Origin: Omnitrophica WOR_2 bacterium GWF2_43_52
GTDB taxonomy: Bacteria > Omnitrophota > Gorgyraeia > Gygaellales > UBA12090
Reading direction: 5' to 3'
DNA length: 64,000 bases
Assembly: GCA_001805445.1 (NCBI GenBank)
Contig: MHGF01000029.1
Location: forward strand, 4,270-68,269
Shown piece after piece: positions 1 to 64,000 of the stretch. The translations under genes were made by a program, and so were the position numbers. Each line of letters opens with the position of its first letter. Positions within the stretch are counted from its first letter, which is position 1. The notes beneath the pieces are model-generated. The model was given only the letters and a program-made list of their open reading frames with translations, searched no databases and was not told the DNA's origin.

Positions 1-286
1 CCACGCGGCACTCCCCGGAATTATAGCCGCCTCAATGCTGGGTATTGGCAGGGTTATCGGGGAGACGATGGCGGTAATGATGATTACCGGTAACGCCGCG
101 GTAATTCCCACTACTTTTTTGCAGCCGGTGCGCACCCTTACCGCGACCATTGCCGCGGAAATGGGCGAGACAGTGCACGGCAGCATGCATTATTATTCCC
201 TGTTTGCCATCGGCATAATCCTTTTTGTGATTACTTTTATTATTAATGTGACGGCGGATATGTTTTTGCATAGGAATAAAAAATAA
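1..286 (+). CDS. pstC: Phosphate ABC transporter permease PstC, C-terminal part (gene begins upstream of the window)
   Basis: The frame is open from base 2. An EAA-type permease motif (ATIAAEMGETVHG) and a C-terminal TM segment are present. It lies directly upstream of pstA-pstB-phoU. Confidence 0.7.
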   Translation, partial: HAALPGIIAASMLGIGRVIGETMAVMMITGNAAVIPTTFLQPVRTLTATIAAEMGETVHGSMHYYSLFAIGIILFVITFIINVTADMFLHRNKK

Positions 287-288
287 AT

Positions 289-340
289 ACACGAATTAAC
301 ACGAATGAAAAACCGAATTGACACGAATAGATTTGTGATA
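289..340. repeat. Direct array of the octamer ACACGAAT (forward half only) between pstC and pstA
   Basis: acacgaat-ta-acacgaat-gaaaaaccgaat-tg-acacgaat. The same core forms palindromic arrays at four other loci. Confidence 0.6.
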
Positions 341-345
341 ATTAT

Positions 346-1197
346 TTGAGCATGAAGACGACTACTAAGCAGAAAATCGCTTTTAGCATCCTTTTTTTGT
401 GTACTATTATGGTAGTGCTTCCGGTGCTTTTTGTTCTGGGGATTATTATCAAAAATGGCTGGCATGGGATCAACTGGCAATTTTTGACTACCATGCCTAA
501 GGATGGCATGCGCGGGGGAGGGATTTATCCGGCAATCGTTGGGACATTGTATCTGGTTTCCTTATCAATAGTTTTTTCTCTGCCCATAGGGCTCCTTGCC
601 GCCATTTATCTTAACGAATATGCCAAGGATAATTTACTCACCCGCCTTATACGGCTTGCCATTGTTAATCTCTCAGGAGTTTCCTCTGTAGTCTATGGTT
701 TATTCGGTTTGGCATTATTTGTTACGTTTATGAAATTTGGGGTTTCAATCCTTTCCGGAGCGCTTACGTTAGCGATAATGAATCTTCCGATTGTGATTAC
801 TGCCTCAAGAGAGGCATTGGCGAGTGTCCCATATTCTTTTAGGGAGGTAAGTTATTCTTTAGGTTTAAGCCGTTGGCAGACTATCCGGCATTCGGTATTG
901 CCTTTTGCTATCCCCGGGATACTCACCGGCGCGATCCTTAGCTTAGCCAGGGCGGCAGGTGAAACCGCGCCTATTTTATTTACCGTAGCCGCTTTTTATC
1001 TTCCCAAACTTCCGGATTCTATTTTTGACCAGGCAATGGCGTTACCGTATCATCTGTATATTATTTCTACTCAAATCCCTAACATTAGTACGGAAACCAG
1101 GTACGCGACCGCGCTTGTTCTGGTAGGCATTGTTTTTAGTATGAATATTATAGCGGTAGTGATTCGTGCCCGCTTAAGGAAGAGGAAAAAATGGTAA
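346..1197 (+). CDS. pstA: Phosphate ABC transporter permease PstA
   Basis: 283 aa with 6 TM segments. Permease EAA-loop-like region (LSRWQTIRHSVLPFAIPGILTG). Synteny with pstB and phoU. Confidence 0.85.
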   Translation: MSMKTTTKQKIAFSILFLCTIMVVLPVLFVLGIIIKNGWHGINWQFLTTMPKDGMRGGGIYPAIVGTLYLVSLSIVFSLPIGLLAAIYLNEYAKDNLLTRLIRLAIVNLSGVSSVVYGLFGLALFVTFMKFGVSILSGALTLAIMNLPIVITASREALASVPYSFREVSYSLGLSRWQTIRHSVLPFAIPGILTGAILSLARAAGETAPILFTVAAFYLPKLPDSIFDQAMALPYHLYIISTQIPNISTETRYATALVLVGIVFSMNIIAVVIRARLRKRKKW

Positions 1198-1976
1198 CCC
1201 ACGCCACCAGGTCACCAGGTCACCAGGTCACCAGTAAAATTATTATACAACAACTTAGCATTTGGTTTGGAAAGGTTTTGGCTTTAAGGAGCCTGAACCT
1301 GGAAATACAGGGTAATGAAATCCTTGGCGTTATTGGCCCTGCCAACAGTGGCAAGACTTCCTTTTTGAGGCAGCTTAACCGCCTAAATGAATTGGAGGCG
1401 AGTTTTCGGATGAGCGGCGAGGTCATTTTGGATAACAAAAATATCCAGCACATAAAACCTGAAGCGTTACGAAAAAGGGTGGGGATGATTTTTGCCCTTC
1501 CGCAGGTTCTTCCTATATCTATCTATGACAATGTTGCCTATGGGGTGCGGATGCACGATGGTAAGAGTAAAAGTGAACTAGACGGTATCGTTGAGGATTC
1601 GCTTAAGTCATCGTTTTTGTGGGATGAGGTTAAGGACAGGCTAAAAGAATTAGCGACAAAACTCTCAGGAGGCCAACAGCAACGCTTGTGTATTTCCCGC
1701 ACTTTGGCAGTAAAGCCTGAGGTAGTTTTATTCGATGAGCCTTGCTCCGGTCTTGACCCTATTTCTACTGCTAAAGTAGAGGAGTCAATGCTTAAGCTGA
1801 AAGAAAAATATACTATTGTCTTGGTAACCAATAATACCAAGCAGGCAGCCCGGGTAAGCGACCGCACAGCTTTTTTCCTTACGGGTGAGTTGGTAGAGAT
1901 AGACAAAACGCATAAACTATTTACCGCTCCCAAGGATAAAAGGACAGAAGAGTATATACAGGGGAAATTCGGGTAA
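1191..1976 (+). CDS. pstB: Phosphate import ATP-binding protein PstB (copy 1)
   Basis: Walker A GPANSGKTS, ABC signature LSGGQQQR, Walker B VVLFDEP. The start overlaps the pstA stop (ATGGTAA). The N-terminus carries an unusual tandem CACCAGGT x3 insertion. Confidence 0.85.
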   Translation: MVTHATRSPGHQVTSKIIIQQLSIWFGKVLALRSLNLEIQGNEILGVIGPANSGKTSFLRQLNRLNELEASFRMSGEVILDNKNIQHIKPEALRKRVGMIFALPQVLPISIYDNVAYGVRMHDGKSKSELDGIVEDSLKSSFLWDEVKDRLKELATKLSGGQQQRLCISRTLAVKPEVVLFDEPCSGLDPISTAKVEESMLKLKEKYTIVLVTNNTKQAARVSDRTAFFLTGELVEIDKTHKLFTAPKDKRTEEYIQGKFG

Positions 1977-2045
1977 AAAAGCTCAATGTTACGAAGGACG
2001 TATGATGAGAGACGAAGGATGTGAACAGCAAGGTGATTTCCAACA

Positions 2046-2801
2046 ATGTCAAAGATAATTGCAAAAGACTTAAATCTCTGGTATGGCGCTTTTCACGCTT
2101 TAAAGCATATTCACCTTGACTTTGACGAGAGGCGTATCACTGCTATTATCGGCCCCTCCGGATGCGGCAAGTCTACGCTTTTAAGGGTTTTTAACCGGAT
2201 GAATGACTTAGTTGAAGGCGTGCGCATGAAAGGAGAGGTGTTGATAGATGATAAGAGTATTCTTGACGGCGGGTTTAATGATTTGGTAAAATTGCGTAAA
2301 AAAGTAGGTATGGTCTTTCAGAGGCCAAACCCTTTTCCACTTTCGGTGTATGAGAACGTTATCTTCGGCCTTAAAGTCCATCACTTGGCAAAAAAGAATG
2401 ATTTTGACGCTATAGTACAGGAAAGTTTAGAGTCCGTGCTGCTGTGGAATGATTTAAAAGATAAACTGCGTAAGAATGCGTTAGGGTTATCGTTAGAGCA
2501 GAAGCAGCGGCTTTGTATTGCCCGGACTATCGCGGTTAAGCCGGATATAGTGCTGATGGATGAGCCGTGCTCAGCGCTTGACCCGCAGGCAACCCTCAAG
2601 ATAGAAGAGCTGATGCAGCGGCTTAAAAAAGAGTATACGATAGTGATAGTGACGCACAATATGCAGCAGGCAGCGCGGGTTTCTGATGATACGGGATTTA
2701 TGCTTTTGGGTGAACTGATTGAATTCGGAAAGACAGTAGAAATATTTACCGCGCCCAAGGACAAGCGGACAGAGGATTATATTACAGGCAGATACGGGTA
2801 A
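2046..2801 (+). CDS. pstB: Phosphate import ATP-binding protein PstB (copy 2)
   Basis: Walker [13 protein letters not shown] signature LSLEQKQR, Walker B IVLMDEP, and the PstB C-terminal [18 protein letters not shown]. Confidence 0.85.
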
Positions 2802-2945
2802 TTGCAACCGCGGAGGCGCTGAATAACTGTTAGAAGTAAATGTTCCGCAGAAACACAGAAGAAGACTTATTGAATTTCCGCGCTTCAGCGGAAAAGCATA
2901 ATTTTTATTCAAATTCCGCGTTTCAGCGGTTGCAAGGGAGGAATA

Positions 2946-3611
2946 ATGGAAAGAATCTTTGACGAAGAATTGAAGCAATTGCGCCAATACATATTGACTA
3001 TGGCATCATTGGTTGAAGAAGCCATTTTTAAATCAGTAGAGGCGCTTAAGCAAAGGGATAAGTCGCTGGCTGAGGCAGTGATTGCTTCTGATAAAAAGAT
3101 AGATGAGTTAGAAAATAAGATTGATGAATTTTGTTTGGACTTAATCGCGCTTCGCCAGCCGGTTGCCCAGGATTTGCGTTTTATTACCATGGCAATGCAG
3201 AGTGATGCTGACCTTGAGCGGATGGCGGATTTGGCGGTAGATATTGCCCAGAGGGCGGAAGAACTCATTGCTCAGCCACCGTTAAAACCGTTAATTGATA
3301 TCCCGAAATTAGCCGAAATTGCCCAGAAAATGGTAAAAGAGGCAATAGATGCCTTTATCAATAAGGATGTGGAATTAGCAAAGAAGGTTATGCTTGCTGA
3401 TAGGGAAGCGGATGCGCTTCGTGATTTGGTCCAGAAGGAATTGATTTATGATTATATGGTAAAAGACGGCACAACCGCCCCGCGCGCGGTTCCCTTAATT
3501 TTAGTTACCCGCCACTTAGAGCGTATCTGCGACCACGCTACCAATATTGCCGAAGACGTGATTTATATGACTGAGGCAAAGATGGTCAGGCACCATCCGG
3601 AGAAGTTGTAG
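2946..3611 (+). CDS. phoU: Phosphate transport system regulator PhoU
   Basis: 221 aa with two PhoU repeats (DxxxD-type helices such as ADLERMADLAVDIA and HLERICDHATNIAEDV). Immediately downstream of pstB. Confidence 0.85.
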   Translation: MERIFDEELKQLRQYILTMASLVEEAIFKSVEALKQRDKSLAEAVIASDKKIDELENKIDEFCLDLIALRQPVAQDLRFITMAMQSDADLERMADLAVDIAQRAEELIAQPPLKPLIDIPKLAEIAQKMVKEAIDAFINKDVELAKKVMLADREADALRDLVQKELIYDYMVKDGTTAPRAVPLILVTRHLERICDHATNIAEDVIYMTEAKMVRHHPEKL

Positions 3612-3661
3612 CAATCATTATTACCGTTGAGCATCGCATTTTCTTATGATATGATAATGCT

Positions 3662-4348
3662 ATGCCTAAACTGGAAAATTACCGTAAAATAAAAAAGTTT
3701 TGCCTGGAATGGGGCGCGGACCTCTTTGGGGCGGCGGAGATATCCTCGTTAAAAGGTACCTTTGTTATTACTCCAAGAATCGTTGAGGGTTTACAGAGCG
3801 CAATCAGCCTTGGAGTACGCGCTTCGTGCGAAGTTTTAGGTGAAATTGAGCAGCAACCTACCAAACTTTATTTCCATCATTATCGCACCATTAATATGTT
3901 TTTGGACCAATTAGCGCTGCGGTTAAGCAATTATATCCAGAATTTAGGTTTTCGCTCGCTTCCTATACCCGCATCGCAAATCGTTGACTGGCAAAAACAA
4001 ACTGCTCACCTTTCCCATAAGCATATAGCGTATTTAGCGGGATTAGGCTGGATTGGCAGAAATAATTTAATGGTAAATAATAAGTTAGGCAGTCAGTTCA
4101 GGTTGGTAACGGTGCTTACGGATATGCCTTTAAAGTCAGATAAGCCTACGCAAGAAGATTGTGGAAATTGCCGCGCGTGTGTGGTACTATGTCCAGTAAA
4201 AGCAATAAAGGAAAAAAGAGAAGATTTTGACCATTTAGGGTGTTTTGCCTTATTGAAGGAGTTCCAAAAACAAAAGATTGTTGACCAGTATATCTGCGGA
4301 ATCTGCGTAAAAGCCTGTCGTGGAAAATCGCCCTTTAATAAATCTTAA
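3662..4348 (+). CDS. Short epoxyqueuosine-reductase (QueG)-like 4Fe-4S protein
   Basis: QueG-like core AYLAGLGWIGRNNLMVNNKLGSQFRL and 4Fe-4S cluster motif CGNCRACVVLCP. At 228 aa it is shorter than canonical QueG. Confidence 0.45.
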   Translation: MPKLENYRKIKKFCLEWGADLFGAAEISSLKGTFVITPRIVEGLQSAISLGVRASCEVLGEIEQQPTKLYFHHYRTINMFLDQLALRLSNYIQNLGFRSLPIPASQIVDWQKQTAHLSHKHIAYLAGLGWIGRNNLMVNNKLGSQFRLVTVLTDMPLKSDKPTQEDCGNCRACVVLCPVKAIKEKREDFDHLGCFALLKEFQKQKIVDQYICGICVKACRGKSPFNKS

Positions 4349-4416
4349 GCGGTTTTCCGAAGGCCCCGCCTACGGTAAGGCCAAGACGCGGGGTGTCGCT
4401 ATAGTTAAAGGAAAAA

Positions 4417-5115
4417 ATGCCAAAAACCACTAATCAGATTGAGGCGCTTTCTCAAATCGCGCAAGCAATTACCTCGGATTTATATTTAGACGATATCTTG
4501 CGGCTTATTGTCACAGTTACTGCCCAAACCTTGCGTTCGAAGATTTGTTCGCTTATGCTTCTTGATGAGAAAAAACAAGAATTGATAATCAGGGCAACAC
4601 AGTCAATATCCGAAAGCTATAACAAAAAATCTCCGCTTAAGGTTGGTGAGGGCATAGCGGGAAAAGCTGCCTTAGAAAAAAGGCCTATTGCTGTCTATGA
4701 TGTGACTCAGGAAAAAGAATATAAATATAAGGATATTGCCGAAAATGAAGGGCTTGCCTCTTTGTTGTGTGTGCCGCTTATGGTTAAGGGAAGGGTCATC
4801 GGCGTAATAAACCTGTATACCTCAAAACCGCATAAATTTACCAACAATGAAGTGCATATGCTCACCGCGATAGCCAATCAAGCCGCGATGGTGATTGAGA
4901 ATACCGAGCTTATGGTAAAATCAAAAATTATTCAGGAAGAGCTTGAGACACGTAAGTTGGTAGAGAAGGCAAAAGGCATTCTAATGAAAGAACAAGGGTT
5001 ATCAGAGTCAGATTCGTACAGGACGATTCAAAAGTATAGCATGGATTCTCGTAAATCAATGCATCAAGTTGCTGAGGCAATTGTCATGGCGCAGGCAGTG
5101 AAAGAAAAGCGATAA
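4417..5115 (+). CDS. GAF domain plus ANTAR (RNA-binding antiterminator) regulator
   Basis: N-terminal GAF-like fold. The C-terminus has an ANTAR signature (TRKLVEKAKGILMKEQGLSESDSYRTIQKYSM). Confidence 0.6.
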   Translation: MPKTTNQIEALSQIAQAITSDLYLDDILRLIVTVTAQTLRSKICSLMLLDEKKQELIIRATQSISESYNKKSPLKVGEGIAGKAALEKRPIAVYDVTQEKEYKYKDIAENEGLASLLCVPLMVKGRVIGVINLYTSKPHKFTNNEVHMLTAIANQAAMVIENTELMVKSKIIQEELETRKLVEKAKGILMKEQGLSESDSYRTIQKYSMDSRKSMHQVAEAIVMAQAVKEKR

Positions 5116-5119
5116 ATAC

Positions 5120-5205
5120 TTTAAATTGCTGCATTTCAAACTGTTAAACTGCTAAATGGCTAAACTGCTTAACAGTTTAACGCTTTAACACTTTAACAAT
5201 TTAAA
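5120..5205. repeat. Period-8 palindromic array (AAACTGCT units followed by TTAACNNT units)
   Basis: aaactgtt|aaactgct|aaatggct|aaactgct|taacagtt|taacgctt|taacactt|taacaatt. The period is exactly 8 nt and the second half is the reverse complement of the first. Confidence 0.6.
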
Positions 5206-5478
5206 ATGGATTGGCGTATTTTTTTTACCGCATTTACCACAATACTTGTCGCGGAATTAGCGGATAAAACTGAGATGGCAGTCTTAAGCCTGACCGCGAA
5301 GACTAAATCTCCCTGGCCGATATTTTGGGGGGCAATGCTGGCGTTTGCGGTAGCAACTCTCTTAGCGGTTTTGTTAGGGGATGTGGTGGCAAAGTTTGTG
5401 CCTATCCATATCCTGCGTTTTGTCAGCGCAGGGATATTTATTCTTATCGGGATTTTAACTTTATGGGGTAAGCTATAA
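5206..5478 (+). CDS. UPF0016/GDT1-family (TMEM165-like) membrane protein, single-repeat form
   Basis: 90 aa with 3 TM helices and the E-x-G-D-K-T-type motif ELADKTE. Confidence 0.55.
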   Translation: MDWRIFFTAFTTILVAELADKTEMAVLSLTAKTKSPWPIFWGAMLAFAVATLLAVLLGDVVAKFVPIHILRFVSAGIFILIGILTLWGKL

Positions 5479-5502
5479 TATCTTGTTAACCAAATAAAGT
5501 TT

Positions 5503-5535
5503 CGTGTACCGTGTACCGTAACGGTAAACGTAACA
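5503..5535. repeat. Short palindromic array with GTACCG/CGGTAC core
   Basis: gtgtaccg gtgtaccg taacggta aacgtaac. The same core recurs at 16297-16350 upstream of glnK. Confidence 0.45.
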
Positions 5536-5580
5536 TGTCTTCAAGATATAACTATTATTTTATGAAAGTTACTTTGTAAG

Positions 5581-6210
5581 ATGCAGGAAACGGAAGCGGT
5601 AAAAGAGGCGGCGAAACTTATCGGGATAGCCATCCGCACCGCACCCAAAAGCGCTGGGGTTGACGATATTTCGTATACGATAGTGAGTGATTCTGAAAAG
5701 GCAGCATCGGCAGATGAAATCAGAAAAATCGCGGCCTTTCTGATTAAAGAAAATAGGGAAGCAAAGACGAAAAAGGCAATAGAGTTGGATTGGCATAGCG
5801 ACGCGGAGGTGATTGACAAATCAGATTGCCTTATACTTTTAGGAGTGAAGGGCCGTAAACCATTGGGGTTTAATTGCGGGGGCTGCGGCTTTAAAGGCTG
5901 TCAGGAATTCATGAGCGCTAAGTCGCCTGAAACTATCTTTATGGCGGGACCCTTTTGTATGTTTAAGCTTTTGGATTTAGGTATCGCCGTCTCAAGCGCT
6001 GCCAAGGCAGCGGCACATTTTAATATTGATAACCGTATTATGTACCGGGCAGGCTTGGCAGGATACAAGTTAGCTTTATTGAAAGAGTGTAATCCTGTTA
6101 TAGGTATTCCTCTTTCCGCCTCTGGTAAAAATATCTATTTTGACCGTAAGGAAAAGGTAGAAGCCAAAGAACTTTGGAGGCAGATTAATAGTTCTCTTCT
6201 TTCTAAATAA
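5581..6210 (+). CDS. Cys-rich ferredoxin-like protein (DUF2148-like), function unknown
   Basis: The CGGCGFKGC cysteine cluster is the only recognisable feature. Confidence 0.35.
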   Translation: MQETEAVKEAAKLIGIAIRTAPKSAGVDDISYTIVSDSEKAASADEIRKIAAFLIKENREAKTKKAIELDWHSDAEVIDKSDCLILLGVKGRKPLGFNCGGCGFKGCQEFMSAKSPETIFMAGPFCMFKLLDLGIAVSSAAKAAAHFNIDNRIMYRAGLAGYKLALLKECNPVIGIPLSASGKNIYFDRKEKVEAKELWRQINSSLLSK

Positions 6211-6257
6211 TGAGCTATTAGCAAGAATTCGGTAAGGAGTGCGGTAATATGTTGCAA

Positions 6258-6420
6258 ACGGATATCAGGGCATCTAGGGGATTAGGATTTGGGTATCGGG
6301 ACATCGGGGAATCAGGAAAAAGACCGTTGTGTTGTTCCCGACATCCTGATATCCTGATTACCAAATTCTGAGCACCCGATTACCTGATTTCCGCAGTTAA
6401 GATGGTTAACTACACATAGT
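6258..6420. repeat. Palindromic array of ATCAGGG/ATCGGGG units followed by CCCGAT/CCTGAT units, upstream of the lrp-family gene
   Basis: atcagggc atctagggg attagga tttgggt atcggga catcgggg aatcagg ... cccgac atcctgat atcctgat taccaaat ... cctgattt. The flanks AGTGCGGTAATATGTT (5') and ACACATAGTATACGAG (3') are identical to those of the element upstream of glnN. Confidence 0.65.
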
Positions 6421-6437
6421 ATACGAGGGGGAAAGCA

Positions 6438-6923
6438 ATGGATGAAATTTTAGAGATTTTAGAAAAAGACGCGCGCACCAGTCCGGAAGAAATTGCCAAG
6501 ATGCTTCATAAGGATGTTTCAAAGGTAAAGCAGGCAATAAGGAAATATGAGAAAGAGGGGGTAATCTTAAAATACAAAGCGGTAATCAATAAAGAGCTTA
6601 CCCGTGACGAGGAGTCTGAGGTGCGGGCACTCATCGAGGTAAATATCGTGCCGCAAAAAGACTTAGGTTTTGATAAGATTGCAGAGAGGATTTATTCGTT
6701 TCCCGAGGTTACGAGTTGTTACCTTATTTCAGGAACGTATGATTTGTTGGTAGTCATTGAAGGTAAGAATATGCACACGGTTTCGAATTTTGTTGCCGAA
6801 AAGCTTTCTTGTATGGAGAATGTTAGGGGAACCGTGACCCATTTCCTGCTTAAGAAGTATAAGGAGGATGGGGTAATGTTGAAGCATAGAGAAGAGAATA
6901 AGAGGATAGCGATATCGTATTAG
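6438..6923 (+). CDS. Lrp/AsnC-family transcriptional regulator
   Basis: 161 aa with an N-terminal HTH (ILEILEKDARTSPEEIAKML) and a C-terminal RAM domain. Confidence 0.8.
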   Translation: MDEILEILEKDARTSPEEIAKMLHKDVSKVKQAIRKYEKEGVILKYKAVINKELTRDEESEVRALIEVNIVPQKDLGFDKIAERIYSFPEVTSCYLISGTYDLLVVIEGKNMHTVSNFVAEKLSCMENVRGTVTHFLLKKYKEDGVMLKHREENKRIAISY

Positions 6924-7046
6924 CGTATAGCGTGTAGCACATAAGCTGATTAGTTTATGGGTAGGCAGTAGATAGTAATAAGAAAAGATGTTTTTTGTTT
7001 TACTAAACAGCTAACGAGCTAAACAGCTAATGAACTAAGCATTGTT

Positions 7047-8201
7047 ATGAAAGATATTATTTCTAAAGTAGTCCAAGAAATGCAACCTTCAGGTATCCGT
7101 GCCTTCTTTGACCTTGTGCTGGGAATGAAGGATGTCATCTCTCTGGGCGTGGGTGAGCCGGATTTTGTTACCCCTTGGAGTGTCAGGGAATCTGCTATCT
7201 TTTCCTTGGAACAGGGGTATACCAGCTATACCTCGAATAAAGGGATGATGAAGCTCAGGCTTCAAATTGCGCGTTTTCTTAAGAATCATCATGAAGTTAC
7301 CTACGATCCAGACGATGAAATCCTCATTACTGTGGGAGTGAGCGAGGCCTTGGATTTAGCCATGAGGGCTATTATAAACCCTGGAGATAAGGTTTTAATT
7401 CCTGAACCCTGTTATGTTTCTTACGGGCCAGTCACAGCGCTTGCCGGGGGTATCCCTGTGTATGTTTCAACCGCCCCTACAGGCTTTAAAATTACACCTG
7501 AGGCAATTGAGCGGCACTGCGATACGAAAACCAAAGCCATCATTATTAATTATCCTTCTAATCCTACGGGAGTATCGTATAGTAAGAGGGATCTGGAGTG
7601 TTTAAAAAAGGCTATCCTTAAGCATAAGCTTATATTAATTAGCGATGAGGTCTATGATGAGCTTACCTATGATTTCGCGCATACTTCGTTTGCGGCGCTC
7701 TCCGGGCTAAAAAACAATACCCTTTATCTAAACGGATTTTCAAAAAGCTATGCTATGACCGGTTGGCGGGTTGGGTATGCCTGCGGCCCGAAAGAGATAA
7801 TAGCGGCTATGACTAAAATTCACCAATATACCATAATGTGCGTGTCTATAACTAGTCAGATAGCAGCCTGTGAAGCTTTGCAATCGGGGAGAAAAGCTGT
7901 CGAAGAAATGAAGCGTGAGTACCGGCGCAGAAGGGAATTTGTGGTAGATAACCTCAATAGGATAGGATTATCCTGCAATAAGCCTCAAGGGGCGTTTTAT
8001 GCCTTTGCTTCGGTAAAAAACACCAGCTTAAACTCAATAGATTTCTGCCAGCAGTTACTTAAAGAGCAGAAAGTGGCGGTAGTTCCCGGCAACGCCTTTG
8101 GAAAGTCGGGAGAAGGGTATATCCGCATTTCCTATGCCTCCAGCTTTAGCAATTTAAGAGAGGCGTTAAGGAGGATGGAGATATTTTTAAAGGGATTGTG
8201 A
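7047..8201 (+). CDS. Class I/II pyridoxal-phosphate aminotransferase (aspartate/aromatic type)
   Basis: 384 aa. NPTG motif and PLP-lysine context SKSYAMTGWRVGY. Confidence 0.8.
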   Translation: MKDIISKVVQEMQPSGIRAFFDLVLGMKDVISLGVGEPDFVTPWSVRESAIFSLEQGYTSYTSNKGMMKLRLQIARFLKNHHEVTYDPDDEILITVGVSEALDLAMRAIINPGDKVLIPEPCYVSYGPVTALAGGIPVYVSTAPTGFKITPEAIERHCDTKTKAIIINYPSNPTGVSYSKRDLECLKKAILKHKLILISDEVYDELTYDFAHTSFAALSGLKNNTLYLNGFSKSYAMTGWRVGYACGPKEIIAAMTKIHQYTIMCVSITSQIAACEALQSGRKAVEEMKREYRRRREFVVDNLNRIGLSCNKPQGAFYAFASVKNTSLNSIDFCQQLLKEQKVAVVPGNAFGKSGEGYIRISYASSFSNLREALRRMEIFLKGL

Positions 8202-8250
8202 GATAGAAATGCGAGTGAGCAAAAAGGCTTAAAAAAGGAGTAGAGCGGCG

Positions 8251-8700
8251 ATGTTAGAGGAAAAAATTTTAGAGGATTATAAGCAAGCATTGAAGGCCAA
8301 AGACGCAGAAAAGGTGTCTACCATTAGTTTTTTACGTTCACAAATGAAAAATCTAGCCATAGATAAAAGGCAAAATGCTTTAACCGACGAAGATGTGATA
8401 AGTGTTTTAAGAAAGCTGGTTAAACAGCGCAGGGATTCCATCGAGCAGTTTAAGGCCGGCAACCGCCAGGATTTGGTGGAAAAGGAGGCCAAGGAGCTTG
8501 AGATATTGTTGGCATACCTGCCCCAACAGGTTTCTGATGAGAAAATGAAGGAAATCATTGAAGAGGTAGTGAAGGCAACGGGTGCAACCAGTATTCAGGA
8601 TATGGGGAAAGTAATGAAGGAGCTCATGGCTAAGTTTGCCGGCAGGTCTGATAATAAATTGGTGAGTGAATTAGTGAGGCAGCGTTTAACGCAAGGATAG
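8251..8700 (+). CDS. GatB/YqeY-domain protein
   Basis: 149 aa with YqeY-like sequence throughout. Confidence 0.65.
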   Translation: MLEEKILEDYKQALKAKDAEKVSTISFLRSQMKNLAIDKRQNALTDEDVISVLRKLVKQRRDSIEQFKAGNRQDLVEKEAKELEILLAYLPQQVSDEKMKEIIEEVVKATGATSIQDMGKVMKELMAKFAGRSDNKLVSELVRQRLTQG

Positions 8701-8702
8701 CT

Positions 8703-9002
8703 ATGGCAACGGTTAAGAAACTGGTGGATATTTCCCATCACATTGCTAAAGAAAAAGGCTGGTGGGATGATGCTAGGAATGATGGGGAATTAATTGCCCT
8801 GATGCATTCAGAACTTTCAGAGGCGCTTGAGGCAATGCGTAACCATGCCCAAGAAGAGGATGTTGCTGAGGAATTGGCAGATTGCTGTATCCGGATATTT
8901 GATTATTGCGGGGCACGCGGTATAGATTTGCAAAAGGCAATTACGCGGAAGATACAAAAAAACCGTAAACGCCCTTATAAGCACGGGAATAAAAAATTTT
9001 AA
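8703..9002 (+). CDS. MazG-like nucleotide pyrophosphohydrolase (all-alpha NTP-PPase)
   Basis: EexxE-type metal-binding helices (SELSEALEA, EELADC). Confidence 0.55.
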   Translation: MATVKKLVDISHHIAKEKGWWDDARNDGELIALMHSELSEALEAMRNHAQEEDVAEELADCCIRIFDYCGARGIDLQKAITRKIQKNRKRPYKHGNKKF

Positions 9003-9017
9003 GGAAAGATAATAAGG

Positions 9018-9080
9018 GGTCGATAGTCGATGGTCAATAGTCAATAGGGAAAACATAGGCTATAGACCATAGACCATGAG
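9018..9080. repeat. Palindromic array with GTCAATAG/CTATAGAC core
   Basis: tcgatag tcgatgg tcaatag tcaatag ... ctatagac catagac cat. Confidence 0.5.
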
Positions 9081-9095
9081 CTCTCCATTGGTCTA

Positions 9096-9386
9096 ATGTT
9101 TACACACGCCGTATTATTTGAGATTAAGGCTAAGGAAATCAAGGCTTATTGTAAAGACTGTAAGATGTGGGCCGGTTATGCCAAGAAGGCTAAAGGGTTT
9201 ATCCGCTATCTTACCGTAAAACGCCTTGAGTATAAGAACCAGTATGCCTCAGTTTACGAATGGAATTCCAAGCAGGATCACGGCCGTTTTATGAAAAAAT
9301 TCCATGACTGGCTGGTGAGCAAATCAAAAGCAAAAGTAAAGGTCATAGGGTATTATAATCTTAAGGTAATAGATGAGATTAGGTAA
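9096..9386 (+). CDS. Hypothetical small protein, possibly an ABM/Dabb-like fold
   Basis: The ORF is defined by the six-frame track; I have no independent support for the fold. Confidence 0.3.
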   Translation: MFTHAVLFEIKAKEIKAYCKDCKMWAGYAKKAKGFIRYLTVKRLEYKNQYASVYEWNSKQDHGRFMKKFHDWLVSKSKAKVKVIGYYNLKVIDEIR

Positions 9387-9483
9387 GCACGAATTTGCAC
9401 GAATAAAAGGCCGAATGGACACTAATTTATTAAAAATAATTTATTCGTGTTAATTCGTGTGAAATTCGTGTCTATTCGTGTTT
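9386..9483. repeat. Palindromic array of CACGAAT units followed by ATTCGTG units
   Basis: gcacgaat ttgcacgaat aaaaggccgaat ... attcgtgt taattcgtgt gaaattcgtgt ctattcgtgt. The reverse-orientation units are spaced at 11 nt. Confidence 0.65.
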
Positions 9484-9500
9484 AAAAGGAAGAAATAATC

Positions 9501-10265
9501 ATGGCGGACGCGAAATGCCCGGGGCAGAACCCGCAATACTGGAAGCCGGAAGATGCCGTTGAGGTGCAATGCCCTCAGTGTAAAGAGATAGTCGAGTTTT
9601 TTAAGGATGAACCGAAAAGGAAATGTTATAACTGCAAGCATGAGGTAATTAATCCTAAAGTTGATTTTGGCTGTGCGTTGTGGTGCCCCAAGGCAGTGGA
9701 ATGCATTGGCCAGGAACGTTATCAACAGCTTTTAGCTTCCGCGAAACAAGCGCCGGCAACAGATAAATACAGGACTAAAAAGGATCTTTTGGTTTTTGAA
9801 ATGGAGCGATATTTCGGGAAGGATACTAAAAGTATTACCCATGCCAAAAAAGTGCTTAGTTTTGCCGAACAGCTTTTGGAAAAGGAAAAGGCGGAGCCTT
9901 TAGTGGTGATTGCCGCGGCTATTCTTCATGATATAGGGATATGTAAGGCAAAAGAAAAGTACGGCAGCCACGCGGCCGGGTATCAGGAAATTGAAGGCCC
10001 CGCGGTTGCCCGGGAAATGATGGAAAAAATCCAGCTTAAAAAAGAAGTCGTTGATGAAGTCTGCGCGATTATTGCCCATCATCACAGCCCTAAGGAAGCG
10101 GAAACATTAAATTTCAAGGTGCTCTATGACGCGGATTGGCTGGTGAATTTTAAGGATGAGTATGCCAGGTATCATAAGGAAGAGGTATCTGAGGTAATAG
10201 AGAGGGTTTTCTTGACAAAAAGTGGTAAGGAGTTGGCGCGGGAACTTTATATTTTGCCTGAGTAA
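9501..10265 (+). CDS. HD-domain phosphohydrolase with N-terminal Cys4 zinc ribbon
   Basis: Two Cys pairs (CPQC, CYNC) form a zinc ribbon. The HD motif is AAILHDIG and a downstream IAHHH is present. Confidence 0.65.
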   Translation: MADAKCPGQNPQYWKPEDAVEVQCPQCKEIVEFFKDEPKRKCYNCKHEVINPKVDFGCALWCPKAVECIGQERYQQLLASAKQAPATDKYRTKKDLLVFEMERYFGKDTKSITHAKKVLSFAEQLLEKEKAEPLVVIAAAILHDIGICKAKEKYGSHAAGYQEIEGPAVAREMMEKIQLKKEVVDEVCAIIAHHHSPKEAETLNFKVLYDADWLVNFKDEYARYHKEEVSEVIERVFLTKSGKELARELYILPE

Positions 10266-10390
10266 GAGATGAGAAAAAGGCATTCTCTATGCAGAACGAT
10301 AGCCCGTTAGGTTTCAAAGATTTTGTGAGGGACATGTAACCTAACGGGATTTTTGTTTCCAAAAATGATGCCTTCAAAAAGAGCATAGCT

Positions 10391-12334
10391 ATGGATCTTG
10401 AAACAGTTTTTCACGATTTTCTTAACAGTTTTAAAGTCGCGCTGAATAATGCTGCGGTGTATTTTCCTGAGCATCCCGTTTTTAAAAAATCAATAGAAGA
10501 CTGCAAACTGAAAATAGAACTACTGGTAACATTTGTTAATCCTATAAGAATTGCTTTTGCTCCGGTTTCGCTATTTTTTAACGGAAAAGTCTTTGAGAAA
10601 ACGCAACTCTATGAAGACCTGGCAAGGTTTTTCCATTTCCGCAAGATCCAAAGCGTAGAAATTAGAAAAGGGGTATCGTTGGAGGAGTTGATTAATTTTT
10701 TCCTTAATGTTTCGAAGAGTCCCCGCGAAATTTTCAAAAAAGGAGTAATAGAGAGCATTGCTAAAAAAGAGAGCATATCTTCTATTAGGGTAGAAGTGTT
10801 AGATTATTCCCAGTTTCTTTGCACTGATTGGGGAGAAGAGGGTAAGGATGTCTGGGCATACCTGTTTAACACTATTATGTCGGAAGAGGATACCCACAAG
10901 ATTGATCATCTTGCTGATAACTTTGAAGAAGTGGTGGGTAGGTTAAAAAGCAGTGATTTACTCGAGAATGAGGAATTGCACTACAGCATGGTTAAATTCC
11001 TTGAATATCTGCAAAGCAAAGAACACCAAAAGTTCCTTGAATGCTCGAAAGCAGTAATGAACCTTATCTTAAAAGACAGGAATATTTCTCAAGAAGCTAT
11101 GCTTGAGAGGGCGCGCACCTTTTTTAGAGGATTAAATGCGGAACAATTGGCAGATACCTTGTGGCAGGAAATTGTAGGGAATGACAGTTTTAACTCCTTA
11201 AGCTTTGGCCTGTTTTCCACCTTAATTAGGGATAAAAAACAACATGAGCAAATTGCCGTTTCTCTGGCGGATAAATTTAAAAAAGACAAGCGGGTTGTTG
11301 ATAACCCTCGCGTAAGAAAAAAGATTCAAGACTTGTTTTTATCTGCGAATACCTCTGTTCCCGAAGTGTATCGTAGCACGCTTTCGATATTACTTAAGGA
11401 GCTAACTACTTCAAAAGCAGGCCAAGCGCTCTTCAATACTCATTCCGTACATAACAGCTATCGTTTTCTTATCCTTAATTTATTGGCGCAGGAAAGAAAT
11501 CGCAGTAGGCTGGCGCTACTATCGGAAAAACTGTTGGCTGAGTGGTCTTCTGTTACTGCCGATAGTGATATAGAGTTTCTGAAAGTGTTTCTAGTAATAA
11601 TGCAGCAAAAAGCAAACGATGTATCTTTTTTTGATACTCTTGAACCGTTGAAAATGCGTGCCCTAAACTTTATAGAAAACGCTCTATTCGAAGAAGAGAA
11701 TTCTTTAGGTATTGAGCGCATGGCTGATTTTCTGACCAATAGTTCTTTGTCTGCAGATGTCTATTTTAATAAGATATTTAAGGAACATAGAGTACATGCT
11801 TCCATTTTACGCCTGTTTTTCCGTTTTTATTCTAGACGTATGCCTGATTTTTACGCTCTTCTGCAAAAGAAATCTAACGATGGCGTATTTCTCAAGGCTA
11901 TGATGGATAGCTTAAAGGAGGTTAATTCAGCCTTGAGCCTGGAAATACTTAAATACATTTATTCACTTGGCGGTATTTTTGTAAAAAAAGAGATACTTGT
12001 CGCCATGCGCCAGATGACAACCCGAGATGAAAACTTTTTGTTTTCCGTCCTCAAGGAAAATAACGTGCTTCTCAGGAAAGAAGCATTCTTGTTGATACGC
12101 AATGATCCTCAGAGCATGGAAAATGCGTTTGAGCTCTTACTATGCATTTCCAGCCCTTTTGGAGTACATAATAAAATTTTGCAGGAAAATATAGAAATAG
12201 CGGCAGAAGCAAAGGCGGCCAAAGAGGCGCTTAGTTATCTTACACTATTAAGCAGGAAAAGGTTTTTTTGGAACCGAGAGGTTAGGGAAAAGGCGCATGC
12301 TGCCTTAATGAGGTTGAATGCAGAAAAATTTTGA
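10391..12334 (+). CDS. Large alpha-helical hypothetical protein whose first ~130 aa are homologous to the N-terminus of the downstream HD-GYP protein
   Basis: 647 aa. Its stop overlaps the next gene's start (ATGCAGAAAAATTTTGA), indicating translational coupling. The shared N-terminal pattern includes YFPEHP.../YPREHP... and (I/V)R(K/R)GV..EEL..F. Confidence 0.5.
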   Translation: MDLETVFHDFLNSFKVALNNAAVYFPEHPVFKKSIEDCKLKIELLVTFVNPIRIAFAPVSLFFNGKVFEKTQLYEDLARFFHFRKIQSVEIRKGVSLEELINFFLNVSKSPREIFKKGVIESIAKKESISSIRVEVLDYSQFLCTDWGEEGKDVWAYLFNTIMSEEDTHKIDHLADNFEEVVGRLKSSDLLENEELHYSMVKFLEYLQSKEHQKFLECSKAVMNLILKDRNISQEAMLERARTFFRGLNAEQLADTLWQEIVGNDSFNSLSFGLFSTLIRDKKQHEQIAVSLADKFKKDKRVVDNPRVRKKIQDLFLSANTSVPEVYRSTLSILLKELTTSKAGQALFNTHSVHNSYRFLILNLLAQERNRSRLALLSEKLLAEWSSVTADSDIEFLKVFLVIMQQKANDVSFFDTLEPLKMRALNFIENALFEEENSLGIERMADFLTNSSLSADVYFNKIFKEHRVHASILRLFFRFYSRRMPDFYALLQKKSNDGVFLKAMMDSLKEVNSALSLEILKYIYSLGGIFVKKEILVAMRQMTTRDENFLFSVLKENNVLLRKEAFLLIRNDPQSMENAFELLLCISSPFGVHNKILQENIEIAAEAKAAKEALSYLTLLSRKRFFWNREVREKAHAALMRLNAEKF

Positions 12335-13646
12335 GACATCTTTAAGAGATTTAATCAATTCGTTACAGTTAGCAAAAATCTACCCAAGAGAACATCCTCA
12401 ATGTAGGAATGCTCTGGATAAGGCGTATGAAAGTTTGCAACATCTCCTCCAAGGCAAGGAAGAGATTGTGGTGGGGATTGTCGGTGATGAATTAGCTTTT
12501 GAGAAGGAAATTTTTCTTGATTTAAGCAGGGCTGTTAAACCGCTCATCCAGTTTCTTAAGGAAAGAGGAGTGGAAAGGATTGTATTCAGACGGGGAGTGC
12601 GAAGAGAAGAGCTTCTCGAATTTATTGTTTTCTTGATTACTCCAAAAGAAGATATTGGAAATAATGCACAACACTACTTATTACTTAAGGGTGTTGAAAA
12701 TATATTTGTTAGTAAAATAAGGCTATCATCTTCGTCTTCTGAAGAGGTGAGGAAATCAGTGCGTTATTTAAACTTATATCACGGCTCCCTTGATGCTATA
12801 TCGAAATCTATGAATGCAGTTTTAAATAGTCAGGCACTCGATTATATAGATCTAAAGTATGCCTTTACTAATATTACGGAGAAGTTATTCGGTGATTATA
12901 AAGATTTTCTCAAATTAACGACGTTAAAAAAGCACGATGTGAGTACATTTGTGCATATGCTTGATGTGGCGATTTTAGCCATGTATCTTTCTTATAGGAT
13001 GAACTTCAGGAAAGAAGAGATTTATAGTATTGGTATTGCCGCGCTTTTTCATGATATCGGGAAGATCTATATTTCGCGTAAAGTAATTGATAAACCTGAT
13101 AAATTGACAGATGAAGAGTTTGCCATGATGAAAAGTCATACTGTCTTGGGAGCGGAAATCCTTTTGAAATATACTGATAGCCTTGGCATCTTATCGCCGA
13201 CGGTTGCCTTCGAACATCATTTGCGATACGATGTTAAAGGTTATCCGAAATTAAGTTTTCCGCATATGCCGCATCAGGCCTCTCTTATTGTTTCAGTGTG
13301 CGATGTTTATGATGCGCTTAATCAGCGCAGGAGCTATAAAAACAGTTATTCTCCCGATATGATTTATAATTTAATGCTTAAAGAAAAGGGTGGATTATTT
13401 GACCCTGAAATCCTGGAAAGATTTTTTAAGGTGATTGGTGTTTGGCCGATAGGGGCAGTAGTAGCTTTAAGTGACCAGAGGGTAGCTGTGGTAGAAGAAG
13501 TAAATGAGGATGATATTTTTTCCCCTCGCGTTAAAATTCTTTCTCCCGATAGTAAGGAAGAGCGGATAGATTTAAGAGAAAGAAAGCCGGAAATCAAGGT
13601 AGAGCATATTGTGGAGGGGTTTGACTACAAGAAAAATTTCTCTTGA
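12318..13646 (+). CDS. HD-GYP domain protein (putative c-di-GMP phosphodiesterase) with novel N-terminal domain
   Basis: HD motif ALFHDIGK. HD-GYP signature HHLRYDVKGYPK. Confidence 0.75.
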   Translation: MQKNFETSLRDLINSLQLAKIYPREHPQCRNALDKAYESLQHLLQGKEEIVVGIVGDELAFEKEIFLDLSRAVKPLIQFLKERGVERIVFRRGVRREELLEFIVFLITPKEDIGNNAQHYLLLKGVENIFVSKIRLSSSSSEEVRKSVRYLNLYHGSLDAISKSMNAVLNSQALDYIDLKYAFTNITEKLFGDYKDFLKLTTLKKHDVSTFVHMLDVAILAMYLSYRMNFRKEEIYSIGIAALFHDIGKIYISRKVIDKPDKLTDEEFAMMKSHTVLGAEILLKYTDSLGILSPTVAFEHHLRYDVKGYPKLSFPHMPHQASLIVSVCDVYDALNQRRSYKNSYSPDMIYNLMLKEKGGLFDPEILERFFKVIGVWPIGAVVALSDQRVAVVEEVNEDDIFSPRVKILSPDSKEERIDLRERKPEIKVEHIVEGFDYKKNFS

Positions 13647-13705
13647 CAGAATTATTGTTTGTGGTATAGTTTAGGTATTGTACAAAGCTGTAAAGCGCAT
13701 AGAGG

Positions 13706-13740
13706 CGTCCAGAACAAAAGTCTGGACGTTTTTTTTGCAG
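13706..13740 (+). terminator. Rho-independent terminator after the HD-GYP gene
   Basis: ggcgtccagaacaaaagtctggacg followed by tttttttt. Confidence 0.6.
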
Positions 13741-13901
13741 CTATATAAAGGCTCGCTTAAGAACGTAAAGAAAACCATGAAGAAGTAGCTGTAGGTTTTA
13801 AAAGCAGCTTTTATAATGTTTCATTAGTGTTTTGGTGATCTCGGGATAACGATGTCCTGAATATAGCAAGGCTAAAGAAGCTATGTTTGGGACATTTTTT
13901 T

Positions 13902-14480
13902 ATGAAAGAGGCAGCGGGAGAATTTTCATATACTGTGAGAGAGCAAAGTTTTGATACCATAGTCAATGCACTTATGCCGAGCATAAAAAAAATCTGCACA
14001 AAGAATAGATTTTTGGGATGTATTGATAGGGATGATCTCATTCAGGAAGCGCTTATAAGCCTATGGAAACGGTTTGCGTGCGGCCAATTGCGTGATAAAA
14101 CAATAAGCTATGTCCTCAAAGGGTGTTATTTTCATATACAGAATTATATCCGGACACATAAAGTGCGTTGCGATATAAAAAGCCTTGATGAACCTATAGC
14201 CAGAGAAGGGCCTGATATTATTTATCTTAAGGATATCATTCCCGACACAGTGGAGAGTCCTTTACAGAGGCTCAATTGTAAGCTTATTGTTGATGACTTG
14301 ATGCATAACGGATTAAGGAGCCGCGAGAAAGAGGTAGTGAGTTTGCTTTACAAAGGCCTCACGCTCAGGGAGGCGGCGGAAGCGTTAGGTATATCTCATG
14401 TGCGTGTTTTCAAAATAAAACAGGCCATATGCTCAAGGTATAAAGATAAGTTTTTTGATACTAGCAGCGCTGCCAGGTAA
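13902..14480 (+). CDS. Sigma-70-family RNA polymerase sigma factor (regions 2 and 4 only)
   Basis: Region 2.2-like DDLIQEALISLWKRF. C-terminal region 4 HTH LREAAEALGISHVRVFKIKQ. The start could alternatively be the TTG at 13887. Confidence 0.55.
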   Translation: MKEAAGEFSYTVREQSFDTIVNALMPSIKKICTKNRFLGCIDRDDLIQEALISLWKRFACGQLRDKTISYVLKGCYFHIQNYIRTHKVRCDIKSLDEPIAREGPDIIYLKDIIPDTVESPLQRLNCKLIVDDLMHNGLRSREKEVVSLLYKGLTLREAAEALGISHVRVFKIKQAICSRYKDKFFDTSSAAR

Positions 14481-14640
14481 GTCATATTCCTTAGCTGTGG
14501 TGTACACAGGCGAAAACAATGCTGTTACGCTGATAAAAAATAGTAAAGGGTAAAAGCACCGGGAAAGAAGGGTTAAGACAAAGGGCGTCTTACAAAGAAG
14601 GCGCCTCTTTTATTTTTTAAATAAATGAATGGGTGAGAAA

Positions 14641-14961
14641 ATGAAAAAAATTGAGTGTATTGTCCGTGAGGAAAAACTGAAGGAGCTTACGCAAGCACTG
14701 CGCGAGGTAGGTATAGGCGGCATGACCGTAAGTGAAGTGCGGGGTTTTGGCGTGCAGACCCTGCGCCCTGAAAGTTTTCTTTTTGTGCATAAGGTAAAAA
14801 TAGAGATTTACGCCGCGGATTCACAGGTAAATGAAATTGTGGATACGGTTGTCTCCCATTGCGCTTCCGGGAAATTGGGCGATGGTAAGATCGCGGTGTT
14901 ACCGATGGAAGACTGTATCCGCGTGCGTACAGGAGCGCGTAAGCAAACGGCGCTATTTTAG
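14641..14961 (+). CDS. glnB: Nitrogen regulatory protein P-II
   Basis: MKKIECIVREEKL...GGMTVSEVRGFG is a canonical P-II fold. Adjacent to amtB. Confidence 0.85.
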   Translation: MKKIECIVREEKLKELTQALREVGIGGMTVSEVRGFGVQTLRPESFLFVHKVKIEIYAADSQVNEIVDTVVSHCASGKLGDGKIAVLPMEDCIRVRTGARKQTALF

Positions 14962-15004
14962 TTTTAAGGCTAACAAAGATTCACAAAAAAAAGGAGGAAG
15001 AAAG

Positions 15005-16234
15005 ATGATAAACTCAGGAGATACCGCATTTGTCTTGATGTCGGCGGCATTAGTATTGCTCATGACGCCGGCATTGGCATTTTTTTATGGAGGCATGGTA
15101 AAACGTAAAAACGTATTGGGTATTTTGATGCAGTGTTTTATTCTGATGTGCGTGATAAGCCTGCAGTGGGTACTCTACGGCTATAGCCTTTCTTTTGCCC
15201 CCGGAGAAGGTTTTTGGGGTGGGTTTAGCTGGGCAGGGCTTACTAATGTAGGTTTAGAGCCTTACGCGGATTACGCGGGGACGATTCCTCATCAGGCATT
15301 TATGATTTTTCAGGCAATGTTCGCGATTATTACCCCGGCTTTAATCCTGGGCGCGTTTGCCGAAAGGATGAAGTTTTCTTCCTTTTTAGTTATCATGATT
15401 CTTTGGGCGACATTTGTCTATGATCCGGTCTGCCATTGGGTTTGGGGGCTTGGCGGCTTTATCAGGAAATTAGGCGCTTTGGATTTTGCCGGCGGGACTG
15501 TAGTGCATATCAATGCCGGTATCGCGGCGTTAGTAACGGCGCTTGCTATAGGAAAGAGAAAGAATTTTAATCATAGCCCTACCCCTCCGCATAATGTCCC
15601 TTTTATAGTCTTAGGCGCGGGGTTATTATGGTTTGGCTGGTTTGGGTTTAATTCAGGAAGCGCTTTGGCGGCAAATGGCATAGCGGTGAATGCCTTTGTG
15701 GTTACCAATACCGCGGCAGCCGCGGCAGGCTTAAGTTGGGCGCTTTTGGATTGGATGTTTAACGGCAAGCCCACTATTTTTGGATGTGTCACGGGTGTGG
15801 TTGCCGGGTTGGTCGCGATTACCCCCGCGGCAGGCTTTGTGAATGTTATTTCGGCAATAATTATAGGAGTGGTAGTGAGCATAATATGTTTTATTTCGGT
15901 TACCGTGCTTAAGCCGAAACTTGGCTATGATGATTCTCTCGACGCCTTTGGGGTGCATGGTGTTGGCGGTATTTGGGGGGCGCTGGCAACAGGCTTGTTT
16001 GCTTCCAAAAGTGTTAATCCCGCGGGCGCGGACGGATTATTTTATGGTAACCCGCAGCTTTTTATTATCCAATTAAAAGCAGTCGGAATAACCGTCCTCT
16101 ATTCTTTGATTGTTACTTTTGCTATTTACAAGATTGTGGATATGGTAATGGGGGTGAGGGCGTCAGAGAAGGATGAAGTTGTTGGGCTTGACCTTACTCA
16201 GCACCATGAGGCCGCATATACACTTTTGGAATAG
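15005..16234 (+). CDS. amtB: Ammonium transporter Amt
   Basis: ~409 aa with 11 TM segments and Amt signatures (DFAGGTVVHINAG, GAGLLWFGWFGFN). RBS AGGAGG lies 8 nt upstream. The tracked ORF starting at 14831 is an in-frame upstream extension. Confidence 0.9.
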   Translation: MINSGDTAFVLMSAALVLLMTPALAFFYGGMVKRKNVLGILMQCFILMCVISLQWVLYGYSLSFAPGEGFWGGFSWAGLTNVGLEPYADYAGTIPHQAFMIFQAMFAIITPALILGAFAERMKFSSFLVIMILWATFVYDPVCHWVWGLGGFIRKLGALDFAGGTVVHINAGIAALVTALAIGKRKNFNHSPTPPHNVPFIVLGAGLLWFGWFGFNSGSALAANGIAVNAFVVTNTAAAAAGLSWALLDWMFNGKPTIFGCVTGVVAGLVAITPAAGFVNVISAIIIGVVVSIICFISVTVLKPKLGYDDSLDAFGVHGVGGIWGALATGLFASKSVNPAGADGLFYGNPQLFIIQLKAVGITVLYSLIVTFAIYKIVDMVMGVRASEKDEVVGLDLTQHHEAAYTLLE

Positions 16235-16296
16235 AGATTTCTTTAAAAATGAGGAGCAGCGCTGAACATGTTACATAGGAAGATGATAATTGTTGC

Positions 16297-16350
16297 GTGT
16301 ACCGCTCACCGTAACGGTAAACTGTTGGCGGTAAACGGTAAACGAAACAG
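16297..16350. repeat. Palindromic array with GTACCG/CGGTA core upstream of glnK
   Basis: gtgtaccg ctcaccg taacggta aactgttggcggta aacggta aacgaaac. Confidence 0.45.
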
Positions 16351-16373
16351 TATCTTTAAACAGAGGAGGTTAT

Positions 16374-16715
16374 ATGAAACTTATTATCGCGATTATTCAG
16401 CCGCATAAGTTAGAGGATGTCAAGGCTGAACTCTATAATACAGAAGTAAACCTTATTACCGTAAGTGAAGTTTTAGGCCATGGCCGGCAGAAGGGGGTCA
16501 CTGAGGTGTATCGCGCGGCAAGGGAAAAAGGAAACCTTTTACGAAAGGTTAAACTGGAAATTGCCGTTAACGATAATTTTGTCGAGCCAACCATAAAGGC
16601 GATTACTAAGGGCGCGCGGACAGGTGAGATAGGCGATGGTAAAATCTTTGTGTTAGATTTAAAAGATTGTGTCCGTATCCGCACCGAAGAACGCGGGCCT
16701 ATGGCTATAGGATAA
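16374..16715 (+). CDS. glnK: P-II family protein (GlnK-type)
   Basis: 113 aa P-II fold, directly downstream of amt. Confidence 0.85.
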
Positions 16716-17142
16716 AAGAGATGATGGAAGCCGCATGGCCTCTTGGGTGCGCGAGGGGAGGCCTGCGGTCAAGAAAATATGGGTTACCAAAGTAACCATA
16801 AAATTACTTATCATAATAATAAGGTTATGGTATACTCTTTTCTTGGCGGAAAGTGTAAAAAGGGCAAATCGGTTTGACCGTTAGCCCCTAGAGAGACAAA
16901 AAAATTACAGTAGTGCACTGTGAAATTAGTTCTCAATAGTTGACAGTGCACTAAGGGGGTGTGGGGAAGACCGTTACCCACGATTGGGGGGTGTTCAGCG
17001 TAGCCGACGATGAGTCGGCGGAGCGCCGAAGGGGGGCTTGCTCCCATAGCGGAAGTGCGGAGTTAACTTTCGCTATACTACCAATAATTAAGTTAACAGA
17101 GCACTAGTGCGGTAATATGTTAAAAGTGCCTGCCCACGGCTT

Positions 17143-17300
17143 CGCCGTGAGGCGAGCCGCAAGCAGGGATATCGGATGATCAGGGGATTGGGAGAAAAAG
17201 GTAATATTTTGTTCCCAATATCCTGATGCCCTGATTACCAAATCCTGATACCCTGATTGCCTGATTTCCGTATTTCACATCTATTATAACACATAGTATA
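17143..17300. repeat. Palindromic array of ATCAGGG/ATCGG units followed by CCTGAT units, upstream of glnN
   Basis: cagggatatcggatgatcaggggattggg ... cccaatatcctgat gccctgat taccaaat cctgat accctgat tgcctgat ttcc. It shares its 5' flank AGTGCGGTAATATGTT and 3' flank ACACATAGTATACGAG with the lrp-upstream element. Confidence 0.65.
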
Positions 17301-17316
17301 CGAGTGGAGGAGGATC

Positions 17317-19509
17317 ATGAGTATTCGAGAAGAAGTTTTATTCAAAATTAAGAGTGTTGATTTGGAGAAGAAAGAGCAGCCTGAAAGTGTATCGAGCTAT
17401 TATGGTGAGAATACTTTTAGTGTCTCAACAATGAAAGAGCATATTTCCGAAAGCACATTTAACGCCTTTAAGCGTTGGATGTCCGAAGGAATAACTATTT
17501 CCATGGACCAGGCTAATGAGATTGCCGAGTGCATGAAAAAATGGGCTATGTCTAAGGGAGCGACGTACTATACCCATTGGTTTCAGCCGATGACGGGGTT
17601 AACCGCGGAAAAACACGATAGTTTTATTTCCATAATCGCGCCCGGAAGAGTTATCGAGAAATTTTCAGGGAATAAGCTTATTCAGGGTGAGCCTGATGCC
17701 AGCTCTTTTCCTTCCGGCGGCATACGCGCGACTTTTGAGGCCAGGGGTTATACCGCCTGGGACCCTTCAAGCCCCGCGTTTATCATTGAAAGCACATTGG
17801 GCAAAACGTTGTGCATCCCGAGCATTTTTATTTCCTATCACGGAGAGGCATTAGATAAGAAGCTTCCGCTGTTGCGTTCTGATGAGGCTTTAAATAAAGC
17901 CGCCATAGGCCTGTTACAGCTTTTTGGCCATAAAGATGTTAAAAAAGTAGTTTCTACCTGCGGGCCGGAACAGGAGTATTTTTTAATAGACAAGCATTAT
18001 TATAATTTGAGGCAGGACTTGGTATTGACCGGGCGCACCTTGGTAGGGGCGGGTTCCCCTAAGGGCCAGCAGTTAGAAGACCAGTATTTTGGGACCATTA
18101 AAGAGCGGGTGATTAATTTTATGTTTGAGGTGGCTGAGGAAGCCTATAAGTTAGGCATTCCGGTTATTACCCGGCATAATGAAGTCGCGCCGCATCAATA
18201 TGAGTTCGCGCCTATGTTTGAAGAATCAAATCTTGCCGCTGACCATAATCAGCTCTTGATGGAGTTAATGAAGAAGGTCGCGCTTCGCCATAACATGGTG
18301 TGCTTGTTGCACGAAAAGCCGTTTGCCGGCATAAACGGAAGCGGTAAGCACCTTAATTGGTCCTTGGCGGATGATAAAGGCAACAATCTTTTAAATCCCG
18401 GAGAAACCCCTGAGGATAATCTGCAGTTTCTGGCGGTATTAGCCGCGGTGCTTCGGGCAGTCTACAAGCACTCTGACCTTTTACGCGCGAGTGTGGCAAT
18501 GGCAGGAAATGAGCACCGCTTGGGAGCTAACGAGGCCCCGCCTGCGATTATCAGTGTCTTCCTGGGAAGCCAGTTAACCTCTATCCTGGACATGCTTGAA
18601 AAAGGAGCTAAGAATAAGGTTTCTAAACGCGACATAATTGACTTAGGCATTGCCCGCCTGCCCAAGTTTAATAAAGACACCACCGACCGTAACCGTACTT
18701 CGCCATTTGCCTTTACCGGTAATAAGTTTGAATTCAGGGCGGTAGGCTCTTCTCAGAATATTTCAACGCCTATTACGGTAATTAATACTATTATCGCCGA
18801 GAGCCTGGATTACGTAGCCGATAAAATACGCAAGGCTTCAAGCGGTAAAGATTTTAACACCGCAGTGTTACGGGTGGTTGCTGAGCTTACCAAAGAAACC
18901 AAAGATATCCGTTTTGAAGGCAATAATTATTCCGAAGAGTGGCTGAAAGAGGCCAAGAAACGAGGCCTTCCCAATGTCGCTTCTACCGCGGAGTCATTAA
19001 AGGCGTTGGAGAAGAAGGATAATATCGCCCTGTTTGAGAAATATAAGGTTTTCTCAAAGGAGGAACTTATAGCGCGCTACAAGATTTGGATGGATATGTA
19101 TAATATAACCATAGGAATTGAGGCGAATACCCTGAACGAAATGGTCAATTCCTGTATTGTGCCCGCGGGCTGCGAATACGAGCAATTATTGGCGGATAAT
19201 CTTTTAAAGCTTACACAGCTTAAGAAAGAGGTTAAGTTGGAGTTAGATGCCGCGGTGTTAAATGACCAGAAAGCTCATTTGAGTGAAGTGGCGCAAAAGA
19301 TTTATTACGTCAGGCGCAACTCCAAGGAGCTGGAGAAGCTTTTGGAAAAAGCCGCCGGCCTGCACCACGAAGAGCGCGCGGAGCTTTATTTTGAAGAGCT
19401 CAAGCCGCTTATGGAACATATCAGAAAACATGTTGATGCCTTGGAGCGGGTTGTTTCCGATGAACATTGGGATTTGCCCAAGTATCGCGAGATGCTGTTT
19501 GTAAAATAG
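17317..19509 (+). CDS. glnN: Glutamine synthetase type III
   Basis: 730 aa, GSIII-sized, with GS catalytic-domain similarity. Confidence 0.85.
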   Translation: MSIREEVLFKIKSVDLEKKEQPESVSSYYGENTFSVSTMKEHISESTFNAFKRWMSEGITISMDQANEIAECMKKWAMSKGATYYTHWFQPMTGLTAEKHDSFISIIAPGRVIEKFSGNKLIQGEPDASSFPSGGIRATFEARGYTAWDPSSPAFIIESTLGKTLCIPSIFISYHGEALDKKLPLLRSDEALNKAAIGLLQLFGHKDVKKVVSTCGPEQEYFLIDKHYYNLRQDLVLTGRTLVGAGSPKGQQLEDQYFGTIKERVINFMFEVAEEAYKLGIPVITRHNEVAPHQYEFAPMFEESNLAADHNQLLMELMKKVALRHNMVCLLHEKPFAGINGSGKHLNWSLADDKGNNLLNPGETPEDNLQFLAVLAAVLRAVYKHSDLLRASVAMAGNEHRLGANEAPPAIISVFLGSQLTSILDMLEKGAKNKVSKRDIIDLGIARLPKFNKDTTDRNRTSPFAFTGNKFEFRAVGSSQNISTPITVINTIIAESLDYVADKIRKASSGKDFNTAVLRVVAELTKETKDIRFEGNNYSEEWLKEAKKRGLPNVASTAESLKALEKKDNIALFEKYKVFSKEELIARYKIWMDMYNITIGIEANTLNEMVNSCIVPAGCEYEQLLADNLLKLTQLKKEVKLELDAAVLNDQKAHLSEVAQKIYYVRRNSKELEKLLEKAAGLHHEERAELYFEELKPLMEHIRKHVDALERVVSDEHWDLPKYREMLFVK

Positions 19510-19531
19510 CAGCCGCAGTGAAGGAAAAAAA

Positions 19532-19568
19532 GGGGAAACAGGAATAATGTTTCCCCTTTTTTTTCTTG
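19532..19568. terminator. Bidirectional rho-independent terminator after glnN
   Basis: aaaaaaa-ggggaaac-aggaataat-gtttcccc-tttttttt. Confidence 0.7.
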
Positions 19569-19738
19569 CCTAAAGCCCGACTTTGAGATATTATAAATAT
19601 TCGTTTAAGGAAAGGATAAGTGATAAATTATGAATGATAAATTTAAATTTTCCCCCCTCCATGTTTTTATGCAGGCTATTCTTGTCGTAAGGTACAACGT
19701 AAAACTTATCATTTATAACTTATAATTCATAATTTCTA

Positions 19739-22700
19739 ATGAACAGCCGTCAAAACTTAGAAAAATACGGGCTTTATGATTCGCGCTTTGAACATGATTC
19801 CTGCGGCGTGGGTTTTGTCTGCGACATTAAGGGAAGAAAGGCAAATGCCATTGTTACGCAGGGCGTAACTGTGCTTAAGCGCCTTTCGCATAGGGGCGCA
19901 ACCGGCGCGGATCCAAAAACAGGAGACGGGGCAGGGATACTTATTCAGACGCCTCATGAATTCTTTTGCAAAGCCGCGGAAGCCGCAAAAATTACCCTCC
20001 CGCCTTTTGGAGAATATGCTTCGGGTTTAGTGTTTTTGCCTACCAACGCCAAGGAAAGAAAGTTCTGCAAAGAAGTATTTGCCCAAAGTATAAAAAAAGA
20101 GGGGCAAACTCTCTTAGGCTTTAGAAAAGTTCCTGTTGATAGTTCTGTTATCGGTAAAGCGGCGCAAGATAGCCAGCCGGTGATTGAGCAGATATTTATT
20201 GGCAAAGATAGAAGTAATAGTACGGGGTTCAGGGGACAGCCTGCCTGCCGGCAAGGTAGGGGTTCAGGGGACAAGCCGCAGGCAAAAAGTCAAGAGTCTC
20301 TCGAATTTGAGAGGAAGCTTTATGTTATCCGAAAGCAGGTAGAAAATACCATTCGCTCGTCAAATTTAAAACAAAAATCATTCTTTTATATCCCTAATCT
20401 TTCCAGCCGCACGTTTTCCTATAAAGGCCTGCTGATGCCTGAGCAGGTGGATAAATTTTTCCTTGATTTGCAAGACGAGAGCATAAAAAGCGCGATCTGC
20501 CTGGTGCATTCACGGTATTCAACTAATACCTTCCCGACATGGGATTTGGCGCAGCCGTTTCGGTTCCTGGCGCACAATGGCGAGATAAATACCTTACGCG
20601 GCAATGTTAACTGGATGTCAGCGCGCGAGGGATTATTAAAAAGCGAGCTTTTCGGTAAAGATATTCAGAAGCTAAAGCCGGTTATCGTGCCAGGGGGAAG
20701 TGACTCGGCAATGCTGGATAACGCCTTTGAATTGCTTGTGCTTTCCGGAAGGCCCATTTATCATGCCATGATGATGTTGATTCCGGGCGCGTGGGAACAG
20801 CATGCGTTAATGGATGAGAAACTCAAAGACTTTTATAAATACCATGCCTGTTGTATGGAGCCGTGGGATGGCCCTGCCGCGATTGCCTTTACTGATGGTA
20901 TCCAAATAGGCGCGGTGCTCGACAGAAACGGCCTTCGCCCGGCGCGGTATGTGGTGACTAAGCAAGATTTAGTGGTTATGGCATCGGAAGTGGGGGTATT
21001 GGATATTCCTGCTTCAGACATTGTTACTTCAGGCAGGCTTGAACCGGGGAAGATGTTTTTTATAGATACCCAAGAGCAGCGCATTATTAACGATGATGAG
21101 GTAAAGCAGAGGGTATCCCGCCAACGGCCCTATGGAGCGTGGCTTAAGGAGAACCTGTTAGAGTTTGATGCGTTGACAAGAAAGACGAAGGACGTGGGAC
21201 GAAGGACGAAGGACGATTATGACATACTGACGCAACTCAAAGCTTTTGGGTATACTCGCGAAGATTTAAAAGTTATCATCAAGCCAATGGCTGAGGAAGG
21301 AAAAGAGCCTACGGGCTCAATGGGTAATGATGTGCCCCATGCCGTGCTTTCTAAGCATCCTCAGGTCCTGTATACTTATTTTAAACAACTCTTCGCCCAG
21401 GTTACCAATCCGGCGATAGACCCTATCAGAGAAGAATTGGTGATGAGCCTTTTTAGTTTTGTGGGCTCGCAGAAGAACATCCTGGATGAAACTCCGCAGC
21501 ACGCGCATAAATTACTGGTGAAAGAGCCCATTCTTACCAATGACGGCTTAGAGCGGTTTCGCGCAATCAAAGAAAAGGGGTTTAAATCCAAGATAATCTC
21601 TATACTTTCTCCCGCGGAAGGCGCGAAAAAAGATAAAAAAAGCGGCTTCCTAAAAACCCTTAACCGTATCTGCCAAGAGGCGGCCTCCGCTATAAAAAAA
21701 GGTTATAGTTTTATTATTTTAAGCGACCGTGGGGTGAATAAAAACTATATGGCCTTACCCGCGCTTTTAGCGGTGGGCGCGGTGCATCATTATCTGGTCA
21801 AAAAGGCATTACGCACCCAAATCGGTATTATTTTAGAGGCTGCCGAGCCGCGGGAGGTGCATCATTTTGCTTTATTATTCGGTTATGGCGCTGATTGTAT
21901 TAATCCCTACTTGGCATATGAGGCAATTAAACACCTCATTAATGAAGGCCAGTTAAACTTAGAGCCTGAAAAGGCATTAGAAAATTACCGCCATGCCCTT
22001 GATAAAGGAATATTAAAAATACTCTCTAAAATGGGTATTTCAACCTTACAGAGTTATCGGGGCGCCCAGATATTCGAGGCTTTGGGGATACATCAGGAAG
22101 TCATTGACAAATGTTTTAGCGGGACTGTTTCGCGTATCGGCGGAGCCGGCTTTCAGGAAATTGCCGAGGAGACACTGCTTAGGCATACAGCCGCGTTTTC
22201 TGAAAATTTATTGCACTTCCCTTATTTAGCAAGCGGCGGCGTATATCAATGGAAAAAAGACGGAGAATACCATCTTTGGAATCCGGACACTATCGCCGCG
22301 TTACAGGATGCCGCCCGGCGCGGGGACCATAAGAAATATAAAGAATTCGCAAGCCTCATTAACGACCAGTCTAAAAATCCCACTACCTTACGAAGCCTGC
22401 TGAAATTTTTCTCCGAAGGCTCATCCGCCTCTGGCGGAAAACATACCAAAGCGATTTCTATAGACAAGGTTGAGCCGGCGCAGGCATTATTTAAGCGTTT
22501 GGCTACAGGAGCGATGAGTTTTGGCTCTATCTCCCGCGGCGCCCATGAAAATTTGGCCTTTGCCATGAATAAGCTTGGCGGCCGTTCAAACACCGGTGAA
22601 GGCGGCGAAAACCCTGAACGCTTTAAACCCCTTCCTAATGGTGCATCAGCTCGCAGTGCCATAAAGCAGGTAGCTTCGGGTAGGTTTGGGGTTACTGCCA

Positions 22701-24394
22701 ATTATTTAGTTAATGCAGATGAGCTGCAGATAAAGATTGCCCAAGGCGCAAAACCCGGAGAAGGAGGCCAGCTCCCCGGGCATAAGGTAAGCGCGATTAT
22801 CGCCAAAACCCGTTATACTACCCCGGGAGTAACCCTTATTTCACCGCCCCCGCATCATGATATTTACTCTATTGAAGACCTGGCGCAATTGATATTTGAT
22901 TTAAAGAATGCCAACCCCCGGGCGCGTATAAGCGTAAAATTAGTTTCAGAAATCGGCGTAGGAACCATTGCCGCGGGCGTGGCAAAGGGGCACGCGGATA
23001 TGATTTTGATTTCAGGTGGTGACGGCGGCACGGGAGCGTCTCCGGCGAGCTCGATTAAACATGCCGGGCTCCCCTGGGAATTGGGAATTTCTGAAACCCA
23101 TCAAACGCTTGTGCTTAACGATTTAAGGAGCCGGGTGCGCCTTCAGACAGACGGACAAATGCGTACCGGACGCGACATAGCGATAGCCGCGATTTTAGGG
23201 GCTGAGGAATACGGTTTCTGTACCGCGGCGTTAATCATTTCAGGGTGTGTGATGCTCCGGCACTGCCATTTGAATACCTGTTCTGTGGGGGTAGCCACGC
23301 AGGATGTGATGTTAGAAAAAAGATTTAGCGGCAAGCCCGAATACCTGGTTAATTATTTTACTTTCGTGGTAGAAGAATTGCGGGAGATTATGGCCTCTTT
23401 GGGGATAGCCAAGCTTGATGATATGATTGGCAGGACCGAGCTTTTAGAAGTTAATTCAGAAATTATTCCCTGGAAGGCGAAAAGAATAGACTATTCCCGT
23501 ATCTTGTATAAGCCTAAAGCCCCAAAATCTATCGGCACCTATTGCATGATTACCCAAGATCACGGTATTGATACAATCTTAGACCGTAAGCTGATTGAGC
23601 TTTCCAAACCCGCATTGGAAAAGGCTCAAGGAGTAACGATAACTTTACCCATTGAGAATGTGAACAGGACAACCGGAGCGATGTTAAGCGGTGAAGTCTG
23701 CAGGCGTTATGGCGAAGAGGCATTGCCCGATGGGACCATCACTTGTAAGTTTAAGGGAATCGCGGGGCAGAGCTTTGGGGCATTTTTGGCAAAGGGCATT
23801 ACCTTTGAGCTTGAGGGCATGGCAAATGATTATGTGGGTAAGGGTATTTCCGGCGGTAAAATTATTATCTATCCGGATAAGCGGGCAACATATGTCTCCG
23901 AAGAAAACATTATTATAGGAAATACCACTTTTTACGGGGCAATTACCGGCGAGGCATATATTCGCGGTGTTGCCGGTGAGCGCTTTTGTATACGAAATTC
24001 TGGGTTATTCTCGGTGGTAGAGGGCGTGGGTGACCACGGCTGTGAGTATATGACCGGCGGCAGGGTAATAGTGCTGGGTAGAACAGGACGAAATTTTGGC
24101 GCGGGTATGTCCGGCGGAATTGCGTATGTGTACGATAAAAATGGCGACTTCAAAAATAAGTGCAATATGGAGATGGTGGCATTAGAAAAGTCTGATGCCG
24201 ATGATGAGCTTACCATACGCGATTTACTGCATAATCATTACCGTTATACCAATAGCCCTGTGGCCAAGCAGATGCTTGATAATTTTAATGATACGCTCAA
24301 GAAATTTGTAAAGGTTATGCCGCTTGAGTATAAGCGGATTTTAGAACAGAAGAAGCTGGAGAAGAAGCTGGATTTGGCGGAAGTGTCGGATTGA
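19739..24394 (+). CDS. gltB: Glutamate synthase (GOGAT) large subunit
   Basis: 1551 aa. N-terminal amidotransferase Cys (MNSRQNLEKYGLYDSRFEHDSCGVGFV), FMN/Fe-S central domain, and a C-terminal GXGXG domain. Two in-frame low-complexity insertions are encoded by tandem repeats. Confidence 0.9.
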   Translation: MNSRQNLEKYGLYDSRFEHDSCGVGFVCDIKGRKANAIVTQGVTVLKRLSHRGATGADPKTGDGAGILIQTPHEFFCKAAEAAKITLPPFGEYASGLVFLPTNAKERKFCKEVFAQSIKKEGQTLLGFRKVPVDSSVIGKAAQDSQPVIEQIFIGKDRSNSTGFRGQPACRQGRGSGDKPQAKSQESLEFERKLYVIRKQVENTIRSSNLKQKSFFYIPNLSSRTFSYKGLLMPEQVDKFFLDLQDESIKSAICLVHSRYSTNTFPTWDLAQPFRFLAHNGEINTLRGNVNWMSAREGLLKSELFGKDIQKLKPVIVPGGSDSAMLDNAFELLVLSGRPIYHAMMMLIPGAWEQHALMDEKLKDFYKYHACCMEPWDGPAAIAFTDGIQIGAVLDRNGLRPARYVVTKQDLVVMASEVGVLDIPASDIVTSGRLEPGKMFFIDTQEQRIINDDEVKQRVSRQRPYGAWLKENLLEFDALTRKTKDVGRRTKDDYDILTQLKAFGYTREDLKVIIKPMAEEGKEPTGSMGNDVPHAVLSKHPQVLYTYFKQLFAQVTNPAIDPIREELVMSLFSFVGSQKNILDETPQHAHKLLVKEPILTNDGLERFRAIKEKGFKSKIISILSPAEGAKKDKKSGFLKTLNRICQEAASAIKKGYSFIILSDRGVNKNYMALPALLAVGAVHHYLVKKALRTQIGIILEAAEPREVHHFALLFGYGADCINPYLAYEAIKHLINEGQLNLEPEKALENYRHALDKGILKILSKMGISTLQSYRGAQIFEALGIHQEVIDKCFSGTVSRIGGAGFQEIAEETLLRHTAAFSENLLHFPYLASGGVYQWKKDGEYHLWNPDTIAALQDAARRGDHKKYKEFASLINDQSKNPTTLRSLLKFFSEGSSASGGKHTKAISIDKVEPAQALFKRLATGAMSFGSISRGAHENLAFAMNKLGGRSNTGEGGENPERFKPLPNGASARSAIKQVASGRFGVTANYLVNADELQIKIAQGAKPGEGGQLPGHKVSAIIAKTRYTTPGVTLISPPPHHDIYSIEDLAQLIFDLKNANPRARISVKLVSEIGVGTIAAGVAKGHADMILISGGDGGTGASPASSIKHAGLPWELGISETHQTLVLNDLRSRVRLQTDGQMRTGRDIAIAAILGAEEYGFCTAALIISGCVMLRHCHLNTCSVGVATQDVMLEKRFSGKPEYLVNYFTFVVEELREIMASLGIAKLDDMIGRTELLEVNSEIIPWKAKRIDYSRILYKPKAPKSIGTYCMITQDHGIDTILDRKLIELSKPALEKAQGVTITLPIENVNRTTGAMLSGEVCRRYGEEALPDGTITCKFKGIAGQSFGAFLAKGITFELEGMANDYVGKGISGGKIIIYPDKRATYVSEENIIIGNTTFYGAITGEAYIRGVAGERFCIRNSGLFSVVEGVGDHGCEYMTGGRVIVLGRTGRNFGAGMSGGIAYVYDKNGDFKNKCNMEMVALEKSDADDELTIRDLLHNHYRYTNSPVAKQMLDNFNDTLKKFVKVMPLEYKRILEQKKLEKKLDLAEVSD

Positions 24395-24404
24395 TAATAG
24401 TTGA

Positions 24405-24580
24405 ATAGTTACGCGGGTCCTGCCAGGGTTGTATTTTCGCAGGGACGTTCGTCCGCCGTAGGCGGACTCACTCGGCGTAAATTTTTGCACCCGCCACGGA
24501 AGTAATAGCGGGGCCAAGCTGCAAAAATTTTCGTACGCCCCGCTCAAACACAACCCTGTCACCCGCTATAAGTGTTAAGA
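24405..24580. repeat. Nested inverted repeats (about 170 nt) in the gltB-gltD spacer
   Basis: The outer pair is GCGGGTCCTGCCAGGGTTGT ... ACAACCCTGTCACCCGC. The inner pair is GGCGTAAATTTTTGCA ... TGCAAAAATTTTCGTACGCC, and a central hairpin is CCGCCGTAGGCGG. Confidence 0.55.
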
Positions 24581-24599
24581 ATTATTCGGAGAGTTCCTA

Positions 24600-26081
24600 A
24601 TGGCAGTTGATATCAAAGGTTTTTTAAAGGTGAAACGCGGGCATGCTGAATATCGGCCGGTCTGCGAGCGCGTTAAGGACTATAAGGAGGTCATTGTCTT
24701 AAGGAGCGCTTCGCAATCTGAGGAGCAAGGCTTGCGTTGTATGGACTGCGGCACGCCGTTTTGCCATTTTGGCTGCCCGGTTGGCAATTATATCCCGGAA
24801 TGGAATGAGTTGGTGGCATCCGGCAAGTGGCAGAAGGCATTTGAGCTCCTTAATGCCACTAATACTATGCCGGAGATTACCGGGAGGCTTTGCCCGGCAT
24901 TATGCGAATATGCTTGTGTATTAGGAATTAACGATGACCCTGTAACTATACGAGAGAATGAATTAGCAATTATAGAAACTGCCTTTAAAGAAGGATTTAT
25001 TAAGCCGCAGCCTCCTAAGAAGCTCACCGGAAAAAAGGTCGCGGTAGTCGGCTCAGGCCCCGCGGGGTTATCAACTGCCAGCCAGTTAAATAAAGCAGGC
25101 CATACGGTCGTGGTATTTGAAAAGTACACGCACGCAGGAGGTATTTTACGTTACGGCATCCCTGATTTTAAACTTGAGAAACGGGTGATTGATAGGCGCG
25201 TTGCTATCTGGAAAAAAGAAGGAATAAAGTTTAAGACCAATATTAATGTGGGTATAGATTATCCGGCCTCAAAATTATTAAAAGAATTTGACGCGGCCTG
25301 CCTTGCCGGCGGCTCAAGGGTTGCGCGCGATTTAAAGATAGAGGGCAGGGAATTAGCCGGGATTCATTTTGCCATGGATTATTTGATTCAGTCTAACCAG
25401 AGGGCTAGTGAAGAAAAACCAAACCCGCATTGGAAAAATTCCAATGCGGGTTTGGAAGTAGGTCAGCTTATTGATGCCAAAGGAAAGCGTGTATTGGTAA
25501 TCGGCGGAGGGGATACTGGTGCTGATTGCGTGGGGACTGCCAATAGGCAGGGCGCGTCTTGTGTGGTGCAGATAGAGGTTATGCCTAAGCCGCCTGAATG
25601 CCGCACTGAAGATATGCCCTGGCCAAGATATCCGATGCTGCTAAAAACTTCTTCAAGCCATGAAGAGGGTGGAGAGCGCCAATGGGCGGTTTTAACTAAA
25701 AAGTTTATCGGTGAAAATGGAAAGGTTACAAAGGTTTCTTGTGTAAGGGCGGAATTCCCGGGAAAAGACGCCAAAGGCTGCCCTGTGATGAGAGAGGTTG
25801 CGGGAAGCGAATTTGAGATTGAAGCGGACCTGGTAATTTTGGCAATAGGTTTTGTCCATCCCGAGCATGAAGGTTTGTTAAAAGGGTTAAAAATAGAGTT
25901 AGATTCCCGCGGTAACGTCAAAACCGACGAGAACTATATGACTTCCAAGAAGGGTGTGTTTTCCGCAGGCGATATGCGCAGGGGTCAATCCCTGATTGTC
26001 TGGGCAATCCACGAAGGCAGGCACGCAGCCCGCGCTATTGACGCCTACCTTATGGGTAAATCTTCATTACCCATTCTTTAA
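24600..26081 (+). CDS. gltD: Glutamate synthase small subunit (NADPH-dependent)
   Basis: 493 aa. N-terminal Fe-S Cys clusters (CMDCGTPFC, CPALCEYAC) and an FAD/NAD Rossmann motif (VAVVGSGPAGL). Confidence 0.9.
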   Translation: MAVDIKGFLKVKRGHAEYRPVCERVKDYKEVIVLRSASQSEEQGLRCMDCGTPFCHFGCPVGNYIPEWNELVASGKWQKAFELLNATNTMPEITGRLCPALCEYACVLGINDDPVTIRENELAIIETAFKEGFIKPQPPKKLTGKKVAVVGSGPAGLSTASQLNKAGHTVVVFEKYTHAGGILRYGIPDFKLEKRVIDRRVAIWKKEGIKFKTNINVGIDYPASKLLKEFDAACLAGGSRVARDLKIEGRELAGIHFAMDYLIQSNQRASEEKPNPHWKNSNAGLEVGQLIDAKGKRVLVIGGGDTGADCVGTANRQGASCVVQIEVMPKPPECRTEDMPWPRYPMLLKTSSSHEEGGERQWAVLTKKFIGENGKVTKVSCVRAEFPGKDAKGCPVMREVAGSEFEIEADLVILAIGFVHPEHEGLLKGLKIELDSRGNVKTDENYMTSKKGVFSAGDMRRGQSLIVWAIHEGRHAARAIDAYLMGKSSLPIL

Positions 26082-26253
26082 TAAAAAATTTAAAAACTAA
26101 TTTATATCTTGGCTTGATTTTTTTCTGATACATGTTATACTTTGTATAGAAATATGATTTTTATATGTATATAGATAAGCAATTCGCGCATACAAGTTAT
26201 GTTCACCTGCCGCTTTGCGGCGGTTCCATAACTTGTGCGCTCATTAAGGAGGT

Positions 26254-26544
26254 GTGATGGTAACTACCTTTGAGAAGAAGCAGATTGTCAGCAGTACAGA
26301 GCTTGTGCGGTCATTTAAAAAGTATGAAAATGAACTCCCCTTAGGAGATATTTTTATATTTAAACGCAATGCCCCTGAGGCTGTATTAATGGATTATTCC
26401 CGCTACGAGAAAATAAAGCAAAAGCTGGAAGAATTGGAAGAATTATTGGAGCATATAACTATTTATGAAATGGCTCAGCAAAGAAAATCCAGCCCAGCCA
26501 AGAAGGTCTCTTTAGAAAAACTGAAGAAGCAATATGGTTTATAG
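26254..26544 (+). CDS. Phd/YefM-type antitoxin
   Basis: Small acidic protein overlapping the downstream RelE/ParE-like gene by 11 nt. Confidence 0.55.
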   Translation: MMVTTFEKKQIVSSTELVRSFKKYENELPLGDIFIFKRNAPEAVLMDYSRYEKIKQKLEELEELLEHITIYEMAQQRKSSPAKKVSLEKLKKQYGL

Positions 26545-26842
26545 CCTAAAGTGGAAGCCGGAAGCCGAACGGGAATTTAAGAATCTTGATAAAGCAATTC
26601 AAAGGCAGGCATTTGCTCAGTTTAAAAAGTTGGAAAATTCGCCAGAACTTGGTGAACATTTAGGAGATAAGGCGGGTTTTGACCTTACAGGTTACAGAAA
26701 GCTTTATTTCTTTAAGAAAAAATACAGGGTAGTTTATGAGCTTGACTTAAGAAATAAAGAGGTCATTATCTATGCCATCGGCAAGCGGGAAAATATGAAG
26801 GTTTATCAAGAGCTTGCCAGGCGATTAGGAAAAGTGAAATAA
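26534..26842 (+). CDS. RelE/ParE-family toxin
   Basis: 102 aa basic protein with RelE-like length and a terminal KxxR...Y pattern. Paired with the upstream antitoxin. Confidence 0.6.
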   Translation: MVYSLKWKPEAEREFKNLDKAIQRQAFAQFKKLENSPELGEHLGDKAGFDLTGYRKLYFFKKKYRVVYELDLRNKEVIIYAIGKRENMKVYQELARRLGKVK

Positions 26843-26929
26843 TTCAGCTTTCCCGACTTTGTTGCATGCATTATTTGTAACGCTTTGTTTACCAATGAGT
26901 TCTGATAGATTTTTACGCATTGATTCACT

Positions 26930-27010
26930 AACACGAATGCAAACGGATTGTAGCGGATGCAGACAGATTGTTTTTATCCGCGACATCCGTAATCATCCGT
27001 CTGAATCAGT
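26930..27010. repeat. Palindromic array with CGGAT/ATCCG core
   Basis: aacggatt gtagcggat gcagacagatt ... atccgcgac atccgtaatc atccgtctgaatc. Confidence 0.5.
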
Positions 27011-27098
27011 ATATCTAAAAACACAGGTTCATTAAAAACTATGTTTTATCTTTAACTCAAAAGTTGCAACAAACTTAAGAAACTATCGAAATAATAAC

Positions 27099-27127
27099 TT
27101 GACAAAATAAGTTTCTATGATATACTT
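27099..27127 (+). promoter_or_regulatory. Sigma-70-like promoter (TTGACA-N16-TATACT)
   Basis: ttgaca aaataagtttctatga tatact. It would drive a short transcript ending at the 27207-27250 terminator, or an attenuated leader of the giant gene. Confidence 0.35.
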
Positions 27128-27206
27128 TAAATAAGTATTTAACAACAATTAGCTTATATATGTTGCTGGTGTATGGAGGTACGCCAACAACGTAACTAAT
27201 ATATAA

Positions 27207-27250
27207 TGCCGGATTGCCAAAAATGGTCAGTCCGGCATTTTTTATTTTTT
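27207..27250 (+). terminator. Rho-independent terminator/attenuator upstream of the giant gene
   Basis: tgccgga-ttgccaaaaatggtcag-tccggca followed by ttttttatttttt. Confidence 0.5.
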
Positions 27251-27361
27251 GTCCATAACCAAACCCCGCAACCTACGCGGTTGACTTTTTTCCCCGACGG
27301 TAAATTTCCGCAACCTCCGCGGTTGACTTTGGTAAGGGGTTTTTATAGGAGGATTACAAAG

Positions 27362-30300
27362 ATGGTACGTAAGATAATCTCAATAGTAGTAACGATAGGC
27401 TTACTCTTTAACCAAGGCGGGGTTATTTATGCCGCGGGTGAACTTAACCTTTCAAGCTATCTTAGCCAGTTGCATACGAGCCTGGTTAAGCCCGATATCT
27501 TCCGGCCGGTGCACCTGCGCTATTTCTCCTATGACAGCCTGAATAACAGCTACAAGATACTCTTGGATAAAGGAGACTACACCAAGTCACCAAGTCACCA
27601 GGACACCCCCGACGCTTCGGTCGGGGCAGGCAGGTCACCAGAAGAAGATCTCGTGCTCAAGGAAACTGCCCAGGAGTTGATGGACTACTTCCTGATAGGA
27701 GTAACTCTCCCCAATGATACTTTTTGGGTAAACCTAAGGCCTGATGCCCCGGATACCATCATAGACCCTGAGTTAGAGACAACCGATATAGGTAAGATAT
27801 TCCTTGAGGCCGACCTCCAGCTCAAGAAGGATACCGCGAGCTTTACTTCACCCCAAACCCCTGAAGGCAAACAGTATTGGGATAAACTCTATAAAAAGGC
27901 AGGGGAATTATTTGGCTCGGAGAATATTACCATACCTACCTTAACCCGCCCATGGATAGTGCCCAATGAAATCATCGTAAGAGAAACAGATGATTCGGCC
28001 TATGTGTACAAAGCAACGCTTAAGGTGTTGCTGGAAGAAGATTATCTAAAAAGCTCTCAGCCTTCAGCTCTCAGCCCTCAGCAATACAATTTTAAAGATT
28101 CAAGGTTAAAAGAGCTCAATGAATACTCTACCCAGCTTATCAGAGAAACTATAATTCCTAAGCTTACCAGAGAGGTAAACTCAAGCCAAAGGTATGCTAA
28201 GTTACGGCAGGTATACTATTCGCTGATACTTTCAAGATGGTTTAAGGCTCGTTTTAATAGTAAAGAGTCACAAGGTCACCAAGTCACAAGGTCACAAGGA
28301 GAAAATTACATTAATTTAATTGATAGGCGTAATCTCACTAACCTTACCTCAGAAGAACTATGGGATAAGATTACCTATTTTAACCAATACAAAGACTCCT
28401 TCAACAAAGGTGAATATAATATCAAGGAACCTACGTTTACTGCCTACGGCCAGAGTATCAGGAGTTATACCAGCGGGGGGATTGGCATTGGGCAAGCGAT
28501 ATTACCTTTTGAAGCTGATATGCAAGGTCAAGGCGCAGGGAGTCCAATACGGGGAGGAAGTTTTCAAGGGAATAATCCTGTTATTTCTGATGCGGTAATT
28601 GGCGCAGATGAAAAGAGTATAGTTTTAGATGAAAATCTTGAAGTTGTTGAACAGAAGCCTGTTGCCCTCGCCGCCTCGCCGGTGACTGTTGAAGATGCAG
28701 ATCAAAAGATTCTGGATATTCTTGAAGAAGAATTTATTTCAGATATTTTCCCAAAAGATGTGGTAGAGAAGTTTAAAGAATATAAAAGCATTAAAATTAG
28801 CAAATTTAGCAATATTGATAAGGATGTTGGAATGCCCCATGCAAGAAAAGATATAGAGAAATTATCCAGAATAAAAGGCTTTCTTAGGTATGTTATGAAT
28901 GAGTACACTAAAATAAAAGAAAAAGATGAGACCCGAGCGCGGGTACTCCTTAATAAGATAAAAATCTTGCAAGAATATCTAGAACAAGCATTAGGTGGAG
29001 AATTGTCAGTGCTTAAGGAATTTGCCGCTAATATTAATGCTGGAAAAATAACAGTTATTAGCGTTGCCATATTAAAGCAATGGGAAAAATTAATGGCTGA
29101 TATGCTTATTTCTGAAAGATACCACGCATTTGTTAAGCATTTGACTAAGAGAAATATAGAATTCTCTCGGGCAGGGAGCCTGATGAAGATATTGAACTTA
29201 GAAAGAGCAGGTAAGCGCGCCACGCAATTTAAAATTAAAGCTGGAGAGACTCTCGAGAAAAAATATAACCCCGGAGATAAATTTATTTTCAACGATGTTT
29301 TGCCGGATATTGCTTTAGGAATTAACTTTGGGGGGATACTTACTGATATAATAGTAAACGCTAATCCGCTCTTGTGGGGAAATGTGCTTATTCTTCCCGA
29401 TCCCAGTAAGTGCCTTAGCCAATATTTTAACAAAGAAGCAGCGATAGTAGCTCTTAATTTATTGGATAAGTTTAACAACCCGGGTTATAAACTAGGATTT
29501 AATGGCCCTGGGGCTTTTGCTTCTGTCCCTCAACTTCATCTGCAGGGATTTGATTATTTTGACAGCACTGGAGAAGATAAATTGCCCGTAGAAAACGCTG
29601 AAAAAACTTCTTTTTTCAGCAATAACAACGTATCCATTATGACTCTATCAGATTGGGCAGTCAATACCATTGTTTTAAACGGTAGTTCATTAGATTCATT
29701 AAACAAAGCGCTGGTATTACTTACCGATATATTGCATAAACGTAATCAACCGTTTAATATCGTTTTCACAAAAAATAGTGATAACAACTATGCTGTGTAT
29801 GTTTTTCCTAGAAAGCTGGAAGGCCCTGGGGGGGTTTTTGGCACAGGCGTTGCATTTTTAGAGTTAGCCGGAGCAGTATTGTTTACTAATCAGAATTTTG
29901 GCGGAGTGATGTTAAAAGATAAAGATAAAGAAAATCTTGAACAGCGCATAGCTTATCTTAAAAACATACGTCAGATAATATTTGGGGGTGGGACTATTGC
30001 AGAAGACCTCGTTCAGAGTGTTGGACTCGATTGGAAGGATGTTTCCAGCAAATTGATCGAAAATGGTTGGGCGAAGCCAAAAAATAAAACAGAAGTGACT
30101 TTAACAGCAAGTTTGGAACAGGTAAAAGACAGCATGTCAAGAGTTTTTGGTGATAAATGGGAAAAAATTATCTCAATCCTGGAGATTGATGACTTTCGTT
30201 ATGAAAATGAAAAAAACAAAGACGGTGATTATGTTTATTATGCTCGTCCCAAGAGAAGCGGTGAAAGCAAAGAAATTACCCCGTCGGATCTTAGCAATAA

Positions 30301-33300
30301 ATTTATGCACTATATTGATTTATCAAATATAGTGGAAATTCTTTATCAGAAAGCTGGGAGAGAGCCAGAGTTGAGAAAGTATTATGAGAAGATAACAAGC
30401 GAGTTTTATAAGGAAAAATCAGTAGATAATTACAAACAAGCTGAAGAAGATGATTTGCGAAAAGATATTGCCGCCGTGGGGATAGATGATGGCACATTTG
30501 AGAAAATTTTAGAAGTTTATAAAGATCAGTTAGTAAATTTATTCTCTGCCGCCTCGCCGCTGACAACGTTGAAGGAGAAGATAAGCGGGGTGTTCGAGAA
30601 AATACAGGAAAAGATAAATGACCAAGGACTCTTAAATTATAAAGAAGAATTAGCATCATTCTTGGAGAATTTAGAAAAAGATTTAGAAAGGCCGTTAAAT
30701 GAGATAGATAATGTTGTGAACGGGCAAGGCACTCTAAAAGATGCTTTTAGCGCGATTGAAAAAATATCAACTATTCTATTTAATAAGGAAGGTGAAATAG
30801 GCAGTATCCATACCGATATCAAGTCTATGATGGTAAGTTTGCACAGGTATGAACTGCCATCGCTTATGAGGCAAATTGAAAAGAGCCTTGGGCAGAGGGA
30901 AATCACCGCCTCGCCGCTGACGAAACAGACCGTAAAAGATGTACAATTTAACCCAGGAGAAAAGGTGTTCTTGCGCGCTGAGGTTAATATGCCAACCGAT
31001 GAGCAAAGAAATATCACTGACTATACGCGCCTTAAACAGGCGTTACCTACTATCAAATATTTGATAGGACAAGGAGTGAAGCTTGTTATTGCAGGACACC
31101 TGGGCCGGCCGCAGGAGGAGAAAAACAAGGATTTCAGTTTAGATATAGTAGCTCAGGCTCTACGATCTGAGTTGCCAGGAGTAACCATTACATTTGACAA
31201 GACAATCTTTACCCCTAAAGACGCGGAAGGTTTTATTAATTCCGAGATGAAAAACGGGGATATTTTACTTTTAGAAAACGTCCGGATGAATAAAGATGAA
31301 GAACAAAAAGAAGGGATTAATAGCCAATTCGCCAAAGATTTGTTTTTTGGCATAGATAAATATGTTTCAGATGCCTTTGGGGTTATGCATAGAGAAAACA
31401 ATGTTTCAATGGTTGGCGCTCCTAAGGGGATGCCGCGTGTTGCCGGGCTTTTAGTCCAGAAGGAAATAGAGTACCTGAATAAGATTTTGAATCCTGATGT
31501 GGCAATTGTCGGAGGAGCAAAAGTATCCGATAAAATTAAAATAATAGAGAAGCTTTTAGAAAAAGCGGATAAAATTCTTATTGGCGGGGCAATGACATTC
31601 GCTTTTGAAAAAGCCATGGGGAAAGATATTGGCAATTCTAAGCTTGGTAAGAATAAGGAAGAGGCAGAAAGAGAAACGCAATTTGCAAGGCAGCTTCTTG
31701 AAAAGGCGAAAGGAAAAATAATCCTTCCTTTGGATCATATAGTTGCAGATAGATTTAATAATGATGCGGAAAGAAAATCTGCGGAGTCAGGCAAGATCCC
31801 TGACGGCTGGATGGGCTTAGACATTGGCCCTGAGACTATTAAGCATTACAGAGCAATCATTGAGGAGGCGGAAACAGTTATCTGGAACGGCCCTATGGGG
31901 GTATTTGAATTTGATAATTTTGAGCAAGGCACGAGAGTAATAGCCGAGGCAATGGCAGTGGTAAAGAAAAAAGGCGGTATCGCGGTGGTAGGAGGGGGAG
32001 ATTCTGCTTTCGCGGTAGAGAAGTTTGGGCTAGCTGGTGAAATGTCACACGTATCTACAGGAGGAGGCGCGGCCTTAAAGTTTATCGAAGATGATGGCAA
32101 TTTGCCAGGAATTCTAGTGTTAAGTGATAAAGTAGAGGGCATCACCGCCGGCCTGCTGGGAGAAGAAATGTCGGGGGTGTATGGCGAGAATGCGCAGCCT
32201 TTACGCTATGTTTCTGTTGAAGATTTAACTGAGGGGGAACTTAGCTCTTTGAGAAGTTCCATCGTTGAGCGGATGACGTTGTCTGCAAGGGAAACGGATA
32301 ATACATATAAAAATGCGCGCTTTGCGGTTGAAATAGACCAAGGTAAGATTATTGTCTGGGGGAGGTTGGAATATAATGAAAAGACAAATGCAATAAGCCA
32401 GATTATCTTCCCGAACGCTCTAAACCTGAGCGAAGATAAGAAAAAAGATATAGAGGCTGCCTTTATTCAGGCATGGGATGAAGAATCGAAAATAAATGTT
32501 CTTTACACCGCCTCGCCGTTAGAATCTACTCCAGAGATATATGTGTTGGATAATCATCTATCGCTTGCAGAAGGAGCTAAAACCGGGAAGGCTAATATTG
32601 GGCTTGCTAAATCTAGCCTATACGATGGAGGAATTTTAAATCATTCTGAGGAGCGTGCCAGGCTTGAGTGGGCTATAGGGAATGTATTAGGAAGAATACT
32701 TTATTTTGGGTATGAGCGGTTTGACAGTGAACTTAACCGCATGGTTTTTGCTGATGAAGCAGTAGGAATTTGGAAAGCAACTTTAGCAACCGAAGGTATA
32801 TCCGAAACTGATTATAAAGAATATTTTGATCTTCAAAAAGAAAAGGACAAGATTAATCGTGATAATCTGCAAGATAGCGCACGCTCTATAGTGAACAGAA
32901 TAATTAATCTTCAGTTGAAAAAACTAATAGCTTCTACAAAGGGGGAAAAGGGGTATCCAGTCAAACAAGTTGTACTTTGCGTTGGTGAGGATTTAGGTCA
33001 GCGTTACGCAGGGCGGACGCAGGATGTTTTAAGGCAGGACATAAAGGAAATTTTAAAGGACATAATGAAAGAAGATGTGCAGAAATATGGGGGTATTGGT
33101 TTGAGGATAGCCTATGAGCCGCGCTGGGCAATTGGAACAGGCAAAACGCCTACATTGGAAGAGATTCAGAATGCGCATAGATTTATAAAAGATACTCTAA
33201 AAAGCGCAGGAGTACTAGGCATAGAGCTTGATGTTGATTATGGCGGAAGCTTAAACGCAAAGAACAAAGAGATATTATCTTTGCCTGACGTTGACGGTGG

Positions 33301-36229
33301 GCTTATTGGCAGTGCTGCCAAAACCGTTGAGGCAATCAAACCGGTTATAGAGGAAGCGATTATTCAAGGGGAGAAAAAGGGGAAAATCCTCAATATCGGG
33401 ATGAACTGGAAGGCTGAAAATAGAGGAACTGGTTTAGCCCCGCTGGGAAGCTTTATGGCATTTTTCAAGAGCCCTGGTTTTAATATTGTGGGTAAGCTAA
33501 GCATAGCCATTGGAACTACCCGGGTTAGAGATGTTAAAATGGCAGTATTGGGGGTTAAAGAGTATTATAAAAAAATTTACCAAGCAGCCGCCTCGCCGCT
33601 GGCGCTGGAGAATGAAGTGAAGGTGATACAGGAAGTAAGAGAAAAATTAAATGCATATCATAGCGGTACTATACTGCAATTCTCAAACGTATCGCTATCG
33701 AACCTTATAATATCAGTCACAAAGATGGCTAACGAAATTCAGCCAATGAATCGTATGGCTTTACCCGAAGAAGCACAAAAATGGTTTGGTATTGAAGCAG
33801 GGCTTGTACGGATTCAGGCCAAAGTCAGAGAAAATATGGAAGCATATAAAAAAGAGTTGGCAGCTTTTTATGCGGAAATCGGGCAGCATTCATATATTAA
33901 ATTGGATGAAGAGCAGAAATTATACTACACTAATAAATATGCCCGTGATATTGAAACGACGAATGACGTAGATGTAATTATTGAAGCGGCAGAACATGCC
34001 TATCGGCTGCGGGAGACTTATTTAGCGCAAGAGGCACAAAAAAAGATTGTTTCTCAGGGTAATACTTCCGCCGCCTCACCGTTGACGCTTAAGGAATTCT
34101 CTAAAAAGCTTGATCAGATGCCTAATAATAAAGTGTCGTCTCACGAAGCATTTTTAGAATTAATTAAGATGGCATCAGAGCTTTCAGCCCGGGAGGAGAT
34201 ACCGGAAAATATCCAAGAGAAAATATACGCGGCAGTCAGCCGTATCATGCCTGTGGCAGGTGAATATGTTGATAAAGAGCGTAAGGATATCCCCGGGCAG
34301 GCCCGTACTATAGAACCTATCCTGGCTATAATTGAAAGCGGATTAGAAAATTATATGGTTAAAGAGGATATGGGGTTTAAATTAGTGGACGCTATTGAGA
34401 AGGCCTTAACAGGGCATCTTGCCTATTCAAGGTATACACAACAGATAGATGATGTAATAACCGCAATAAAAAAAGATCATATTAAGATAGAAAAGATTCA
34501 AGAGTTTATTAAAGATTCGTTTAGCCAGTATGATGGCATTAAAGATGCGATTGATTTTAAGAGCGGAGAAATCGCGGAGTTGCTTGAGAAAAATAAAGAG
34601 GCTAATGCATTACTCGCGTCAGTAAGGCAGGCAAAGGAGATAACCGCTAAGCAAAGCGGCAATACAATCAAAGGCACGTATATAGACCAATCCCTCTTTG
34701 ACGCTATGGCTTGGGATATAATGATCCAAAGAGTAAGAATCGATAAATTAGAGGAAATTCTGGATGAACAGGTGAGCCGGACGAATCAATTTTTTACCAG
34801 TGATTCTATCAAGCTTTTCTGTAAGGAGTTTAAGGAAGCAGGCAAAACCGGGAAAAAACGCGTATTAGTTTCCAGGTTTAATGAAATCCGGGAAGAGGGC
34901 TCAAGAACCGATAGCGAATTGATCCAGCTAAGAGATTACTTAGCCGGGATTTTAGGAGTATATTATTTAAAAGCGGCTGAGGAGGTAAGAAGCAAGCTTA
35001 CGCCACAGGATACAGTAGAATATAAAGAAGCCCTTGATGCGGCAGGACAAGTTATTGATCTTCTTCTTAAAGGTAACGTAAAGGATCAGTTGTTTTCCGC
35101 GCAATTAGATACCGTTGTCAAGGCGTGGGATAGTATGCAAAAATCCCGTTCATCGTCGGCGCTTACCGCTGAAGAATTTATTCTTGCGGTAGATGCTCTT
35201 GGGAAAATGGCCAAAGAGAAGACGATCTCATATGAAACTGCTTTTGACAGAATGGTAGGAGCGGTTTCGGCTCTTGAAAAAGATGTAGTGGTTCCTTATG
35301 CTAAAATAGCCGATGAGTTGTATTCAATAATTCACAATGGGGTGGCGCTTGACCCTTATAGGTTAACTCTCTGGGAAGATGCCAAAGAAACGTTGTTAAG
35401 AAGGAAGAAATATGCCAGAGAGGGCATTCTTGATATGATTGAAAAAAGATTAGAGATATATAAGCGTGATTTAGCGCAGAAAGCGGGTAAAGATCTTAGC
35501 AAGTGGATAGGCGCGCTCACCGCTCACTTAGGCGCAGGTATCCGCGACTATAAAGAACACATAAACTCTATTAAAAGTACTGAGGATTTATTGTTGACTA
35601 AGGTTCAAGAGTTTTCTTCGGTCAATCGAGCGGTACAGAAGAAAGAATGGTCTGATGATAAAGAGAAGTATTATGAAGCTATGAAAAGGAAAGGCGTTTC
35701 TATTGACGAATTGAAAGGGAAATTGGATGAGATAGATAAATATAACGAATTCCTCTTAACAGTAGCTAAAGCGCGAGAAGCCATCTCTGCCGGCCAAAAA
35801 TCGTCTTCGTCGTCGCTTGTCGCTCAAGAGCCTGCTCAAGACTTTGCTATCCCTGAAGCCCAAAATACCTTCGGTGGTATTGATATGACCGACAGGGCGC
35901 TGCATATTAACTTTGAGCGCTGGGGAAGCCTTGCGGATATAGAGATGGAGCTGCCAAAACTCAGTCATGTGGAAGCGATTGATTTAGACAATGAATACCA
36001 GCAGATACAGGCCATGGCCTCATCCGGCATCAGGCCTTCAGATACGCGTATTTTGGAGTTTATCGCCGCCTGCTATTATAGGGAAGAATTTAGCCAAAGG
36101 CTTTCTGAAATCACCGCCTGCCTTAAAGAAGCGCATGCCTTGGATGAGCGTGAGGGAAAAGAAAGCAGCGAGACCCTGCGTTTAGCCACCTTGCTCCCTG
36201 ATGCGTTGTACGTAAATAGCCTGAATTAA
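27362..36229 (+). CDS. Giant secreted multidomain protein (~2,955 aa) containing a phosphoglycerate-kinase domain and a triosephosphate-isomerase-like domain
   Basis: RBS AGGAGG precedes the ATG at 27362. A signal peptide (MVRKIISIVVTIGLLFNQGGVIYA) is present. The PGK motifs are HLGRPQ, IVGGAKVSDKIKIIEKLLEKADKILIGGAMTFAF, GGGDS and STGGGA. The TIM motifs are AYEPRWAIGTGKTPT and YGGSLN...VDGGLIGSAA. The conserved N- and C-terminal domains are shared with the 813-aa paralog. Confidence 0.8.
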   Translation: MVRKIISIVVTIGLLFNQGGVIYAAGELNLSSYLSQLHTSLVKPDIFRPVHLRYFSYDSLNNSYKILLDKGDYTKSPSHQDTPDASVGAGRSPEEDLVLKETAQELMDYFLIGVTLPNDTFWVNLRPDAPDTIIDPELETTDIGKIFLEADLQLKKDTASFTSPQTPEGKQYWDKLYKKAGELFGSENITIPTLTRPWIVPNEIIVRETDDSAYVYKATLKVLLEEDYLKSSQPSALSPQQYNFKDSRLKELNEYSTQLIRETIIPKLTREVNSSQRYAKLRQVYYSLILSRWFKARFNSKESQGHQVTRSQGENYINLIDRRNLTNLTSEELWDKITYFNQYKDSFNKGEYNIKEPTFTAYGQSIRSYTSGGIGIGQAILPFEADMQGQGAGSPIRGGSFQGNNPVISDAVIGADEKSIVLDENLEVVEQKPVALAASPVTVEDADQKILDILEEEFISDIFPKDVVEKFKEYKSIKISKFSNIDKDVGMPHARKDIEKLSRIKGFLRYVMNEYTKIKEKDETRARVLLNKIKILQEYLEQALGGELSVLKEFAANINAGKITVISVAILKQWEKLMADMLISERYHAFVKHLTKRNIEFSRAGSLMKILNLERAGKRATQFKIKAGETLEKKYNPGDKFIFNDVLPDIALGINFGGILTDIIVNANPLLWGNVLILPDPSKCLSQYFNKEAAIVALNLLDKFNNPGYKLGFNGPGAFASVPQLHLQGFDYFDSTGEDKLPVENAEKTSFFSNNNVSIMTLSDWAVNTIVLNGSSLDSLNKALVLLTDILHKRNQPFNIVFTKNSDNNYAVYVFPRKLEGPGGVFGTGVAFLELAGAVLFTNQNFGGVMLKDKDKENLEQRIAYLKNIRQIIFGGGTIAEDLVQSVGLDWKDVSSKLIENGWAKPKNKTEVTLTASLEQVKDSMSRVFGDKWEKIISILEIDDFRYENEKNKDGDYVYYARPKRSGESKEITPSDLSNKFMHYIDLSNIVEILYQKAGREPELRKYYEKITSEFYKEKSVDNYKQAEEDDLRKDIAAVGIDDGTFEKILEVYKDQLVNLFSAASPLTTLKEKISGVFEKIQEKINDQGLLNYKEELASFLENLEKDLERPLNEIDNVVNGQGTLKDAFSAIEKISTILFNKEGEIGSIHTDIKSMMVSLHRYELPSLMRQIEKSLGQREITASPLTKQTVKDVQFNPGEKVFLRAEVNMPTDEQRNITDYTRLKQALPTIKYLIGQGVKLVIAGHLGRPQEEKNKDFSLDIVAQALRSELPGVTITFDKTIFTPKDAEGFINSEMKNGDILLLENVRMNKDEEQKEGINSQFAKDLFFGIDKYVSDAFGVMHRENNVSMVGAPKGMPRVAGLLVQKEIEYLNKILNPDVAIVGGAKVSDKIKIIEKLLEKADKILIGGAMTFAFEKAMGKDIGNSKLGKNKEEAERETQFARQLLEKAKGKIILPLDHIVADRFNNDAERKSAESGKIPDGWMGLDIGPETIKHYRAIIEEAETVIWNGPMGVFEFDNFEQGTRVIAEAMAVVKKKGGIAVVGGGDSAFAVEKFGLAGEMSHVSTGGGAALKFIEDDGNLPGILVLSDKVEGITAGLLGEEMSGVYGENAQPLRYVSVEDLTEGELSSLRSSIVERMTLSARETDNTYKNARFAVEIDQGKIIVWGRLEYNEKTNAISQIIFPNALNLSEDKKKDIEAAFIQAWDEESKINVLYTASPLESTPEIYVLDNHLSLAEGAKTGKANIGLAKSSLYDGGILNHSEERARLEWAIGNVLGRILYFGYERFDSELNRMVFADEAVGIWKATLATEGISETDYKEYFDLQKEKDKINRDNLQDSARSIVNRIINLQLKKLIASTKGEKGYPVKQVVLCVGEDLGQRYAGRTQDVLRQDIKEILKDIMKEDVQKYGGIGLRIAYEPRWAIGTGKTPTLEEIQNAHRFIKDTLKSAGVLGIELDVDYGGSLNAKNKEILSLPDVDGGLIGSAAKTVEAIKPVIEEAIIQGEKKGKILNIGMNWKAENRGTGLAPLGSFMAFFKSPGFNIVGKLSIAIGTTRVRDVKMAVLGVKEYYKKIYQAAASPLALENEVKVIQEVREKLNAYHSGTILQFSNVSLSNLIISVTKMANEIQPMNRMALPEEAQKWFGIEAGLVRIQAKVRENMEAYKKELAAFYAEIGQHSYIKLDEEQKLYYTNKYARDIETTNDVDVIIEAAEHAYRLRETYLAQEAQKKIVSQGNTSAASPLTLKEFSKKLDQMPNNKVSSHEAFLELIKMASELSAREEIPENIQEKIYAAVSRIMPVAGEYVDKERKDIPGQARTIEPILAIIESGLENYMVKEDMGFKLVDAIEKALTGHLAYSRYTQQIDDVITAIKKDHIKIEKIQEFIKDSFSQYDGIKDAIDFKSGEIAELLEKNKEANALLASVRQAKEITAKQSGNTIKGTYIDQSLFDAMAWDIMIQRVRIDKLEEILDEQVSRTNQFFTSDSIKLFCKEFKEAGKTGKKRVLVSRFNEIREEGSRTDSELIQLRDYLAGILGVYYLKAAEEVRSKLTPQDTVEYKEALDAAGQVIDLLLKGNVKDQLFSAQLDTVVKAWDSMQKSRSSSALTAEEFILAVDALGKMAKEKTISYETAFDRMVGAVSALEKDVVVPYAKIADELYSIIHNGVALDPYRLTLWEDAKETLLRRKKYAREGILDMIEKRLEIYKRDLAQKAGKDLSKWIGALTAHLGAGIRDYKEHINSIKSTEDLLLTKVQEFSSVNRAVQKKEWSDDKEKYYEAMKRKGVSIDELKGKLDEIDKYNEFLLTVAKAREAISAGQKSSSSSLVAQEPAQDFAIPEAQNTFGGIDMTDRALHINFERWGSLADIEMELPKLSHVEAIDLDNEYQQIQAMASSGIRPSDTRILEFIAACYYREEFSQRLSEITACLKEAHALDEREGKESSETLRLATLLPDALYVNSLN

Positions 36230-36239
36230 CCGATAGCTA

Positions 36240-36385
36240 CCAATGCCCGCCAATGCCAGGCATAGTCAAGTAAGAATTGTTAATGCCTGGTATCTTAGTG
36301 TTATCAGTGCCAGACATATACAACGCGTAAACAACTTGCCTATGCCTGGCACTGTCTATTTATAGATGCCAGGCATTGCTCTTTT
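36240..36385. repeat. Dispersed copies of the palindromic motif (A)TGCCAGGCAT downstream of the giant gene
   Basis: aatgccaggcat, aatgcctggtat, agtgccagacat, atgcctggcact and atgccaggcatt, spaced about 25-30 nt apart. Confidence 0.5.
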
Positions 36386-36403
36386 TTTAGCAGAAAAAAT
36401 ATT

Positions 36404-36436
36404 TGACAAAAGAAGAAAATATGTTACATTATAGGC
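36404..36436 (+). promoter_or_regulatory. Candidate sigma-70 promoter for the ATP synthase operon
   Basis: ttgaca-N16-tacatt, about 150 nt upstream of the first atp gene. Confidence 0.3.
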
Positions 36437-36580
36437 ACGTTATGAGGCTATAAAGACAAGGGTGTCTAAAAAGGCTATGTGTGCCTTAAAAGCTAAACCT
36501 AAAGTTTAGTACCCCGCACCCGTAATAGTAGTAATCCCAAAAGGTTACACTTCTGCTTTAATACTTAACAGGCGAGGCAT

Positions 36581-36826
36581 TTGCTGAATCCCGCGGATAA
36601 CAAAGACAAAAACGAGAATCTTAAATACTTAAAGGTTGTCCTTGAGGCTACAAGCATCCCCTTTGTATTGCTTGGCGGGCCGATGGTGGGATTTTTTATC
36701 GGGGCTTTTCTTGACCAAAGGTTTAATTCCGGGAAGTTATTTACTTTTCTCTTTGTAGTGTTGGGTTTTGTCGCGGCAGTCAAAGAAACTATTTATATTA
36801 TTAAGAGGGTGCAAAAAGGCATATAA
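36581..36826 (+). CDS. AtpZ/AtpI-like small membrane protein of the ATP synthase operon
   Basis: 81 aa with 2 TM segments. First gene of the atp operon. Confidence 0.5.
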   Translation: MLNPADNKDKNENLKYLKVVLEATSIPFVLLGGPMVGFFIGAFLDQRFNSGKLFTFLFVVLGFVAAVKETIYIIKRVQKGI

Positions 36827-36828
36827 GC

Positions 36829-37224
36829 GTGGAGATCTCTTTTATCTACAAGTCGCTCAAAGTAAGCTTTTGGTTTACTCTACTGCTTTCATTATTTTCT
36901 CTTTATTATTTCGGCCAAAAATTCACATTAGGCTTAATCAGCGGCTCTTTCTGGAGTATAGCTAATTTTTTGCTTTTTGTTGGGCTTTCAAAAGCTTTTA
37001 CGGATATTGCTCATAACAAGCTGAAGATAGCCTTGTATGCTTTTATTAAGTTTGGAGCGCTTTATATTACAGGTTATTTGATTATATCATCGTCTAAGGT
37101 TTCATTGCCCGGTATCAGTGTGGGGTTTGGCATCATTTTTACGGTGATTTTTCTGCAGGCAATAGGAATGGTGTTTGCCTCGTTGGAGACTACAGCGCAA
37201 CCGGAAAAATTAAAATGTCTCTGA
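36829..37224 (+). CDS. atpI: ATP synthase protein I-like membrane protein
   Basis: 131 aa with 4 TM segments and a GTG start. Lies between the atpZ-like gene and atpB. Confidence 0.5.
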   Translation: MEISFIYKSLKVSFWFTLLLSLFSLYYFGQKFTLGLISGSFWSIANFLLFVGLSKAFTDIAHNKLKIALYAFIKFGALYITGYLIISSSKVSLPGISVGFGIIFTVIFLQAIGMVFASLETTAQPEKLKCL

Positions 37225-37251
37225 CGGGGTTTACTCAAAAAGAGGTGCCTT

Positions 37252-38073
37252 GTGTCAGGCTCTGAAAGCTCCTCACAGGAATTAGCAAATTTTATCGGTA
37301 TCACGGTTAAAGGTTTAGGTGATTCAGGCCTTGGGATATTCCTTCATCGCTGGGAAAATGTGATTTTTTCCTTGATAGCGGTGGTGTTTCTATCTCTTAT
37401 GGCTTACTTTGCCCAGCGTAACCGCTCTTTTGTCCCTGAGCGAAGGCTCCAGAATATGGTTGAGGTACTGGTTGAGAGTTTAAGTAATTTTGTCTCCGGG
37501 GTCCTGGGTGAAAAAGAAGGCAGGCATTATCTTCCGTATATAGGCACGCTTTTTCTCTATATCTTAATTATGAATTTTATGGGTATGGTGCCGGGAATGA
37601 AATCGCCCACGTCCAGCCTGAACACGACTGTGGCACTTGCGCTTTGCACCTTTATCTACGTGCAATATACCGGGATACGGAGGCTGGGAATGATCGGCTA
37701 TCTTGACCATATGGCAGGAAGCCCGCGCATGCCTGAGGAAAAAGGCGTTTTTAAAATATTCTTAATTTTACTGTTTATTCCTATCCATATCCTTTTATTC
37801 ATTATCCATATTATTGGCGAGTTTGTAAAACCAGTAAGCTTATCCCTGCGTCTTTTTGGGAATATTACCGGTGAAGACGCGCTTTTGTATGTGTTTGTTA
37901 TGTTGGGGCTTTCAATGTTTTCTGCCTGGAAAAGTCCCGTAGGGTTCCCTCTGCAGATACCGATAATGTTTTTGTCGTTAATCGGGGGGGCGGTGCAGGC
38001 AATGGTCTTTAGCCTGCTTTCGGCAGTGTATATCTCGATGATGCTTCCGCATCATGAAGAAGTGAAACATTAA
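37252..38073 (+). CDS. atpB: F0F1 ATP synthase subunit a
   Basis: 273 aa. Conserved Arg within LSLRLFGNI. Confidence 0.85.
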   Translation: MSGSESSSQELANFIGITVKGLGDSGLGIFLHRWENVIFSLIAVVFLSLMAYFAQRNRSFVPERRLQNMVEVLVESLSNFVSGVLGEKEGRHYLPYIGTLFLYILIMNFMGMVPGMKSPTSSLNTTVALALCTFIYVQYTGIRRLGMIGYLDHMAGSPRMPEEKGVFKIFLILLFIPIHILLFIIHIIGEFVKPVSLSLRLFGNITGEDALLYVFVMLGLSMFSAWKSPVGFPLQIPIMFLSLIGGAVQAMVFSLLSAVYISMMLPHHEEVKH

Positions 38074-38096
38074 TAAGAAAGGAGAAACGTAAAAAA

Positions 38097-38339
38097 ATGG
38101 ATGCAAATACAGCATTAGCACTTTCTTTGCCGTTTGGATTGGCAATCGCCGCGCTGGCAAGTGCCTTCGCGTTGGGCAGGGCAGTGTCGGCAGCAATGGA
38201 TGCCATGGCGCGCCAGCCTGAGGCAGCCCCGAAAATTCAGGTGGCGATGATTATCGGATGCGCTTTTATTGAAGCATTGACGATTTACGCGTTTGTTATC
38301 GCGTTTCTTTCAATGGCAAAGATACAGGCGGTTCATTAA
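38097..38339 (+). CDS. atpE: F0F1 ATP synthase subunit c
   Basis: 80 aa hairpin protein. Within IEALTIYAFVIAF, the E of IEAL is the proton-binding carboxylate. Confidence 0.85.
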   Translation: MDANTALALSLPFGLAIAALASAFALGRAVSAAMDAMARQPEAAPKIQVAMIIGCAFIEALTIYAFVIAFLSMAKIQAVH

Positions 38340-38340
38340 T

Positions 38341-38440
38341 CTACAATGTAGGGCTACGCGAATAAACGCGAATAAAAAGATTGAGAATATTCGCGAATTA
38401 AAATTCGCGTAAATTTACGTAACAATGTAAAGTTGTTTCA
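38341..38440. repeat. Palindromic array with the variant core CGCGAAT/ATTCGCG
   Basis: acgcgaat aaacgcgaat ... attcgcgaat taaaattcgcgt aaatttacgt. An ACAATGTA direct repeat flanks the array at both ends. Confidence 0.55.
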
Positions 38441-38469
38441 TTGCAGTAACTTTTTAGTAAGGCACGAAC

Positions 38470-38955
38470 ATGATGAATCTTGATTTTCAACAGGTACTTA
38501 CCCAAGCCGTAGGTTTTCTCATCCTTTTGGGGCTGCTCAAGCTGTTTTTCTGGAAGCCGGTCATATCTTTACTTGACCAGAGGAAAGAAAAGATAGCCGC
38601 GGAGTTTAAACACATTGAGGACGCCAAGGCAGAGCTTGCTACATTAAAGGCTGAATATGAAACAAGGCTTGCCTCAATTGAGGAAATCGCCCGGCAGAAG
38701 ATAAAAGAGGCTGTTGAAGAAGGAAAAAGAATAACCGATGAGTTGAAGTCCAAGGCTGAGGAGCAGGCACGCCAGATAATAGAAAGTGGCCGGGAGAATA
38801 TCAGGCAGGAGCTCTTAAAGACAAAGCAGGAATTAAAAAGCCATATCGTGGATTTGGCGTTAAGGGCTACTGAGAGTATTATCCTTGAGAAACTCACGGC
38901 AGATCATGACAAGAAGCTGGTTGAAGATTTTCTTGACAAGATAGACAGGGCCTGA
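38470..38955 (+). CDS. atpF: F0F1 ATP synthase subunit b
   Basis: N-terminal TM segment followed by a long charged coiled coil. Confidence 0.8.
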   Translation: MMNLDFQQVLTQAVGFLILLGLLKLFFWKPVISLLDQRKEKIAAEFKHIEDAKAELATLKAEYETRLASIEEIARQKIKEAVEEGKRITDELKSKAEEQARQIIESGRENIRQELLKTKQELKSHIVDLALRATESIILEKLTADHDKKLVEDFLDKIDRA

Positions 38956-39016
38956 TGAACCCCGCGCCTTCTAAAATGTTTAAAAGATTAAAAATGAATA
39001 AGAACGAAGGTGCGGG

Positions 39017-39565
39017 GTGAAGGACGATGTGCTAGCAAAGAGATACGCCGATGCCTTTTTAAGCTATGCCTGCCAGGGCCTAAGTGAAGAAAAGGCGCTT
39101 GACGATTTTAAAAAGGCAAGGGAAATTCTCTTAGAGAATAAAGAGCTTATTCTTGATTTCTTGGAAGCTCCGGCAGTAACCGTGCTTGAGAAAAACGCCT
39201 TTATTGATAAGTTCTTTGGCGAGGGCTTCTCAGAAGAGTTCCGGCAGTTTTTAAAATTTCTTTTAAAGAAAAACAGGATCGACAAACTCTGGGATGTCGC
39301 GGAATATGTCAGGGTCGCCTATTCTCACGGCAAAAGCGTAAGGGCGCTGCTTAAGACGAGTTTTCCTTTAGATTTGGAATTGGTCCAGTTGATTATTGAC
39401 AGCCTGGAGAGAAAGTTCCAGAGAAAAATCAAACTGTATATAGAGCTTGACGGCGAGCTGTTAGGGGGAGTTAAGGTGGTCATAGGCAACAAGGTAATTG
39501 ATGGGTCCGTGAAAAGGCGTATTGAAAGGCTTAAAGAACGATTTGAAACACTAAGGACTGCGTAA
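39017..39565 (+). CDS. atpH: F0F1 ATP synthase subunit delta
   Basis: 182 aa OSCP/delta-like protein, positioned between atpF and atpA. Confidence 0.75.
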
Positions 39566-39566
39566 A

Positions 39567-41096
39567 ATGGCGATAAAACCGGAAGAAGTAACATCAATAC
39601 TCAAGAAAGAATTAGAAAAGTACCGTTCAAAGATTGAGGTGGAGTCGGTTGGTACCGTAATCCAGGTGGGAGATACTATTGCCCGCGTCTATGGCCTGGA
39701 TGATGTGATGATGGGTGAACTGGTGCAATTCCCCGGCGGGATTATGGGAATGGTGTTAAACTTGGAAGAAAATAGCGTGGGTGTGGTTATCTTCGGGACT
39801 GACAATGCTGATATGACTATCCGCGAGGGGGATATTGTCAAGCGCACAGGAAAAATTGTCCAGGTCCCTGTGGGTAATGCCCTGGTGGGACGGGTAGTAA
39901 ACGCGCTGGGAAGCCCGATTGACGGTAAAGGCGCCGTGGTTACGGATAAATATCGGCCTCTTGAAGCAGGCGCCCCTAATGTCATTGACCGTCAGCCGGT
40001 AAAAGAGCCGCTTGAAACCGGCATCAAGGCAATTGATTCAATGATTCCTATCGGTAGAGGGCAAAGAGAGTTGATTATCGGCGACCGCCAGACAGGAAAA
40101 ACCGCGATTGTTATTGATACTATCATCAATCAAAAAGGAAAAGGCGTTTACTGTATCTATGTGGCGATAGGCCAGAAGATGTCAAGTGTGGTGGCTATAC
40201 ATGAACTTCTGAAGACCTATGGGGCAATGGAATATACTACTATCGTCAGCGCCTCAAGCCGGGCATCAGCATCGTTACAGTATTTAGCGCCGTACGCTGG
40301 ATGCGCGATAGGCGAAGAGATGATGTATTCGGGAAAGCATGTGCTAGTGATTTATGATGACCTTTCTAAGCATGCCCAGAGCTATCGGCAGCTGTCGTTA
40401 CTTTTAAGGCGCCCACCGGGAAGAGAGGCATATCCCGGTGACGTGTTTTATCTGCATTCCCGCCTTTTAGAGAGGGCGGCAAAGCTCAAGGATTCCTTAG
40501 GCGGAGGCTCGCTTACCGCGTTACCTATAATTGAGACACAGGCCGGAGATATCACCAGCTATATCCCGACTAATGTTATTTCAATTACTGACGGCCAGAT
40601 TTACCTTGAGAATGACCTATTTTATTCAGGGGTGCGCCCGGCTATAAACGTGGGGCTATCCGTTTCAAGAGTCGGAGGCAAGGCCCAGATAAAGGCAATG
40701 CGCCAGGTGGCCGCGAAGCTGCGCCTTGACCTGGCCCAATACAGGGAATTGGCGGCGTTTGCCCAATTCGGAAGCGAATTGGATAAGACTACCCAGATGC
40801 AGCTGACCCGCGGGGAGAAGATGGTTGAAATACTCAAACAGGCGCAGTTTGTGCCGCTTCCGGTGGCAAGGCAGATTTTGATTATTTATTGCGGCACGCG
40901 CGGGTTTCTTGACGATTTGCCGATACACTTACTCAAGGATTTTGAGGCCAAAATCTTCGCGCATATCGAGAAGGAATATCCTGACCTTGAGTATGAGATT
41001 GAGAATAAAAAAGAATTAAGCCCTGATTTGATGAAAAAGCTTGATGAGATAATTGCTTCGTTCAAGCAGTATTTCAAAGGCACAGGCGCAAGCTAA
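39567..41096 (+). CDS. atpA: F0F1 ATP synthase subunit alpha
   Basis: 509 aa. Walker A GDRQTGKT. Confidence 0.95.
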
Positions 41097-41110
41097 CCGC
41101 ATTCAGTCGT

Positions 41111-43382
<2,272 letters not shown>

Positions 43383-43386
43383 GATA

Positions 43387-43644
43387 ATGGAAAAAGACTT
43401 TTTACTTACCATACTTTGCCCGGATAAAAAATTATACGAAGGGAGAATCAAGTCGTTAATAGTGCCTTCTGAATTAGGGTATCTTGGTGTCCTCGCTAAC
43501 CACGCCCCGCTTATCACTAACCTTGTTCCCGGAAAAATCACCATCCGCAATCCATCCGATGAGATAACCGTACTTCATGCTCACGGTAAAGGCTTCTTAG
43601 AAGTTTTTAAGAATAACGTCACCCTCCTCGTAAGCGCCGCCTGA
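43387..43644 (+). CDS. atpC: F0F1 ATP synthase subunit epsilon
   Basis: The ATG lies 4 nt after the atpD stop and the product has an epsilon beta-sandwich N-terminus. The tracked ORF starting at 43351 is an in-frame upstream extension overlapping atpD. Confidence 0.8.
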   Translation: MEKDFLLTILCPDKKLYEGRIKSLIVPSELGYLGVLANHAPLITNLVPGKITIRNPSDEITVLHAHGKGFLEVFKNNVTLLVSAA

Positions 43645-43715
43645 TGCGCTTAACCACGTTCATTTAATTATAATAGTCTAAAGAATTGACAGCGTCTCTG
43701 GACACTAAAAAACAA

Positions 43716-43748
43716 AAAAGCCCTTTATCCAAGGGCCCTTTTGGAGGC
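43716..43748 (+). terminator. Rho-independent terminator after the ATP synthase operon
   Basis: aaaaagccctttatccaagggccctttt. A second hairpin plus T-run (tagcgcttgtcgcta ttttttt) follows at about 43758-43785. Confidence 0.6.
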
Positions 43749-44206
43749 TATAAACCTCTAGCGCTTGTCGCTATTTTTTTCCTCCTTTATTTATGAGTTC
43801 TTAGGGATTGTTGCTTTAGGGAGGCAGTTCCCCAAGACTTTTAGAAAACTTGTAACTAAAGTATGCCATAAGAAAACAAAAAAACAAGGGGTAAAAAGCC
43901 ATTTTTAGAAAGCGTTTTCTCGGTGTTTGAAATAATGAAAACTTGGATAAACGAATTCAGGCGGATGGTTACGGATGTCGCGGATAAAAAAATCTGTTTG
44001 CATTCGTGTATTTAATCAATGCGCAAAAATCTATTCTGATTCATTGGTAAATAAAATATTACAAAAAGTGCTTACAACAAAATCGGGAAAGCTTCCTTGA
44101 TTTTGGTTGACAAGCTTACCTTTTATGCTATCCTAAAATAAATAGATTTATAAAATAACGCTGCGGTAATGATAAGAATTAATTTCATAACAGGAAGGCG
44201 CGCTGA

Positions 44207-45844
<1,638 letters not shown>

Positions 45845-46168
45845 TCGCGAATTTTCTATCTTCTTTCTCCGTTATTGTTATCCTGCCTAGTTAAGATCTC
45901 CCTCCTCGCTTGCCTGCCGGCAGGTAAGCCGAGGCAAAATCTCTAATCCAGAGGAATATATTTTTCTCTCCATTAAAAGAAAGGTTTTCGATAATTTTTG
46001 CCTCAGTCGGCCGGATAATTAAGTTATTGCCTTATTAAAGAAAACGCTTTCCCGAAACCCCTGTTTTAGCCTTGTAATCCTAAGAATCGAGGGTATACTT
46101 TAATTACCAATTGAAAACTCAAAAAAGTTTATGTTTTCCTCTAAAACAATTTTTAGGAGATATGGCCA

Positions 46169-48610
46169 ATGCTAAAAAAGACGATAGCCGTTTTTTTATC
46201 TTTTAACTTCCTCTTCACCCAATGCCTTTTTGCCCAAGGCGTAGCCCAACTTAATATAGGAAGCTACCTGCGTACTGCAACGAGCAGTATGGCAGTGGAT
46301 AAATTCCGCCCTGTGCATATGCGTTATTTCTCCTATGATATAGCAACGGATAAGTTTGAAATGCTTTTGGATAAGGGAGACAATAAGGATATAAAGGAAG
46401 ATGAGCTTAAGGATAAGTCTAAAGCATTGATGGAGTATTTTCAGATTGGATTATCTTTGCCTAACGATAAGTTTTGGGTGAACTTGAGGCCGGATGCGGA
46501 AGACCAGATAATTGATCCGGAACTGGAAAAGACTGATGTGGGCAAGATTATGCTTGAGGCTGACCTGCAGTTAAAGAAAGACACCGCAAGTTTTACTTCG
46601 CCTCAAACTCCGGAAGGAAAAGAATATTGGGATAAGTTGTATAAAAAAGCAGGTGAGCTCTTCGGAACAGAAAATATCACTATCCCCACTATAACCCGTC
46701 CCTGGATAGTCCCGGGGGAGATAATTATAAGAGAAGGGGAAGATTCTGGTTCGACTTCGCTCACCACAAGCGCCTATATCTACAAGGCGAATATGAAGGT
46801 GATGTTAGAGCAGGATCACCTTCAGGGGACAGGGGGAAGAGTTCAGGGGATAGATTACAGTTTTAAGGACCCACGAATGAAGGAATTGAATGAATATTCC
46901 TCACAGTTAATCCGGGAACTGATTATCCCTAAGCTGACCAAAGAGGTAAATATCTCCAAAAGATACGCCGCTCTTCGGCAGGTATTCTTTTCCTTGGTAA
47001 TGGCTCGCTGGTTTAAGGATAATTTCACCGGAAAACCCGGCACCTACGCCAGCCTGATTGACAGCCATAACCTTAATGATATTAGCTCTCAAGAACCCTG
47101 GTCAAAGACTGTTTATTTCAACCAATACAAGGAGTCTTTTGCCAAGGGCGAATATAACCTCAAAGAGCAGGTAGCCACTCCCTATGGACAGACGATTCGA
47201 AGTTATGTGAGCGGGGGAGTTGTGATGAATTTCGCTAAGAACATATACGAAGGAGGTAAGAAATTATTCTTGCCTGTTTTGTTTGCAGGAGTCTCAAATT
47301 TATCTCTTTTTGCTGGTAATGGTGATACGGGAGCAATGAGAAAGGTGGGGGCTGAAGAATATTCTGTAAGGCAAGAGAAGGCATTAACAGTGGCTAATTA
47401 TCTTAGAGCAAAGAAAGAAACGCAGGATAATATTAGAGCATTTACGCGCGATCTCGAAAAAAAATTTCCTCTTAGCCCCCAGATTATTAGGAAAATCCAA
47501 GAATATATTATTGGTTTTTCTTCAAAAGTTCTCAGTTTAAGTCCTCAAGACTCGAGAGAGAAAAGAATAGGAGATATCCTAAAAGATATAAGAGAAGAAT
47601 TCGGACAAGATTATCCAATTACAGGTATGAATGAATCTCTGGAAGGAATACTCAATCCGCTAGATACACTTGCAAATGAAAATAACTCTATAGAGCTTAA
47701 TGAGGCAATAAGATTAGCGATAAGACAAGCTACGTTAGATTTAAGGTCATCAATTGAACGAAGTCTTAAGGAGAGAACAGGCTCTTCGCCTCTTGCGGAG
47801 AAAGAAAAGATATCGAGGCAAATTTGGCTGGCTATGGCTGATTTGAAAAAGCTGCTTAATGATTTGGATGGAAAGATTACGCCTGAGGATATGAAGCCAG
47901 CCCAGGTACCTTTTGGTCCGGAGGTGCCAACGGTAAGATCTCCTGAGAGGGCTGTAAATATATTGCTTAATCTTATAGCGGATTATTTAAAAGATATGAA
48001 TAGTATTCCATCAGGCCTGGATACTTTCATAAGGATAATGGAAAACTATCGTGATAAGGACTTAAAAGAGGTTTTAGAAAAATATAAGTTTGTGGATAAG
48101 CTTAATCAAATTATTGAGAAGCTTAGCCCTAAGCAAAAAGATGCGGTTTCTCCGGAGGTGAGCATAGAAGCAACTCGGGAGAAGCAGGCAGCAAGCCCTC
48201 TTGCAGGTAGTGAGCCCTCTAGAGATACCTTAGGCGGTATTGACTTTCGTGCCATGAATTACCTCACGCAGCCGATGGGTAGTTTTCAGGGGCTTAATTT
48301 TACCCTGCCTCTGCTTAGCAGCAGCGCTCTTGAGGCAATAGACTTGGATGAAGAATTAGACCAGATAACGAATATGGCCATGCAGGGGATAATTCCTTCC
48401 GGCCAAAGGATAAAGGAGTATTTGGCTGCTTGCTTCCAGAAAGGCAAGATTGAGGATAAACAGGAATACTTGCTCTTATGCTTAGTTGAGGTCTGCCGCC
48501 TGCTTGAGGATGAGAATATGGAGAGCGCACCTGAGCTTCGGGAAGCCATAGTCATTGCCGATTCAGGGAGGTTTGTCTTGCAAGCAAAAGAGAATATTTC
48601 GCTGAATTAG
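46169..48610 (+). CDS. Secreted 813-aa paralog of the giant protein (shared N- and C-terminal domains, unrelated middle)
   Basis: Signal peptide MLKKTIAVFLSFNFLFTQCLFAQG. The N-terminal ~380 aa are about 60% identical to the giant protein (FRPVH(L/M)RYFSYD, WVNLRPDA, LEADLQLKKDTASFTSPQTPEGK, YWDKLYKKAGELFG). The C-terminal domain begins GGID and ends SLN in both proteins. Confidence 0.7.
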   Translation: MLKKTIAVFLSFNFLFTQCLFAQGVAQLNIGSYLRTATSSMAVDKFRPVHMRYFSYDIATDKFEMLLDKGDNKDIKEDELKDKSKALMEYFQIGLSLPNDKFWVNLRPDAEDQIIDPELEKTDVGKIMLEADLQLKKDTASFTSPQTPEGKEYWDKLYKKAGELFGTENITIPTITRPWIVPGEIIIREGEDSGSTSLTTSAYIYKANMKVMLEQDHLQGTGGRVQGIDYSFKDPRMKELNEYSSQLIRELIIPKLTKEVNISKRYAALRQVFFSLVMARWFKDNFTGKPGTYASLIDSHNLNDISSQEPWSKTVYFNQYKESFAKGEYNLKEQVATPYGQTIRSYVSGGVVMNFAKNIYEGGKKLFLPVLFAGVSNLSLFAGNGDTGAMRKVGAEEYSVRQEKALTVANYLRAKKETQDNIRAFTRDLEKKFPLSPQIIRKIQEYIIGFSSKVLSLSPQDSREKRIGDILKDIREEFGQDYPITGMNESLEGILNPLDTLANENNSIELNEAIRLAIRQATLDLRSSIERSLKERTGSSPLAEKEKISRQIWLAMADLKKLLNDLDGKITPEDMKPAQVPFGPEVPTVRSPERAVNILLNLIADYLKDMNSIPSGLDTFIRIMENYRDKDLKEVLEKYKFVDKLNQIIEKLSPKQKDAVSPEVSIEATREKQAASPLAGSEPSRDTLGGIDFRAMNYLTQPMGSFQGLNFTLPLLSSSALEAIDLDEELDQITNMAMQGIIPSGQRIKEYLAACFQKGKIEDKQEYLLLCLVEVCRLLEDENMESAPELREAIVIADSGRFVLQAKENISLN

Positions 48611-48667
48611 TGGTGCGGTTTTAAAAAGGTTGATTATCATTATGGGTATGTTATAATTAATCCCATA

Positions 48668-49057
48668 ATGAACAGAAAGGCCAAAACCTGGCTGGAATTA
48701 GCCGAGAATGATTTAGAGCTGGCTAAAGAGCTTTTAAAGCGTAACGGAAAAGTTTATTATTCCGCGCATTTTTGCCATTAGGCAATTGAGAAGCTGCTAA
48801 AAGCGATAATATCCCATCGCACTGAGAAAATCCCTCTACCTACCCATAATTTTAAAATCTTGCTTGATCAAGCTGAGCTAAAAGATATTCCTGAAGACAG
48901 AAAGAAATTCCTGTTTGGCTTAATGCCGCATTATATCGGAACAAGATATCCTGAGGATATCGCTAAACTTTATAAGCAATATACGAAAGCTTTTGCGATG
49001 AGATTATATAAAGAAACTTACGAGGTTTTTAAATGGTTAGAAGCTTATCTGAAATAA
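48668..49057 (+). pseudogene. HEPN-domain gene interrupted by an in-frame TAG at codon 38 (nt 48779-48781)
   Basis: MNRKAKTWLELAENDLELAKELLKRNGKVYYSAHFCH*AIEKLLKAI. The stop sits where HEPN proteins carry a Gln (CAG to TAG). The downstream part continues in frame to 49057 and overlaps the MNT gene start. Confidence 0.5.
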
Positions 49058-49362
49058 AAAAGATAGTTAATGCCTATAAAGGCGAATTGAGGCGCCATAA
49101 TATCCGCATTACCAAAACCATCCTTTACGGCTCTTACGCCAGGGGAAATCCTAAACCTTATAGCGATATAGATTTGGTAGTAATTTCTCCGGATTTAGCA
49201 AAATTCCCTCCTTTAAAAAGGCAGGAATTGCTTGCCCGCTTCACTATGGATATTGACGCTCCCCTTGAGGTAATAGGGTATACTCCCAAGGAATTAAGGA
49301 ATTCTAATAATACCATTTTCGGGCAGATAATCCGCGAAACCGGGAAGGTTTTGCCTGCTTGA
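49033..49362 (+). CDS. Minimal nucleotidyltransferase (MNT), partner of HEPN
   Basis: GSYARGNPKPYSDIDLVVIS is a GS...DxD nucleotidyltransferase motif. Confidence 0.7.
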   Translation: MVRSLSEIKKIVNAYKGELRRHNIRITKTILYGSYARGNPKPYSDIDLVVISPDLAKFPPLKRQELLARFTMDIDAPLEVIGYTPKELRNSNNTIFGQIIRETGKVLPA

Positions 49363-49451
49363 GGCCTGCCGCCAGTCATTGCTGATTCCGTAAGGGTTGT
49401 CCTGCAAACAGAAGATCCTTCAGAATTAAAAGCTTGTTTTAATTCTGAAGG

Positions 49452-50684
49452 CTAAGCCTCGTTACGAGGCTTAGCCTTGACAAAATCCAATATGCTTTTG
49501 GCGGCGCGAAGGGGGGCGCCTGGCTCGCCTAAATTTTCCCTCAAGGCAGTGAACTCTCTCTTTAGCTCATCTAATCGTTGTGTATCGCTCAATATTTCTA
49601 AAACTTTTTTAGCTATTGCCTCTGGTTTTGCCTTGAATTGAATGAATTCAGGGGCTATGCATTTTCCTGCCACGATATTTTCCATTCCAATGTAAGGTAC
49701 CCTTACTAGCGGCCGGTAGAGCATATAATTTAACGCTGACATTTTATAGATAACCACATTCGGTTTTTCCATTATGGCAGTCTCAAGGGTCGCTGTTCCA
49801 GAACTCACCAGGACAAAATCCGCCACATTGAGGCAGTCATACTGTTTTCCTTCAATAATCTTGATTTCTAAATTGAGATTGCTTCGTCCTGCTTCGGCTT
49901 CGCCTCGCAGTCCTGGCAATGACGACTGAATAATTTTCTCGTATAGAGTAGTGTCGAGGGATGAGGGTTTAGAAATAATAAACTGGGCGTTAGGTATTTT
50001 TTCTTTGATCAGCCGCGCGCTTTGGAGCATAATGGGTAAGATATTGTTTATTTCCGAGGCCCGCGAACCCGGTAAAAGCGCGAAAACAGGGCAGTTTTCT
50101 TTTAAGCCAAACGCCTGTAATGCCTCTTGCCGGCTAAGGGTTGGTTTTACGATATCTAAAAGCGGATGGCCCACAAACTCCGCGTCTATCCCGAATCTCC
50201 GGTAAAACTCCCGCTCAAATTTAAAGATAACAATCATCTTGTCAATACATTCTTTAATGGTTTTTACCCTGCCCTGCCGGGAAGCCCAGACTTGAGGGCT
50301 GATGTAGTAGATGGTTTTGGTGAGGGTATGTATCCTTTTGGCAAGCCTAAGGTTAAAACCAGAAAAATCCACGAAGATTACCGCATCAGGCTTAAGCTCT
50401 TCAATCTTATCCAAGACCAAGCGCATCAATTTTTTGAACTTATCGAGATTCTTTAGAACGTCAAAAAAGCCTAAGACGCTTAAATCCTTGATATCGTGAA
50501 TAATTTCCGCCCCCGCGGCCTTGAGGCGTTCACCGCCAACAGCAAAAACCTCTAAAGTGGTATCTAATGCCTTTAATTGGGAAACAAGCAGTCCAGCCTG
50601 AAGGTCTCCTGATGGCTCTCCTGTAACTATGAGAACCTTTTTCATACCCCTGGCGTGTGTAAGGGGTTCTATCGGTGTTTCCAT
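49452..50684 (-). CDS. lpxB: Lipid-A-disaccharide synthase
   Basis: 410 aa glycosyltransferase-family protein with an LpxB-like N-terminus (KVLIVTGEPSGDLQAGLLV). Confidence 0.8.
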   Translation of the reverse strand: METPIEPLTHARGMKKVLIVTGEPSGDLQAGLLVSQLKALDTTLEVFAVGGERLKAAGAEIIHDIKDLSVLGFFDVLKNLDKFKKLMRLVLDKIEELKPDAVIFVDFSGFNLRLAKRIHTLTKTIYYISPQVWASRQGRVKTIKECIDKMIVIFKFEREFYRRFGIDAEFVGHPLLDIVKPTLSRQEALQAFGLKENCPVFALLPGSRASEINNILPIMLQSARLIKEKIPNAQFIISKPSSLDTTLYEKIIQSSLPGLRGEAEAGRSNLNLEIKIIEGKQYDCLNVADFVLVSSGTATLETAIMEKPNVVIYKMSALNYMLYRPLVRVPYIGMENIVAGKCIAPEFIQFKAKPEAIAKKVLEILSDTQRLDELKREFTALRENLGEPGAPLRAAKSILDFVKAKPRNEA

Positions 50685-51634
50685 ATTAAATTTTGGATAT
50701 GGAGGGCTACTTGAAGCGCCTGGCGGCCTTCAAGGCCAGAGACCAAGGGTTTTTGTTTGTGGGCTACACATTCAAGGAAAGAGGAAAGTTCTTTTTTGAG
50801 GGGTTCTTCTTTTTTTATCCAGATGGATTCCTTGGTTATTTTCTGGCTTGGGCTAGAGGAAGCCCAACCATTGCCCTCTGGCTGATCGCCGTCTTTGCGG
50901 TAAATGACAGCTTCTTCGTTCTTATAATCTAATGAAATATAAGTATTGTTTAGGAAAATGCGGATTTTACGTATGGATTCATCAGAGATACGGCTGGCGG
51001 TAAGATTGGTGACGCATCCATTTTTGAAAGTAATTCTCGCGTTGGCAATATCTTCATGTTTGGTAAGTACAGGGATGCCAACTGCTTCTATACGTTTAAT
51101 CGGAGAATGTACTATCCCCAAAACAATGTCAATATCATGGATCATCAGGTCCAGCACCACTCCGATATCAAGGGAACGCCCGGGAAAACCGCTTAAACGG
51201 TGGACTTCGATAAATTTTGGTTCTTTACAGATATGGGTGATCGCGGAGAACGCGGAATTAAACCTTTCGATATGCCCAACCTGCACGGTCAATTTCTTTT
51301 TTTTGGCGAGCTTAAGCAGGCTGTCTGCATCTTTGAGGCTGGTAGTGAATGGTTTTTCTACCAGGACATTGATTCCGGAAAGCAGAAATTCTCTGGCGAT
51401 TGCGTAGTGGCTCACGGTGGGGGTGGCAATGCTTACTGCCTGCACGCGGGAGAAAAGGCCTTTATAGTCAAAAAATGCCTTGGTTTGGAGGGATTCCGCG
51501 ATGCTGAGCGCCTTGGAGTGCTCAGTGTCGCAGACTCCGATGAGGTTTGCCTGAGGCAATTCGCTGTATACGCGCGCGTGGGCTGAACCCAGCCGCCCTA
51601 CGCCAATGACTGCTACGTTGATTTTGGTAGACAT
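50669..51634 (-). CDS. Gfo/Idh/MocA-family NAD(P)-dependent oxidoreductase
   Basis: N-terminal Rossmann motif VAVIGVGRLGSAHARV and an EKP motif. The minus-strand reading frame overlaps the lpxB reading frame. Confidence 0.75.
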   Translation of the reverse strand: MSTKINVAVIGVGRLGSAHARVYSELPQANLIGVCDTEHSKALSIAESLQTKAFFDYKGLFSRVQAVSIATPTVSHYAIAREFLLSGINVLVEKPFTTSLKDADSLLKLAKKKKLTVQVGHIERFNSAFSAITHICKEPKFIEVHRLSGFPGRSLDIGVVLDLMIHDIDIVLGIVHSPIKRIEAVGIPVLTKHEDIANARITFKNGCVTNLTASRISDESIRKIRIFLNNTYISLDYKNEEAVIYRKDGDQPEGNGWASSSPSQKITKESIWIKKEEPLKKELSSFLECVAHKQKPLVSGLEGRQALQVALHIQNLIWKHR

Positions 51635-51711
51635 TAAACCTAATCATAACAAATAGCTTGTGAAAAGTCAATAAGTTTGGTATACTTAAATTTCACTGAA
51701 AACTCTTTTAA

Positions 51712-51803
51712 ACACGAATTCTCACGAATTGCACACAAATTGACACAAATATAGTCTTGAAATCATTCGTGCGTATTCGTGTGTAATTCGTGTCTATTCG
51801 TGC
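51712..51803. repeat. Palindromic array of CACGAAT units followed by ATTCGTG units in the divergent spacer between the oxidoreductase and msbA-like genes
   Basis: acacgaat tctcacgaat tgcacacaaat tgacacaaat ... attcgtgc gtattcgtgt gtaattcgtgt ctattcgtgc. Confidence 0.65.
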
Positions 51804-51833
51804 CTAATATTTCTTAAAACTATATAATTTTCT

Positions 51834-53627
51834 ATGAAAGAATATCGCAGGTTTATCCGGTTTCTAAAACCGCATTCAGGGATTTTAGGCTTGGCAGCGG
51901 TGTTTATGGCTATTTCCAGCCTTTTTGACTGGGTTTCCATTGCCATGCTTGTACCGGTTACCGATAAAGTCTTTAATAACGGTAAGATTGTCTTTCCTGT
52001 TAAACTGCCTGAGGCCGTTGAAGGCTTTGTGGGGAGGATTAACAATATCTCGCAGATAGACTTACTGCATATGCTTATTCTTTTTATTCCTCTTCTTTTC
52101 CTCTTAAAAGGGCTAACCAATTTCCTTTATTCATACTATATGTCTGATATAGGCCAGCTCTGCGTGCGGGATATCCGCAGCCGTTTGTATGAGAAGCTTC
52201 AGAGCTTATCTTTGGAGTATTTTACTAAAAAACGGGCTGGTGAGCTTGTTTCGCGGATTACCAACGATGTGAAACTGGTAGAGAATGCCCTTTCCTATGG
52301 CACTACGGATTTGGTCTACCAGTCATTTTTGATTATCATTTTTGCCTTTACCATATTTTTTATCCATTGGAAATTAGCCCTTCTTTCCTTACTGTTGATT
52401 CCTTTTATCGCTCTTCCTATTACTAAAGTAGGCAGAAAGCTGCGCAAGATCTCCCGTTTTTCCCAGGAAAAGATGGCGGATACTAATTCGCTTTTGGTAG
52501 AGACGATAAGCGGGGTGAGGATTGTGAAGGCTTTTTGTATGGAACCGTATGAAATAGCCAAGTTCAAGAAGCAAAATCACGAGTATTATAAATTGTCCAT
52601 GAAGTCAATAAAGCGTTCGCTGCTCTTAGGCCCGCTCACAGAACTTATCGGAGTTTTCTTCGGGATTTTTATCCTTTCATGGGTGGGTAAAGATGTGATT
52701 TCCGGGAAGCTTTCGTTCGGGGTATTCGGGCTTTATTTAGGCTCGCTTTTTTCCTTGATCCGTCCGCTTAAAAAACTCAGCCAGGTGAATTCTATCAATC
52801 AGCAGGCGCTTGCCGCAAATAGCCGTATTTATGAAGTGCTTGACGCCCCGATAGCCGTTAGGGAGGCGCCGAATGCCTTTGATTTAAGCAGGGTTTCTCA
52901 GCAGATAGAGTTTAAGGATGTTTCTTTTAGATACGAAGAGGCGCAGGTATTAAAACATATCAGTTTTTCGGTTAAAGTGGGGGAAGCGATTGCTATTGCT
53001 GGCCCCAGCGGCGTGGGTAAAAGCACGTTGCTTGATCTGCTGCCCCGTTTTTATGACCCTCAGGAAGGCGTGATTTTAATTGACGGGATTAATAGTAAAA
53101 CTATTTCCCTGAAATCGTTGCGAAATCAGATCGGCATAGTGACGCAGGAGGTTGTGTTATTCAATGATACCGTAAAGGCGAATATCAGCTATGGCCACTT
53201 GGATGTTGATGAGAAGAAAATAGTTGAGGCTTCTCGTATTGCCAATGCCCATGATTTTATTATAAAGCTTCCGGATGGATACGATACGTTTGTGGGAGAC
53301 AGAGGGGTGAAGCTTTCCGGAGGAGAGCGCCAGAGGCTTGCCATTGCCAGGGCATTATTCAAGAATCCTCCGATTCTTTTATTGGATGAAGCAACCAGCC
53401 AGTTAGACAGCGAGTCGGAGCGTTTGGTCCAGGAGGCGCTTAATCAACTGATGCGGGGAAGGACCGTGTTTATGGTAGCCCATAGGCTTTCTACGCTTAA
53501 GAACGCGTCGCAGATTATTGTTTTGGATAAGGGGGCTATTGTGCAGTCGGGCACCCATCAGGATTTACTTGAAAAAGAAGGCCTGTACCGCAGGCTCTGG
53601 GATATGCAAAATTTTAGTAAAATTTGA
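51834..53627 (+). CDS. ABC exporter, MsbA-like (lipid A/lipid flippase family)
   Basis: 597 aa. A six-TM transmembrane domain is followed by Walker A GPSGVGKST, ABC signature LSGGERQR and Walker B ILLLDEATS. Confidence 0.8.
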   Translation: MKEYRRFIRFLKPHSGILGLAAVFMAISSLFDWVSIAMLVPVTDKVFNNGKIVFPVKLPEAVEGFVGRINNISQIDLLHMLILFIPLLFLLKGLTNFLYSYYMSDIGQLCVRDIRSRLYEKLQSLSLEYFTKKRAGELVSRITNDVKLVENALSYGTTDLVYQSFLIIIFAFTIFFIHWKLALLSLLLIPFIALPITKVGRKLRKISRFSQEKMADTNSLLVETISGVRIVKAFCMEPYEIAKFKKQNHEYYKLSMKSIKRSLLLGPLTELIGVFFGIFILSWVGKDVISGKLSFGVFGLYLGSLFSLIRPLKKLSQVNSINQQALAANSRIYEVLDAPIAVREAPNAFDLSRVSQQIEFKDVSFRYEEAQVLKHISFSVKVGEAIAIAGPSGVGKSTLLDLLPRFYDPQEGVILIDGINSKTISLKSLRNQIGIVTQEVVLFNDTVKANISYGHLDVDEKKIVEASRIANAHDFIIKLPDGYDTFVGDRGVKLSGGERQRLAIARALFKNPPILLLDEATSQLDSESERLVQEALNQLMRGRTVFMVAHRLSTLKNASQIIVLDKGAIVQSGTHQDLLEKEGLYRRLWDMQNFSKI

Positions 53628-53874
53628 GTTGCCATATTGCTTTTTTATGGTATAATTTTTTTTTACCTGTAGAGTGTTTAGTTTTTTGATGATGAGTAGT
53701 AATTAATAACATAATACCCTGACAGTTGAGATGCTGTAGCGATCCATTCCTTTGGCTATTACTAGGAATTATGTACGGTAATAGCAGATAAAAAGGTTTG
53801 GCAGTGGGTTTTTAACCTCTATTAGATATTAGAAGTTTTTCTAAAGAGCGTGGCATTAAAGGAGGAGAATACAA

Positions 53875-54783
53875 TTGGCAGAAGAGTTAGTTAAGCAGTT
53901 ACTTGAAGCAGGGGTGCATTTTGGGCACCAGACAAAGCGCTGGAATCCTAAAATGGCGCCTTTTATTTTTGGAGAGCGCAACAATATCTACATTATAAAC
54001 CTTGAGAAAACAGTAGAGTATTTGCAGCGGGCTCGGGAGTTTCTAAAGGATTTAGCCAGAAAAGGCGAGATTGTGCTCTTTGTCGGCACGAAGAAGCAGG
54101 CCCAGGACATTATTGCCGAGCAGGCGAAAGCATGCGGAATGTATTATGTCCCTCATCGTTGGTTGGGCGGGCTTCTGACCAATTTTAAGACGATCGAGAA
54201 GTCAATCAACAGGCTCAAGGATATCGAGAAAATGAAAGAAGACGGCCGCATGAATAGCTACATCAAGAAAGAAGTGAGCATGCTGCTTAAAGAGCAAGAG
54301 AAGCTGGAAAAGAATCTTGGGGGCATTAAGGATATGGAACGCCTGCCGTCTGCTTTATTTGTTATTGATTCCAAAAAGGAATCGTTGGCAGTCGCTGAAG
54401 CGCGGAAATTGGGTATTCCTATTATTGGGCTTATTGATACCAATTGTAATCCTGATCTCATTGATTATCCTATCCCGGGTAACGATGACGCGATTAAATC
54501 AATCCGCCTTGTCACGACTCTCATCGCGGAATCTATCGCCGAAGGCAGAAAAGGATTCCTTGAGTATTTGGCACAGGTGAATATAAAAGCTCAGGCCGAT
54601 GAGGCAGCGATAGAAAGTCAAACAATAACCTTCGGCGAAGATGGAAACGTAAAAGAAGAAATTATCGCGTTAGCCGAAGAAGTCGTAGGCGTTGACAAGG
54701 AAGAAGCCGGTAAAAGGCCCCTGAAAGCGAAGCCCATAGATGCCGCAGCCGACCAAAGGGCAAAGAGGAAGGGTAAAAAATAA
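53875..54783 (+). CDS. rpsB: 30S ribosomal protein S2
   Basis: TTG start with GGAGGAG 8 nt upstream. Conserved [18 protein letters not shown]. Confidence 0.9.
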
Positions 54784-54936
54784 GCTGTTTTAGAATCAGA
54801 AGAGCCTTTTCGCGGATATGAGGCATGAAAGGCATGCTTCATGAGAAAACTACCGGATTTTCTGACTAAGGTAAGCGCGGGTTTAAGAAGAGATAATGAT
54901 AGTCGAAGCTATAGACGTTAGAGGTGAGGAGGTTTC

Positions 54937-55467
54937 ATGGGAATACATGGTTCTTTAGAATTAATCAAGCAATTGCGCGAAACTACTTCCTTGGGAGTGT
55001 CTGATTGCAGAAAGGCTTTGTACGAAGCAAAAGGAGATGTCACTAAAGCAAAAGATATTTTAATGAAGCGAGGCCTCGAGATCGCTGCTAAAAAATCCGA
55101 TCGGATAGCCAAGGCAGGCAGAATCGCGAGCTACATCCATCATGATAATAAAACCGGGGTTCTGGTTGAGGTAAATTCAGAGACTGATTTTGTGGCGCGC
55201 AATGAAGAGTTTATCAAGTTTTCCAGTGATGTGGCTCTGCATGTGGCAGCAATGAAGCCTCGCTATGTTAAGAGGGAAGATGTTCCGCAGGAAACGGTGA
55301 AGGAGCAGGCTGATGGAGAGGCTTTTTGTAAAGAGGCCTGCCTCTTGGAGCAGCCGTTTGTGAAGAATCCTTCTCTTACCATCAAGGAGTATCTTAATTC
55401 AATCATTGCTAAGGTGGGGGAAAATGTAATTATCCGGCGTTTTACGCGTTTTCAGATCGGAGAATAA
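54937..55467 (+). CDS. tsf: Elongation factor Ts (short form)
   Basis: N-terminal UBA-like LRETTSLGVSDCRKALYEAKGDVTKA. rpsB-tsf-pyrH-frr synteny. Confidence 0.8.
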   Translation: MGIHGSLELIKQLRETTSLGVSDCRKALYEAKGDVTKAKDILMKRGLEIAAKKSDRIAKAGRIASYIHHDNKTGVLVEVNSETDFVARNEEFIKFSSDVALHVAAMKPRYVKREDVPQETVKEQADGEAFCKEACLLEQPFVKNPSLTIKEYLNSIIAKVGENVIIRRFTRFQIGE

Positions 55468-55572
55468 AAATTCTGGCATATCCTTGAGCGTAATCATTCA
55501 ATGAATCAAGGATAATACTCTCCACTCTTTGCTGTAGGATACATAAGACAATAAACCTTTGTAACGGATACA

Positions 55573-56298
55573 ATGATCAAAAAGCCTGTTTATAAACGTG
55601 TGGTCCTGAAACTAAGCGGCGAAGCCTTGCAGGGCGCGCATCGCCACGGTATAGACCAGAAGACGCTTTTCTCCATTGCGACGCAAATAAAAGAAATTAA
55701 ACAGCTAGGGATTGAAGTCGCCCTTGTGCTGGGCGGCGGCAACATATTCCGGGGACAGGAAAATGTAGAGGCTAAGGGCCTTGATATGGACCGTTCGGTA
55801 GCCGATTATATGGGAATGTTGGCAACAGTGATCAACGGCATGGCGCTTCAAGACGCATTGGAAAAAATAGGCGTGGCTACTCGAATTATGACCGCTATAG
55901 AAATCAGGCAGGTCGCGGAATCCTATATCAGGCGGCGGGCCATGCGCCACTTAGAAAAGGGGAGAGTCGTCATTTTTGTAGCAGGGACGGGAAATCCTTA
56001 TTTCACTACCGATACCACAGCGGCATTAAGGGCAAAAGAAATTAATGCCCAGGTTGTATTAAAGGCAACGAAGGTCGATGGAGTATACGCGGCAGATCCC
56101 TTTAAAGTCAAGGGGGCCAAGAGGTTTTCCGAACTTAAGTATATTGATGTGGTAAGAAAGGGCTTGCGGGTAATAGATTCGACAGCTGTTACGTTGTGTA
56201 TGGAAAATAAACTTCCTATTATAATTTTTGATATGACCAAGGAAGGGAATATCCACAAGGTAATAATGGGCGAGAAAATAGGGACGATTATCCAGTAA
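55573..56298 (+). CDS. pyrH: UMP kinase
   Basis: [19 protein letters not shown] and a conserved C-terminus. Confidence 0.9.
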
Positions 56299-56299
56299 A

Positions 56300-56420
56300 A
56301 AGGCGGATATTAGGTAATCGGGTGATTGGGATTTGGGTGTCAGGGAATTGGGGATTAGGGACAGAAACCCCCCAATATCCAAATCCCGATACCCTGATTT
56401 CCCGGTCGCCGCATTTAAAT
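56300..56420. repeat. Palindromic array of ATCGGG/TCAGGG units followed by CCCGAT/CCTGAT units, upstream of frr
   Basis: aatcgggtg attggga tttgggtg tcaggga attgggg attaggg ... ccccccaat atccaaat cccgat accctgat ttccc. Confidence 0.6.
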
Positions 56421-56459
56421 ATTATTGATAACATAGAGCAGCAGGATAGAGAGGTAAAT

Positions 56460-57020
56460 ATGGCAGTAAAAGACATAATAAAAGACGCGGATGAAAAGAT
56501 GAAGAAGGCTCTCGAGGCGATGCAGAGAGAATTTTCGGAAATTAGTACCGGGAGGGCAAACCCTCATATGGTAGAGGGCTTGCGTGTTGAGTGTTACGGC
56601 TCTCCGATGCTTTTAAAGCAATTAGCATCGATTAGTGTTCCCGACGCGCGGACACTATTGATTCAGCCCTGGGATACCACAGTCATTCCGGAAATAGAGA
56701 AGGCAATTTTGAAATCAAACCTTGGGGTTAGCCCGGTTAATGATAAGAAAGTGGTAAGGCTTGCAATCCCGCAACTTTCTAAAGACAGGCGCGATGAGCT
56801 GGCCAAAGTGGTAAAGAAAATGGCAGAAGAAGGAAGAATCTCCTTGCGGACTATTCGCCGAGACATGAAAGAAGCTATTGATAAGCTGGAGAAGGATAAA
56901 CGTATTTCAGAAGATGATAAATTCAAAGGCCATGACAGTTTGCAGAAAGTGATGGATTCTCACATAGAGAGAGTTGATCAGATATTGGCAGCAAAAGAAA
57001 AAGAATTGGCCGAATTCTAA
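56460..57020 (+). CDS. frr: Ribosome recycling factor
   Basis: MAVKDIIKDADEKMKKALE is a canonical Frr start. The tracked ORF is extended upstream in frame. Confidence 0.9.
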   Translation: MAVKDIIKDADEKMKKALEAMQREFSEISTGRANPHMVEGLRVECYGSPMLLKQLASISVPDARTLLIQPWDTTVIPEIEKAILKSNLGVSPVNDKKVVRLAIPQLSKDRRDELAKVVKKMAEEGRISLRTIRRDMKEAIDKLEKDKRISEDDKFKGHDSLQKVMDSHIERVDQILAAKEKELAEF

Positions 57021-57021
57021 A

Positions 57022-57117
57022 ACACGAATTATCACGAATGAAAAGCCGAATTAACACGAATAAAAACCATGCGGTTAATTCGTGTTATTTTGATTCAAAT
57101 TCGTGTAAATTCGTGTT
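57022..57117. repeat. Palindromic array of CACGAAT units followed by ATTCGTG units between frr and tRNA-Lys
   Basis: acacgaat tatcacgaat gaaaagccgaat taacacgaat ... attcgtgt tattttgattcaa attcgtgt aa attcgtgt. Confidence 0.65.
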
Positions 57118-57120
57118 TAT

Positions 57121-57193
57121 GGGCCGCTAGCTCATCAGGTAGAGCATCGGCTTTTTAAGCCGAGTGTGCCGTGTTCGAGTCACGGGCGGCTCA
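57121..57193 (+). tRNA. tRNA-Lys (anticodon TTT)
   Basis: Manual fold: acceptor GGGCCGC/GCGGCTC, D-arm GCTC..GAGC, anticodon stem TCGGC/GCCGA with loop TTTTTAA, T-arm CCGTG-TTCGAGT-CACGG. Confidence 0.85.
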
Positions 57194-57196
57194 TTT

Positions 57197-57399
57197 TTAT
57201 AATTTCGCAGGTGACGTAGAACACAAGGGGGTTGAGGGGGAAGCATTTCCCCCTCGCTTTCGGGGTAACAGTCCGCCACGATTTTTGGCGGACGCCATAG
57301 GGGCAGTGGTTCGATTTTGCTTACCATCCTTCGAATCATCCTGAGCGAAGTCGAAGGAAGCCTCTTTGGATAGTGTTCGAGTCACGGGCGGCTCATTTT
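57197..57399 (+). other. 177-nt structured insert bounded by a 26-bp direct duplication of the tRNA-Lys 3' end
   Basis: gtgttcgagtcacgggcggctcattt occurs at 57171-57196 and again at 57374-57399. The insert contains hairpins GGGGGAAGCATTTCCCCC, TCCGCC-N9-GGCGGA and CCTTCGA-N16-TCGAAGG. Confidence 0.5.
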
Positions 57400-57495
57400 A
57401 AGTGTAAAGTGTGTAAGTGTAAAGTGTGTAAGTGGGATGAGTGTGTATGAGATTCACGAAACTTTACACTTACGCACGTACACACTTTTTGTCTG
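57400..57495. repeat. Palindromic array with AGTGTAAAGTGTGTA units (two direct copies followed by inverted copies) plus a T-run
   Basis: agtgtaaagtgtgta agtgtaaagtgtgta agtg ... actttacacttacgcacgtacacact ttttt. Confidence 0.5.
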
Positions 57496-57504
57496 CCTTA
57501 CCGA

Positions 57505-57586
57505 GGGCGGATGGCGGAATTGGCATACGCGATAGCCTTAGGAGCTATTGGGGAAACCCTTGGAGGTTCAAATCCTCTTCCGCCCA
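57505..57586 (+). tRNA. tRNA-Leu (anticodon TAG), long variable arm
   Basis: Manual fold: acceptor GGGCGGA/TCCGCCC, anticodon stem ATAGC/GCTAT with loop CTTAGGA, variable arm GGGGAAACCC, T-arm GGAGG-TTCAAAT-CCTCT. Confidence 0.8.
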
Positions 57587-57689
57587 GTACATCAGAACTA
57601 AGAGCTAAGAATTTAGTTTGTAGCCACAGGTGGCTTTTTAACAATATCCTGCCTTCGGCAGGATAATTGTTGTAAGCAAACATAGCCGA

Positions 57690-57810
57690 TTGTTAAAAAG
57701 CCAAAGGGGTGCGGGGAAGGAATTTTCCCCGCGCTGTTGGGGTGACAGCCCTAACGTAACTTCGGGGCGCCATAGGGGCGAAGCCCCTATGGGGAGTGAA
57801 CGTCCGTCAA
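57690..57810 (+). ncRNA. Candidate structured RNA element, paralogous to part of the 57197-57372 insert, with RNase P RNA S-domain-like motifs
   Basis: AAAGGGGUGCGG...CCCCGCGC, GGGGUGACAG, CGCCAUAGGGGC-GAA-GCCCCUAUGG. It aligns with the earlier insert over GGGGTAACAG ... CGCCATAGGGGC. Confidence 0.35.
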
Positions 57811-57886
57811 TAGGAGATAAGTTTTTGATAAGGCAAAAAGCTTTATTTGTTTACTTGCTAGCCTTGAATAGTCTATAGTGAACGAC

Positions 57887-57959
57887 GCGGGAGTAGCTCA
57901 GTTGGTAGAGCGCAACCTTGCCAAGGTTGATGTCACGGGTTCGAATCCCGCCTCCCGCT
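57887..57959 (+). tRNA. tRNA-Gly (anticodon GCC)
   Basis: GCGGGAGTAGCTCAGTTGGTAGAGC...CCTTGCCAAGG...TTCGAAT...CTCCCGC. Close to the canonical tRNA-Gly(GCC). Confidence 0.85.
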
Positions 57960-58154
57960 TATTTACCCCAGTAGAGAAAGCCACCGAATTTATTCGGTGG
58001 TCATCACCTTATAAAGTCGACGGTGGTTTAATGCCACCGTTGGCGCGGACCGTTAGAGAACGTAATTCTCTAACGGGGTTTACTTTAGCGTGGAAGTTTT
58101 CATTGTATTTTTAGTTTAACAAGTTGTTGCTATCGGTATTGTGTTGAAGGAGGA

Positions 58155-58634
58155 ATGACTCGTATGAAAATTATAGAGTTTCTGTCGAAAGACGCAATGA
58201 GCGCAGATATTAAAGCAACCAAAAAGGAGGATGTGCTCAAGGAAATGGTTGATTTGCTTGTCTCTGCCCAAGCGATCGATAAAAAATGCCGCAATAAACT
58301 TGTCGAGCAGCTTATGGCAAGAGAAGCGTTAGGTTCAACCGCGATTGGACAGGGAGTAGGAATACCCCATACTAAATCGGATTGCGTCAATAAGCTTACT
58401 GCTGCCTTTAGCCTGTCGCAAAAGGGCGTTGATTTTGATTCCCTTGACGGAGAGAAAGTGTATATCTTTTTCCTGCTTATTGCCCCTATAGATTCCGCGG
58501 GCCCTCATTTAAAGGCCTTGGCCAGGATTTCCCGTCTTCTTAAAGACAAATATTTCCGTGACAGCCTTAAGGAATGTAAAGATGAAAAGGCTATTTTTAA
58601 AATCATCATTCAGGAGGATGAAAAAAGAGTATAG
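58155..58634 (+). CDS. ptsN: PTS EIIA-Ntr-type regulatory protein (PtsN-like)
   Basis: EIIA fructose/Ntr family, with the active-site His context GQGVGIPH. Confidence 0.7.
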   Translation: MTRMKIIEFLSKDAMSADIKATKKEDVLKEMVDLLVSAQAIDKKCRNKLVEQLMAREALGSTAIGQGVGIPHTKSDCVNKLTAAFSLSQKGVDFDSLDGEKVYIFFLLIAPIDSAGPHLKALARISRLLKDKYFRDSLKECKDEKAIFKIIIQEDEKRV

Positions 58635-58710
58635 CCCTCTAGGTGTTTTTAGATGAGCCATTGGCGGTTGTGGCAGGAAAAGAGATTCATTATGGCAGCG
58701 AAGCTATGCT

Positions 58711-59970
58711 TTGTTGGTACGAATGAAGAATAATTCAAATATATTCTTTAAGGTAATAAAGTGGCTTTATCCTGGAATGAGGGTAAAACGATGGATTGCC
58801 TTGCTTACCCTTGCGGTAGTACTGATTACTTTTGGCAGCGCCCGCCTTTTGGTTGAGCCGAGTGTCTTTTACCGCGCGTTTTATATTTTAGCGATATTTA
58901 CCGGTGTGTTCTTAGGCATTCTTGGCTTACGTAATATCCTTGGCTCGTTTATTAATGTCTTTATACCGCCCGGTGAAAGAGAAATCGTAGATATGATCTA
59001 CCGCAAGCGTTATCTCGAGAAAGGGCCGCGGATTGTTGCTATCGGAGGAGGCACAGGGTTATCAGCATTACTCTACGGACTCAAGGAGTATACTTCTAAT
59101 ATTTCGGCAGTAGTTACCGTGGCTGATGATGGCGGTTCTTCAGGAAGGATACGGCAGGAATTCGATATCCTTCCACCCGGGGATATACGCAATTGCCTTG
59201 TGGCGCTAGCGGATGCGCCGAGTTTGATGCAGGATTTATTCCAATTCCGGTTTGATACCTCAAGTGAATTGTCCGGGCACAGTTTTGGGAATTTATTTAT
59301 TACCGTTATGACGAAACTCACCGGTGATTTTGAGAAAGCGGTTAAGGAATCAAGCAAGGTCCTGGCGATACGCGGCCAGGTAATACCATCAACGTTAAAT
59401 AAGGTATCGTTGGTTGCCCGCTACAGAGATGGTACAACTACCGAGGGAGAGGCCTCAATACCGAAAAAAAAACAGCCTATCGCGAAGATATCATTAAAAC
59501 CTCAGGATGCTATTGCTACTCCTGAGGCCCTCAAGGCAATTTCCGAGGCACAGGCTATTATCCTTGGGCCGGGGAGTTTATATACGAGCGTTATTCCGAA
59601 TCTTTTGATTAAGGAAATCAGAGACGCGGTTACCGCCAGCAGCGCCTTAAAAATATATATATGCAACGTCATGACACAGCTCGGAGAAACTGAAGGCTAT
59701 AGTGCTTTTGACCATATCAAGGCGGTCATCGACCATAGTTCTCCCAAGATCATTGATTACTGCGTTGTGAATGTTACCCACATAGCCAAGGAGTTATTGG
59801 ATAGATATAGCCATGAATATTCATATCCTGTAGTTGTTGATATGGAAAAGATACGGCATGCCGGCTATAGGGTTATCGAGGCGGACATCATCAACGCGAA
59901 AGATTATGTGCGCCATGATTCGGGGAAGCTCGCGCGTATTATTAGCGATTTGATTCAAGAAAACTTTTAA
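58711..59970 (+). CDS. YvcK/UPF0052 (CofD-like) gluconeogenesis-factor-family protein with N-terminal TM extension
   Basis: IVAIGGGTGLSALLYGLKEYTSNISAVVTVADDGGSSGRIR. Confidence 0.8.
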   Translation: MLVRMKNNSNIFFKVIKWLYPGMRVKRWIALLTLAVVLITFGSARLLVEPSVFYRAFYILAIFTGVFLGILGLRNILGSFINVFIPPGEREIVDMIYRKRYLEKGPRIVAIGGGTGLSALLYGLKEYTSNISAVVTVADDGGSSGRIRQEFDILPPGDIRNCLVALADAPSLMQDLFQFRFDTSSELSGHSFGNLFITVMTKLTGDFEKAVKESSKVLAIRGQVIPSTLNKVSLVARYRDGTTTEGEASIPKKKQPIAKISLKPQDAIATPEALKAISEAQAIILGPGSLYTSVIPNLLIKEIRDAVTASSALKIYICNVMTQLGETEGYSAFDHIKAVIDHSSPKIIDYCVVNVTHIAKELLDRYSHEYSYPVVVDMEKIRHAGYRVIEADIINAKDYVRHDSGKLARIISDLIQENF

Positions 59971-60049
59971 AAATAGTTTTCAGCCGAAGGCTGATAGCTT
60001 GCGCCGTAGGCGCATCCGCCTGCGGCGGAGATAACTGATAGCTAAAGAA

Positions 60050-60394
60050 ATGCATACTGTAAAAAAGAAAATAATAGTGAAAAACAAGCTCGGCCTTCAT
60101 GCCCGGCCGGCTGCTTTGTTTGTGCAAATCGCGAATAAATTTGAAGCTGATGTTAAGGTTACCAAGGATGATATGGAAGTTAATGGTAAGTCCATCATGG
60201 GAATATTGATGCTTGCGGCAGAAAAGGATAGCACTATCACTATTGTAACTACAGGAAAAGATGCTCATGAGGCAATGGCTGAGCTTGAGAAAATGGCAGG
60301 GACCGATGATATGGAGCAGATGCTTAAACCTGTCAATCCAGTGCCGGCAGAGAGAAATCCATCAAAACATGGTGAAAAGAAGGCGAAGAAATGA
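60050..60394 (+). CDS. ptsH: Phosphocarrier protein HPr
   Basis: Active-site His in GLHARPAALFV. Overlaps the ptsI start. Confidence 0.8.
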   Translation: MHTVKKKIIVKNKLGLHARPAALFVQIANKFEADVKVTKDDMEVNGKSIMGILMLAAEKDSTITIVTTGKDAHEAMAELEKMAGTDDMEQMLKPVNPVPAERNPSKHGEKKAKK

Positions 60395-62127
60395 TTAACT
60401 TAAAGGGGATCCCTGCATCAGGGGGCATTGCTATAGGCCCGGCCTATTTATGGACAAAAGAGGAGCTCATTGTCCCCAAGCAGGTTATTTCAGATGACCA
60501 GATTGCAACCCAAATCCAGATTTTTGAAGAAGCATTAATTAAAACGCGCCGTGAGATCCTGGATTTGCAGAAGAAAATAGCAGATGAGATGGGGCAGGAT
60601 GAGGCGGAAATTTTTGATGCTCATCTTCTCGTTCTTGAGGACCGCACGATTATAGAAGAAGTAATTTCCCAGTTGAAGAAGGATAAGCTTAGTGCCGCGT
60701 ATGTCTTTCAGGATGTGCTGCGTAAGTATGTTCAGGTATTTTTAAGGATTGAGGATGAATACCTTAAAGAGCGGGTGAGCGATATTAACGATGTAGGCAG
60801 GCGTGTGCTGCGTAATCTTTTGGGCAAAACCGCTAAGCCTCTTGAAGAACTCCAGGAAAAGGTCATTTTGGTTTCGCATGATTTGTCTCCTTCAGATACG
60901 GCAATGATGCATAGGAAAAATGTCTTGGCGTTTGTGACTAATGTAGGAGGCAAGACTTCTCATACCGCGATTATGGCTAAATCTATGGAGATACCAGCCG
61001 TTGTCGGCCTTGAAGTGGCAACGCTTAAGATTAAAACCGGCGATACCCTTATTATTGATGGAAGCACGGGATTGGTTTTTATTGATCCTGACAGCCAGAC
61101 GCTGGAAAGCTATCAGCGGCAAAAAACAGCATTTAAAGATACTACTCAGCGTTTTATCGGCCTCAAGGATAAGCCCGCCCTCACGCTTGACGGAACGCGC
61201 GTGCATATAGCGGCGAATATAGAACTTCCTGATGAAATCCCTTCCCTCAAAGAGCATGGGGCAGATGGGATAGGGTTGTACCGCACGGAATTTTTCTATA
61301 TGAACAGGGTTGACCTGCCCACAGAAGAGGAGCATTATGAAGCATACAAATTTGTCGCGGAGGCGATGAACCCTCATTCTGTTACTATCCGGACCTTGGA
61401 TTTAGGAGGGGATAAGTTTATATCTCACTTGGAGATTCCTCGTGAGATGTCTCCGTTCTTGGGGTGGAGGGCAATCCGTTTTTGTTTGGCGCGGCCCGAT
61501 ATGTTTAAGTCGCAGCTGCGGGCGATCCTCAGGGCGTCAGCCCACGGGAAGCTTAAGCTTATGTACCCTATGATTTCCGGGATTGAAGAGTTGAGGCAGG
61601 CAAATGTGCTTTTGGAAGAATGTAAAAATGAATTGCGCCAGCGTAAGAGCCCTTTTGATGAGTCAATTGAAGTAGGGGCAATGATTGAGGTGCCTTCCGC
61701 GGCAATGACCGCCGACATTCTGGCACGAGAGGTTGATTTCTTCAGCATTGGCACCAATGACCTGATTCAATATTCTATAGCGGTTGACCGCAGCAACGAG
61801 AAAGTAGCGTACCTTTATGAACCCGCGCATCCGGGGGTGCTGCGTTTTATAAAACACATTATTGATATAGGCCATGCCGCGGGTATTCGTGTGGGGATGT
61901 GCGGGGAAATGGCAGGGGATTCGCTTTTTAGCCTGGTATTGCTGGGTTTGGGTTTAGATGAATTCAGTATGCCTTCGGTGATGATTCCTGAAATAAAACA
62001 TGTCATTCGTTCTGTGACGATGGCTCAGGCAAGCCAGATTGCTACCCAGGCGTTATCGTTACCAACGGCAAAGGAAGTTGAAAGCTTTATCCAGAGTAAA
62101 TTGGATGAATTAGAGATTGTGCGCTAA
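60391..62127 (+). CDS. ptsI: Phosphoenolpyruvate-protein phosphotransferase (PTS Enzyme I)
   Basis: 578 aa. Phospho-His domain GGKTSHTAIMAKSMEIPAVVG and a PEP-utilising C-terminal domain. Confidence 0.9.
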   Translation: MINLKGIPASGGIAIGPAYLWTKEELIVPKQVISDDQIATQIQIFEEALIKTRREILDLQKKIADEMGQDEAEIFDAHLLVLEDRTIIEEVISQLKKDKLSAAYVFQDVLRKYVQVFLRIEDEYLKERVSDINDVGRRVLRNLLGKTAKPLEELQEKVILVSHDLSPSDTAMMHRKNVLAFVTNVGGKTSHTAIMAKSMEIPAVVGLEVATLKIKTGDTLIIDGSTGLVFIDPDSQTLESYQRQKTAFKDTTQRFIGLKDKPALTLDGTRVHIAANIELPDEIPSLKEHGADGIGLYRTEFFYMNRVDLPTEEEHYEAYKFVAEAMNPHSVTIRTLDLGGDKFISHLEIPREMSPFLGWRAIRFCLARPDMFKSQLRAILRASAHGKLKLMYPMISGIEELRQANVLLEECKNELRQRKSPFDESIEVGAMIEVPSAAMTADILAREVDFFSIGTNDLIQYSIAVDRSNEKVAYLYEPAHPGVLRFIKHIIDIGHAAGIRVGMCGEMAGDSLFSLVLLGLGLDEFSMPSVMIPEIKHVIRSVTMAQASQIATQALSLPTAKEVESFIQSKLDELEIVR

Positions 62128-62136
62128 GTTTATACA

Positions 62137-62913
62137 ATGAAAACATTGATATTAGCCGCAGGCTACGGCACGCGGCTTTACCCATTAACCAAAGAGTATC
62201 CTAAGCCGCTTCTTCCTGTGGCCAAAAGGCCCATACTTGACTATATTGCTGAAAAGTTGGCCAGGATTAAAGAAATAACGCAGCTACAGGTAATAACGAA
62301 TGATAAATACTATAAAAATTTCTTGGCCTGGGCGGATAATTTTAAAAAGTCTTCTCGTAAGTATCAGCGACTATCTATAAACGTACTCAATGACGGCACA
62401 AAAAGCGTGGAAGACCGCTTAGGAGCAATTGGGGATATACATTTTGCCCTGCGTCAGGAAGAGAGTACGGAGGATGTCCTTATTTTTGGAGGGGATAATC
62501 TTTTTGAGGAAAGCCTGGATAGTTTTATCGCGTTTGCCTTAAGCAAGAAGCCGCAGGCAAGTATCGGTGTTTATGATATCGGGCAAAGGGAACTTGCTGC
62601 CAAATATGGAGTCGTGAGCCTGGATACCAGTAATCAAATTGTTGATTTTGTGGAAAAGCCCTCTGTGCCGCGGTCATCATTGATTGCGACATGCCTTTAC
62701 TATATTCCTCGGGAAAAAGTAAAGTACATTAATGAATATGTCCAGAGCGCGCATACGGAAAAGGATGCCAGCGGCAGTTTTATACGTTGGCTAAGCAGCA
62801 AAGAAACGGTGTATGGCTTTGTTTTTAATAAGCATTGGTATGATATAGGTGATCCGCAGGTGTATCAGGAAGCGGATAAGGTGTTTGAAAAATTTAAAAA
62901 AGGAGAAGAGTAG
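62137..62913 (+). CDS. Sugar-phosphate nucleotidyltransferase (glucose-1-phosphate thymidylyl/uridylyltransferase family)
   Basis: MKTLILAAGYGTRLYPLT is the G-x-G-T-R signature. Confidence 0.75.
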   Translation: MKTLILAAGYGTRLYPLTKEYPKPLLPVAKRPILDYIAEKLARIKEITQLQVITNDKYYKNFLAWADNFKKSSRKYQRLSINVLNDGTKSVEDRLGAIGDIHFALRQEESTEDVLIFGGDNLFEESLDSFIAFALSKKPQASIGVYDIGQRELAAKYGVVSLDTSNQIVDFVEKPSVPRSSLIATCLYYIPREKVKYINEYVQSAHTEKDASGSFIRWLSSKETVYGFVFNKHWYDIGDPQVYQEADKVFEKFKKGEE

Positions 62914-64000
62914 ATGGAAAAACGCAGGTATTTGTTTACTTCGGAATCAGTCGGTGAGGGCCATCCGGATAAGGTCTGTGACCAGATATCGGACGGTATT
63001 TTAGATTGTGTTTTACGCCAGGATCCTTATGGAAGGGTTGCCTGTGAAACATACGTTACCATGGGGCTTCTTATTGTCGGTGGTGAAATTACCACTACAG
63101 GTTTTGTAGACGTGCATAATTTAACCAGGAACATATTAAAGGAAATTGGCTACGATCATCCCAAGTATGGTTTTGATTATCATACCTGCGCGGTTATTAA
63201 TACCATCCACAGCCAGTCTCCGGATATTGCCCAGGGAGTAAATACCGGAGGCGCCGGCGATCAGGGATTTATGGTTGGGTATGCCTGTAGGGAAACCCCT
63301 GAACTTATGCCGCTTCCCATTATGCTCGCGCACCATTTGGTAAGGAAAACTGCTGAGGTAAGAAGGGCAAAGATTCTCAAATATCTCGGCCCTGATTGTA
63401 AGAGTCAGGTGAGCGTGGAATATGTTGATGGACATCCTAAGCGAGTGGATTCCGTGGTTATTGCCTGCCAGCACACTGAGGAAATCCTTGATAGCTCAGG
63501 CATGCATATCACCAAAAAAGCGAAGCAGGAAATTATCGATGAGATTGTCAAGCCTATAGTGAAAGAGTATTTAGATAAAGACACCAAGTTTTATATCAAT
63601 GAAACCGGAAAATTTGTGGTTGGTGGCCCTCAATCGGATACCGGAATGACTGGGCGAAAGATAGTGGTTGATACCTATGGCGGAATGGTTGCTTCAGGAG
63701 GCGGGGCGTTTTCCGGGAAAGACCCGACAAAAGTTGACCGTTCGGCCGCCTATATGGGCAGGTACATTGCCAAGAATATCGTTGCCGCGGGTATCGCCGA
63801 GAAATGCCTTATTCATGTTGCCTATGTTATCGGCAAGGCGGAGCCTTTGGCGGTAATGGTTGATACCTACGGGACAGGAAAGATTTCTGAGCCCGCGATA
63901 GAAAAGCTTATTAAGAACAATTTTGATATGACCCCTCAGGGGATGATTCAGAGCCTGGATTTGCTCAGGCCTATATACAGGAAAACTGCTTGCTATGGGC
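62914..64000 (+). CDS. metK: S-adenosylmethionine synthetase (3' end beyond the window)
   Basis: The ATG is fused to the preceding stop (TAGATG). [34 protein letters not shown] and GGGAFSGKD motifs are present. The six-frame track omits it because no stop falls inside the window. Confidence 0.9.

Follow-up and report, generated by a model that had tools for sequence, protein, structure and literature searches.

Tandem 7- and 8-nucleotide repeats lie in frame in loops, linkers and termini of conserved proteins of an Omnitrophota bacterium

The short tandemly repeated repetitive (STRR) heptamers of cyanobacteria form a class comparable to the repeats described here, which were found in a 64,000-nt stretch of DNA (the window, analysed over its whole length) from an uncultured groundwater bacterium of the Omnitrophota, where tandem repeats of 7-8 nt lie in frame inside essential genes. 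Such in-frame units of 7 or 8 bases are unusual, since gain or loss of one unit breaks the gene.

In 2007 Mrazek and co-workers surveyed the long-unit simple sequence repeats of prokaryotes (5-11-nt units), of which heptanucleotides are the most abundant in many bacterial genomes, as recounted in PMC4679880 and PMC4692102. According to these accounts, the surveyed repeats resemble those of the window in their head-to-tail 7-nt units (the window also has 8-nt units), their many, mostly intergenic loci, their patchy phylogenetic distribution and an origin proposed to be polymerase slippage, and differ in that coding-region units are multiples of three, whereas in the window non-triplet units lie in frame in highly conserved enzymes. 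The TAACTGA direct repeats of marine Beggiatoaceae and some cyanobacteria, which are suspected of being mobile, are likewise heptamer arrays located mostly between genes, just upstream of start codons, with a unit common to distant lineages; because the forward orientation has stops in all three frames, ORFs contain only the reverse orientation, a strand bias also seen in the window (PMC4679880). TAACTGA repeats have one dominant unit and occur in 11 ORFs, mostly of hypothetical proteins and at protein ends (PMC4679880), whereas the window group has many units, and its ORF copies lie in core enzymes, in internal loops as well as at termini. TAACTGA itself was not seen in the window's arrays.

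The heptamer repeats GGGAATC and GGGGA(T/C)T of Xanthomonas and Nostoc, described in a paper that also mentions STRR heptamers for Calothrix, share with the window a genome-wide distribution, an excess in non-coding DNA, a strong preference for about four units and occasional inversion, and their G-rich units were read as G-quadruplex formers (PMC4692102). Unlike these, the window's units are not G-tracts, its coding arrays do not fold and coding copies are prominent. The neuO gene of E. coli K1, like pstB in the window, carries a non-triplet tandem repeat in the 5' coding region, which keeps the frame open only at some copy numbers and encodes a 7-residue-periodic peptide; the neuO repeat has a copy number of 3-53 that differs among strains and also inside a strain, and about two thirds of genomes carry it out of frame (PMC13001214). 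The window's arrays, in contrast, have about 4 copies and housekeeping-gene hosts, and no length variation was found. Rickettsia palindromic elements are also a dispersed family inserted in frame in unrelated metabolic genes, and they are translated and, at positions where the structure permits, tolerated (PMC10969869), as the window's inserts presumably are. Their units are palindromic, about 150 bp long and encode a conserved peptide (PMC10969869), whereas the window's inserts are 30-35-nt tandem arrays without significant self-complementarity. In the literature, we found no paper describing such repeats in Omnitrophota or the present unit vocabulary.

Arrays were detected with Tandem Repeats Finder and by direct reading of the sequence (Table 1). 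All repeats listed in an earlier sequence-only reading were present, with coordinates off by at most 2-3 bases; a sixth coding array (loop 2 of the giant protein) and the array in the pstB spacer had been missed. With a threshold of period 7/8 and at least 2.5 copies, the coding sequence (54.7 kb) contained 5 arrays against 0.46 expected from codon shuffles, an excess of about 10x reached in none of 200 shuffles, and the intergenic DNA (9.4 kb) contained 8 against 0.12 expected, array density thus being about 10-fold lower in coding than in intergenic sequence. The octamer GTCACCAG occurred 5 times (0.66 expected) and a two-unit pattern with up to 3 mismatches 8 times (0.03 expected). All five coding units were stop-free on the sense strand, and four of the five contained a stop on the antisense strand. 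Without exception, the coding arrays were placed in flexible loops, linkers or termini, and AlphaFold models put all sites in low-confidence coil (pLDDT ~51-69) between confident elements, in agreement with the loop placement suggested earlier. In alignments with hundreds of homologues, every array lay at a length-variable hot spot, at which other Omnitrophota lineages have different repeat-derived peptides or none. These results show that the coding arrays exist, exceed chance, keep the frame, are specific to lineages and fall in coil, and that identical sites have been hit repeatedly in different lineages.

Table 1. Repeat arrays and inserts of the window (TRF, Tandem Repeats Finder)
Positions	Strand	Feature	Location or product	Evidence
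1205..1234	+	perfect octamer array CACCAGGT (= GTCACCAG) x3.8, 100% matches	pstB	TRF, sequence reading
1991..2025	+	degenerate heptamer array ACGAAGG ACGTATG ATGAGAG ACGAAGG ATGTGAA	pstB1-pstB2 spacer	sequence reading
5138..5204	.	(AAACTGYT)n, then reverse complement (AACAGTTT)n	hairpin with periodic arms	TRF
6906..6938	.	heptamer array ATAGCGT x4.7	spans stop codon of ORF 6438-6923	TRF
9019..9077	.	intergenic inverted heptamer pair (GGTCRAT)n + (ATAGACC)n		TRF; RNA fold z -4.98
20207..20290	+	~24-28-aa lineage-specific insert	GltB amidotransferase-domain loop, aa 157-184, RSNSTGFRGQPACRQGRGSGDKPQAKSQ	homologue alignment, 7mfm, AlphaFold
21180..21216	+	heptamer array GAAGGAC/GACGTGG x5.3, 83% matches	GltB linker, aa 481-493, KTKDVGRRTKDDY	TRF
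27579..27607; lone GTCACCAG 27634-27641	+	decayed octamer array GTCACCAA/GTCACCAG x2.6-3.6	giant protein, loop 1	TRF
28052..28082	+	heptamer array AGCYCTC x4.4, period 7/14	giant protein, loop 2; encodes SSQPSALSPQ	TRF
28267..28299	+	octamer array GTCACAAG/GTCACCAA x4.1	giant protein, loop 3; encodes SQGHQVTRSQG	TRF

The perfect octamer array lies in the first pstB paralogue (ORF 1191-1976) and translates as TRSPGHQVTS (encoded peptide, MVTHATRSPGHQVTSK). The ATG of this ORF is conserved and overlaps the pstA stop (ATGGTAA), and the ORF has no second in-frame start codon; a second pstB paralogue lies downstream (2046-2801). The base form of the PstB family has 248 aa and the N-terminus MVK(F/I)xIK, and many Omnitrophota lineages carry independent inserts of 3-28 aa directly after MV, many of them with 7- or 8-aa periodicity. 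In the homologue alignment these inserts differ by lineage, which bears out the proposal that the PstB segment is a lineage-specific insertion. Compared with the DNA of an 82%-identical relative (L001), the window has exactly 24 additional nucleotides, equal to three octamers, and in a further relative a heptamer array occupies this position. The spacer array between the paralogues is built on the GltB unit ACGAAGG and has the 11-mer ACGAAGGACGT in common with positions 21186-21196.

GltB (ORF 19739-24394) had been thought to carry two insertions, of which the loop insertion was confirmed. Most homologues, like the solved B. subtilis structure (7mfm), have a loop of about 4 residues after IFIG, which is about 24 aa longer in the window; the alignment with 7mfm breaks at query residues 156/185 and chain residues 154/159, and the insert is modelled as coil with pLDDT 53-69. 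What had been read as a 35-bp unit present 1.4 times is a 15-nt sequence of the insert that recurs exactly and in direct orientation (20224-20238 and 20259-20273), at a spacing of 35 nt, around a 20-nt near-palindrome. A proposed link of this repeat to intergenic sites through a CCTGCC..GGCAGG hairpin motif is weak: the exact motif was found only at 45913-45924 and 57648-57662, the GltB copy (CCTGCCGGCAAGG) is imperfect, and this segment folds no better than its shuffles (z -1.07). The second site, a heptamer array encoding RKTKDVGRRTKDDYD, lies in the linker that joins the amidotransferase and central domains (coil, pLDDT ~51). This linker is already variable and gains only about 4-5 residues; in the nearest relative (P0001) it contains a different peptide, also with 7-aa periodicity, and P0380 has none.

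In the giant ORF (27362-36229), homologue alignments placed three arrays in three length-variable loops of the N-terminal domain. Loop 1 (aa 73-93, TKSPSHQDTPDASVGAGRSPE; coil, pLDDT 59-64) is longer by 8 residues (ERSPGHQVTTSPGHQVTP) in an 81%-identical homologue (P0241), the canonical form of loop 2 (coil, pLDDT 56) is about 8 aa shorter in homologues, and the array of loop 3 (coil, pLDDT 60) is absent from P0241, which has QGKAGSYPE. Peptides of the SPGHQVTRSP type also occur in homologues of 55-65% identity, which taken alone would speak against insertion. They are, however, patchy on the tree and located at different loops. Together with the empty site in the 81%-identical relative, this pattern points to recurrent invasion rather than conserved sequence.

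The sequence-only reading had equated the coding arrays with the intergenic ones. Both are short-period tandem repeats, but only the intergenic arrays are mostly inverted pairs that form hairpins; on the gene strand, 10 of 11 of their units include a stop codon (45% expected), whereas the coding arrays are unpaired and stop-free, with no significant secondary structure or self-complementarity found. From the end of the intergenic arrays it is 2-50 nt to the next start codon, and 2 nt in the case of the pair at 5138-5204 (RNA fold z -2.67). The unit CATAGAC of the pair at 9019-9077 recurs in arrays of three other genomes, and the ATAGCGT unit is identical in arrays of two others (L046 and L073). 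In-frame insertion into permissive loops was supported; the linker gain is small, the hairpin link weak and the likeness to the intergenic arrays incomplete.

We favour, with a probability of roughly 0.6, the explanation that the arrays are long-unit simple repeats of one family, spread throughout the genome and filtered by selection, and that the coding copies are tolerated passengers. The genome would be densely populated by arrays of 7-/8-nt units, typically of about 4-5 copies (~30-35 nt) and drawn from a limited unit vocabulary, which would arise or land genome-wide before purifying selection sets which survive. Between genes nearly anything would be tolerated, and arrays there would be about 10x denser, usually inverted-paired and usually with stop codons. 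Within genes, an array would survive only on the strand on which its unit is stop-free in every frame, with a net length that keeps the frame, and in a surface loop, inter-domain linker or terminus. Since three octamers make 24 nt, or 8 residues, this frame rule fits the 24-nt difference in pstB and the 8-residue difference in loop 1 of the giant protein. Coding arrays would probably be translated into hydrophilic peptides of 7-/8-residue periodicity, such as HQVTRSPG, and would then erode through point mutation; we take them to be neutral, neither functional modules nor genetic switches. The long-unit simple repeats may have grown by replication slippage, or arrays may have been inserted ready-made. 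Expansion within ORFs, the first interpretation of the repeats, is no better supported than such insertion, with which the data agree equally well. Growth from about one to about four units by slippage in an essential gene would be hard, as intermediates with one or two more units are frameshifts. About 4-5 copies are also typical of intergenic arrays, which are free of frame constraint.

It is possible, though rather unlikely, that the arrays are instead a selfish, actively dispersed mini-element, with dedicated and possibly horizontally transferred enzymes that write or insert ~32-nt arrays, most commonly of GTCACCAG, at many genomic sites, and with an ORF-compatible unit that allows persistence inside genes, as in Rickettsia palindromic elements. 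Perfect (GTCACCAG) runs of at least 2.75 units were found at more than 117 loci, labelled, among the matches listed, Omnitrophota, Planctomycetales/Planctomycetia, Chthonomonadaceae, Acidobacteria, Actinomycetota and Bacteroidota, and single MAGs contained at least 9, 7, 5 and 4 of them, which favours dispersal; the high-GC actinomycete matches may be ordinary repeats. Inserts of the same types at different loops and in unrelated proteins likewise favour dispersal. The favoured explanation, too, draws on these genomes: arrays of about 4 units were in frame at 30 of 42 low-GC loci of other genomes among the matches listed. In a Pfam scan of 20 of these ORFs, 19 matched enzyme families, the match often spanning both sides of the array (hosts included AroA, PheS, LeuRS, TopA, RecG, DXS, IspD, PurM, TGT, Lnt and Mur ligase). 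The low-GC loci contained 70 further 7/8-nt arrays, of which 31 lay in long open frames. The unit vocabulary is common to genomes labelled as different phyla: 9 of 16 window units had a partner with at most 1 mismatch elsewhere (3.6 expected; 0 of 300 shuffles), and a GTCAC core was present in 17 of 65 other arrays (0.85 expected). Perfect arrays give way abruptly to unrelated sequence on both sides and favour one phase, most starting (AG)GTCACC and ending CCAG, and in low-GC genomes their lengths cluster at ~30-35 nt. For the favoured explanation as well, the frameshifted intermediates, abrupt flanks, preferred phase, common units and ~4-5 copies suggest a sequence-specific generating or dispersing process over random local slippage. 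Against a mini-element, neither an associated enzyme nor a target-site duplication or terminal structure was identified, viral contigs contained the pattern no more often than scrambled controls (3 contigs versus 0 and 2), and many different units occur together in one genome, unlike the prediction of a single templated mechanism.

A role of the arrays as DNA or RNA, in which they would be sites for regulators or nucleoid proteins, translational pause or standby sites at gene starts and domain boundaries, or all-frame stop barriers between genes, and the coding copies would be functional sites translated incidentally, appears improbable. The position of the intergenic arrays before start codons resembles that of the Beggiatoaceae TAACTGA repeats (PMC4679880), and their sense-strand stops could hint at a function of the intergenic class. 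The pstB array lies exactly at a gene boundary without intergenic space, a junction that is a hot spot in many lineages, and several arrays of other genomes lie at domain boundaries. However, units vary from site to site and, at one site, from lineage to lineage, close relatives without arrays show no visible compensation, the coding arrays lack significant secondary structure, and no signal was found to which the arrays inside genes keep a constant position.

A unit whose length is not divisible by three could also switch a gene off or on when one copy is gained or lost, as in neuO. The units of 7-8 nt, the perfect array at the 5' end of pstB, similar in position to that of neuO (PMC13001214), and the second paralogue, with which loss of the first might be survivable, are compatible with such phase variation, as is a related contig (L059) in which the orthologous array is longer, adjoins NN and leaves the ATG out of frame with the gene body. 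Strains at least 99% identical nevertheless showed no hypervariability. The identical PstB protein is on record on 18 contigs and two further 261-aa variants on 3 and 1, a metagenome scan with a variable gap yielded two further contigs, in which the array has the same length of 29 nt, and no length variant of the pstB array was found among these recorded contigs and scan matches, showing that copy number is stable among near-identical strains. The arrays have only 3.8-5.3 copies, far from the spread and the frequent out-of-frame alleles of neuO, arrays at orthologous sites are retained in different species and erode there (L065 versus L117), and on/off switching is implausible in single-copy housekeeping enzymes (GltB, AroA, PheS, LeuRS, TopA and others). 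Phase variation is very unlikely. Assembly or sequencing artefacts, conceivable given that the genomes are metagenome-assembled and that NN adjoins one array, are effectively refuted, since random 30-35-nt artefacts would break frames and dozens of conserved enzymes keep theirs intact across the arrays, often with a Pfam match on either side; independent assemblies agree, and all cluster members covering the sites, drawn from NCBI, JGI, ENA and Logan sources, have identical repeat peptides.

The tandem arrays of the window belong to a genome-wide population with a period of 7-8 nt, the coding members of which are stop-free in the sense strand, keep the reading frame and lie in coil at insertion-tolerant positions. 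Tandem Repeats Finder and direct reading of the sequence confirmed the in-frame repeats that a sequence-only reading had reported in pstB, gltB (glutamate synthase large subunit) and the giant gene; a further giant-gene array and a degenerate array between the two pstB genes had been overlooked. What had been described as a 35-bp unit present 1.4 times in gltB proved to be an exact 15-nt direct repeat (20224-20238 and 20259-20273). The window has a G+C content of ~44%, and its + strand holds nearly all genes.

Principal genes, arrays and array-bearing segments of the window
Feature	Position	Properties	Source
PstA-type permease	346-1197		Pfam
PstB-type ATPases, two	1191-1976 and 2046-2801		Pfam
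Type III glutamine synthetase	17317-19509		Pfam
Glutamate synthase large subunit (GltB)	19739-24394	all four domains present	Pfam
GltD-type small subunit	24600-26081		Pfam
Giant ORF	27362-36229	2955 aa, with phosphoglycerate kinase and half a triosephosphate isomerase domain	Pfam
pstB array	1205-1234	period 8, 3.8 copies, 100% matches	Tandem Repeats Finder
Degenerate array, pstB1-pstB2 spacer	1991-2025	ACGAAGG unit, as in the GltB array	
GltB site 2 array	21180-21216	period 7, 5.3 copies	Tandem Repeats Finder
Giant-gene array, loop 1	27579-27607	period 8, 2.6-3.6 copies	Tandem Repeats Finder
Giant-gene array, overlooked before	28052-28082	AGCYCTC x4.4, encodes SSQPSALSPQ	
Giant-gene array, loop 3	28267-28299	period 8, 4.1 copies	Tandem Repeats Finder
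GltB insert segment	residues 157-184	coil between strand 148-155 and helix 184-206, pLDDT 53-69	AlphaFold
GltB linker segment	residues 478-495	coil, pLDDT ~51	AlphaFold
Giant-domain loop segments	residues 70-92, 232-246, 299-315	coil, pLDDT 56-64	AlphaFold
Intergenic inverted array pairs	5138-5204, 9019-9077, 9388-9488, 38356-38420, 51690-51812, 57025-57116, 57399-57480		
10-nt-phased repeat family	289-328, 9390-9482, 51712-51808, 57025-57116, 38356-38420	last site with ACGCGAAT	

The arrays are far in excess of chance. Coding arrays of period 7 or 8 with at least 2.5 copies numbered 5 in 54.7 kb versus 0.46 expected, with none of 200 codon shuffles reaching 5, and intergenic arrays of the same definition numbered 8 in 9.4 kb versus 0.12 expected; array density in the window was ~10 times higher between genes than inside them. 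The 8-nt unit GTCACCAG, which forms the perfect array in the first pstB paralogue, occurred 5 times versus 0.66 expected, and two units in succession, at most 3 mismatches being allowed, 8 times versus 0.03 expected (shuffle controls). The arrays have the properties of long-unit simple repeats, namely head-to-tail 5-11-nt units above chance at many loci, mainly intergenic. The ATG in ATGGTAA, overlapping the pstA stop, is the sole in-frame start of pstB, and the MV start is common to nearly all PstB homologues, the shortest included. The pstB array is placed between this start and the conserved KIxIxxLxIWFGK, and the GltB and giant-ORF arrays are internal, with conserved sequence in the same frame on both sides. 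Judged by the reading frames, the repeat-encoded peptides, such as MVTHATRSPGHQVTSK in PstB, are presumably translated.

Alignment with orthologues showed that the N-terminal inserts of PstB are lineage-specific. The base form of PstB has 248 aa and begins MVK(F/I)xIK, and the proteins of dozens of Omnitrophota relatives carry 3-28 additional residues directly after MV, which are often periodic (KGKSQKE-KGKSQ, SALSPQL-SALS, QVAGRRS-QVAG, SIANRQSP-IANQ, QVASHQSQ-VTS). At the DNA level, the pstB of the window is longer by exactly 24 nt (three octamers) than that of an 82%-identical relative. Heptamer arrays occupy the same position in a 78%-identical relative (GTCRCMA x4.7) and, in decayed form, in a third relative (AAAGGNA). 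For GltB, the supposed lineage-specific insertion was borne out at site 1, in a loop of the amidotransferase domain (20207-20290), but only in small part at site 2. Between IFIGxx and LxFERKLY, site 1 has ~4 residues in most of 120 homologues and ~28 in the window, and the alignment with the solved Bacillus subtilis structure 7mfm breaks at query residues 156/185 and chain residues 154/159; a few other lineages have unrelated inserts there, one of which is KIGKIGKIG. Site 2 is a variable linker, usually of ~13 residues, and since the 17-18 residues of the window exceed this by only 4-5, the array mostly overlays existing linker. In the nearest relative, site 2 is occupied by another peptide, with a 7-residue periodicity (RITSHEP-RATSH), and one member of this relative's own 90% cluster has no periodic peptide.

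Residues 1 to ~375 of the giant protein make up a conserved domain that has many paralogues and is apparently confined to Omnitrophota; a fold search with this domain gave no significant PDB match. The three giant-protein arrays lie in three length-variable loops of this domain. A homologue 81% identical to the giant protein (P0241) has 8 more residues in loop 1, with a SPGHQVT-type repeat, and has no insert in loop 3. On a neighbour-joining tree of the domain built from conserved columns only, a few insert types recurred (SPGHQVT, TSRGGSRTAPT, QSTENRAQRTEKANN, GLSPKGTVP and KSQIPN), scattered on the tree and in different loops, which indicates repeated invasion and not the inheritance of a conserved sequence. 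The GLSPKGTVP peptide was observed in homologues P0251, P0272, P0281, P0308 and P0277, and TSRGGSRTAPT in P0252, P0257, P0267, P0303, P0318 and others. These recurrent peptides, which are not tandem arrays, back-translate to short inverted repeats such as GGGACTGTCCCC...GGGGACAGTCCC, and hairpin-type elements thus also seem to have been inserted in frame. AlphaFold models from 64-65-sequence alignments (mean pLDDT 79-80) placed every site in predicted coil between confident elements, in line with the low-complexity loops that had been postulated.

We then turn to other genomes. A scan for (GTCACCAG) x2.75 in a collection with one genome per species returned at least 117 stretches. The matches listed came from genomes labelled Omnitrophota (many), Planctomycetales/Planctomycetia, Chthonomonadaceae, Acidobacteria, Bacteroidota, Verrucomicrobia and many actinomycetes, and among them some single genomes had 4-9 (GTCACCAG) loci each. 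In 42 low-GC loci among the matches listed, 30 arrays were in open frames of at least 200 codons, all in the stop-free orientation. A Pfam scan of 20 array-bearing ORFs matched 19 to known families, comprising AroA, PheS, LeuRS, topoisomerase I, RecG, DXS, IspD, PurM, TGT, Lnt, KdtA, Mur ligase, PrmC, RnfC, UDG, a GltD-like protein, a NuoN-like subunit and, in two genomes, an aconitase-family protein; in many of these ORFs the match spans both sides of the array. Compared with solved homologues, the net insert was +3 residues in array-bearing AroA, +8/9 in IspD and +11 in TGT, which fits a seed plus three units and the insertion of a whole array alike.

Perfect (GTCACCAG) runs in low-GC genomes were mostly 30-35 nt long and had a preferred phase; their flanks were abrupt and unrelated and had no obvious target-site duplication. 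The same loci contained 70 further 7/8-nt arrays, often perfect and of 4-5 copies, 31 of which were in long open frames; the density of further arrays in related loci was 0.28 per kb. A partner at no more than 1 mismatch was found in other genomes for 9 of the 16 window units versus 3.6 expected (0/300 shuffles), and a GTCAC core was present in 17 of 65 other units versus 0.85 expected. In viral contigs, the GTCACCAG pattern matched 3, versus 0 and 2 for two scrambled octamers, numbers that are uninformative as to whether this unit is special. A limited comparison gave no sign that Omnitrophota genomes had been mislabelled as Planctomycetales: one locus with the latter label (L025) encodes a GltD-like protein only 32% identical to that of the window, and the Omnitrophota-specific N-terminal domain had matches in loci labelled Omnitrophota alone. 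High-GC actinomycetes (Streptomyces, Phytomonospora and others; loci L016, L029, L048, L101) had longer GGTCACCA / GGTCACCG-variant arrays, which also occurred in an Acidobacteria genome (L119) and reached up to 16 units (loci L007-L120).

Selection would act here as a filter on a mutational supply of arrays, and the encoded hydrophilic peptides would be passengers; with the caveats given in this text, the earlier interpretation of such repeats as tolerated inside ORFs was largely right. Polymerase slippage of heptamers, proposed for bacterial long-unit repeats (summarised in PMC4679880, PMC4692102), is one candidate supply. However, slippage requires an essential gene to pass through frameshifted +1 and +2 intermediates, and it leaves unaccounted for the abrupt flanks, the norm of ~4-5 copies between genes too, and the units common to genomes labelled as different phyla. 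Because slippage does not explain these points, supply by a dedicated dispersal process is a live rival, although we regard it as unlikely. A small shared vocabulary of 7-8-nt units, chiefly GTCACCAG, would then be written as ~32-nt arrays by a dedicated mechanism that spreads horizontally and measures with a 7-8-nt ruler, and the arrays would be minimal selfish elements that enter, in frame, the essential genes of Omnitrophota, Planctomycetota, Armatimonadota and Acidobacteriota, a proposal that we consider doubtful. On such a dedicated mechanism, the stop-free units would make the arrays a new class of minimal selfish element.

Array length was constant among near-identical strains. The databases list 18 contigs that encode an identical PstB protein, and two more 261-aa variants are on 3 and 1 contigs. 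In the 90% clusters to which PstB, GltB and the giant protein belong, the repeat peptides were identical in all site-covering members, and since these came from independent sources (NCBI, JGI, ENA and Logan, with NCBI names including GWF2_43_52, GWA2_44_7 and GWC2_44_8), an assembly artefact is excluded. A metagenome scan in which the two pstB-array flanks could be 10-40 nt apart matched two contigs, both with the 29 nt, and hence the copy number, of the window. Strain-level length polymorphism was absent from assembled sequences at least 99% identical, and array differences appeared at 76-90% protein identity (+24 nt, +8 aa, presence/absence). The identical copy number in clusters and metagenome contigs gives no sign of contingency-type length variation between strains.

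A phase-variation switch, with which a unit that is not a multiple of three inside coding sequence would agree, is a weaker explanation, since copy number was stable, the contigs compared included no out-of-frame alleles, and the hosts are housekeeping proteins (PstB, GltB, AroA, PheS, LeuRS, TopA, DXS) rather than proteins with surface, host-interaction or modification functions. At neuO the number of units varies between 3 and 53, and roughly two thirds of the genomes have the gene out of frame (PMC13001214); the window arrays share with such systems the non-triplet unit in coding sequence but show neither copy-number variation between the strains compared nor a switchable host function. At the pstA/pstB junction of another Omnitrophota UBA12090 genome (L059, 2520-2620), 5 GTCACCAR units lie behind an AAAGGTA-type segment. 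In this orthologous pstB, NN adjoins the array, and the ATG and the body of the gene are in different frames, reflecting either a repeat-caused assembly problem or a genuine frameshift allele.

The coding repeats had been held to be of the same kind as the intergenic arrays, and this stood for the period (7 or 8 nt, and 10 nt in one family), for the typical 4-5 copies and for one unit, common to both classes in one case, but not for inverted pairing and stop content. After most intergenic arrays, a second array, built from the reverse-complement unit, comes within 10-60 nt, so that hairpins with periodic arms result, and the inverted pairs fold with RNA z scores of -2.7 to -5.7; the coding arrays had no inverted partner and no significant fold. 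A gene-strand stop codon was present in 10 of 11 intergenic 7/8-nt units versus 45% expected, so that the array stops all three frames, and the opposite strand had one in 5 of 11. All 5 coding units were stop-free in the sense strand, and 4 of the 5 had an antisense stop. The excess of stops in intergenic units could be an effect of the filter or reflect a function. A function at the DNA or RNA level, which is most plausible for the intergenic class and the pstA/pstB junction, is also a weaker explanation; this junction leaves no room between the genes, and an array that would normally precede the start codon therefore ends up just behind it.

A hairpin or quasi-palindrome origin of the coding arrays was rejected, as the ssDNA folds of seven were weak (-0.1 to -2.8 kcal/mol) and no better than those of shuffles; the coding repeats contain the near-palindromes GGTCACC and CCAGG. 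The CCTGCC..GGCAGG hairpin said to link GltB with intergenic sites was found in two exact copies only, both intergenic, and the GltB segment is not a significant hairpin.

The window arrays are of a known kind, the heptamer-type long-unit simple repeats, of which a 2007 survey of prokaryotic genomes reportedly gave an example. Cyanobacterial STRR (short tandemly repeated repetitive) heptamers have the units CCCCAGT, TTGGTCA and CAACAGT, from which the window units differ, as they do from TAACTGA of Beggiatoaceae. GGGAATC repeats of Xanthomonas prefer four units and have inverted arrangements (PMC4692102), and the window arrays are alike in both respects. TAACTGA lies upstream of start codons and in one orientation stops all frames, with few ORF copies in the other (PMC4679880); the position upstream of start codons and the orientation-dependent stops are shared with the window. 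Selfish repeats that lie in frame have been described in Rickettsia (PMC10969869). Like such palindromic or MITE-like elements, (GTCACCAG)n is a dispersed in-frame family at permissive sites in unrelated genes, but those have a palindromic or terminal-inverted-repeat architecture of ~100-150 bp, whereas these are tandem arrays of 30-35 nt with no fold above shuffles. What differs here is the prominence of non-triplet units inside core enzymes, at internal loops, the units common to genomes labelled as different phyla, and Omnitrophota as a new host phylum. A literature search found no paper on the GTCACCAG unit, its peptides or Omnitrophota repeats.

Simple repeats whose unit length is not divisible by three should be lost from essential genes by selection, given that slippage by one unit shifts the frame; here such repeats are common in core enzymes of a whole uncultured phylum and of genomes labelled otherwise. 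An array-forming process is indicated by the constant unit size, the usual four to five copies and the sharing of units. The repeat-derived peptides enlarge and diversify loops of conserved proteins, which bears on annotation, alignments and structure prediction in candidate phyla, and the hot-spot loops provide a natural map of insertion-tolerant positions in GltB, AroA, LeuRS and similar enzymes. In metagenome-assembled genomes, the arrays likely cause contig breaks and frameshift calls.

Several further features of the window were observed. The giant protein has a hydrophobic, signal-like N-terminus, embedded phosphoglycerate kinase (aa 1192-1576) and half triosephosphate isomerase (aa 1869-1997) domains, and a short motif, (A)ASPL(T), ~6 times at apparent module boundaries; other members of its N-terminal-domain family have precomputed Pfam matches to PGM, GAPDH, HD or HEAT-repeat families. 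The region ahead of the giant gene (27268-27335) has two copies of a ~22-nt direct repeat, CCGCAACCT(A/C)CGCGGTTGACTTT, and the 2802-2945 spacer contains related palindromic segments, CAACCGCGG / CCGCGNTTCAGCGG (2810-2935); both may be operator-like sites. Most intergenic inverted pairs end 2-50 nt upstream of the next start codon. The 10-nt-phased direct repeats, ACACGAAT / ATTCGTGT, occupy five intergenic sites, mostly as inverted sets, the first of which lies between an upstream permease gene and pstA; with one helical turn per unit, they suggest a putative protein-binding array. Two homologous leaders immediately precede ORF 6438 (6240-6437) and the type III glutamine synthetase gene (17150-17316), each with (GATATCAGGG-like)n, then inverted (CCTGATWN)n arrays and then a shared ACACATAGTATACGAG. 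The leaders had no Rfam family match and may be a common nitrogen-related regulatory element. Three tRNA genes (Rfam; 57121-57193, 57505-57586 and 57887-57959) are separated by GC-rich hairpins and one repeat array, with a CCTGCCTTCGGCAGG stem-loop at 57648-57662, just past the second tRNA.

What the first reader, a model, noticed from the sequence alone, without database searches (positions are those of the whole stretch)
5120..36385. At least five further distinct 8-nt-period palindromic arrays, each with its own core sequence
The arrays are: 5120-5205 with AAACTGCT followed by TTAACNNT at a period of exactly 8; 9018-9080 with TCGATAG/TCAATAG followed by CTATAGAC; 5503-5535 and 16297-16350 with GTACCG followed by CGGTAA; 26930-27010 with CGGAT followed by ATCCG; and 36240-36385 with dispersed TGCCAGGCA palindromes. 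Together with the CACGAAT and ATCAGGG families, more than eight core sequences share the same construction (n direct copies followed by n inverted copies of a 7-8-nt unit) in 64 kb. This looks like a genome-wide mechanism that generates such arrays, or a system that uses them, and not independent coincidences. The 8-nt period differs from the ~10.5-bp helical repeat, which argues against simple face-of-helix protein-binding arrays for these. It is compatible with RNA hairpins carrying regularly spaced mismatches, or with the product of a templated repeat-synthesis process.
Basis: seen in the sequence. Interest (0 to 1): 0.7.

Follow-up and report, generated by a model that had tools for sequence, protein, structure and literature searches.

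The report
Hairpin repeat families filling Omnitrophota intergenic spacers
The short "n direct then n inverted" repeat arrays are real and belong to about ten families of small hairpin-forming repeat elements that fill roughly half of the gaps between genes in this uncultured Omnitrophota bacterium; this resembles the REP and miniature foldback elements of other bacteria more than a new repeat-synthesis machine.

Summary
The arrays exist at the stated coordinates and are far beyond chance: 14 detections in the window against about 1 in shuffles. The description needs correcting. Only 5138-5204 has period 8. The arrays at 9019-9077, 5503-5535 and 16297-16350 have period 7, and 26930-27010 has period 10. 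The region 36252-36377 is a different thing, a cluster of self-palindromic sites.

The window is an Omnitrophota MAG (GCA_003499645.1). Independent assemblies carry identical arrays, so they are not artefacts.

Each "own core" array belongs to a dispersed multi-copy family. Nine kb beyond the window, all five spacers carry arrays of the same families, and one is a second copy of the 5138 array in the opposite orientation. Paralogous copies differ by whole-unit indels. A sister species lacks the arrays in three orthologous spacers, and other species carry other cores in the same spacer.

Arm mismatches show no G-U bias and no compensatory changes. No array looks like a terminator.

Best reading: these are REP/REPIN/MITE-like foldback elements whose arms are tandem sub-repeats remodelled by slippage.

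Lead: the period-10 CACGAAT class flanks GxxExxY (PD-(D/E)XK) genes in other phyla, much as REPs flank RAYT genes.

The closest published precedent is the convergent GGGAATC heptamer pairs of Xanthomonas.

The parts
5138..5204 (.). Array A, family GTTAAA+2 nt, period 8. It has 4 units followed by 4.5 inverted units and fills the spacer between the GAF-ANTAR gene and the GDT1 gene.
   Evidence: RNA fold -14.3 on the + strand, -32.9 on the - strand. A second copy in the opposite orientation lies at L329 12099-12180.
5503..5535 (.). Array B, family GTACCG/CGGTAA, period 7, 2+2 units, in the GDT1-DUF2148 spacer.
9019..9077 (.). Array D, family GTCRATA, period 7, 4+3 units, in the spacer between mazG and a 96-aa ORF.
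   Evidence: The same core forms arrays in L013, L067 and L032.
16297..16350 (.). Array F, same family as B, with 2 left and about 4 right units, in the amtB-glnB spacer. It is absent in sister species L009.
   Evidence: The orthologous spacer holds a GTCAATA array in L013 and a GTCACAAG array in L015.
26930..27010 (.). Array I, CGGAT variant of the CACGAAT superfamily, period 10, inside a dispersed repeat of about 170 nt (26843-27010).
   Evidence: The paralog at 43945-44100 (- strand) lacks 21 nt, which equals 2 units.
43945..44008 (.). Array K, inverted paralog of I, with 2 left and 3 right units.
36252..36377 (.). Cluster O: five self-palindromic ATGCC(A/T)GGCAT sites upstream of a TTGACA promoter-like box of the atp operon. 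This is a different architecture and looks like a set of operator sites.
   Evidence: TGCCAGGCA found 4 times against 0.2 expected.
6260..6395 (.). Array C, ATCAGGG family, period 8, inside a module of about 220 nt.
17165..17270 (.). Array G, ATCAGGG family, in the glnA leader. It is absent in L009.
56309..56392 (.). Array Q, ATCAGGG-like, in the pyrH-frr spacer.
9387..9482 (.). Array E, CACGAAT family, period 10-11, 4+4 units.
51712..51808 (.). Array L, CACGAAT family, 4+4 units, in a divergent spacer.
57021..57118 (.). Array M, CACGAAT family. It ends 2 nt before tRNA-Lys.
289..328 (.). CACGAAT x4 with no real right arm, in the pstC-pstA spacer.
38355..38421 (.). Array J, CGCGAAT variant, period 10, in the atpE-atpF spacer.
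19610..19736 (.). Array H, GATAAGT family, period 7. It lies in the gltB 5' leader downstream of a promoter shared with L009, and L009 lacks the array.
57399..57488 (.). Array N, AAGTGTA family. A 15-nt unit is duplicated at 100% identity on the left arm only.
1205..1234 (.). GTCACCAG x3.8, period 8, 100% identical units, left arm only. A full 4+4 copy of this family lies at L329 10345-10442.

Best explanation
The arrays are members of about 8-10 families of small (60-220 nt), non-coding, hairpin-forming dispersed repeat elements. These elements occupy the transcribed spacers (5' leaders and intercistronic gaps) of housekeeping operons in this Omnitrophota genome and in some of its relatives. 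Each arm is a tandem array of a 6-8-nt core, contiguous or separated by 1-4 variable bases. The two arms are in convergent orientation around a 5-40-nt loop.

Shown:
- They are multi-copy families that share irregularities and flanks.
- At least two families (A and I/K) occur in either orientation relative to the genes.
- They are present or absent between sister species, and the core occupying a given orthologous spacer differs between species.
- Copies differ by gain or loss of whole units.

Inferred:
- Whole elements spread by a REP/REPIN- or MITE-like process. This would need a trans-acting nuclease or transposase that recognises the repeated cores, probably on a single-stranded DNA hairpin.
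- Replication slippage between the tandem units then expands or contracts each arm.
- Effects on mRNA (5' stem-loops, intercistronic hairpins) are by-products, or are secondarily exploited, and are not the reason for the periodicity.
For: Families and common descent:
- Four of the five CACGAAT copies (289, E, M and L329 8853; L does not) share the odd third unit AAAA(G)-CCGAAT.
- Three ATCAGGG modules share GTAATATGTT upstream and ACACATAGTAT downstream.
- I and K are 85-90% identical over about 170 nt.
- Array A has a second copy at 86% identity in the reverse orientation.
- B and F share a 25-nt core.

Genome-wide spread: 5 of 5 spacers in the next 9 kb carry arrays of families already seen in the window.

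Turnover:
- L009 (glnA 85% nt identity) lacks arrays F, G and H, although the promoter and terminator flanks align.
- The amtB-glnB spacer holds GTACCG, GTCAATA or GTCACAAG arrays in three species.
- GTCRATA and AAGTGTA cores recur as arrays in other species more often than shuffled cores do.

Slippage:
- A 21-nt (2-unit) indel separates I from K.
- A 15-nt duplication at 100% identity sits on one arm of N, and the 1205 array has 100% identical units.
- In period-7/8 arrays, mismatches are spread evenly over the unit positions.

Not RNA-selected and not operators:
- There is no G-U excess (72 against 94) and there are many transversions (136).
- Spacer bases are not mirror-complementary: 3/22 against 33/90 for non-mirror pairs.

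All strong arrays are intergenic, lie between co-oriented genes and often fill the spacer.

Precedent for a trans factor: CACGAA[T/G] arrays flank GxxExxY genes.
Against: - No target-site duplications or sharp insertion boundaries could be defined. The one sister-species comparison is too diverged.
- No transposase, RAYT or GxxExxY gene lies in the window or in 1.25 Mb of Omnitrophota loci.
- No copy-number polymorphism is seen among sampled strains at 99.8-100% identity.
- In the period-10 class, the strong conservation of cores against fully variable spacers fits sequence-specific protein binding as well as it fits mobility.
- A beneficial function, such as mRNA stabilisation or a promoter-bearing module, cannot be excluded.
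Confidence: 0.6

Rival explanations
1. The arrays are double-stranded DNA binding sites (iteron-, operator- or centromere-like) for oligomerising proteins, with one protein per core family, in the manner of omega/ParG/ParR-type ribbon-helix-helix arrays or response-regulator direct repeats.
For: - In the period-10/11 class the cores are conserved while the spacers vary freely. In E, 4/4 ATTCGTG cores are perfect and all spacers differ.
- Spacers are not mirror-complementary, and there is no G-U bias.
- The period of 10-11 bp equals one helical turn.
- Protein-bound arrays with 7- and 8-bp periods are known (own knowledge: omega heptads, ParG parH).
- Promoter-like hexamers lie next to F, G and H.
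Against: - At least 8 different cores occur in 64 kb, mostly in intercistronic gaps of housekeeping operons (atpE-atpF, pyrH-frr, pstC-pstA).
- The core occupying an orthologous spacer differs between species, and a sister species lacks the arrays. That is the opposite of regulon behaviour.
- No cognate small DNA-binding genes lie next to the arrays.
Confidence: 0.15
2. The arrays are functional RNA hairpins with regularly spaced internal loops, selected in the mRNA as 5' stabilisers, RNase III or processing sites, attenuators, or ANTAR targets.
For: - The arrays lie in transcribed positions. H is downstream of a promoter conserved with L009, and others sit between cistrons.
- Folds are much more stable than shuffles, with z from -3 to -10.
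- A GAF-ANTAR gene lies immediately upstream of array A.
Against: - There is no G-U over A-C excess on the sense strand, and there are many transversion mismatches.
- Variant cores are not compensated in the partner arm.
- Array A folds at -14 kcal/mol on the sense strand and -33 on the antisense strand, and its paralog sits in the other orientation.
- No array is terminator-like.
- The arrays lack the ANTAR dual hexaloop motif, and Rfam gives no hit.
- The internal periodicity is unnecessary for a hairpin.
Confidence: 0.1
3. The arrays arise purely locally and de novo. Polymerase slippage creates 7-8-nt simple-sequence repeats, as in LSSRs, and intrastrand template switching copies them into an inverted arm at each site independently, with no dispersal.
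For: - Heptamer and octamer tandem repeats are over-represented, also inside coding regions without partners (1205; 21180; 27580; 28267).
- Whole-unit indels and duplications at 100% identity occur.
- Mismatches are spread uniformly over unit positions.
- Mrazek et al. 2007 reported heptanucleotide LSSRs as the commonest class, as summarised in PMC4679880.
Against: - The same few cores, with shared irregular units, loops and flanks, recur at many loci and in other species.
- Spacer bases are not mirror-complementary, as a fold-back copy would require.
Confidence: 0.1
4. The arrays are a chance pattern or an assembly or sequencing artefact.
For: None found.
Against: - The detector finds 14 arrays against about 1 in shuffles.
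- Independent assemblies from different samples and pipelines carry identical sequence.
- Similar arrays occur in other species.
Confidence: 0.01

Closest known systems
Xanthomonas GGGAATC (GGGNATC) heptamer repeats, including convergent inverted repeat pairs (Rehm et al. 2015, PMC4692102)
   Same: - Tandem 7-nt units are followed closely by the same units on the other strand, in 70-75 pairs per genome.
- They are mostly intergenic, lie between co-oriented ORFs, and are transcribed.
- Repeat length differs between species while the repeat type is kept.
- The ATCAGGG family here is the same core plus one base.
   Different: - There is a single G-rich core per genome, interpreted as G-quadruplex forming.
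- Here there are at least 8 unrelated cores, mostly unable to form G4.
- Periods here are 7, 8 and 10-11.
- Some families here have a core-plus-variable-spacer design.
REP/BIME and REPIN elements with their RAYT transposases (Bertels & Rainey 2011, PMC3116915; Ton-Hoang 2012, PMC3333891). These papers were listed but not read; the features given are from my own knowledge.
   Same: - Short intergenic palindromic elements in hundreds of copies, sitting in operon spacers.
- Inverted doublets form long hairpins.
- Presence and absence differ between relatives.
- In REPs, the cognate gene is itself flanked by the repeats in inverted orientation. The same is seen here for GxxExxY genes and CACGAAT arrays in other phyla.
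   Different: - REP arms are not internally periodic.
- REPs carry a conserved GTAG-type tetranucleotide, which is not seen here.
- Usually there are 1-3 families per genome.
- No RAYT gene was found here, although only 73 kb of the genome was seen.
Long simple sequence repeats of 5-11 nt (Mrazek 2007), cyanobacterial STRR heptamers, and TAACTGA repeats of Beggiatoaceae (MacGregor 2015, PMC4679880)
   Same: - Heptamer-dominated tandem arrays lie in intergenic regions, often directly upstream of start codons that lack a Shine-Dalgarno sequence.
- Their phylogenetic distribution is sporadic.
   Different: - Those are direct repeats only. In BOGUAY there was one indirect repeat among 170 sets.
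- There is one core per genome.
Foldback (FB) transposons of Drosophila and foldback-type MITEs (own knowledge)
   Same: The long inverted termini are themselves made of tandem short sub-repeats, the unit number varies between copies, and many copies are non-coding.
   Different: They are eukaryotic, kilobase-sized, and have known target duplications. No bacterial counterpart has been described to my knowledge.
Omega (pSM19035) heptad and ParG (TP228) 8-bp operator/centromere arrays (own knowledge)
   Same: Contiguous 7- or 8-bp units occur in runs of direct and inverted orientation.
   Different: Those lie at the promoters of their own plasmid partition or copy-control genes, with one core per system. 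Here the arrays are chromosomal, intercistronic, and of many cores.

Membership tests
REP / REPIN | Short imperfect palindromes in intergenic regions, present as many copies of a few families | tested here: met
   About 20 arrays of about 8-10 families occur in 73 kb. All are intergenic.
REP / REPIN | Conserved GTAG-like tetranucleotide at the foot of the hairpin | tested here: not met
   The family alignments show no common flanking tetranucleotide.
REP / REPIN | Cognate RAYT (Y1 transposase) gene flanked by inverted REPs in the same genome | not testable with these tools
   Only 73 kb of the genome was readable. No such gene was found among the Pfam-scanned ORFs.
MITE | Terminal inverted repeats, no coding capacity, 50-500 bp | tested here: met
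   The elements are 60-220 nt with convergent arms and no ORFs.
MITE | Target-site duplication; filled versus empty sites | tested here: inconclusive
   L009 lacks F, G and H, but the flanks are too diverged to define boundaries or duplications.
Long simple sequence repeats (LSSR) | Tandem direct repeats of 5-11-nt units, longer than chance predicts | tested here: met
   TRF finds 8 arrays of period 7, 10 of period 8 and 7 of period 10 in the window. Shuffles of 1.18 Mb of other Omnitrophota loci gave the equivalent of about 1.2-1.6 arrays of each period per 64 kb.
Xanthomonas-type inverted heptamer repeat pairs | Two tandem arrays of the same unit in convergent orientation close together, between aligned ORFs | tested here: met
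.
Xanthomonas-type inverted heptamer repeat pairs | G-tract unit (GGGNATC) able to form a G-quadruplex | tested here: not met
   Only the ATCAGGG family has G-tracts. The five arrays of this finding do not.
Intrinsic terminator | GC-rich stem followed by a T run | tested here: not met
   No array was reported among the terminator-like sites of 1-20000.
ANTAR target RNA | Two tandem hairpins with hexaloops carrying A1 and G4 | tested here: not met
   The arrays lack this motif by inspection. The motif is seen elsewhere, in glnA leaders of relatives.
GxxExxY-cassette arrays (association proposed here) | CACGAA[T/G] cores at 10-11-nt spacing, CACGAAx arm first and its complement second | tested here: met
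   E, L, M and I/K fit. In metagenomes the orientation is 53 against 4.
GxxExxY-cassette arrays (association proposed here) | A PF13366/TIGR04256 gene between the arms or elsewhere in the genome | tested here: not met
   An HMM search of all ORFs in the window and in the 80 Omnitrophota loci gave no hit. The rest of the genome was not testable.
RHH-type heptad operator arrays | The array sits at the promoter of its own small regulator or partition operon | tested here: not met
   Neighbouring genes are pst, atp, gln, frr and tRNA genes.

The most novel reading that the evidence does not exclude
Each core family is the cis-acting site of its own small trans-acting nuclease. The system would parallel REP-RAYT but be built on tandem sub-repeats.

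The prototype is the uncharacterised GxxExxY / PDDEXK_3 protein, whose gene sits in the loop of a (CACGAAx)n ... (xTTCGTG)n foldback. This arrangement was seen in Chloroflexota (Anaerolineae) and Desulfomonilia MAGs and in unassigned metagenome contigs. Gene-less copies of the foldback are scattered through genomes, including this Omnitrophota one.

The period-7/8 families (GTTAAA, GTCRATA, GTACCG, GTCACCAG, GACGAAG) would then have cognate proteins that are still unidentified.
Probability: 0.2. Interest if true: 0.8.

Novelty: new variant of a known kind. Interest (0 to 1): 0.55.

Why it matters
- If confirmed, Omnitrophota would join E. coli, Pseudomonas, Xanthomonas and cyanobacteria as lineages whose intergenic space is shaped by small palindromic repeats. 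The design here is distinct: the arms are tandem sub-repeats, and many families coexist.
- The elements account for about half of the spacers in this genome. They insert hairpins into the 5' leaders of glnA and gltB and between the cistrons of the atp, pst and frr operons. They must therefore be considered in any annotation of promoters, leaders and small RNAs in these uncultured bacteria.
- Their unit-number variation could serve as strain markers.
- The by-product observation may give a first functional handle on a very large protein family of unknown function. GxxExxY (PF13366) genes were embedded between inverted CACGAAx arrays in all four loci chosen without regard to the arrays. Of the 8000 candidates scored in one database search, 7921 matched the family at E <= 1e-10.

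Tried and rejected
- Rfam at gathering threshold on the window and on 16 metagenome loci found only tRNAs and one group II intron, and nothing at the arrays. The E-value scan gave only sub-threshold hits.
- Strain comparison for copy-number slippage found nothing. The same-species loci fetched from independent assemblies are 99.8-100% identical, with no unit indels in arrays.
- The Pho-box idea for CACGAAT (period 10-11, one copy inside the pst operon) was rejected. Only 1-2 of 120 metagenome loci with the array carry pst or phoU genes.
- The terminator idea was rejected.
- The ANTAR-target idea for array A was rejected because the dual hexaloop is absent.
- I searched for inverted arrays enclosing cargo of 130-1500 nt in the window and in the 80 Omnitrophota loci. 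There was one hit, probably chance.
- Viral-contig hits to the CACGAAT pattern turned out to be mostly one phage lineage, with N4 spacers next to a conserved 194-aa protein. This is unrelated to the Omnitrophota arrays.
- Literature searches found no description of these arrays or of the gene-array link. The terms tried were Omnitrophota with repeats or hairpin, the core strings, GxxExxY, and PDDEXK_3.
- TRF consensus pairing alone was too insensitive, giving 2 pairs, so I wrote a mismatch-tolerant detector.
- A protein look-up for PstA, intended to extend the window leftwards, found no record.
Full report
**Observation**

I read the six loci named in the finding and ran Tandem Repeats Finder.
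- 5138-5169 is AAACTG[C/T]T x4, directly followed by TTAACnnT x4.5 (5169-5204), with period exactly 8.
- 9019-9047 is GTC[G/A]AT[A/G] x4, followed after a 7-nt gap by C[T/C]ATAGA x3. The period is 7.
- 5503-5535 and 16297-16350 share about 25 nt (CGTGTACCG-xxxxCCG-TAACGGTAAAC), with period 7. The second copy has two to three extra right-arm units.
- 26930-27010 has period 10, and its first unit is an exact CACGAAT.
- 36252-36377 is different in kind. It holds five individually palindromic ATGCC(A/T)GGCAT sites 24-34 nt apart, upstream of a TTGACA box of the atp operon.

So the arrays are real, but the "8-nt period" holds for only one of them.

**Chance and artefact**

Self-match in 20-nt windows is enriched only at lags 7 and 8 among lags 3-14. 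A detector that requires at least two tandemly spaced forward copies and at least two tandemly spaced reverse-complement copies of a 7-mer (up to one mismatch) finds 14 arrays in the window. Twenty block shuffles gave 0-4, mean about 1.1.

The window is contig DNSN01000012.1 of GCA_003499645.1, an Omnitrophota MAG. Ten fetched loci of the same species, from assemblies in ENA, NCBI and Logan, are 99.8-100% identical and carry the same arrays. Assembly artefacts are therefore excluded.

**Position**

Pfam annotation shows that the arrays sit in spacers of ordinary housekeeping operons:
- pstC-pstA-pstB-phoU
- ANTAR-GDT1-DUF2148-asnC-aminotransferase
- mazG-ORF-HD
- amtB-glnB-glnA-gltB
- atpE-atpF
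- pyrH-frr-tRNA-Lys

About half of the spacers of 60 nt or more hold an array. The arrays often fill the spacer from a few nt after the stop codon to a few nt before the next start codon. The same is true of the strong arrays in other Omnitrophota loci. None is terminator-like, and promoter-like hexamers lie just upstream of F, G and H.

**Families**

The arrays are not each unique.
- Within the window there are five CACGAAT copies. Three of them, plus a further copy at L329 8853, share an irregular third unit, AAAA(G)-CCGAAT.
- The ATCAGGG arrays are embedded in a module of about 220 nt with shared flanks.
- Array I and an inverted paralog K are 85-90% identical over about 170 nt.
- Locus L329 is the same species and extends 9 kb beyond the window. 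All five spacers there longer than 40 nt carry arrays of families already seen:
  - GACGAAG (period 7, here with its inverted arm);
  - the ATCAGGG module;
  - CACGAAT;
  - GTCACCAG (period 8, 4+4);
  - a second copy of array A at 86% identity, in the opposite orientation relative to the genes.

The arrays are not confined to the window, and each "own core" array is a member of a dispersed family.

**Dynamics**

- I and K differ by a 21-nt (two-unit) indel in one arm.
- N has a 15-nt unit duplicated at 100% identity on one arm only, and the 1205 array has 3.8 perfect units.
- In period-7/8 arrays, mismatches are spread evenly across unit positions, as expected for slippage products that then decay.
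- The sister species L009 (glnA 85% nt identity) has the same terminator and promoter flanks but lacks arrays F, G and H. Its amtB-glnB spacer is 23 nt against 139 nt in the window. Its gltB leader is about 27 nt against about 130 nt.
- The amtB-glnB spacer holds a GTACCG array here, a GTCAATA array in L013 and a GTCACAAG array in L015. All three cores also occur elsewhere in the window's genome.
- GTCRATA and AAGTGTA cores recur as arrays in other species more often than shuffled cores do.
- Array density varies between species. The 80 other loci have 46 detections against 15 in shuffles, concentrated in L077, L025, L013, L064 and L082. The window's genome is unusually rich in period-8 and period-10 arrays.

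**What they are not**

- Arm-to-arm alignments of 36 arrays give 997 matches, 72 G-U-type mismatches on the sense strand, 94 A-C-type mismatches and 136 transversions. There is no signature of RNA pairing selection.
- Variant cores are not compensated in the partner arm. The variable bases between cores are not mirror-complementary, at 3/22 against 33/90 for non-mirror pairs.
- Array A folds at -14 kcal/mol on the sense strand and -33 on the antisense strand, and its paralog lies the other way round.
- Gene-specific operator function is contradicted by the swapping of cores at orthologous spacers and by the absence of the arrays in the sister species.
- Rfam has no matching family.

**A system that uses one class**

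I scanned metagenome contigs for ATTCGTG-N3/4 x3. There, CACGAAT x2 lies upstream of the ATTCGTG array in 53 of 145 cases and downstream in only 4. Internal lengths cluster at about 25, about 55, 135-190, 300, 400-460 and 700-770 nt.

Where I checked, the cargos of about 400 nt are genes for GxxExxY proteins (TIGR04256, PF13366 PDDEXK_3).

As an unbiased test I took four GxxExxY homologues chosen only for lying on long contigs. All four have CACGAA[T/G] x3 immediately upstream. The start codon follows the last unit directly or within about 15 nt, or the array overlaps the 5' end of the ORF. All four also have inverted arrays immediately downstream. Each cassette is inserted between co-oriented housekeeping genes.

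This mirrors the way RAYT genes are flanked by their REPs. No GxxExxY ORF occurs in the window or in 1.25 Mb of Omnitrophota loci. A single-copy gene would not be expected in that sample, so the link to this genome is untested. The papers I could search describe PDDEXK_3 only as of unknown function.

**Comparison with the known**

- The n-direct/n-inverted architecture has a published precedent. Xanthomonas carries 70-75 convergent pairs of GGGAATC heptamer arrays per genome. They lie mostly between aligned ORFs and are transcribed, and repeat length varies between species.
- Heptamer-rich simple-sequence repeats and TAACTGA repeats upstream of start codons are also known.
- What is new here:
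  - many unrelated cores coexist in one genome;
  - the period-10 class has a core-plus-variable-spacer design;
  - about half of all spacers are occupied;
  - the core vocabulary is shared across Omnitrophota species;
  - the CACGAAx class is associated with GxxExxY genes.

I therefore rate the finding a new variant of a known kind.

**Verdict**

The phenomenon is genome-wide, but it is not a uniform 8-nt system, not RNA-selected, and not synthesised independently at each site.
- Best explanation (confidence about 0.6): REP/REPIN/MITE-like foldback elements with tandem sub-repeat arms, remodelled by slippage. The mode of spread is inferred, not shown.

Noticed in passing
L319 1400-2000; L322 650-1300; L325 1400-2000; L326 1400-2000; also L090, L119, L141, L144, L162, L177: Genes for GxxExxY proteins (TIGR04256 / PF13366, PD-(D/E)XK superfamily, function unknown) are flanked by (CACGAA[T/G])x3 arrays upstream and inverted arrays downstream. 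The start codon lies inside or just after the last unit. The cassettes sit between co-oriented housekeeping genes, and gene-less versions are common in soil metagenomes.
   Followed up: partly
window 14555-14625, with the GAF-ANTAR gene at 4417-5115; glnA leaders of L010-L087: Many Omnitrophota glnA leaders carry GCACnnnnnnGTGC followed by GAACAGAGGCGTTC, which overlaps a terminator (GAATGCCTCTGTTTTTTT). This looks like an ANTAR-type dual hexaloop antiterminator. A GAF-ANTAR gene lies near glnA in 32 of 80 loci. In the window a similar terminator sits upstream of the glnB-amtB genes.
   Followed up: partly
window 16785-16840; same position in most loci: A conserved motif, GGTTACC-N10-14-TTACTTGTA, followed by TGGTAnAAT, lies upstream of glnA across Omnitrophota species. 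It is probably a nitrogen-regulated promoter or operator.
   Followed up: no
window 16955-17060, 57222-57330, 57706-57810: There are three copies of a G-rich structured repeat (GGGGTGnGGGGAAG..CCCC..GGGGTnACAG..GGCGCCATAGGGGC). It has only a sub-threshold resemblance to the Rfam family Clostridiales-2 (E 0.002-0.04).
   Followed up: partly
window 57172-57194 and 57375-57398: The 3' end of tRNA-Lys (GTTCGAGTCACGGGCGGCTCA) is duplicated about 180 nt downstream. The duplicate brackets one copy of the G-rich repeat, which looks like the scar of an integration into the tRNA gene.
   Followed up: no
window 27580-27607, 28052-28082, 28267-28299 and 21180-21216: Tandem arrays of period 7 or 8 (GTCACCAA/GTCACAAG, AGCCCTC, GACGAAG) lie inside the reading frames of the 3007-aa ORF and of gltB. 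They use the same cores as intergenic families but have no inverted arm.
   Followed up: no
window 27206-36229: A single 3007-aa ORF has precomputed Pfam hits to GDPGP1 N- and C-terminal domains, phosphoglycerate kinase and triose-phosphate isomerase. This is an unusual giant fusion.
   Followed up: no
window 48650-49032, next to 49033-49362: A HEPN-like reading frame (MNRKAKTWLELAENDLELAKELLKRNG..HFCH*AIEKLLKA) is interrupted by an in-frame TAG. It lies directly upstream of a nucleotidyltransferase (MNT) gene. It could be a decayed HEPN-MNT toxin-antitoxin pair or a recoded stop.
   Followed up: no
L210, L219, L221-L226 and about 35 more viral loci: One phage lineage carries ATTCGTG-N4 x3 at a conserved site next to a 194-aa protein and a 71-79-aa protein. 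It is probably a repressor-operator array and is unrelated to the Omnitrophota elements.
   Followed up: partly
window 2846-2928: A small hairpin (TTCCGCG-CTTCA-GCGGAA) occurs as two direct copies 38 nt apart, between pstB2 and phoU.
   Followed up: no
window 26983-26993 compared with L003: Three SNPs are clustered within 11 nt of the right arm of array I in one strain. One changes ATCCG to ATTCG (the CACGAAT core), and another matches the paralog K. This suggests gene conversion between copies.
   Followed up: partly

Follow-up and report, generated by a model that had tools for sequence, protein, structure and literature searches.

Overlapping genes for an HD-GYP protein and a predicted alpha-solenoid partner with homologous N-terminal domains in an Omnitrophota bacterium

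In c-di-GMP turnover, the regulation of HD-GYP phosphodiesterases is the aspect understood least. In a stretch of 64,000 nucleotides from Omnitrophica WOR_2 bacterium GWF2_43_52 (contig MHGF01000029.1; here called the window), a gene for an HD-GYP protein (gene B) directly follows a gene for a long helical protein (gene A), and the question raised by the locus is why two such products should begin alike and whether they act together. An earlier note, made from the sequence alone, had suggested that a common N-terminal domain joins them in a heteromeric signalling complex. Database annotation of the two proteins is limited to 'hypothetical' or 'HD domain-containing'.

Layout and inheritance of the gene pair

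Both open reading frames were confirmed from the sequence at the positions given in the earlier note (Table 1). The overlap that it had described between the stop of A and the start of B is real: the ATG of B lies 17 nt before the end of the A TGA, and a Shine-Dalgarno-like GAGG is found inside the end of A, just 5' of this ATG. The overlap is kept in 73 of 78 related loci, mostly at 11 or 17 nt, and a GGAG-type motif is usually embedded within the end of A. The locus accordingly shows the sequence features of bicistronic coupling, i.e., a start codon within the overlap and a ribosome-binding-site-like motif within A, both conserved, and translational coupling of B to A is predicted from the overlap and the GAGG.

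Table 1. Features of the A–B locus, with positions numbered within the window
Feature	Positions	Strand	Description
Hairpin and T-run, 5' of A	10303..10358	+	11-bp stem CCCGTTAGGTT/AACCTAACGGG; predicted fold
Gene A	10391..12334	+	ORF, 647 aa; N-domain followed by predicted alpha-solenoid
N-domain of A	10391..10801	+	aa 1-137
Junction and solenoid of A	10802..12331	+	junction aa 138-165, solenoid (predicted) aa 166-647
A/B coupling region (predicted)	12311..12334	+	GAGG 12311-12314, B ATG 12318, A TGA 12332-12334
Gene B	12318..13646	+	ORF, 442 aa; HD-GYP protein
N-domain of B	12318..12722	+	aa 1-135; homologous to that of A
Helical linker of B	12723..12932	+	aa 136-205
HD-GYP catalytic domain of B	12933..13436	+	aa 206-373; Pfam HD_5 and HD
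C-terminal small beta domain of B	13437..13643	+	aa 374-442
Hairpin and T8, 3' of B	13701..13737	+	predicted fold

The hairpin upstream of A (computed dG -19.8 kcal/mol, z -3.2) is likely the terminator of the preceding Zn-ribbon/HD gene and sets the 5' boundary of the A–B unit, while the hairpin with T8 downstream of B (computed dG -23.5, z -5.0) is likely the terminator of the unit itself. A near-consensus sigma-70 promoter-like site, whose meaning is uncertain, is present at 13643-13670, ahead of the 3' hairpin. The RNA around the pair has no Rfam match at E ≤ 1, riboswitches included, and neither a further protein with this N-domain nor a GGDEF protein was found in the 64-kb window.

Genome context, which the earlier note had named as a check, shows linkage in both directions. 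In each of the 77 A-containing loci with downstream DNA, B follows A directly and on the same strand; these loci span two phyla (Omnitrophota and Aminicenantes) and four or more unrelated genomic contexts. In six of six reverse look-ups A directly precedes B. No third neighbour of the pair is conserved, the flanking genes varying by lineage; in Omnitrophota, genes of glutamine/nitrogen metabolism repeatedly flank it. Judged by the lengths of homologues, no A–B fusion protein was seen. The two genes are transcribed together, overlap, and are inherited as a pair.

A divergent second pair, consisting of A' (a HEAT_2 partner; Pfam E value 5e-16) and B' (an HD-GYP protein), is adjacent in 14 of 14 loci and sometimes stands in tandem with A/B. 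Homology between the solenoid of A and the HEAT_2 region of A' did not reach significance (E value 0.05).

A shared N-terminal domain on two different proteins

The first ~135 residues of A and B are homologous. A single BLASTP comparison gave 23% identity over 128 residues (E value 2e-5), and the profiles of the two N-domain families aligned over 133 columns with an hhalign probability of 97.9% (E value 4.6e-13), so that the similarity claimed in the earlier note withstands the profile-profile comparison that it had proposed and a chance resemblance is ruled out. Full-length profiles aligned solely between A 1-141 and B 1-138 (E value 4e-9); because the alignment is confined to the N-domain, the possibility that A is a degenerate HD-GYP paralogue is ruled out as well. 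The earlier note had not recognised this domain, and it is indeed absent from Pfam, NCBIfam and the sequences of the PDB. The best PDB sequence matches obtained in the search for a known structure of the N-domain or of A had E values of 0.012 and 0.048, the former being a chance FFENHPYF stretch in MxA.

In the AlphaFold models, the N-domain of A (pLDDT about 90) has the order of elements H H E E E H E H H H E, and that of B is alike. The invariant or nearly invariant residues in A include Y24, H28, P29, H82, R84 and K85, with an invariant basic cluster formed by K33, K39, K41, H82, R84 and K85, while Y22, H26, G53, E58, S70 and E98 are invariant in B. Common to both families are a Y-x-x-x-H-P turn, located between helix 1 and helix 2, and a basic [H/K]-x-R element; in A'/B', Asn stands where the shared motif has His (IYPSENP, IYEPNNL). 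This is a previously unannotated alpha/beta domain of ~135 residues, regulatory in B. Its profile matches ~5,100 protein clusters (defined at 50% identity), and it is therefore large enough to merit a family definition of its own. All 146 newly listed representatives are A-like or B-like, in a survey that covers a small part of these clusters; since ~4,950 lie outside it, other architectures may exist. Two stretches considered as second copies of the domain within A scored only 0-8 bits.

Beyond the N-domain, A had been described in the earlier note as a long alpha-helical protein, and the AlphaFold2 model (mean pLDDT 85.4) is all-helical over residues 139-643. Foldseek matches to SF3B1, transportin, the PP2A A subunit and designed armadillo proteins (E values 2e-5 to 3e-3) agree with this, and on the model the region is a HEAT/ARM-like alpha-solenoid of ~500 residues. 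At the sequence level A matches no Pfam family at E ≤ 1, HEAT-type models included, and no NCBIfam model. The protein is conserved over its full length in 32 relatives (33-100% identity), which settles the doubt that the 647-aa frame might not be conserved; the junction (LDYSQLL..GEE.KD.W) and an RFFWN motif close to the C-terminus are conserved too.

The assignment of B as an HD-GYP protein is upheld by several lines of evidence. Above the Pfam gathering thresholds, residues 211-373 match HD (PF01966; 51.2 bits, cut-off 22) and HD_5 (PF13487; 49.2 bits, cut-off 27.2). The best solved relative by sequence is PmGH, the c-di-GMP phosphodiesterase of Persephonella marina (PDB: 4MCW; E value 2e-25), and Foldseek retrieves 4mcw (E value 3.5e-8), 4r8z, 9rbz and 3tm8 with E values from 3.5e-8 to 1e-4 and a probability of 1.00. 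Residues H213, H245, D246, H274, H300, H301, Y309, P310 and D329 are invariant among 53 members of the B family, G308 is nearly so, and the metal and GYP residues align with those of 4mcw, the HD, HH, D and GYP residues all being kept. From this homology, B is predicted to be a catalytically competent HD-GYP phosphodiesterase, as regards both substrate and activity. The residue E185 of PmGH, reportedly described by Bellini et al. in 2014 as the ligand of the third iron, corresponds to a Ser in B and is not conserved across the B family, which makes a site with two metals, like that of PA4781 (4R8Z), the more likely one. In sequence, the N-terminal domain of PmGH is unrelated to that of B. Between the N-domain and the catalytic domain, the model places linker helices at 142-169 and 176-191, in the least conserved region of B (mean pairwise identity 0.33), and the C-terminal beta domain has its strands at 381-431 with the motif GVWPIG..V.LSD.R.AVV; matches found by tblastn continue across this domain.

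In its general plan (N-terminal domain, linker, HD-GYP, beta domain), B resembles the DUF3391-type HD-GYP proteins, for example Salinivibrio WP_269580181.1 (locus L082). The N-terminal domains of both comprise ~110-135 residues, and the C-terminal motif G-x-[YW]-P-[IV]-G-[SA]-x-V-x-L is seen in the Salinivibrio protein also. The Foldseek match 3tm8 is Bdellovibrio Bd1817, a DUF3391-type HD-GYP protein (PMC12943098). In contrast to these proteins, the N-domain of B starts with a two-helix hairpin and is not detectably DUF3391, and for DUF3391 proteins a partner with a second copy of the N-terminal domain has not been described.

A proposed two-subunit signalling unit and its alternatives

Because A and B carry the same N-domain and are always found together, they most likely act as a two-protein signalling unit, one not known to have been described previously. 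We would give roughly even chances to the fuller proposal that both are subunits of a single cytoplasmic signalling unit, a heteromer paired through the N-domains in which the solenoid regulates or targets the phosphodiesterase. The heteromeric complex envisaged in the earlier note is consistent with the two-way linkage, the conserved overlap, the second co-inherited pair and a mirror-tree signal. In this signal, the pairwise divergence of the two N-domains is correlated (Spearman 0.71; partial 0.49; Mantel p about 0.001) more highly than that of any other pair of regions, with an excess over the next-best pair that is not significant (95% interval -0.06 to +0.13 when taxa are bootstrapped). 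The 63 sequence pairs are too small a number for contact covariation. Net-charge complementarity between the N-domains of A and B was weak.

In such a unit, overlapping translation would provide matched amounts of A and B, and the N-domains would pair as a pseudo-symmetric heterodimer, replacing or adding to the homodimer that is usual among HD-GYP proteins. The solenoid of A would be a non-catalytic subunit, serving either as a gate on the phosphodiesterase or as its tether to a client protein, with local control of the hydrolysis of c-di-GMP or a related cyclic dinucleotide as the result. Either the interface or a ligand site may include the Y-x-x-x-H-P turn and the [H/K]-x-R patch of basic residues, and a ligand pocket would explain the conserved polar residues equally well.

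Partial precedents exist. RpfG of Xanthomonas works through complexes with GGDEF proteins, and 'trigger' or local c-di-GMP phosphodiesterases are known; as with the role proposed for B, their output is tied to a dedicated protein partner beyond the global level of c-di-GMP. Their partners, however, are enzymes or transcription factors whose genes lie elsewhere, whereas A is a predicted solenoid encoded by an overlapping gene and shares the N-domain of B. The A subunit of PP2A offers a functional analogy only, in that a HEAT solenoid serves as the non-catalytic subunit of a phosphoesterase; Foldseek matches A to its chains 9mf5_A, 6iur_E and 2pf4_B, among others, with TM scores of 0.14-0.24, and these matches reflect the repeat fold only. 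The catalytic subunits of the two systems are not homologous, and A has an additional N-terminal alpha/beta domain.

It is also conceivable, and in our estimation unlikely, that A and B form no complex and that their N-domains sense the same small-molecule or protein cue independently, as members of one regulon. The polar and basic residues conserved in both families (Y..xHP and [H/K]-x-R) would suit this, as would the general view that N-terminal domains of HD-GYP proteins are sensory (PMC12943098). Co-regulation alone, however, needs neither an overlap conserved in 73 of 78 loci nor paired co-duplication; moreover, the shared His has become Asn in A'/B', and the N-domain proteins inspected show just the A-like and B-like architectures.

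We consider it improbable that the N-domain is a very divergent DUF3391 and B an ordinary DUF3391-type HD-GYP protein, a matter of classification only and one compatible with pairing. Such a reading of the many unannotated HD-GYP N-termini has been proposed (PMC12943098), B has the HD-GYP and beta-domain chassis of the DUF3391-type proteins, and the N-domain has, as does DUF3391 itself, a helix followed by an L-K-x-x-G-[IV]-x-x-[IV] motif. Neither hmmscan nor hhalign bears it out. At E ≤ 1, PF11871 matched none of 36 N-domain sequences and neither full-length A nor full-length B, while two DUF3391 proteins from plasmids (L082 and L084), used as positive controls, scored 59.9 and 68.2 bits. The hhalign probability was 0.4-0.5%, in a comparison of limited sensitivity as the DUF3391 side was one sequence or a three-sequence alignment. 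Canonical DUF3391, a fold of 4-5 antiparallel strands and 1-2 helices with a helix at its C-terminal end, is also without the two long N-terminal helices, and even a true relationship would leave the paralogous copy on a HEAT-like partner undescribed.

Slimmer again is the prospect that A acts as receptor or effector of the nucleotide degraded by B, with a nucleotide-binding shared domain and a linkage that reflects a pathway rather than a complex. The invariant basic cluster in the N-domain of A might be read in this way, and identified c-di-GMP receptors are missing in many organisms (PMC12448109), but the cluster is kept only partly in B and in A'/B', and the Pfam and NCBIfam scans revealed no PilZ, MshEN or other known receptor family. 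Finally, an anti-phage defence or toxin-antitoxin-like module of an HD nuclease and a repeat-protein partner, as might be suggested by the overlapping two-gene arrangement and by weak generic matches of B to Cas3/Cas10 HD models (E values 2e-4 to 8e-3), is very improbable, since A has no PADLOC match and those of B are generic to the HD superfamily, B has the full HD-GYP signature, the pair keeps a stable syntenic position amid housekeeping genes, outside variable islands, and its dip in GC content is modest (0.38 against about 0.42-0.45 in the flanks).

Implications for HD-GYP regulation

Returning to the two-subunit unit, a more far-reaching version can be put forward only tentatively, and we regard it as rather doubtful. 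In it, the N-domain would be a dedicated hetero-pairing module defining an obligate two-subunit class of HD-GYP enzymes, the HEAT-type subunit would gate the enzyme or couple it to a specific client, in Omnitrophota perhaps in glutamine/nitrogen metabolism, and A/B would be insulated from A'/B' in the manner of paralogous two-component systems.

To our knowledge, DUF3391, a common N-terminal domain of HD-GYP proteins, has no known role, and we know of no other HD-GYP enzyme with an overlapping-gene partner that bears a paralogous copy of the enzyme's regulatory domain. The locus provides a testable two-gene unit from Omnitrophota and Aminicenantes, phyla not known to have cultured model organisms. 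Should the heteromer prove real, second-messenger signalling would gain a mode of control based on subunits.

Organization and inheritance of the A/B pair

The gene for the 647-aa protein A and the gene for the HD-GYP protein B share 17 nt, so that the stop codon of the first overlaps the start of the second, as the earlier note had read them. Immediately 5' of A is a stable hairpin that carries a T-run, and a stronger one lies 3' of B; with their overlap, the two genes therefore have the appearance of a bicistronic unit complete in itself. Nothing inside or near the unit matched an Rfam family. A near-consensus sigma-70 promoter, TTGACA-16 nt-TG-TATAGT (11/12), begins at the stop codon of B and is followed after ~30 nt by a strong hairpin with T8; this arrangement, also without a match in Rfam, may encode a small RNA of ~60 nt, or it is no more than the terminator of the operon next to a promoter-like sequence that arose by chance.

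The 647-aa ORF is conserved in relatives. The A family was found at 74 loci in a scan of GTDB species genomes; the record names are mostly Omnitrophota, with eight Aminicenantes and one Margulisiibacteriota, several of the loci coming from MAGs with doubtful labels. The co-occurrence in relatives that the earlier note wished to see checked was seen in both directions at every locus examined. B is the next same-strand gene after A in 77/77 loci with downstream DNA (window included), and in the reverse look-up, from six B proteins encoded on long contigs, an A-family member lies directly upstream in 6/6 (640-648 aa; HMM scores 671-839). The two genes overlap at 73 of the 78 loci compared, by 11 nt (34 loci), 17 nt (19 loci) or 4-28 nt (the rest), and gaps of 10-122 nt separate A from B in the other five; the 3' end of A usually contains a GGAG-type motif. 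The genes flanking A/B vary by lineage, and no third conserved gene was seen among the flanks compared across lineages. A and B are inherited together.

Several features of the neighbourhood were also recorded. The zinc-ribbon/HD gene directly upstream of A recurs in this position at L005-L008, L016, L020, L066 and L068 (loci examined for comparison); it is confined to window-type synteny (aminotransferase, YqeY, MazG-like, small ORF, zinc-ribbon/HD gene) and absent from other A/B contexts. In Omnitrophota, glutamine, glutamate and ammonium genes repeatedly flank A/B (the window, L110 and many of L036-L079), with the order PyrK-like, GltD-like, GDH, A-B, (PyrG), CarA, CarB at ~35 loci. Since the Aminicenantes flanks differ, the arrangement may reflect common descent of the gene order rather than a link in function. 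In one Omnitrophota contig (L113), the genes after B encode a receiver domain on its own and another HD-GYP protein, of GAF-like type, so genes of c-di-GMP turnover can cluster with A/B. Elsewhere in the window are a single ORF of 3,007 aa, which lies in lower-GC DNA (0.38-0.42), and an 813-aa ORF matching no Pfam family at E <= 0.01.

Table. Coordinates of the A/B unit, the related pair A'/B' and other features (window positions unless a locus or residues are given)
Feature	Position	Strand	Remarks
Gene A	10391-12334	+	ORF, 647 aa
Gene B	12318-13646	+	ORF, 442 aa
Coupling region	GAGG 12311-12314; B ATG 12318; A TGA 12332-12334	+	17-nt overlap
Hairpin and T-run 5' of A	10303-10358		dG -19.8, z -3.2
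Hairpin 3' of B	13701-13737		dG -23.5, z -5.0; 55 nt beyond gene end
Promoter-like site and hairpin	13643-13737		
B N-domain	aa 1-135		AlphaFold2 model
B helical linker	aa 136-205		AlphaFold2 model
B HD-GYP domain	aa 206-373		AlphaFold2 model
B small beta domain	aa 374-442		AlphaFold2 model
A'/B'	L009 10152-13578		N-domain + HEAT_2 gene, then N-domain + HD-GYP gene
A'/B' in tandem with A/B	L090, L094, L096, L103		
A'/B' alone	L097, L100, L108		
Zinc-ribbon/HD gene	9501-10265		254 aa; N-terminal zinc-ribbon-like Cys cluster, plain HD domain
Nitrogen genes	14629-24394		Sigma factor, PII, Amt, PII, GS type III, GOGAT
3,007-aa ORF	27206-36229	+	
813-aa ORF	46169-48610		
Receiver and second HD-GYP genes	L113 4438-5978		
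Plasmid HD-GYP gene	L081 692-1947		Pseudomonas plasmid pSDM007

The shared N-terminal domain

Residues 2-119 of A and 4-126 of B share 23 % identity (BLASTP, E 2e-5). The likeness of the two N-termini stands in profile-profile comparison (hhalign probability 97.9 %, E 4.6e-13, 133 columns; N-terminal ~137 residues from 17 members of the A family and 19 of the B family) and, judged from these alignments, is homology. Full-length family profiles align solely at A 1-141 and B 1-138 (E 4e-9), which rules out that A is a decayed HD-GYP protein. AlphaFold2 models on the family alignments are confident in this domain (pLDDT there about 90 for A, 78-93 for B), and in both proteins its elements fall at corresponding positions in the order H H E E E H E H H H E. 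Only one Tyr and one His (Y24 and H28 in A, Y22 and H26 in B) are invariant across the two families; the Y-x-x-x-H-P motif to which they belong is placed by the models at the turn joining predicted helices 1 and 2.

The domain had not been recognised in the earlier note, and it is without annotation in Pfam (0/36 sequences at E <= 1 to any relevant model, scattered hits being noise), NCBIfam and PDB sequences, where the profile search returned only MxA, a chance match. That it is a divergent DUF3391, the common N-terminal domain of HD-GYP proteins, is unlikely in our estimate and would be purely a matter of classification. In a representative library of 1.84 billion proteins, the combined N-domain profile matched 5,099 clusters at E <= 1e-3, 1,258 at <= 1e-10 and 125 at <= 1e-30. 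Of these 5,099 clusters, inspection covered 146 newly listed proteins, some of them complete and the others truncated at the end of a contig; 128 were A-like and 18 B-like.

A second, divergent pair, A'/B', is present in Aminicenantes-type contigs. A' joins the N-domain to Pfam HEAT_2 repeats (E 5e-16), and B' joins it to HD_5 and a C-terminal motif as in B; in a metagenome scan with B', A' was directly upstream in 14/14 loci with upstream DNA. The pair stands alone in some loci and in tandem behind A/B in others, about 0.8 kb downstream in some contigs, which indicates that the whole two-gene unit was duplicated. Because A'/B' carry IYP-x-ENP or IYEPNN, the His of the motif is not universal.

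Architecture of B and A

The HD-GYP assignment made earlier for the second protein was upheld: residues 211-373 match Pfam HD and HD_5, and the HD, HH, D and GYP residues line up with those of PmGH, the Persephonella marina phosphodiesterase (4mcw; E 2e-25). H213, H245, D246, H274, H300, H301, Y309, P310 and D329 do not vary among 53 diverse B-family members, and Foldseek matched the model to the solved HD-GYP structures 4mcw, 4r8z, 9rbz and 3tm8. The catalytic part is ordinary. A two-metal site is predicted, since the residue aligned with PmGH E185, the reported ligand of the third iron in that enzyme, is not conserved. Close relatives of B number >1,000; the top 120 match over the full length with identities of 51 % or more, the named organisms among them being Candidatus Omnitrophota. 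The 90 %-cluster co-members of A and B are each a 'hypothetical protein' with consecutive locus tags in Omnitrophica WOR_2 MAGs. A widespread mobile HD-GYP gene, found on pSDM007 and many other plasmids, is split in its annotation. One part is a 'DUF3391 domain-containing protein' of 100 aa, the latter half of which is a PREPRE repeat-like frameshift product, and the HD-GYP protein is annotated apart from it; many clinical plasmids seem to carry a DUF3391-HD-GYP gene that has been disrupted.

A has no match in Pfam, NCBIfam or PDB sequences. Its model is wholly helical past the N-domain (pLDDT 85.4), in agreement with the long alpha-helical continuation described before, and its Foldseek matches are HEAT/ARM solenoids (E 2e-5 to 3e-3), among them SF3B1, transportin, the PP2A A subunit and designed armadillo proteins. 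In one 832-aa homologue (P0005) the last ~190 residues of an A protein are directly duplicated, probably because of misassembly or of a tandem duplication that occurred recently.

Proposed function and alternatives

The best-supported reading, to which we give roughly an even chance, is that A and B are a two-subunit signalling enzyme. B would be an active HD-GYP phosphodiesterase, and A its partner without catalytic function, bound to it via the paralogous N-domains and regulating or targeting it with the solenoid. Gene linkage, overlap, N-domain homology and the folds are direct results of the analysis; the complex, the substrate of B and what the solenoid does are inferred from them. Pairwise identities were compared by region across 63 non-redundant A/B pairs. 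Those of the A and B N-domains correlate (Spearman 0.71; partial correlation 0.49 with the remainder of each protein taken into account; Mantel permutation p ~0.001) more strongly than any other region combination, within-protein ones included, with a lead over the next-best pair that is not significant (taxon bootstrap 95 % interval -0.06 to +0.13). As a sign of interaction this co-divergence is suggestive only. Charge complementarity of the N-domains is weak, and no fused A-B protein was seen among the A and B relatives and N-domain proteins listed.

That A and B each sense one signal independently is a less probable account, and that A is a nucleotide receptor more doubtful still. A defence module, for which PADLOC gave no support, is very improbable.

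A literature search found no paper tying HD-GYP to a HEAT-like partner of this kind. Two things are new in the proposed two-subunit enzyme: the family that the N-domain represents, and the duplication of this domain onto a HEAT-like partner whose gene is obligate and overlaps that of the enzyme.

Follow-up and report, generated by a model that had tools for sequence, protein, structure and literature searches.

What are a complete phosphoglycerate kinase (PGK) and the parts of a triosephosphate isomerase (TIM) doing in the middle of a 2,955-aa protein whose N-terminus appears to mark it for export? The question is raised by one gene of the Omnitrophota, a phylum of abundant, ultra-small bacteria that are uncultivated and seem to depend on hosts, and in which giant proteins studded with enzymes are a recognised puzzle. 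The gene lies in a 64,000-nt stretch of DNA, referred to here as the window. I will approach the question through the gene itself, the family to which it belongs, the two glycolytic cassettes, and the short element that separates the cassettes from one another.

The gene occupies a single unbroken open reading frame (27362-36229, plus strand), 8.9 kb long with a GC content of about 40%, and is a genuine, uninterrupted gene rather than a chimera. Its ATG is preceded at a distance of 9 nt by AGGAGG, and there is a terminator hairpin upstream. The promoter region contains two copies of the direct repeat CCGCAACCTNCGCGGTTGACTTT, where none are expected by chance. Each copy contains a CAACC/GGTTG inverted repeat and a TTGACT, and the pair may possibly be an operator or a -35 region. 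The N-terminus of the protein (MVRK-IISIVVTIGLLF-NQGGVIYAA/GE) looks like a Sec signal peptide, with an n-region containing RK, a 12-aa h-region, and NQGGVIYAA/GE as c-region. The first-pass annotation had also recognised a signal peptide, and the layout is kept in 112 of 116 full-length homologs. Residues 1-26 contain neither a lipobox cysteine nor a twin arginine, and a scan of the whole protein gave no second hydrophobic segment at transmembrane strength.

The protein belongs to a very large family of modular proteins restricted to Omnitrophota. Its members begin with a signal peptide and a head of about 360 aa, nearly always end with a helical tail of about 120 aa marked by the sequence GGID, and carry a variable set of cassettes in between. 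The cassettes are complete, ordinary enzymes of cytoplasmic type along with helical spacers, interchangeable between the fixed head and tail. The head is recognised by the motifs FWVNLRPD, DLQLKKDTA, IPTLTRPWIVP, LRQVYYSL and GEYN; the tail consists of the invariant GGID (G2838, G2839), an extended leader and a four-helix bundle. Searches of PDB (by phmmer), BFVD and PADLOC found no match to either, nor any known match to the fold of the head. The 2,955-aa protein has all of the family's hallmarks: signal peptide and head, C-terminal GGID tail, and cassettes bounded by junctions. The coordinates of its parts are collected in Table 1.

Table 1. Features of the 2,955-aa protein gene and of a second family member in the window.
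Feature	Position (nt)	Strand	Residues	Basis or remark
Two 23-bp direct repeats, CCGCAACCTNCGCGGTTGACTTT	27266-27330 (27266-27288, 27308-27330)	+		promoter region
Putative Sec-type signal peptide	27362-27439	+	1-26	read by eye from sequence
Family head domain	27440-28516	+	27-385	conserved family motifs
Junction 1, AASPV, GCCGCCTCGCCGGTG	28670-28684	+		
Cassette 1, GDPGP1-like HIT-superfamily nucleotidyl phosphorylase module	28685-30547	+	442-1062	precomputed Pfam
Junction 2, AASPL, GCCGCCTCGCCGCTG	30548-30562	+		
Helical spacer cassette	30563-30904	+	1068-1181	homology to L013 module
Junction 3, TASPL, ACCGCCTCGCCGCTG	30905-30919	+		
PGK cassette	30920-32506	+	1187-1715	Pfam, 1VPE, stand-alone-PGK HMM
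Junction 4, TASPL, ACCGCCTCGCCGTTA	32507-32521	+		
TIM cassette, apparently circularly permuted	32522-33586	+	1721-2075	HMM, hhalign, relatives
TIM piece 1, beta3-loop3-beta4, H1761/E1763	~32561-32662	+		HMM 68-101, E 0.005
TIM insert, ~100 aa, alpha4 position	32663-32965	+		between TIM pieces 1 and 2
TIM piece 2, beta5-beta8, E1919	32966-33358	+		HMM 122-249, E 6e-43
TIM piece 3, beta1-alpha1-beta2-alpha2, N2015/K2017	33374-33586	+		hhalign TIM 3-47, P 0.0016
Junction 5, AASPL, GCCGCCTCGCCGCTG	33587-33601	+		
Helical spacer cassette	33602-34069	+	2081-2236	no family match
Junction 6, AASPL, GCCGCCTCACCGTTG	34070-34084	+		
Two related helical cassettes	34085-35803	+	2242-2596, 2602-2814	split by SSSAL junction
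Degenerate junction, SSSAL, TCATCGTCGGCGCTT	35150-35164	+		
Junction 8, SSSSL, TCTTCGTCGTCGCTT	35804-35818	+		
Family tail and stop codon	35864-36229	+	2835-2955	GGID motif
Second, minimal family member, 813 aa	46169-48610	+		same 64-kb window; head/tail homology

The extent of the family may be judged in several ways. With the whole protein as query, 471 matches were found, and every one with a named source comes from Omnitrophota. They have only the first 13% or so of the query in common and differ in the enzymes they carry. Across 119 homologs, the head is covered in all and the tail in about 100, and the head by itself is matched by 7,324 cluster representatives (clusters at 50% identity). 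A scan of GTDB gave 428 confirmed stretches with family sequence; among the matches listed, the loci are in Omnitrophota MAGs except for a few labelled Planctomycetales or 'bacterium', and one MAG contributes at least 13 of them. The window itself holds a second member, consisting of a signal peptide, the head (58% identity), about 300 aa of helical sequence and a GGIDF tail (39% identity). The nearest head, 68-74% identical, is found in a short member (L005).

The cassettes of the 2,955-aa protein are arranged in the order GDPGP1-like module, helical spacer, canonical PGK, permuted TIM and three helical spacers. The first is identified by PF26217 (GDPGP1_N) and PF26216 (GDPGP1_C) in precomputed Pfam annotation, both absent from a separate Pfam scan, and a family gene in L028 has the same module at 43% identity. 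The spacer that follows is 55% identical to a module of L013, exactly from junction to junction, with unrelated flanks. The two related helical cassettes near the C-terminus are partly kept in P0002 (36% identity), up to the SSSSL junction of that protein.

The canonical, full-length PGK (aa 1187-1590, nt 30920-32131) is followed by an uncharacterised extension of about 125 aa. Pfam PGK (PF00162) matches aa 1192-1576 over profile positions 2-377 of 379 with an E-value of 1.4e-122 (409.8 bits; cutoff 27), and the match extends across both Rossmann-like domains. The top match in PDB, also full length, is the PGK of Thermotoga maritima (1VPE; E 4e-98), and an HMM of stand-alone PGKs aligns over positions 3-395 with 422 bits, the highest score among the embedded PGKs tested. 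The substrate, nucleotide and hinge motifs are all intact, the first two kinds as first reported: HLGRP (H1246, R1249), ENxR (ENVRM, R1308), DAFGxxHR (DAFGVMHR, H1343, R1344), GGAKVSDK (K1387, K1391), NGPMG, GGGDS (D1547) and STGGG make up a complete set between aa 1246 and 1569, and the basic patch for 3-PG is present. The best 120 matches in a search with the PGK domain are PGKs of Firmicutes type or from plants (45-48% identity), and the source-named sequences among them include no stand-alone PGK of Omnitrophota.

The TIM cassette is less straightforward. Pfam TIM (PF00121) matches aa 1869-1997 with an E-value of 6.7e-30 (104.8 bits; cutoff 20.1), and a chance resemblance to either PGK or TIM is excluded by such E-values. 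The match is to profile positions 118-243 of 245, so that the region described in the first-pass annotation as the C-terminal two-thirds of a barrel is indeed TIM but amounts to half of one. It contains AYEPRWAIGTGK (with E1919), YGGS and GGLIGSAA, and the score is below the NCBIfam equivalog cutoffs for TIM (67 bits against 255). The same annotation held that the histidine of the GHSERR motif was replaced, at VGEDLGQRY. That identification was mistaken: VGEDLGQRY aligns to the canonical beta-5 segment of TIM ('lCvGE', CxGE), and the catalytic His95/Glu97 motif is GGILNHSEER (H1761, E1763), about 100 residues upstream. The N-terminal-like segment that had been placed downstream of the TIM stretch is there, as NIGMNWKAEN (N2015, K2017).

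When the pieces are put on the scale of TIM, the first two by an HMM built from 104 sequences and the last by hhalign, they appear in the order 68-101, insert, 122-249 and 3-47, with no duplication and no loss. The order departs from the canonical beta1 to beta8, and at the level of sequence each of the eight units has a counterpart. Asn11, Lys13, His95, Glu97 and Glu165 of TIM have their equivalents in N2015, K2017, H1761, E1763 and E1919, and the lid of loop 6 (PRWAIGTGK) and the phosphate loops 7 (YGGS) and 8 (GGLIGSAA) are present. The cassette is apparently a circularly permuted and intact TIM. Of the two possibilities raised earlier, permutation and decay, the first is the better reading, given that the three catalytic residues are present and that the permuted order recurs in three relatives (P0358, P0359 and P0005). 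In P0358, composed of a signal peptide, a permuted TIM and a GAPDH, the TIM is 49% identical overall and 'KGKILNIGMNWKAEN' is the same in both, which suggests that the active site has been under selection. Joining the pieces in canonical order in silico left the Pfam score nearly unchanged (112.3 vs 111.4 bits), an effect of the insert and of how far the sequence has diverged. Stronger support for permutation comes from removal of the insert, the 104-sequence HMM, hhalign and the relatives.

The cassettes are separated by a short element, present in the 2,955-aa protein as six canonical and two degenerate junctions. Its consensus is A-[AS]-S-[PA]-[VLI], encoded by the GC-rich 12-mer GCC-NNC-TCG-SCG, and it occurs 13-fold more often than in shuffled sequences. 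In four members (P0001, P0003, P0019 and P0020), the motif never falls within a Pfam envelope, and consecutive motifs enclose whole enzymes. Six exact copies of RCCGCCTCRCCGNTR, a count reached by none of 100 shuffles, are found, all within the gene. The junctions are also where relationships between proteins begin and end: homology to the PGK cassette in P0002 starts at the motif of junction 3, the breakpoints of homology between paralogs coincide with junctions, and the modules of the 2,955-aa protein are shared, in the manner of a mosaic, with different family genes. The motif is common and not universal: it is missing from some members, and the 813-aa paralog has different codons.

The synonymous sites of the junctions are conserved. 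In 76 family genes, the third residue of the motif, serine, is encoded by TCG in 63% of cases, where the background is 11% and a matched control reaches 18% (Fisher p 5.6e-18). Only the 12-nt core carries information at third codon positions, and the 12-mer, found in frame 52 times in family genes, has just 4 occurrences in 869 kb of flanking sequence. Such conservation points to an undescribed constraint acting on the nucleic acid, perhaps through recombination, insertion or control of translation, and it opens a new question at that level. Two simple candidates were set aside. Local RNA structure at six sites (±45 nt) had z-scores between -0.6 and +1.4, with no fold shared among the sites, and a pause at rare codons would be insufficient alone, TCG being rare but GCC and CCG among the commonest codons. 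At the level of protein, the motif supplies candidate boundaries or cleavage points, which earlier work on the giant proteins lacked, and with which the giants could be divided up for expression and testing one piece at a time.

Embedded glycolytic enzymes have precedents. The first-pass annotation regarded a glycolytic module within a secreted giant as undescribed, a view that is out of date, since TIM, PGI, FBPase, PGM/PMM and FBA domains have been listed in Omnitrophota giants of at least 30,000 aa (West-Roberts et al. 2023, 10.1101/2023.11.21.568195), and 'multi-enzyme metabolic clusters' are described in a 2026 preprint (10.64898/2026.06.07.730766). In this literature the puzzle of localisation is raised explicitly and post-translational cleavage is suspected (10.1101/2023.11.21.568195; 10.64898/2026.06.07.730766). 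The present protein resembles those giants (Archaeovorins or 'multi-enzyme metabolic clusters') in phylum, length, signal peptide and embedded enzymes of cytoplasmic type (TIM, PGI, FBPase, PGM/PMM, FBA, PPDK in the giants). It differs in that they run from 10,000 to 147,000 aa and have many transmembrane helices, whereas it has none. Compared by size, transmembrane segments and Pfam domains, it falls outside the definition of Archaeovorins (at least 30,000 aa, many transmembrane segments, and glycosyltransferase, hydrolase, SecA-like, C39 or S8 peptidase domains). With its fixed head and tail and recognisable junctions, it offers a small and tractable representative of the class. Full-text searches of the literature found neither the head/tail family, nor the junction motif, nor fused or multidomain glycolytic enzymes in Omnitrophota.

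Other comparisons are instructive. The bifunctional PGK-TIM of Thermotoga (NF010569, PRK13962) also places PGK before TIM on one polypeptide, and the T. maritima PGK is the solved structure most similar to the embedded one. However, the Thermotoga fusion is a cytoplasmic protein of 645 aa with a canonical TIM directly after PGK, while here about 125 aa and a junction come between PGK and a permuted TIM, and the chain also has a signal peptide, a head, a tail and further cassettes; the score against the NF010569 equivalog is 504 bits, below the cutoff of 883. In stramenopiles, a TPI-GAPDH fusion is imported into mitochondria. In having a targeting peptide at the N-terminus, ahead of fused glycolytic enzymes, it has a striking bacterial parallel in P0358, although the domain of life and the targeting system are different and the eukaryotic TIM has canonical topology. 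MARTX toxins are exported by T1SS, have glycine-rich repeats and an internal cysteine protease domain, and release their modules by cleavage of the linkers between them. They are likewise large and secreted, with conserved N- and C-terminal regions around a variable mosaic of effectors, but the likeness is one of analogy only: the present protein has a Sec signal and housekeeping-type cargo rather than toxins, and Pfam and NCBIfam gave no match in it to repeats or a protease domain of the MARTX type. Engineered permutants of PGK and of TIM-barrel enzymes, such as the permuted yeast PGK of PDB 1FW8, demonstrate that these folds accept new termini. Those are laboratory constructs, whereas the TIM considered here and the permuted PGKs of P0007, P0009 and P0010 are natural. 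The literature searches, limited and not aimed at TIM permutation, found no natural circularly permuted TIM. Natural permutants of both enzymes with intact active sites are, as far as I found, undescribed and of interest for the evolution and engineering of proteins.

What, then, is the protein for? The explanation I consider best, though with a chance of being right that is about even, is that this member of the head/tail family is an exported carrier of several enzymes with a working PGK and TIM. The signal peptide would direct the chain through Sec, and the head and tail would serve any cargo in a shared role of targeting, anchoring or assembly. PGK and TIM would act as real enzymes rather than inert folds, because all of their catalytic and substrate-binding residues are kept. 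The effect would be to place enzymes that handle sugar phosphates and nucleotides outside the cytoplasm of the producer: in the periplasm, on the surface of the cell, or with an attached host or prey cell, whether at it or within it. Such a placement would agree with the nanobacterial, host-dependent way of life that has been proposed for Omnitrophota. The junctions would be flexible hinges and probably also points of processing or recombination. Several observations sit poorly with export. PGK, GAPDH and the radical-SAM and TPP- or SAM-dependent enzymes among the cargo of other members (e.g., P0074) need ATP, NAD or Fe-S clusters, which are not expected in the periplasm or outside the cell. 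Sec passes unfolded chains and Tat is the usual route for Fe-S proteins. Export and the cleavage of the signal peptide were judged by eye, the junction motif is not in all members, and the analysis turned up no partner in the form of a protease, recombinase or receptor.

A bolder version of the carrier, one that I think unlikely, makes the 12-mer a nucleic-acid site at which cassettes are inserted, excised, duplicated or permuted in frame, with the motif perhaps also a cut point of a polyprotein, and has working glycolytic enzymes, possibly the sole copies, exported for sugar-phosphate and ATP chemistry outside the cytoplasm or in attached prey. The logic would be that of integron arrays or MARTX mosaics, transferred to the interior of a reading frame, and if true it would make possible thousands of combinatorial exported multi-enzyme proteins.

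Part of the evidence is better suited to a protein that stays at home. In three genomes, PGK-bearing members have the conserved neighbourhood groES-groEL-[member]-guaB-guaA-dnaE, and in 1.3 Mb of Omnitrophota loci, a sample biased towards family genes, all matches to PGK and TIM are embedded and no stand-alone pgk or tpiA was seen. Both observations fit core metabolism and count against export. The cargo order in P0005 and P0007 mirrors a gap-pgk-tpi-pgm-eno operon. Add the cytoplasmic cofactors that the cargo requires and the catalytic residues retained in the present PGK and TIM, and the embedded enzymes may be taken as the cell's own, possibly only, glycolytic enzymes, active in the cytoplasm, with the N-terminus and head tethering or nucleating the chain at the membrane, or with cutting at junctions before or during export keeping the cassettes inside. 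The family would then represent operons encoded as single polypeptides. KOs for PGK, GAPDH and enolase in 176 of 176 complete genomes agree with this, the lengths of the genes not being given (10.64898/2026.06.07.730766). Nevertheless, I consider it a possible but doubtful account. The charged n-region, 12-aa h-region and AxA-like c-region predict the export of everything downstream. The embedded PGKs have diverged extremely from each other (the stand-alone-PGK HMM gives the syntenic group 44-75 bits and the present PGK 422 bits), and HLGRP, HR and GGAKVSDK have been lost in P0005 or P0039, unlike what an essential single-copy enzyme would lead one to expect. Furthermore, the family's cargo includes regulators, methyltransferases and repeats that form no pathway. 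Should the embedded enzymes turn out to be the sole glycolytic copies, or to work extracellularly, metabolic reconstructions of the phylum would have to be revised.

The degenerate PGKs might instead be taken to mean that the glycolytic folds have been co-opted as structural, adhesive or ligand-binding modules of the surface. GAPDH, enolase, PGK and TIM are found 'moonlighting' on the surfaces of other bacteria, substrates would be absent from the predicted location, and the TIM has a large insert and a rearranged topology. The first-pass annotation had raised such a non-catalytic use, and with the catalytic histidine present the argument for decay or co-option is undercut. The intact PGK motifs, the full set of TIM residues (N11, K13, H95, E97, E165) with lid and phosphate loops, and the preservation of 'KGKILNIGMNWKAEN' despite the distance of P0358 make co-option quite improbable. 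Least probable by far is an artefact in which glycolytic genes were joined to unrelated sequence, either through chimeric assembly or in a pseudogene undergoing decay. It is true that the combination of GDPGP1, PGK and TIM is known from one public contig only, and that the GTDB representatives include no ortholog with the same set of cargo. But the window differs from that contig at 1 of 28,868 nt, the long frame is open throughout, with head and tail correctly placed and six copies of the junction 12-mer flanking cassettes, PGK and TIM among them, and many independent assemblies have PGK or TIM cassettes that are similarly embedded.

The neighbourhoods of family genes add two observations. 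One syntenic position is occupied by a family member with different cargo, in keeping with exchangeable cassettes. In favour of export, beside the conserved signal peptide and the lack of internal transmembrane segments, one member is adjoined by T2SS and pseudopilin genes, which have also been reported beside the giants (10.1101/2023.11.21.568195; 10.64898/2026.06.07.730766).

The giant gene (2,955 aa) lies in a single open frame that spans positions 27206 to 36229 of the window. The ATG at 27362 is its biologically sensible start; an AGGAGG and a terminator hairpin lie upstream, and it agrees with the start of all homologs. The protein begins MVRK-IISIVVTIGLLF-NQGGVIYAA/GE, in which a positive n-region leads into a hydrophobic core of 12 residues and a c-region of small residues. 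Neither a lipobox cysteine nor a twin arginine was found at this N-terminus, and beyond it no segment of the protein has transmembrane-strength hydropathy. Each copy of the 23-bp repeat just 5' of the gene holds a 5-bp inverted repeat and TTGACT, and the pair may act as operator or as part of the promoter. The rest of the window has no further copies. The window and the public ENA contig k141_730141 (ERZ27254852) show exactly one mismatch over 28,868 overlapping nt, in codon 284 (nt ~28211-28213), where the window encodes valine, an invariant family residue (LRQVYYSL), and the database protein has glycine.

Features of the window, and the permuted kinase of a related protein (window positions unless a locus is named)
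Feature	Location	Strand	Remarks
Upstream core metabolism	14831-26081		ammonium transporter, type III glutamine synthetase, GOGAT large subunit, gltD
PhdYeFM-type antitoxin and ParE-type toxin pair	~26257-26842	+	between gltD and giant gene
Direct repeat, 23 bp, two copies	27266-27288 and 27308-27330		CCGCAACCTNCGCGGTTGACTTT; just 5' of giant gene
Giant gene	27362-36229	+	2,955 aa
Downstream core metabolism	36800-45844		complete F-type ATP synthase operon, CTP synthase
Second, minimal family member	46169-48610	+	813 aa
tRNA-Lys, tRNA-Leu, tRNA-Gly cluster	57120-57959
Permuted PGK of P0007	L002 6001-16803; aa 1213-1609

A Pfam scan of the giant protein matched two families, phosphoglycerate kinase (PGK) at aa 1192-1576 (profile 2-377 of 379, E 1.4e-122) and triosephosphate isomerase (TIM) at aa 1869-1997 (profile 118-243 of 245, E 6.7e-30), which bears out the full-length, motif-intact PGK and the TIM-like region described in the first-pass annotation. 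The PGK part aligns full length to the Thermotoga maritima enzyme among solved structures (1VPE, E 4e-98), keeps the motifs HLGRP, ENVRM, DAFGVMHR, GGAKVSDK, NGPMG, GGGDS and STGGG, and is followed by a ~125-aa extension in the same cassette. Given the Pfam E-values, the 1VPE alignment and the kept motifs, the presence of PGK and TIM in the giant protein is therefore real, far beyond chance.

The first-pass view that the TIM histidine motif GHSERR is replaced at VGEDLGQRY is wrong. VGEDLGQRY aligns to the canonical beta-5 'lCvGE...', and the histidine motif is GGILNHSEER (H1761, E1763), ~100 residues N-terminal of it and preceded by VLDNH...EGAKTGK, the counterpart of 'AQN...GAyTGE'. Scored by itself, the histidine segment covers positions 68-101 of the TIM profile (E 0.005); with an insert of ~80-100 aa removed, it joins one continuous TIM alignment, 80-258. 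Past the last barrel strand (DVDGGLIGSAA) the chain runs on as KGKILNIGMNWKAEN...LAPLGSFMAFF...KLSIAIGT..., and this C-terminal piece, made into a profile with its relatives, aligns to TIM 3-47, beta1-alpha1-beta2 (hhalign P 0.0016). From the three profile alignments, therefore, the cassette runs beta3-beta4, insert, beta5-beta8, beta1-beta2. It has N11, K13, H95, E97 and E165, together with the loop-6 lid and the two phosphate loops. Circular permutation or decay had both been proposed for this region: the eight units, each occurring once, speak for permutation, and the catalytic residues, lid and phosphate loops speak against decay. The TIM is thus very probably circularly permuted and, to judge from its sequence, apparently functional.

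The same order is found in the related proteins P0358 (49% identical, with KGKILNIGMNWKAEN identical), P0359 and P0005, and canonical-order TIM in six other family members. P0358 and P0359, from short metagenome contigs, lack the ~360-aa N-terminal family domain (the head) and have a signal peptide directly before the permuted TIM, followed in P0358 by GAPDH; signal-peptide-bearing glycolytic fusions therefore exist beyond the head/tail family too. Permutation recurs in the family: the PGK of P0007, P0009 and P0010 is robustly permuted, profile positions 294-394 (E ~1e-15 to 1e-17) preceding 11-291 (E ~1e-68). To my knowledge permuted cassettes of TIM or PGK have not been reported, though the literature search had other targets.

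With the whole giant protein as query, 471 matches of 1,600-4,900 aa were obtained, all named sources being Omnitrophota. They have ~13% of the query in common at 50-64% identity, and their Pfam domains are otherwise quite different. What is shared is the two ends: every homolog matches aa ~1-400 at its N-terminus, and at least 100 of 119 match aa ~2830-2955 at the very end of the chain. A search with the head alone gave 7,324 cluster representatives (50% identity), 4,798 of them with E < 1e-30, the head being N-terminal in all cases in proteins of 400-7,391 aa. Two exact peptide patterns run against GTDB species genomes yielded 428 confirmed stretches; the 76 distinct loci listed are Omnitrophota MAGs, except for a few labelled Planctomycetales or just 'bacterium', with at least 13 loci in one MAG and 6 in another. 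The C-terminal domain (the tail) is an extended leader opening with an invariant GGID and then a predicted four-helix bundle (pLDDT 85), whose only fold-search matches are generic helical bundles. The 813-aa member in the same window has a signal peptide, a head (58% identity), ~300 helical aa and a GGIDF tail (39% identity). The cargo elsewhere in the family comprises enzymes of central carbon metabolism (GAPDH, PGK, TIM, enolase, both PGM kinds, aldolase, FBPase, PEP synthase, PMM, PGI, transketolase and transaldolase) and also guanylate kinase, methyltransferases, GNAT, histidine-kinase ATPase, receiver, GGDEF, radical SAM, DnaJ and HEAT domains.

The cassettes are commonly bounded by a junction motif, A-[AS]-S-[PA]-[VLI]. 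In the giant protein it takes the form [AT]-A-S-P-[LV] six times (aa 437, 1063, 1182, 1716, 2076 and 2237), with degenerate versions at aa 2597 (SSSAL) and 2815 (SSSSL), and splits the chain into head, GDPGP1-like module (precomputed Pfam PF26217/PF26216), helical spacer, PGK, TIM, three helical modules and tail. The 120 family proteins compared hold 483 copies of the motif against 37 after shuffling, a 13-fold enrichment. In P0001, P0003, P0019 and P0020 it lies inside no Pfam envelope; it flanks TIM cassettes within ~10-15 residues of beta-1, and leaves complete enzymes (iPGM, PGM/PMM, GPI, PGK) between consecutive copies. Homology between paralogs begins and ends at it: a module of locus L013 matches the 115-aa spacer at aa 1068-1181 from one junction to the next (55% identity) between unrelated flanks, and similarity to the PGK cassette of P0002 opens exactly at TASPL/ASSVL. 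The best relative of each module is a different family gene every time. Motif enrichment, envelopes, breakpoints and module relatives therefore mark the family as a cassette mosaic. Frequent as the motif is (~1-2 per 1,000 aa), some members are without it. In P0019 (L001 6001-16044), the C-terminal third (aa ~2250-3230) consists of tandem ~115-265-aa modules, each with a junction of its own (GSSPV, ASSAV): cassettes have been duplicated in situ.

The junctions are also marked in the DNA, as GCC-NNC-TCG-SCG. The six canonical junctions of the giant gene, which is ~40% GC, share one GC-rich string, RCCGCCTCRCCGNTR; its pattern is absent from the rest of the 64 kb, six matches were reached by 0/100 shuffles, and, for these amino acids, the codons used have a probability of ~2e-4 per site. 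A family gene from another genome carries an identical GCCGCCTCGCCG five times, and the commonest variant elsewhere is GCCAGCTCGGCG. Over 86 junctions in 76 family genes, codon choice is strongly skewed relative to background: GCC at Ala1 (69% vs 27%), TCG at Ser3 (63% vs 11%, AGY almost never), and GCG for Ala (64% vs 21%) or CCG for Pro (59% vs 28%) at position 4. The TCG excess holds against other S-[PA] dipeptides of the same genes (TCG 18%; Fisher p = 5.6e-18). Third-codon-position information is 0.6-0.9 bit within the 12-nt core and ~0.03 bit outside, and family genes hold 52 copies of the degenerate 12-mer, all sense strand and in frame, against 4 in 869 kb of flanks, with no antisense copy. 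No local RNA structure was found at junctions, and their codons are not uniformly rare. The element may be where recombination or cassette insertion takes place, may influence translation kinetics, or may bind some factor. The two junctions of the 813-aa paralog (GSSPL, AASPL) use codons unlike the six of the giant gene, and the signal is therefore not obligatory.

The first-pass annotation considered a glycolytic module in a secreted giant protein to be undescribed. The finding is real, but that headline is not new for Omnitrophota: West-Roberts et al. 2023 (10.1101/2023.11.21.568195) report TIM, PGI, FBPase, PGM/PMM, FBA and PPDK in 'Archaeovorins' of at least 30,000 aa, doubt the prediction that they are extracellular, and suspect cleavage at points unknown. 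A 2026 preprint (10.64898/2026.06.07.730766) catalogues 'multi-enzyme metabolic cluster' long proteins. In the text consulted of both preprints, and in the full-text literature search, no description was found of the head/tail family, of the junction motif or of its codon bias. The new elements are the family anatomy, set out explicitly, a junction element conserved at synonymous sites, and a TIM that is naturally permuted and apparently functional. The PGK-TIM fusion of Thermotoga is only a superficial relative (504 bits for the giant protein vs a cutoff of 883). In architecture the closest analogy is with MARTX toxins, whose conserved ends enclose a mosaic cargo that is cut at linkers; the giant protein has none of their defining domains.

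Family genes have ordinary housekeeping genes as neighbours. The giant gene stands between GOGAT/gltD and the ATP synthase operon, and the counterpart position in another genome, GOGAT-gltD-[member]-CTP synthase, is taken by a member with different cargo, FBPase and TIM. In three Omnitrophota genomes (loci L081, L082 and L083; gene at 10001 onwards) a PGK member, with or without GAPDH or enolase, sits in a conserved groES-groEL-[PGK member]-guaB-guaA-dnaE-HU-hisS order. This last slot favours a cytoplasmic housekeeping polyprotein, family members being core metabolic genes, as does the lack of stand-alone pgk or tpiA in 1.3 Mb of Omnitrophota loci, a biased sample. However, the embedded PGKs of the syntenic group are extraordinarily divergent (44-75 bits vs 422 bits in the giant protein), some embedded PGKs have lost essential motifs (P0039 is without HR and GGAKVSDK), and the signal peptide predicts export; I consider a housekeeping polyprotein rather unlikely. 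A non-catalytic use of the glycolytic folds is more doubtful still, the PGK and TIM active sites of the giant protein being intact, and that the whole is an artefact is barely credible.

The chances are about even that the giant protein is an exported carrier with active enzymes. The export-type signal peptide is conserved family-wide, head and tail are common, and the cassettes are mosaic. The protein would leave via Sec, head and tail would provide a common targeting, anchoring or assembly function for all cargo, and the enzymes would work beyond the producer's cytoplasm: in the periplasm, on the cell surface, or on or inside an attached host cell. The main difficulty for export is biochemical and lies in cargo cofactors: PGK, GAPDH, radical-SAM and similar cargo depend on ATP, NAD or Fe-S clusters, and that suggests a cytoplasm, the producer's or a prey cell's. 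The exported-carrier reading agrees with the published view of Omnitrophota as host-dependent nanobacteria, their long proteins being mostly signal-peptide or membrane proteins with T2SS and pilus genes flanking. One example is L083, with T2SS and pseudopilin genes directly upstream.
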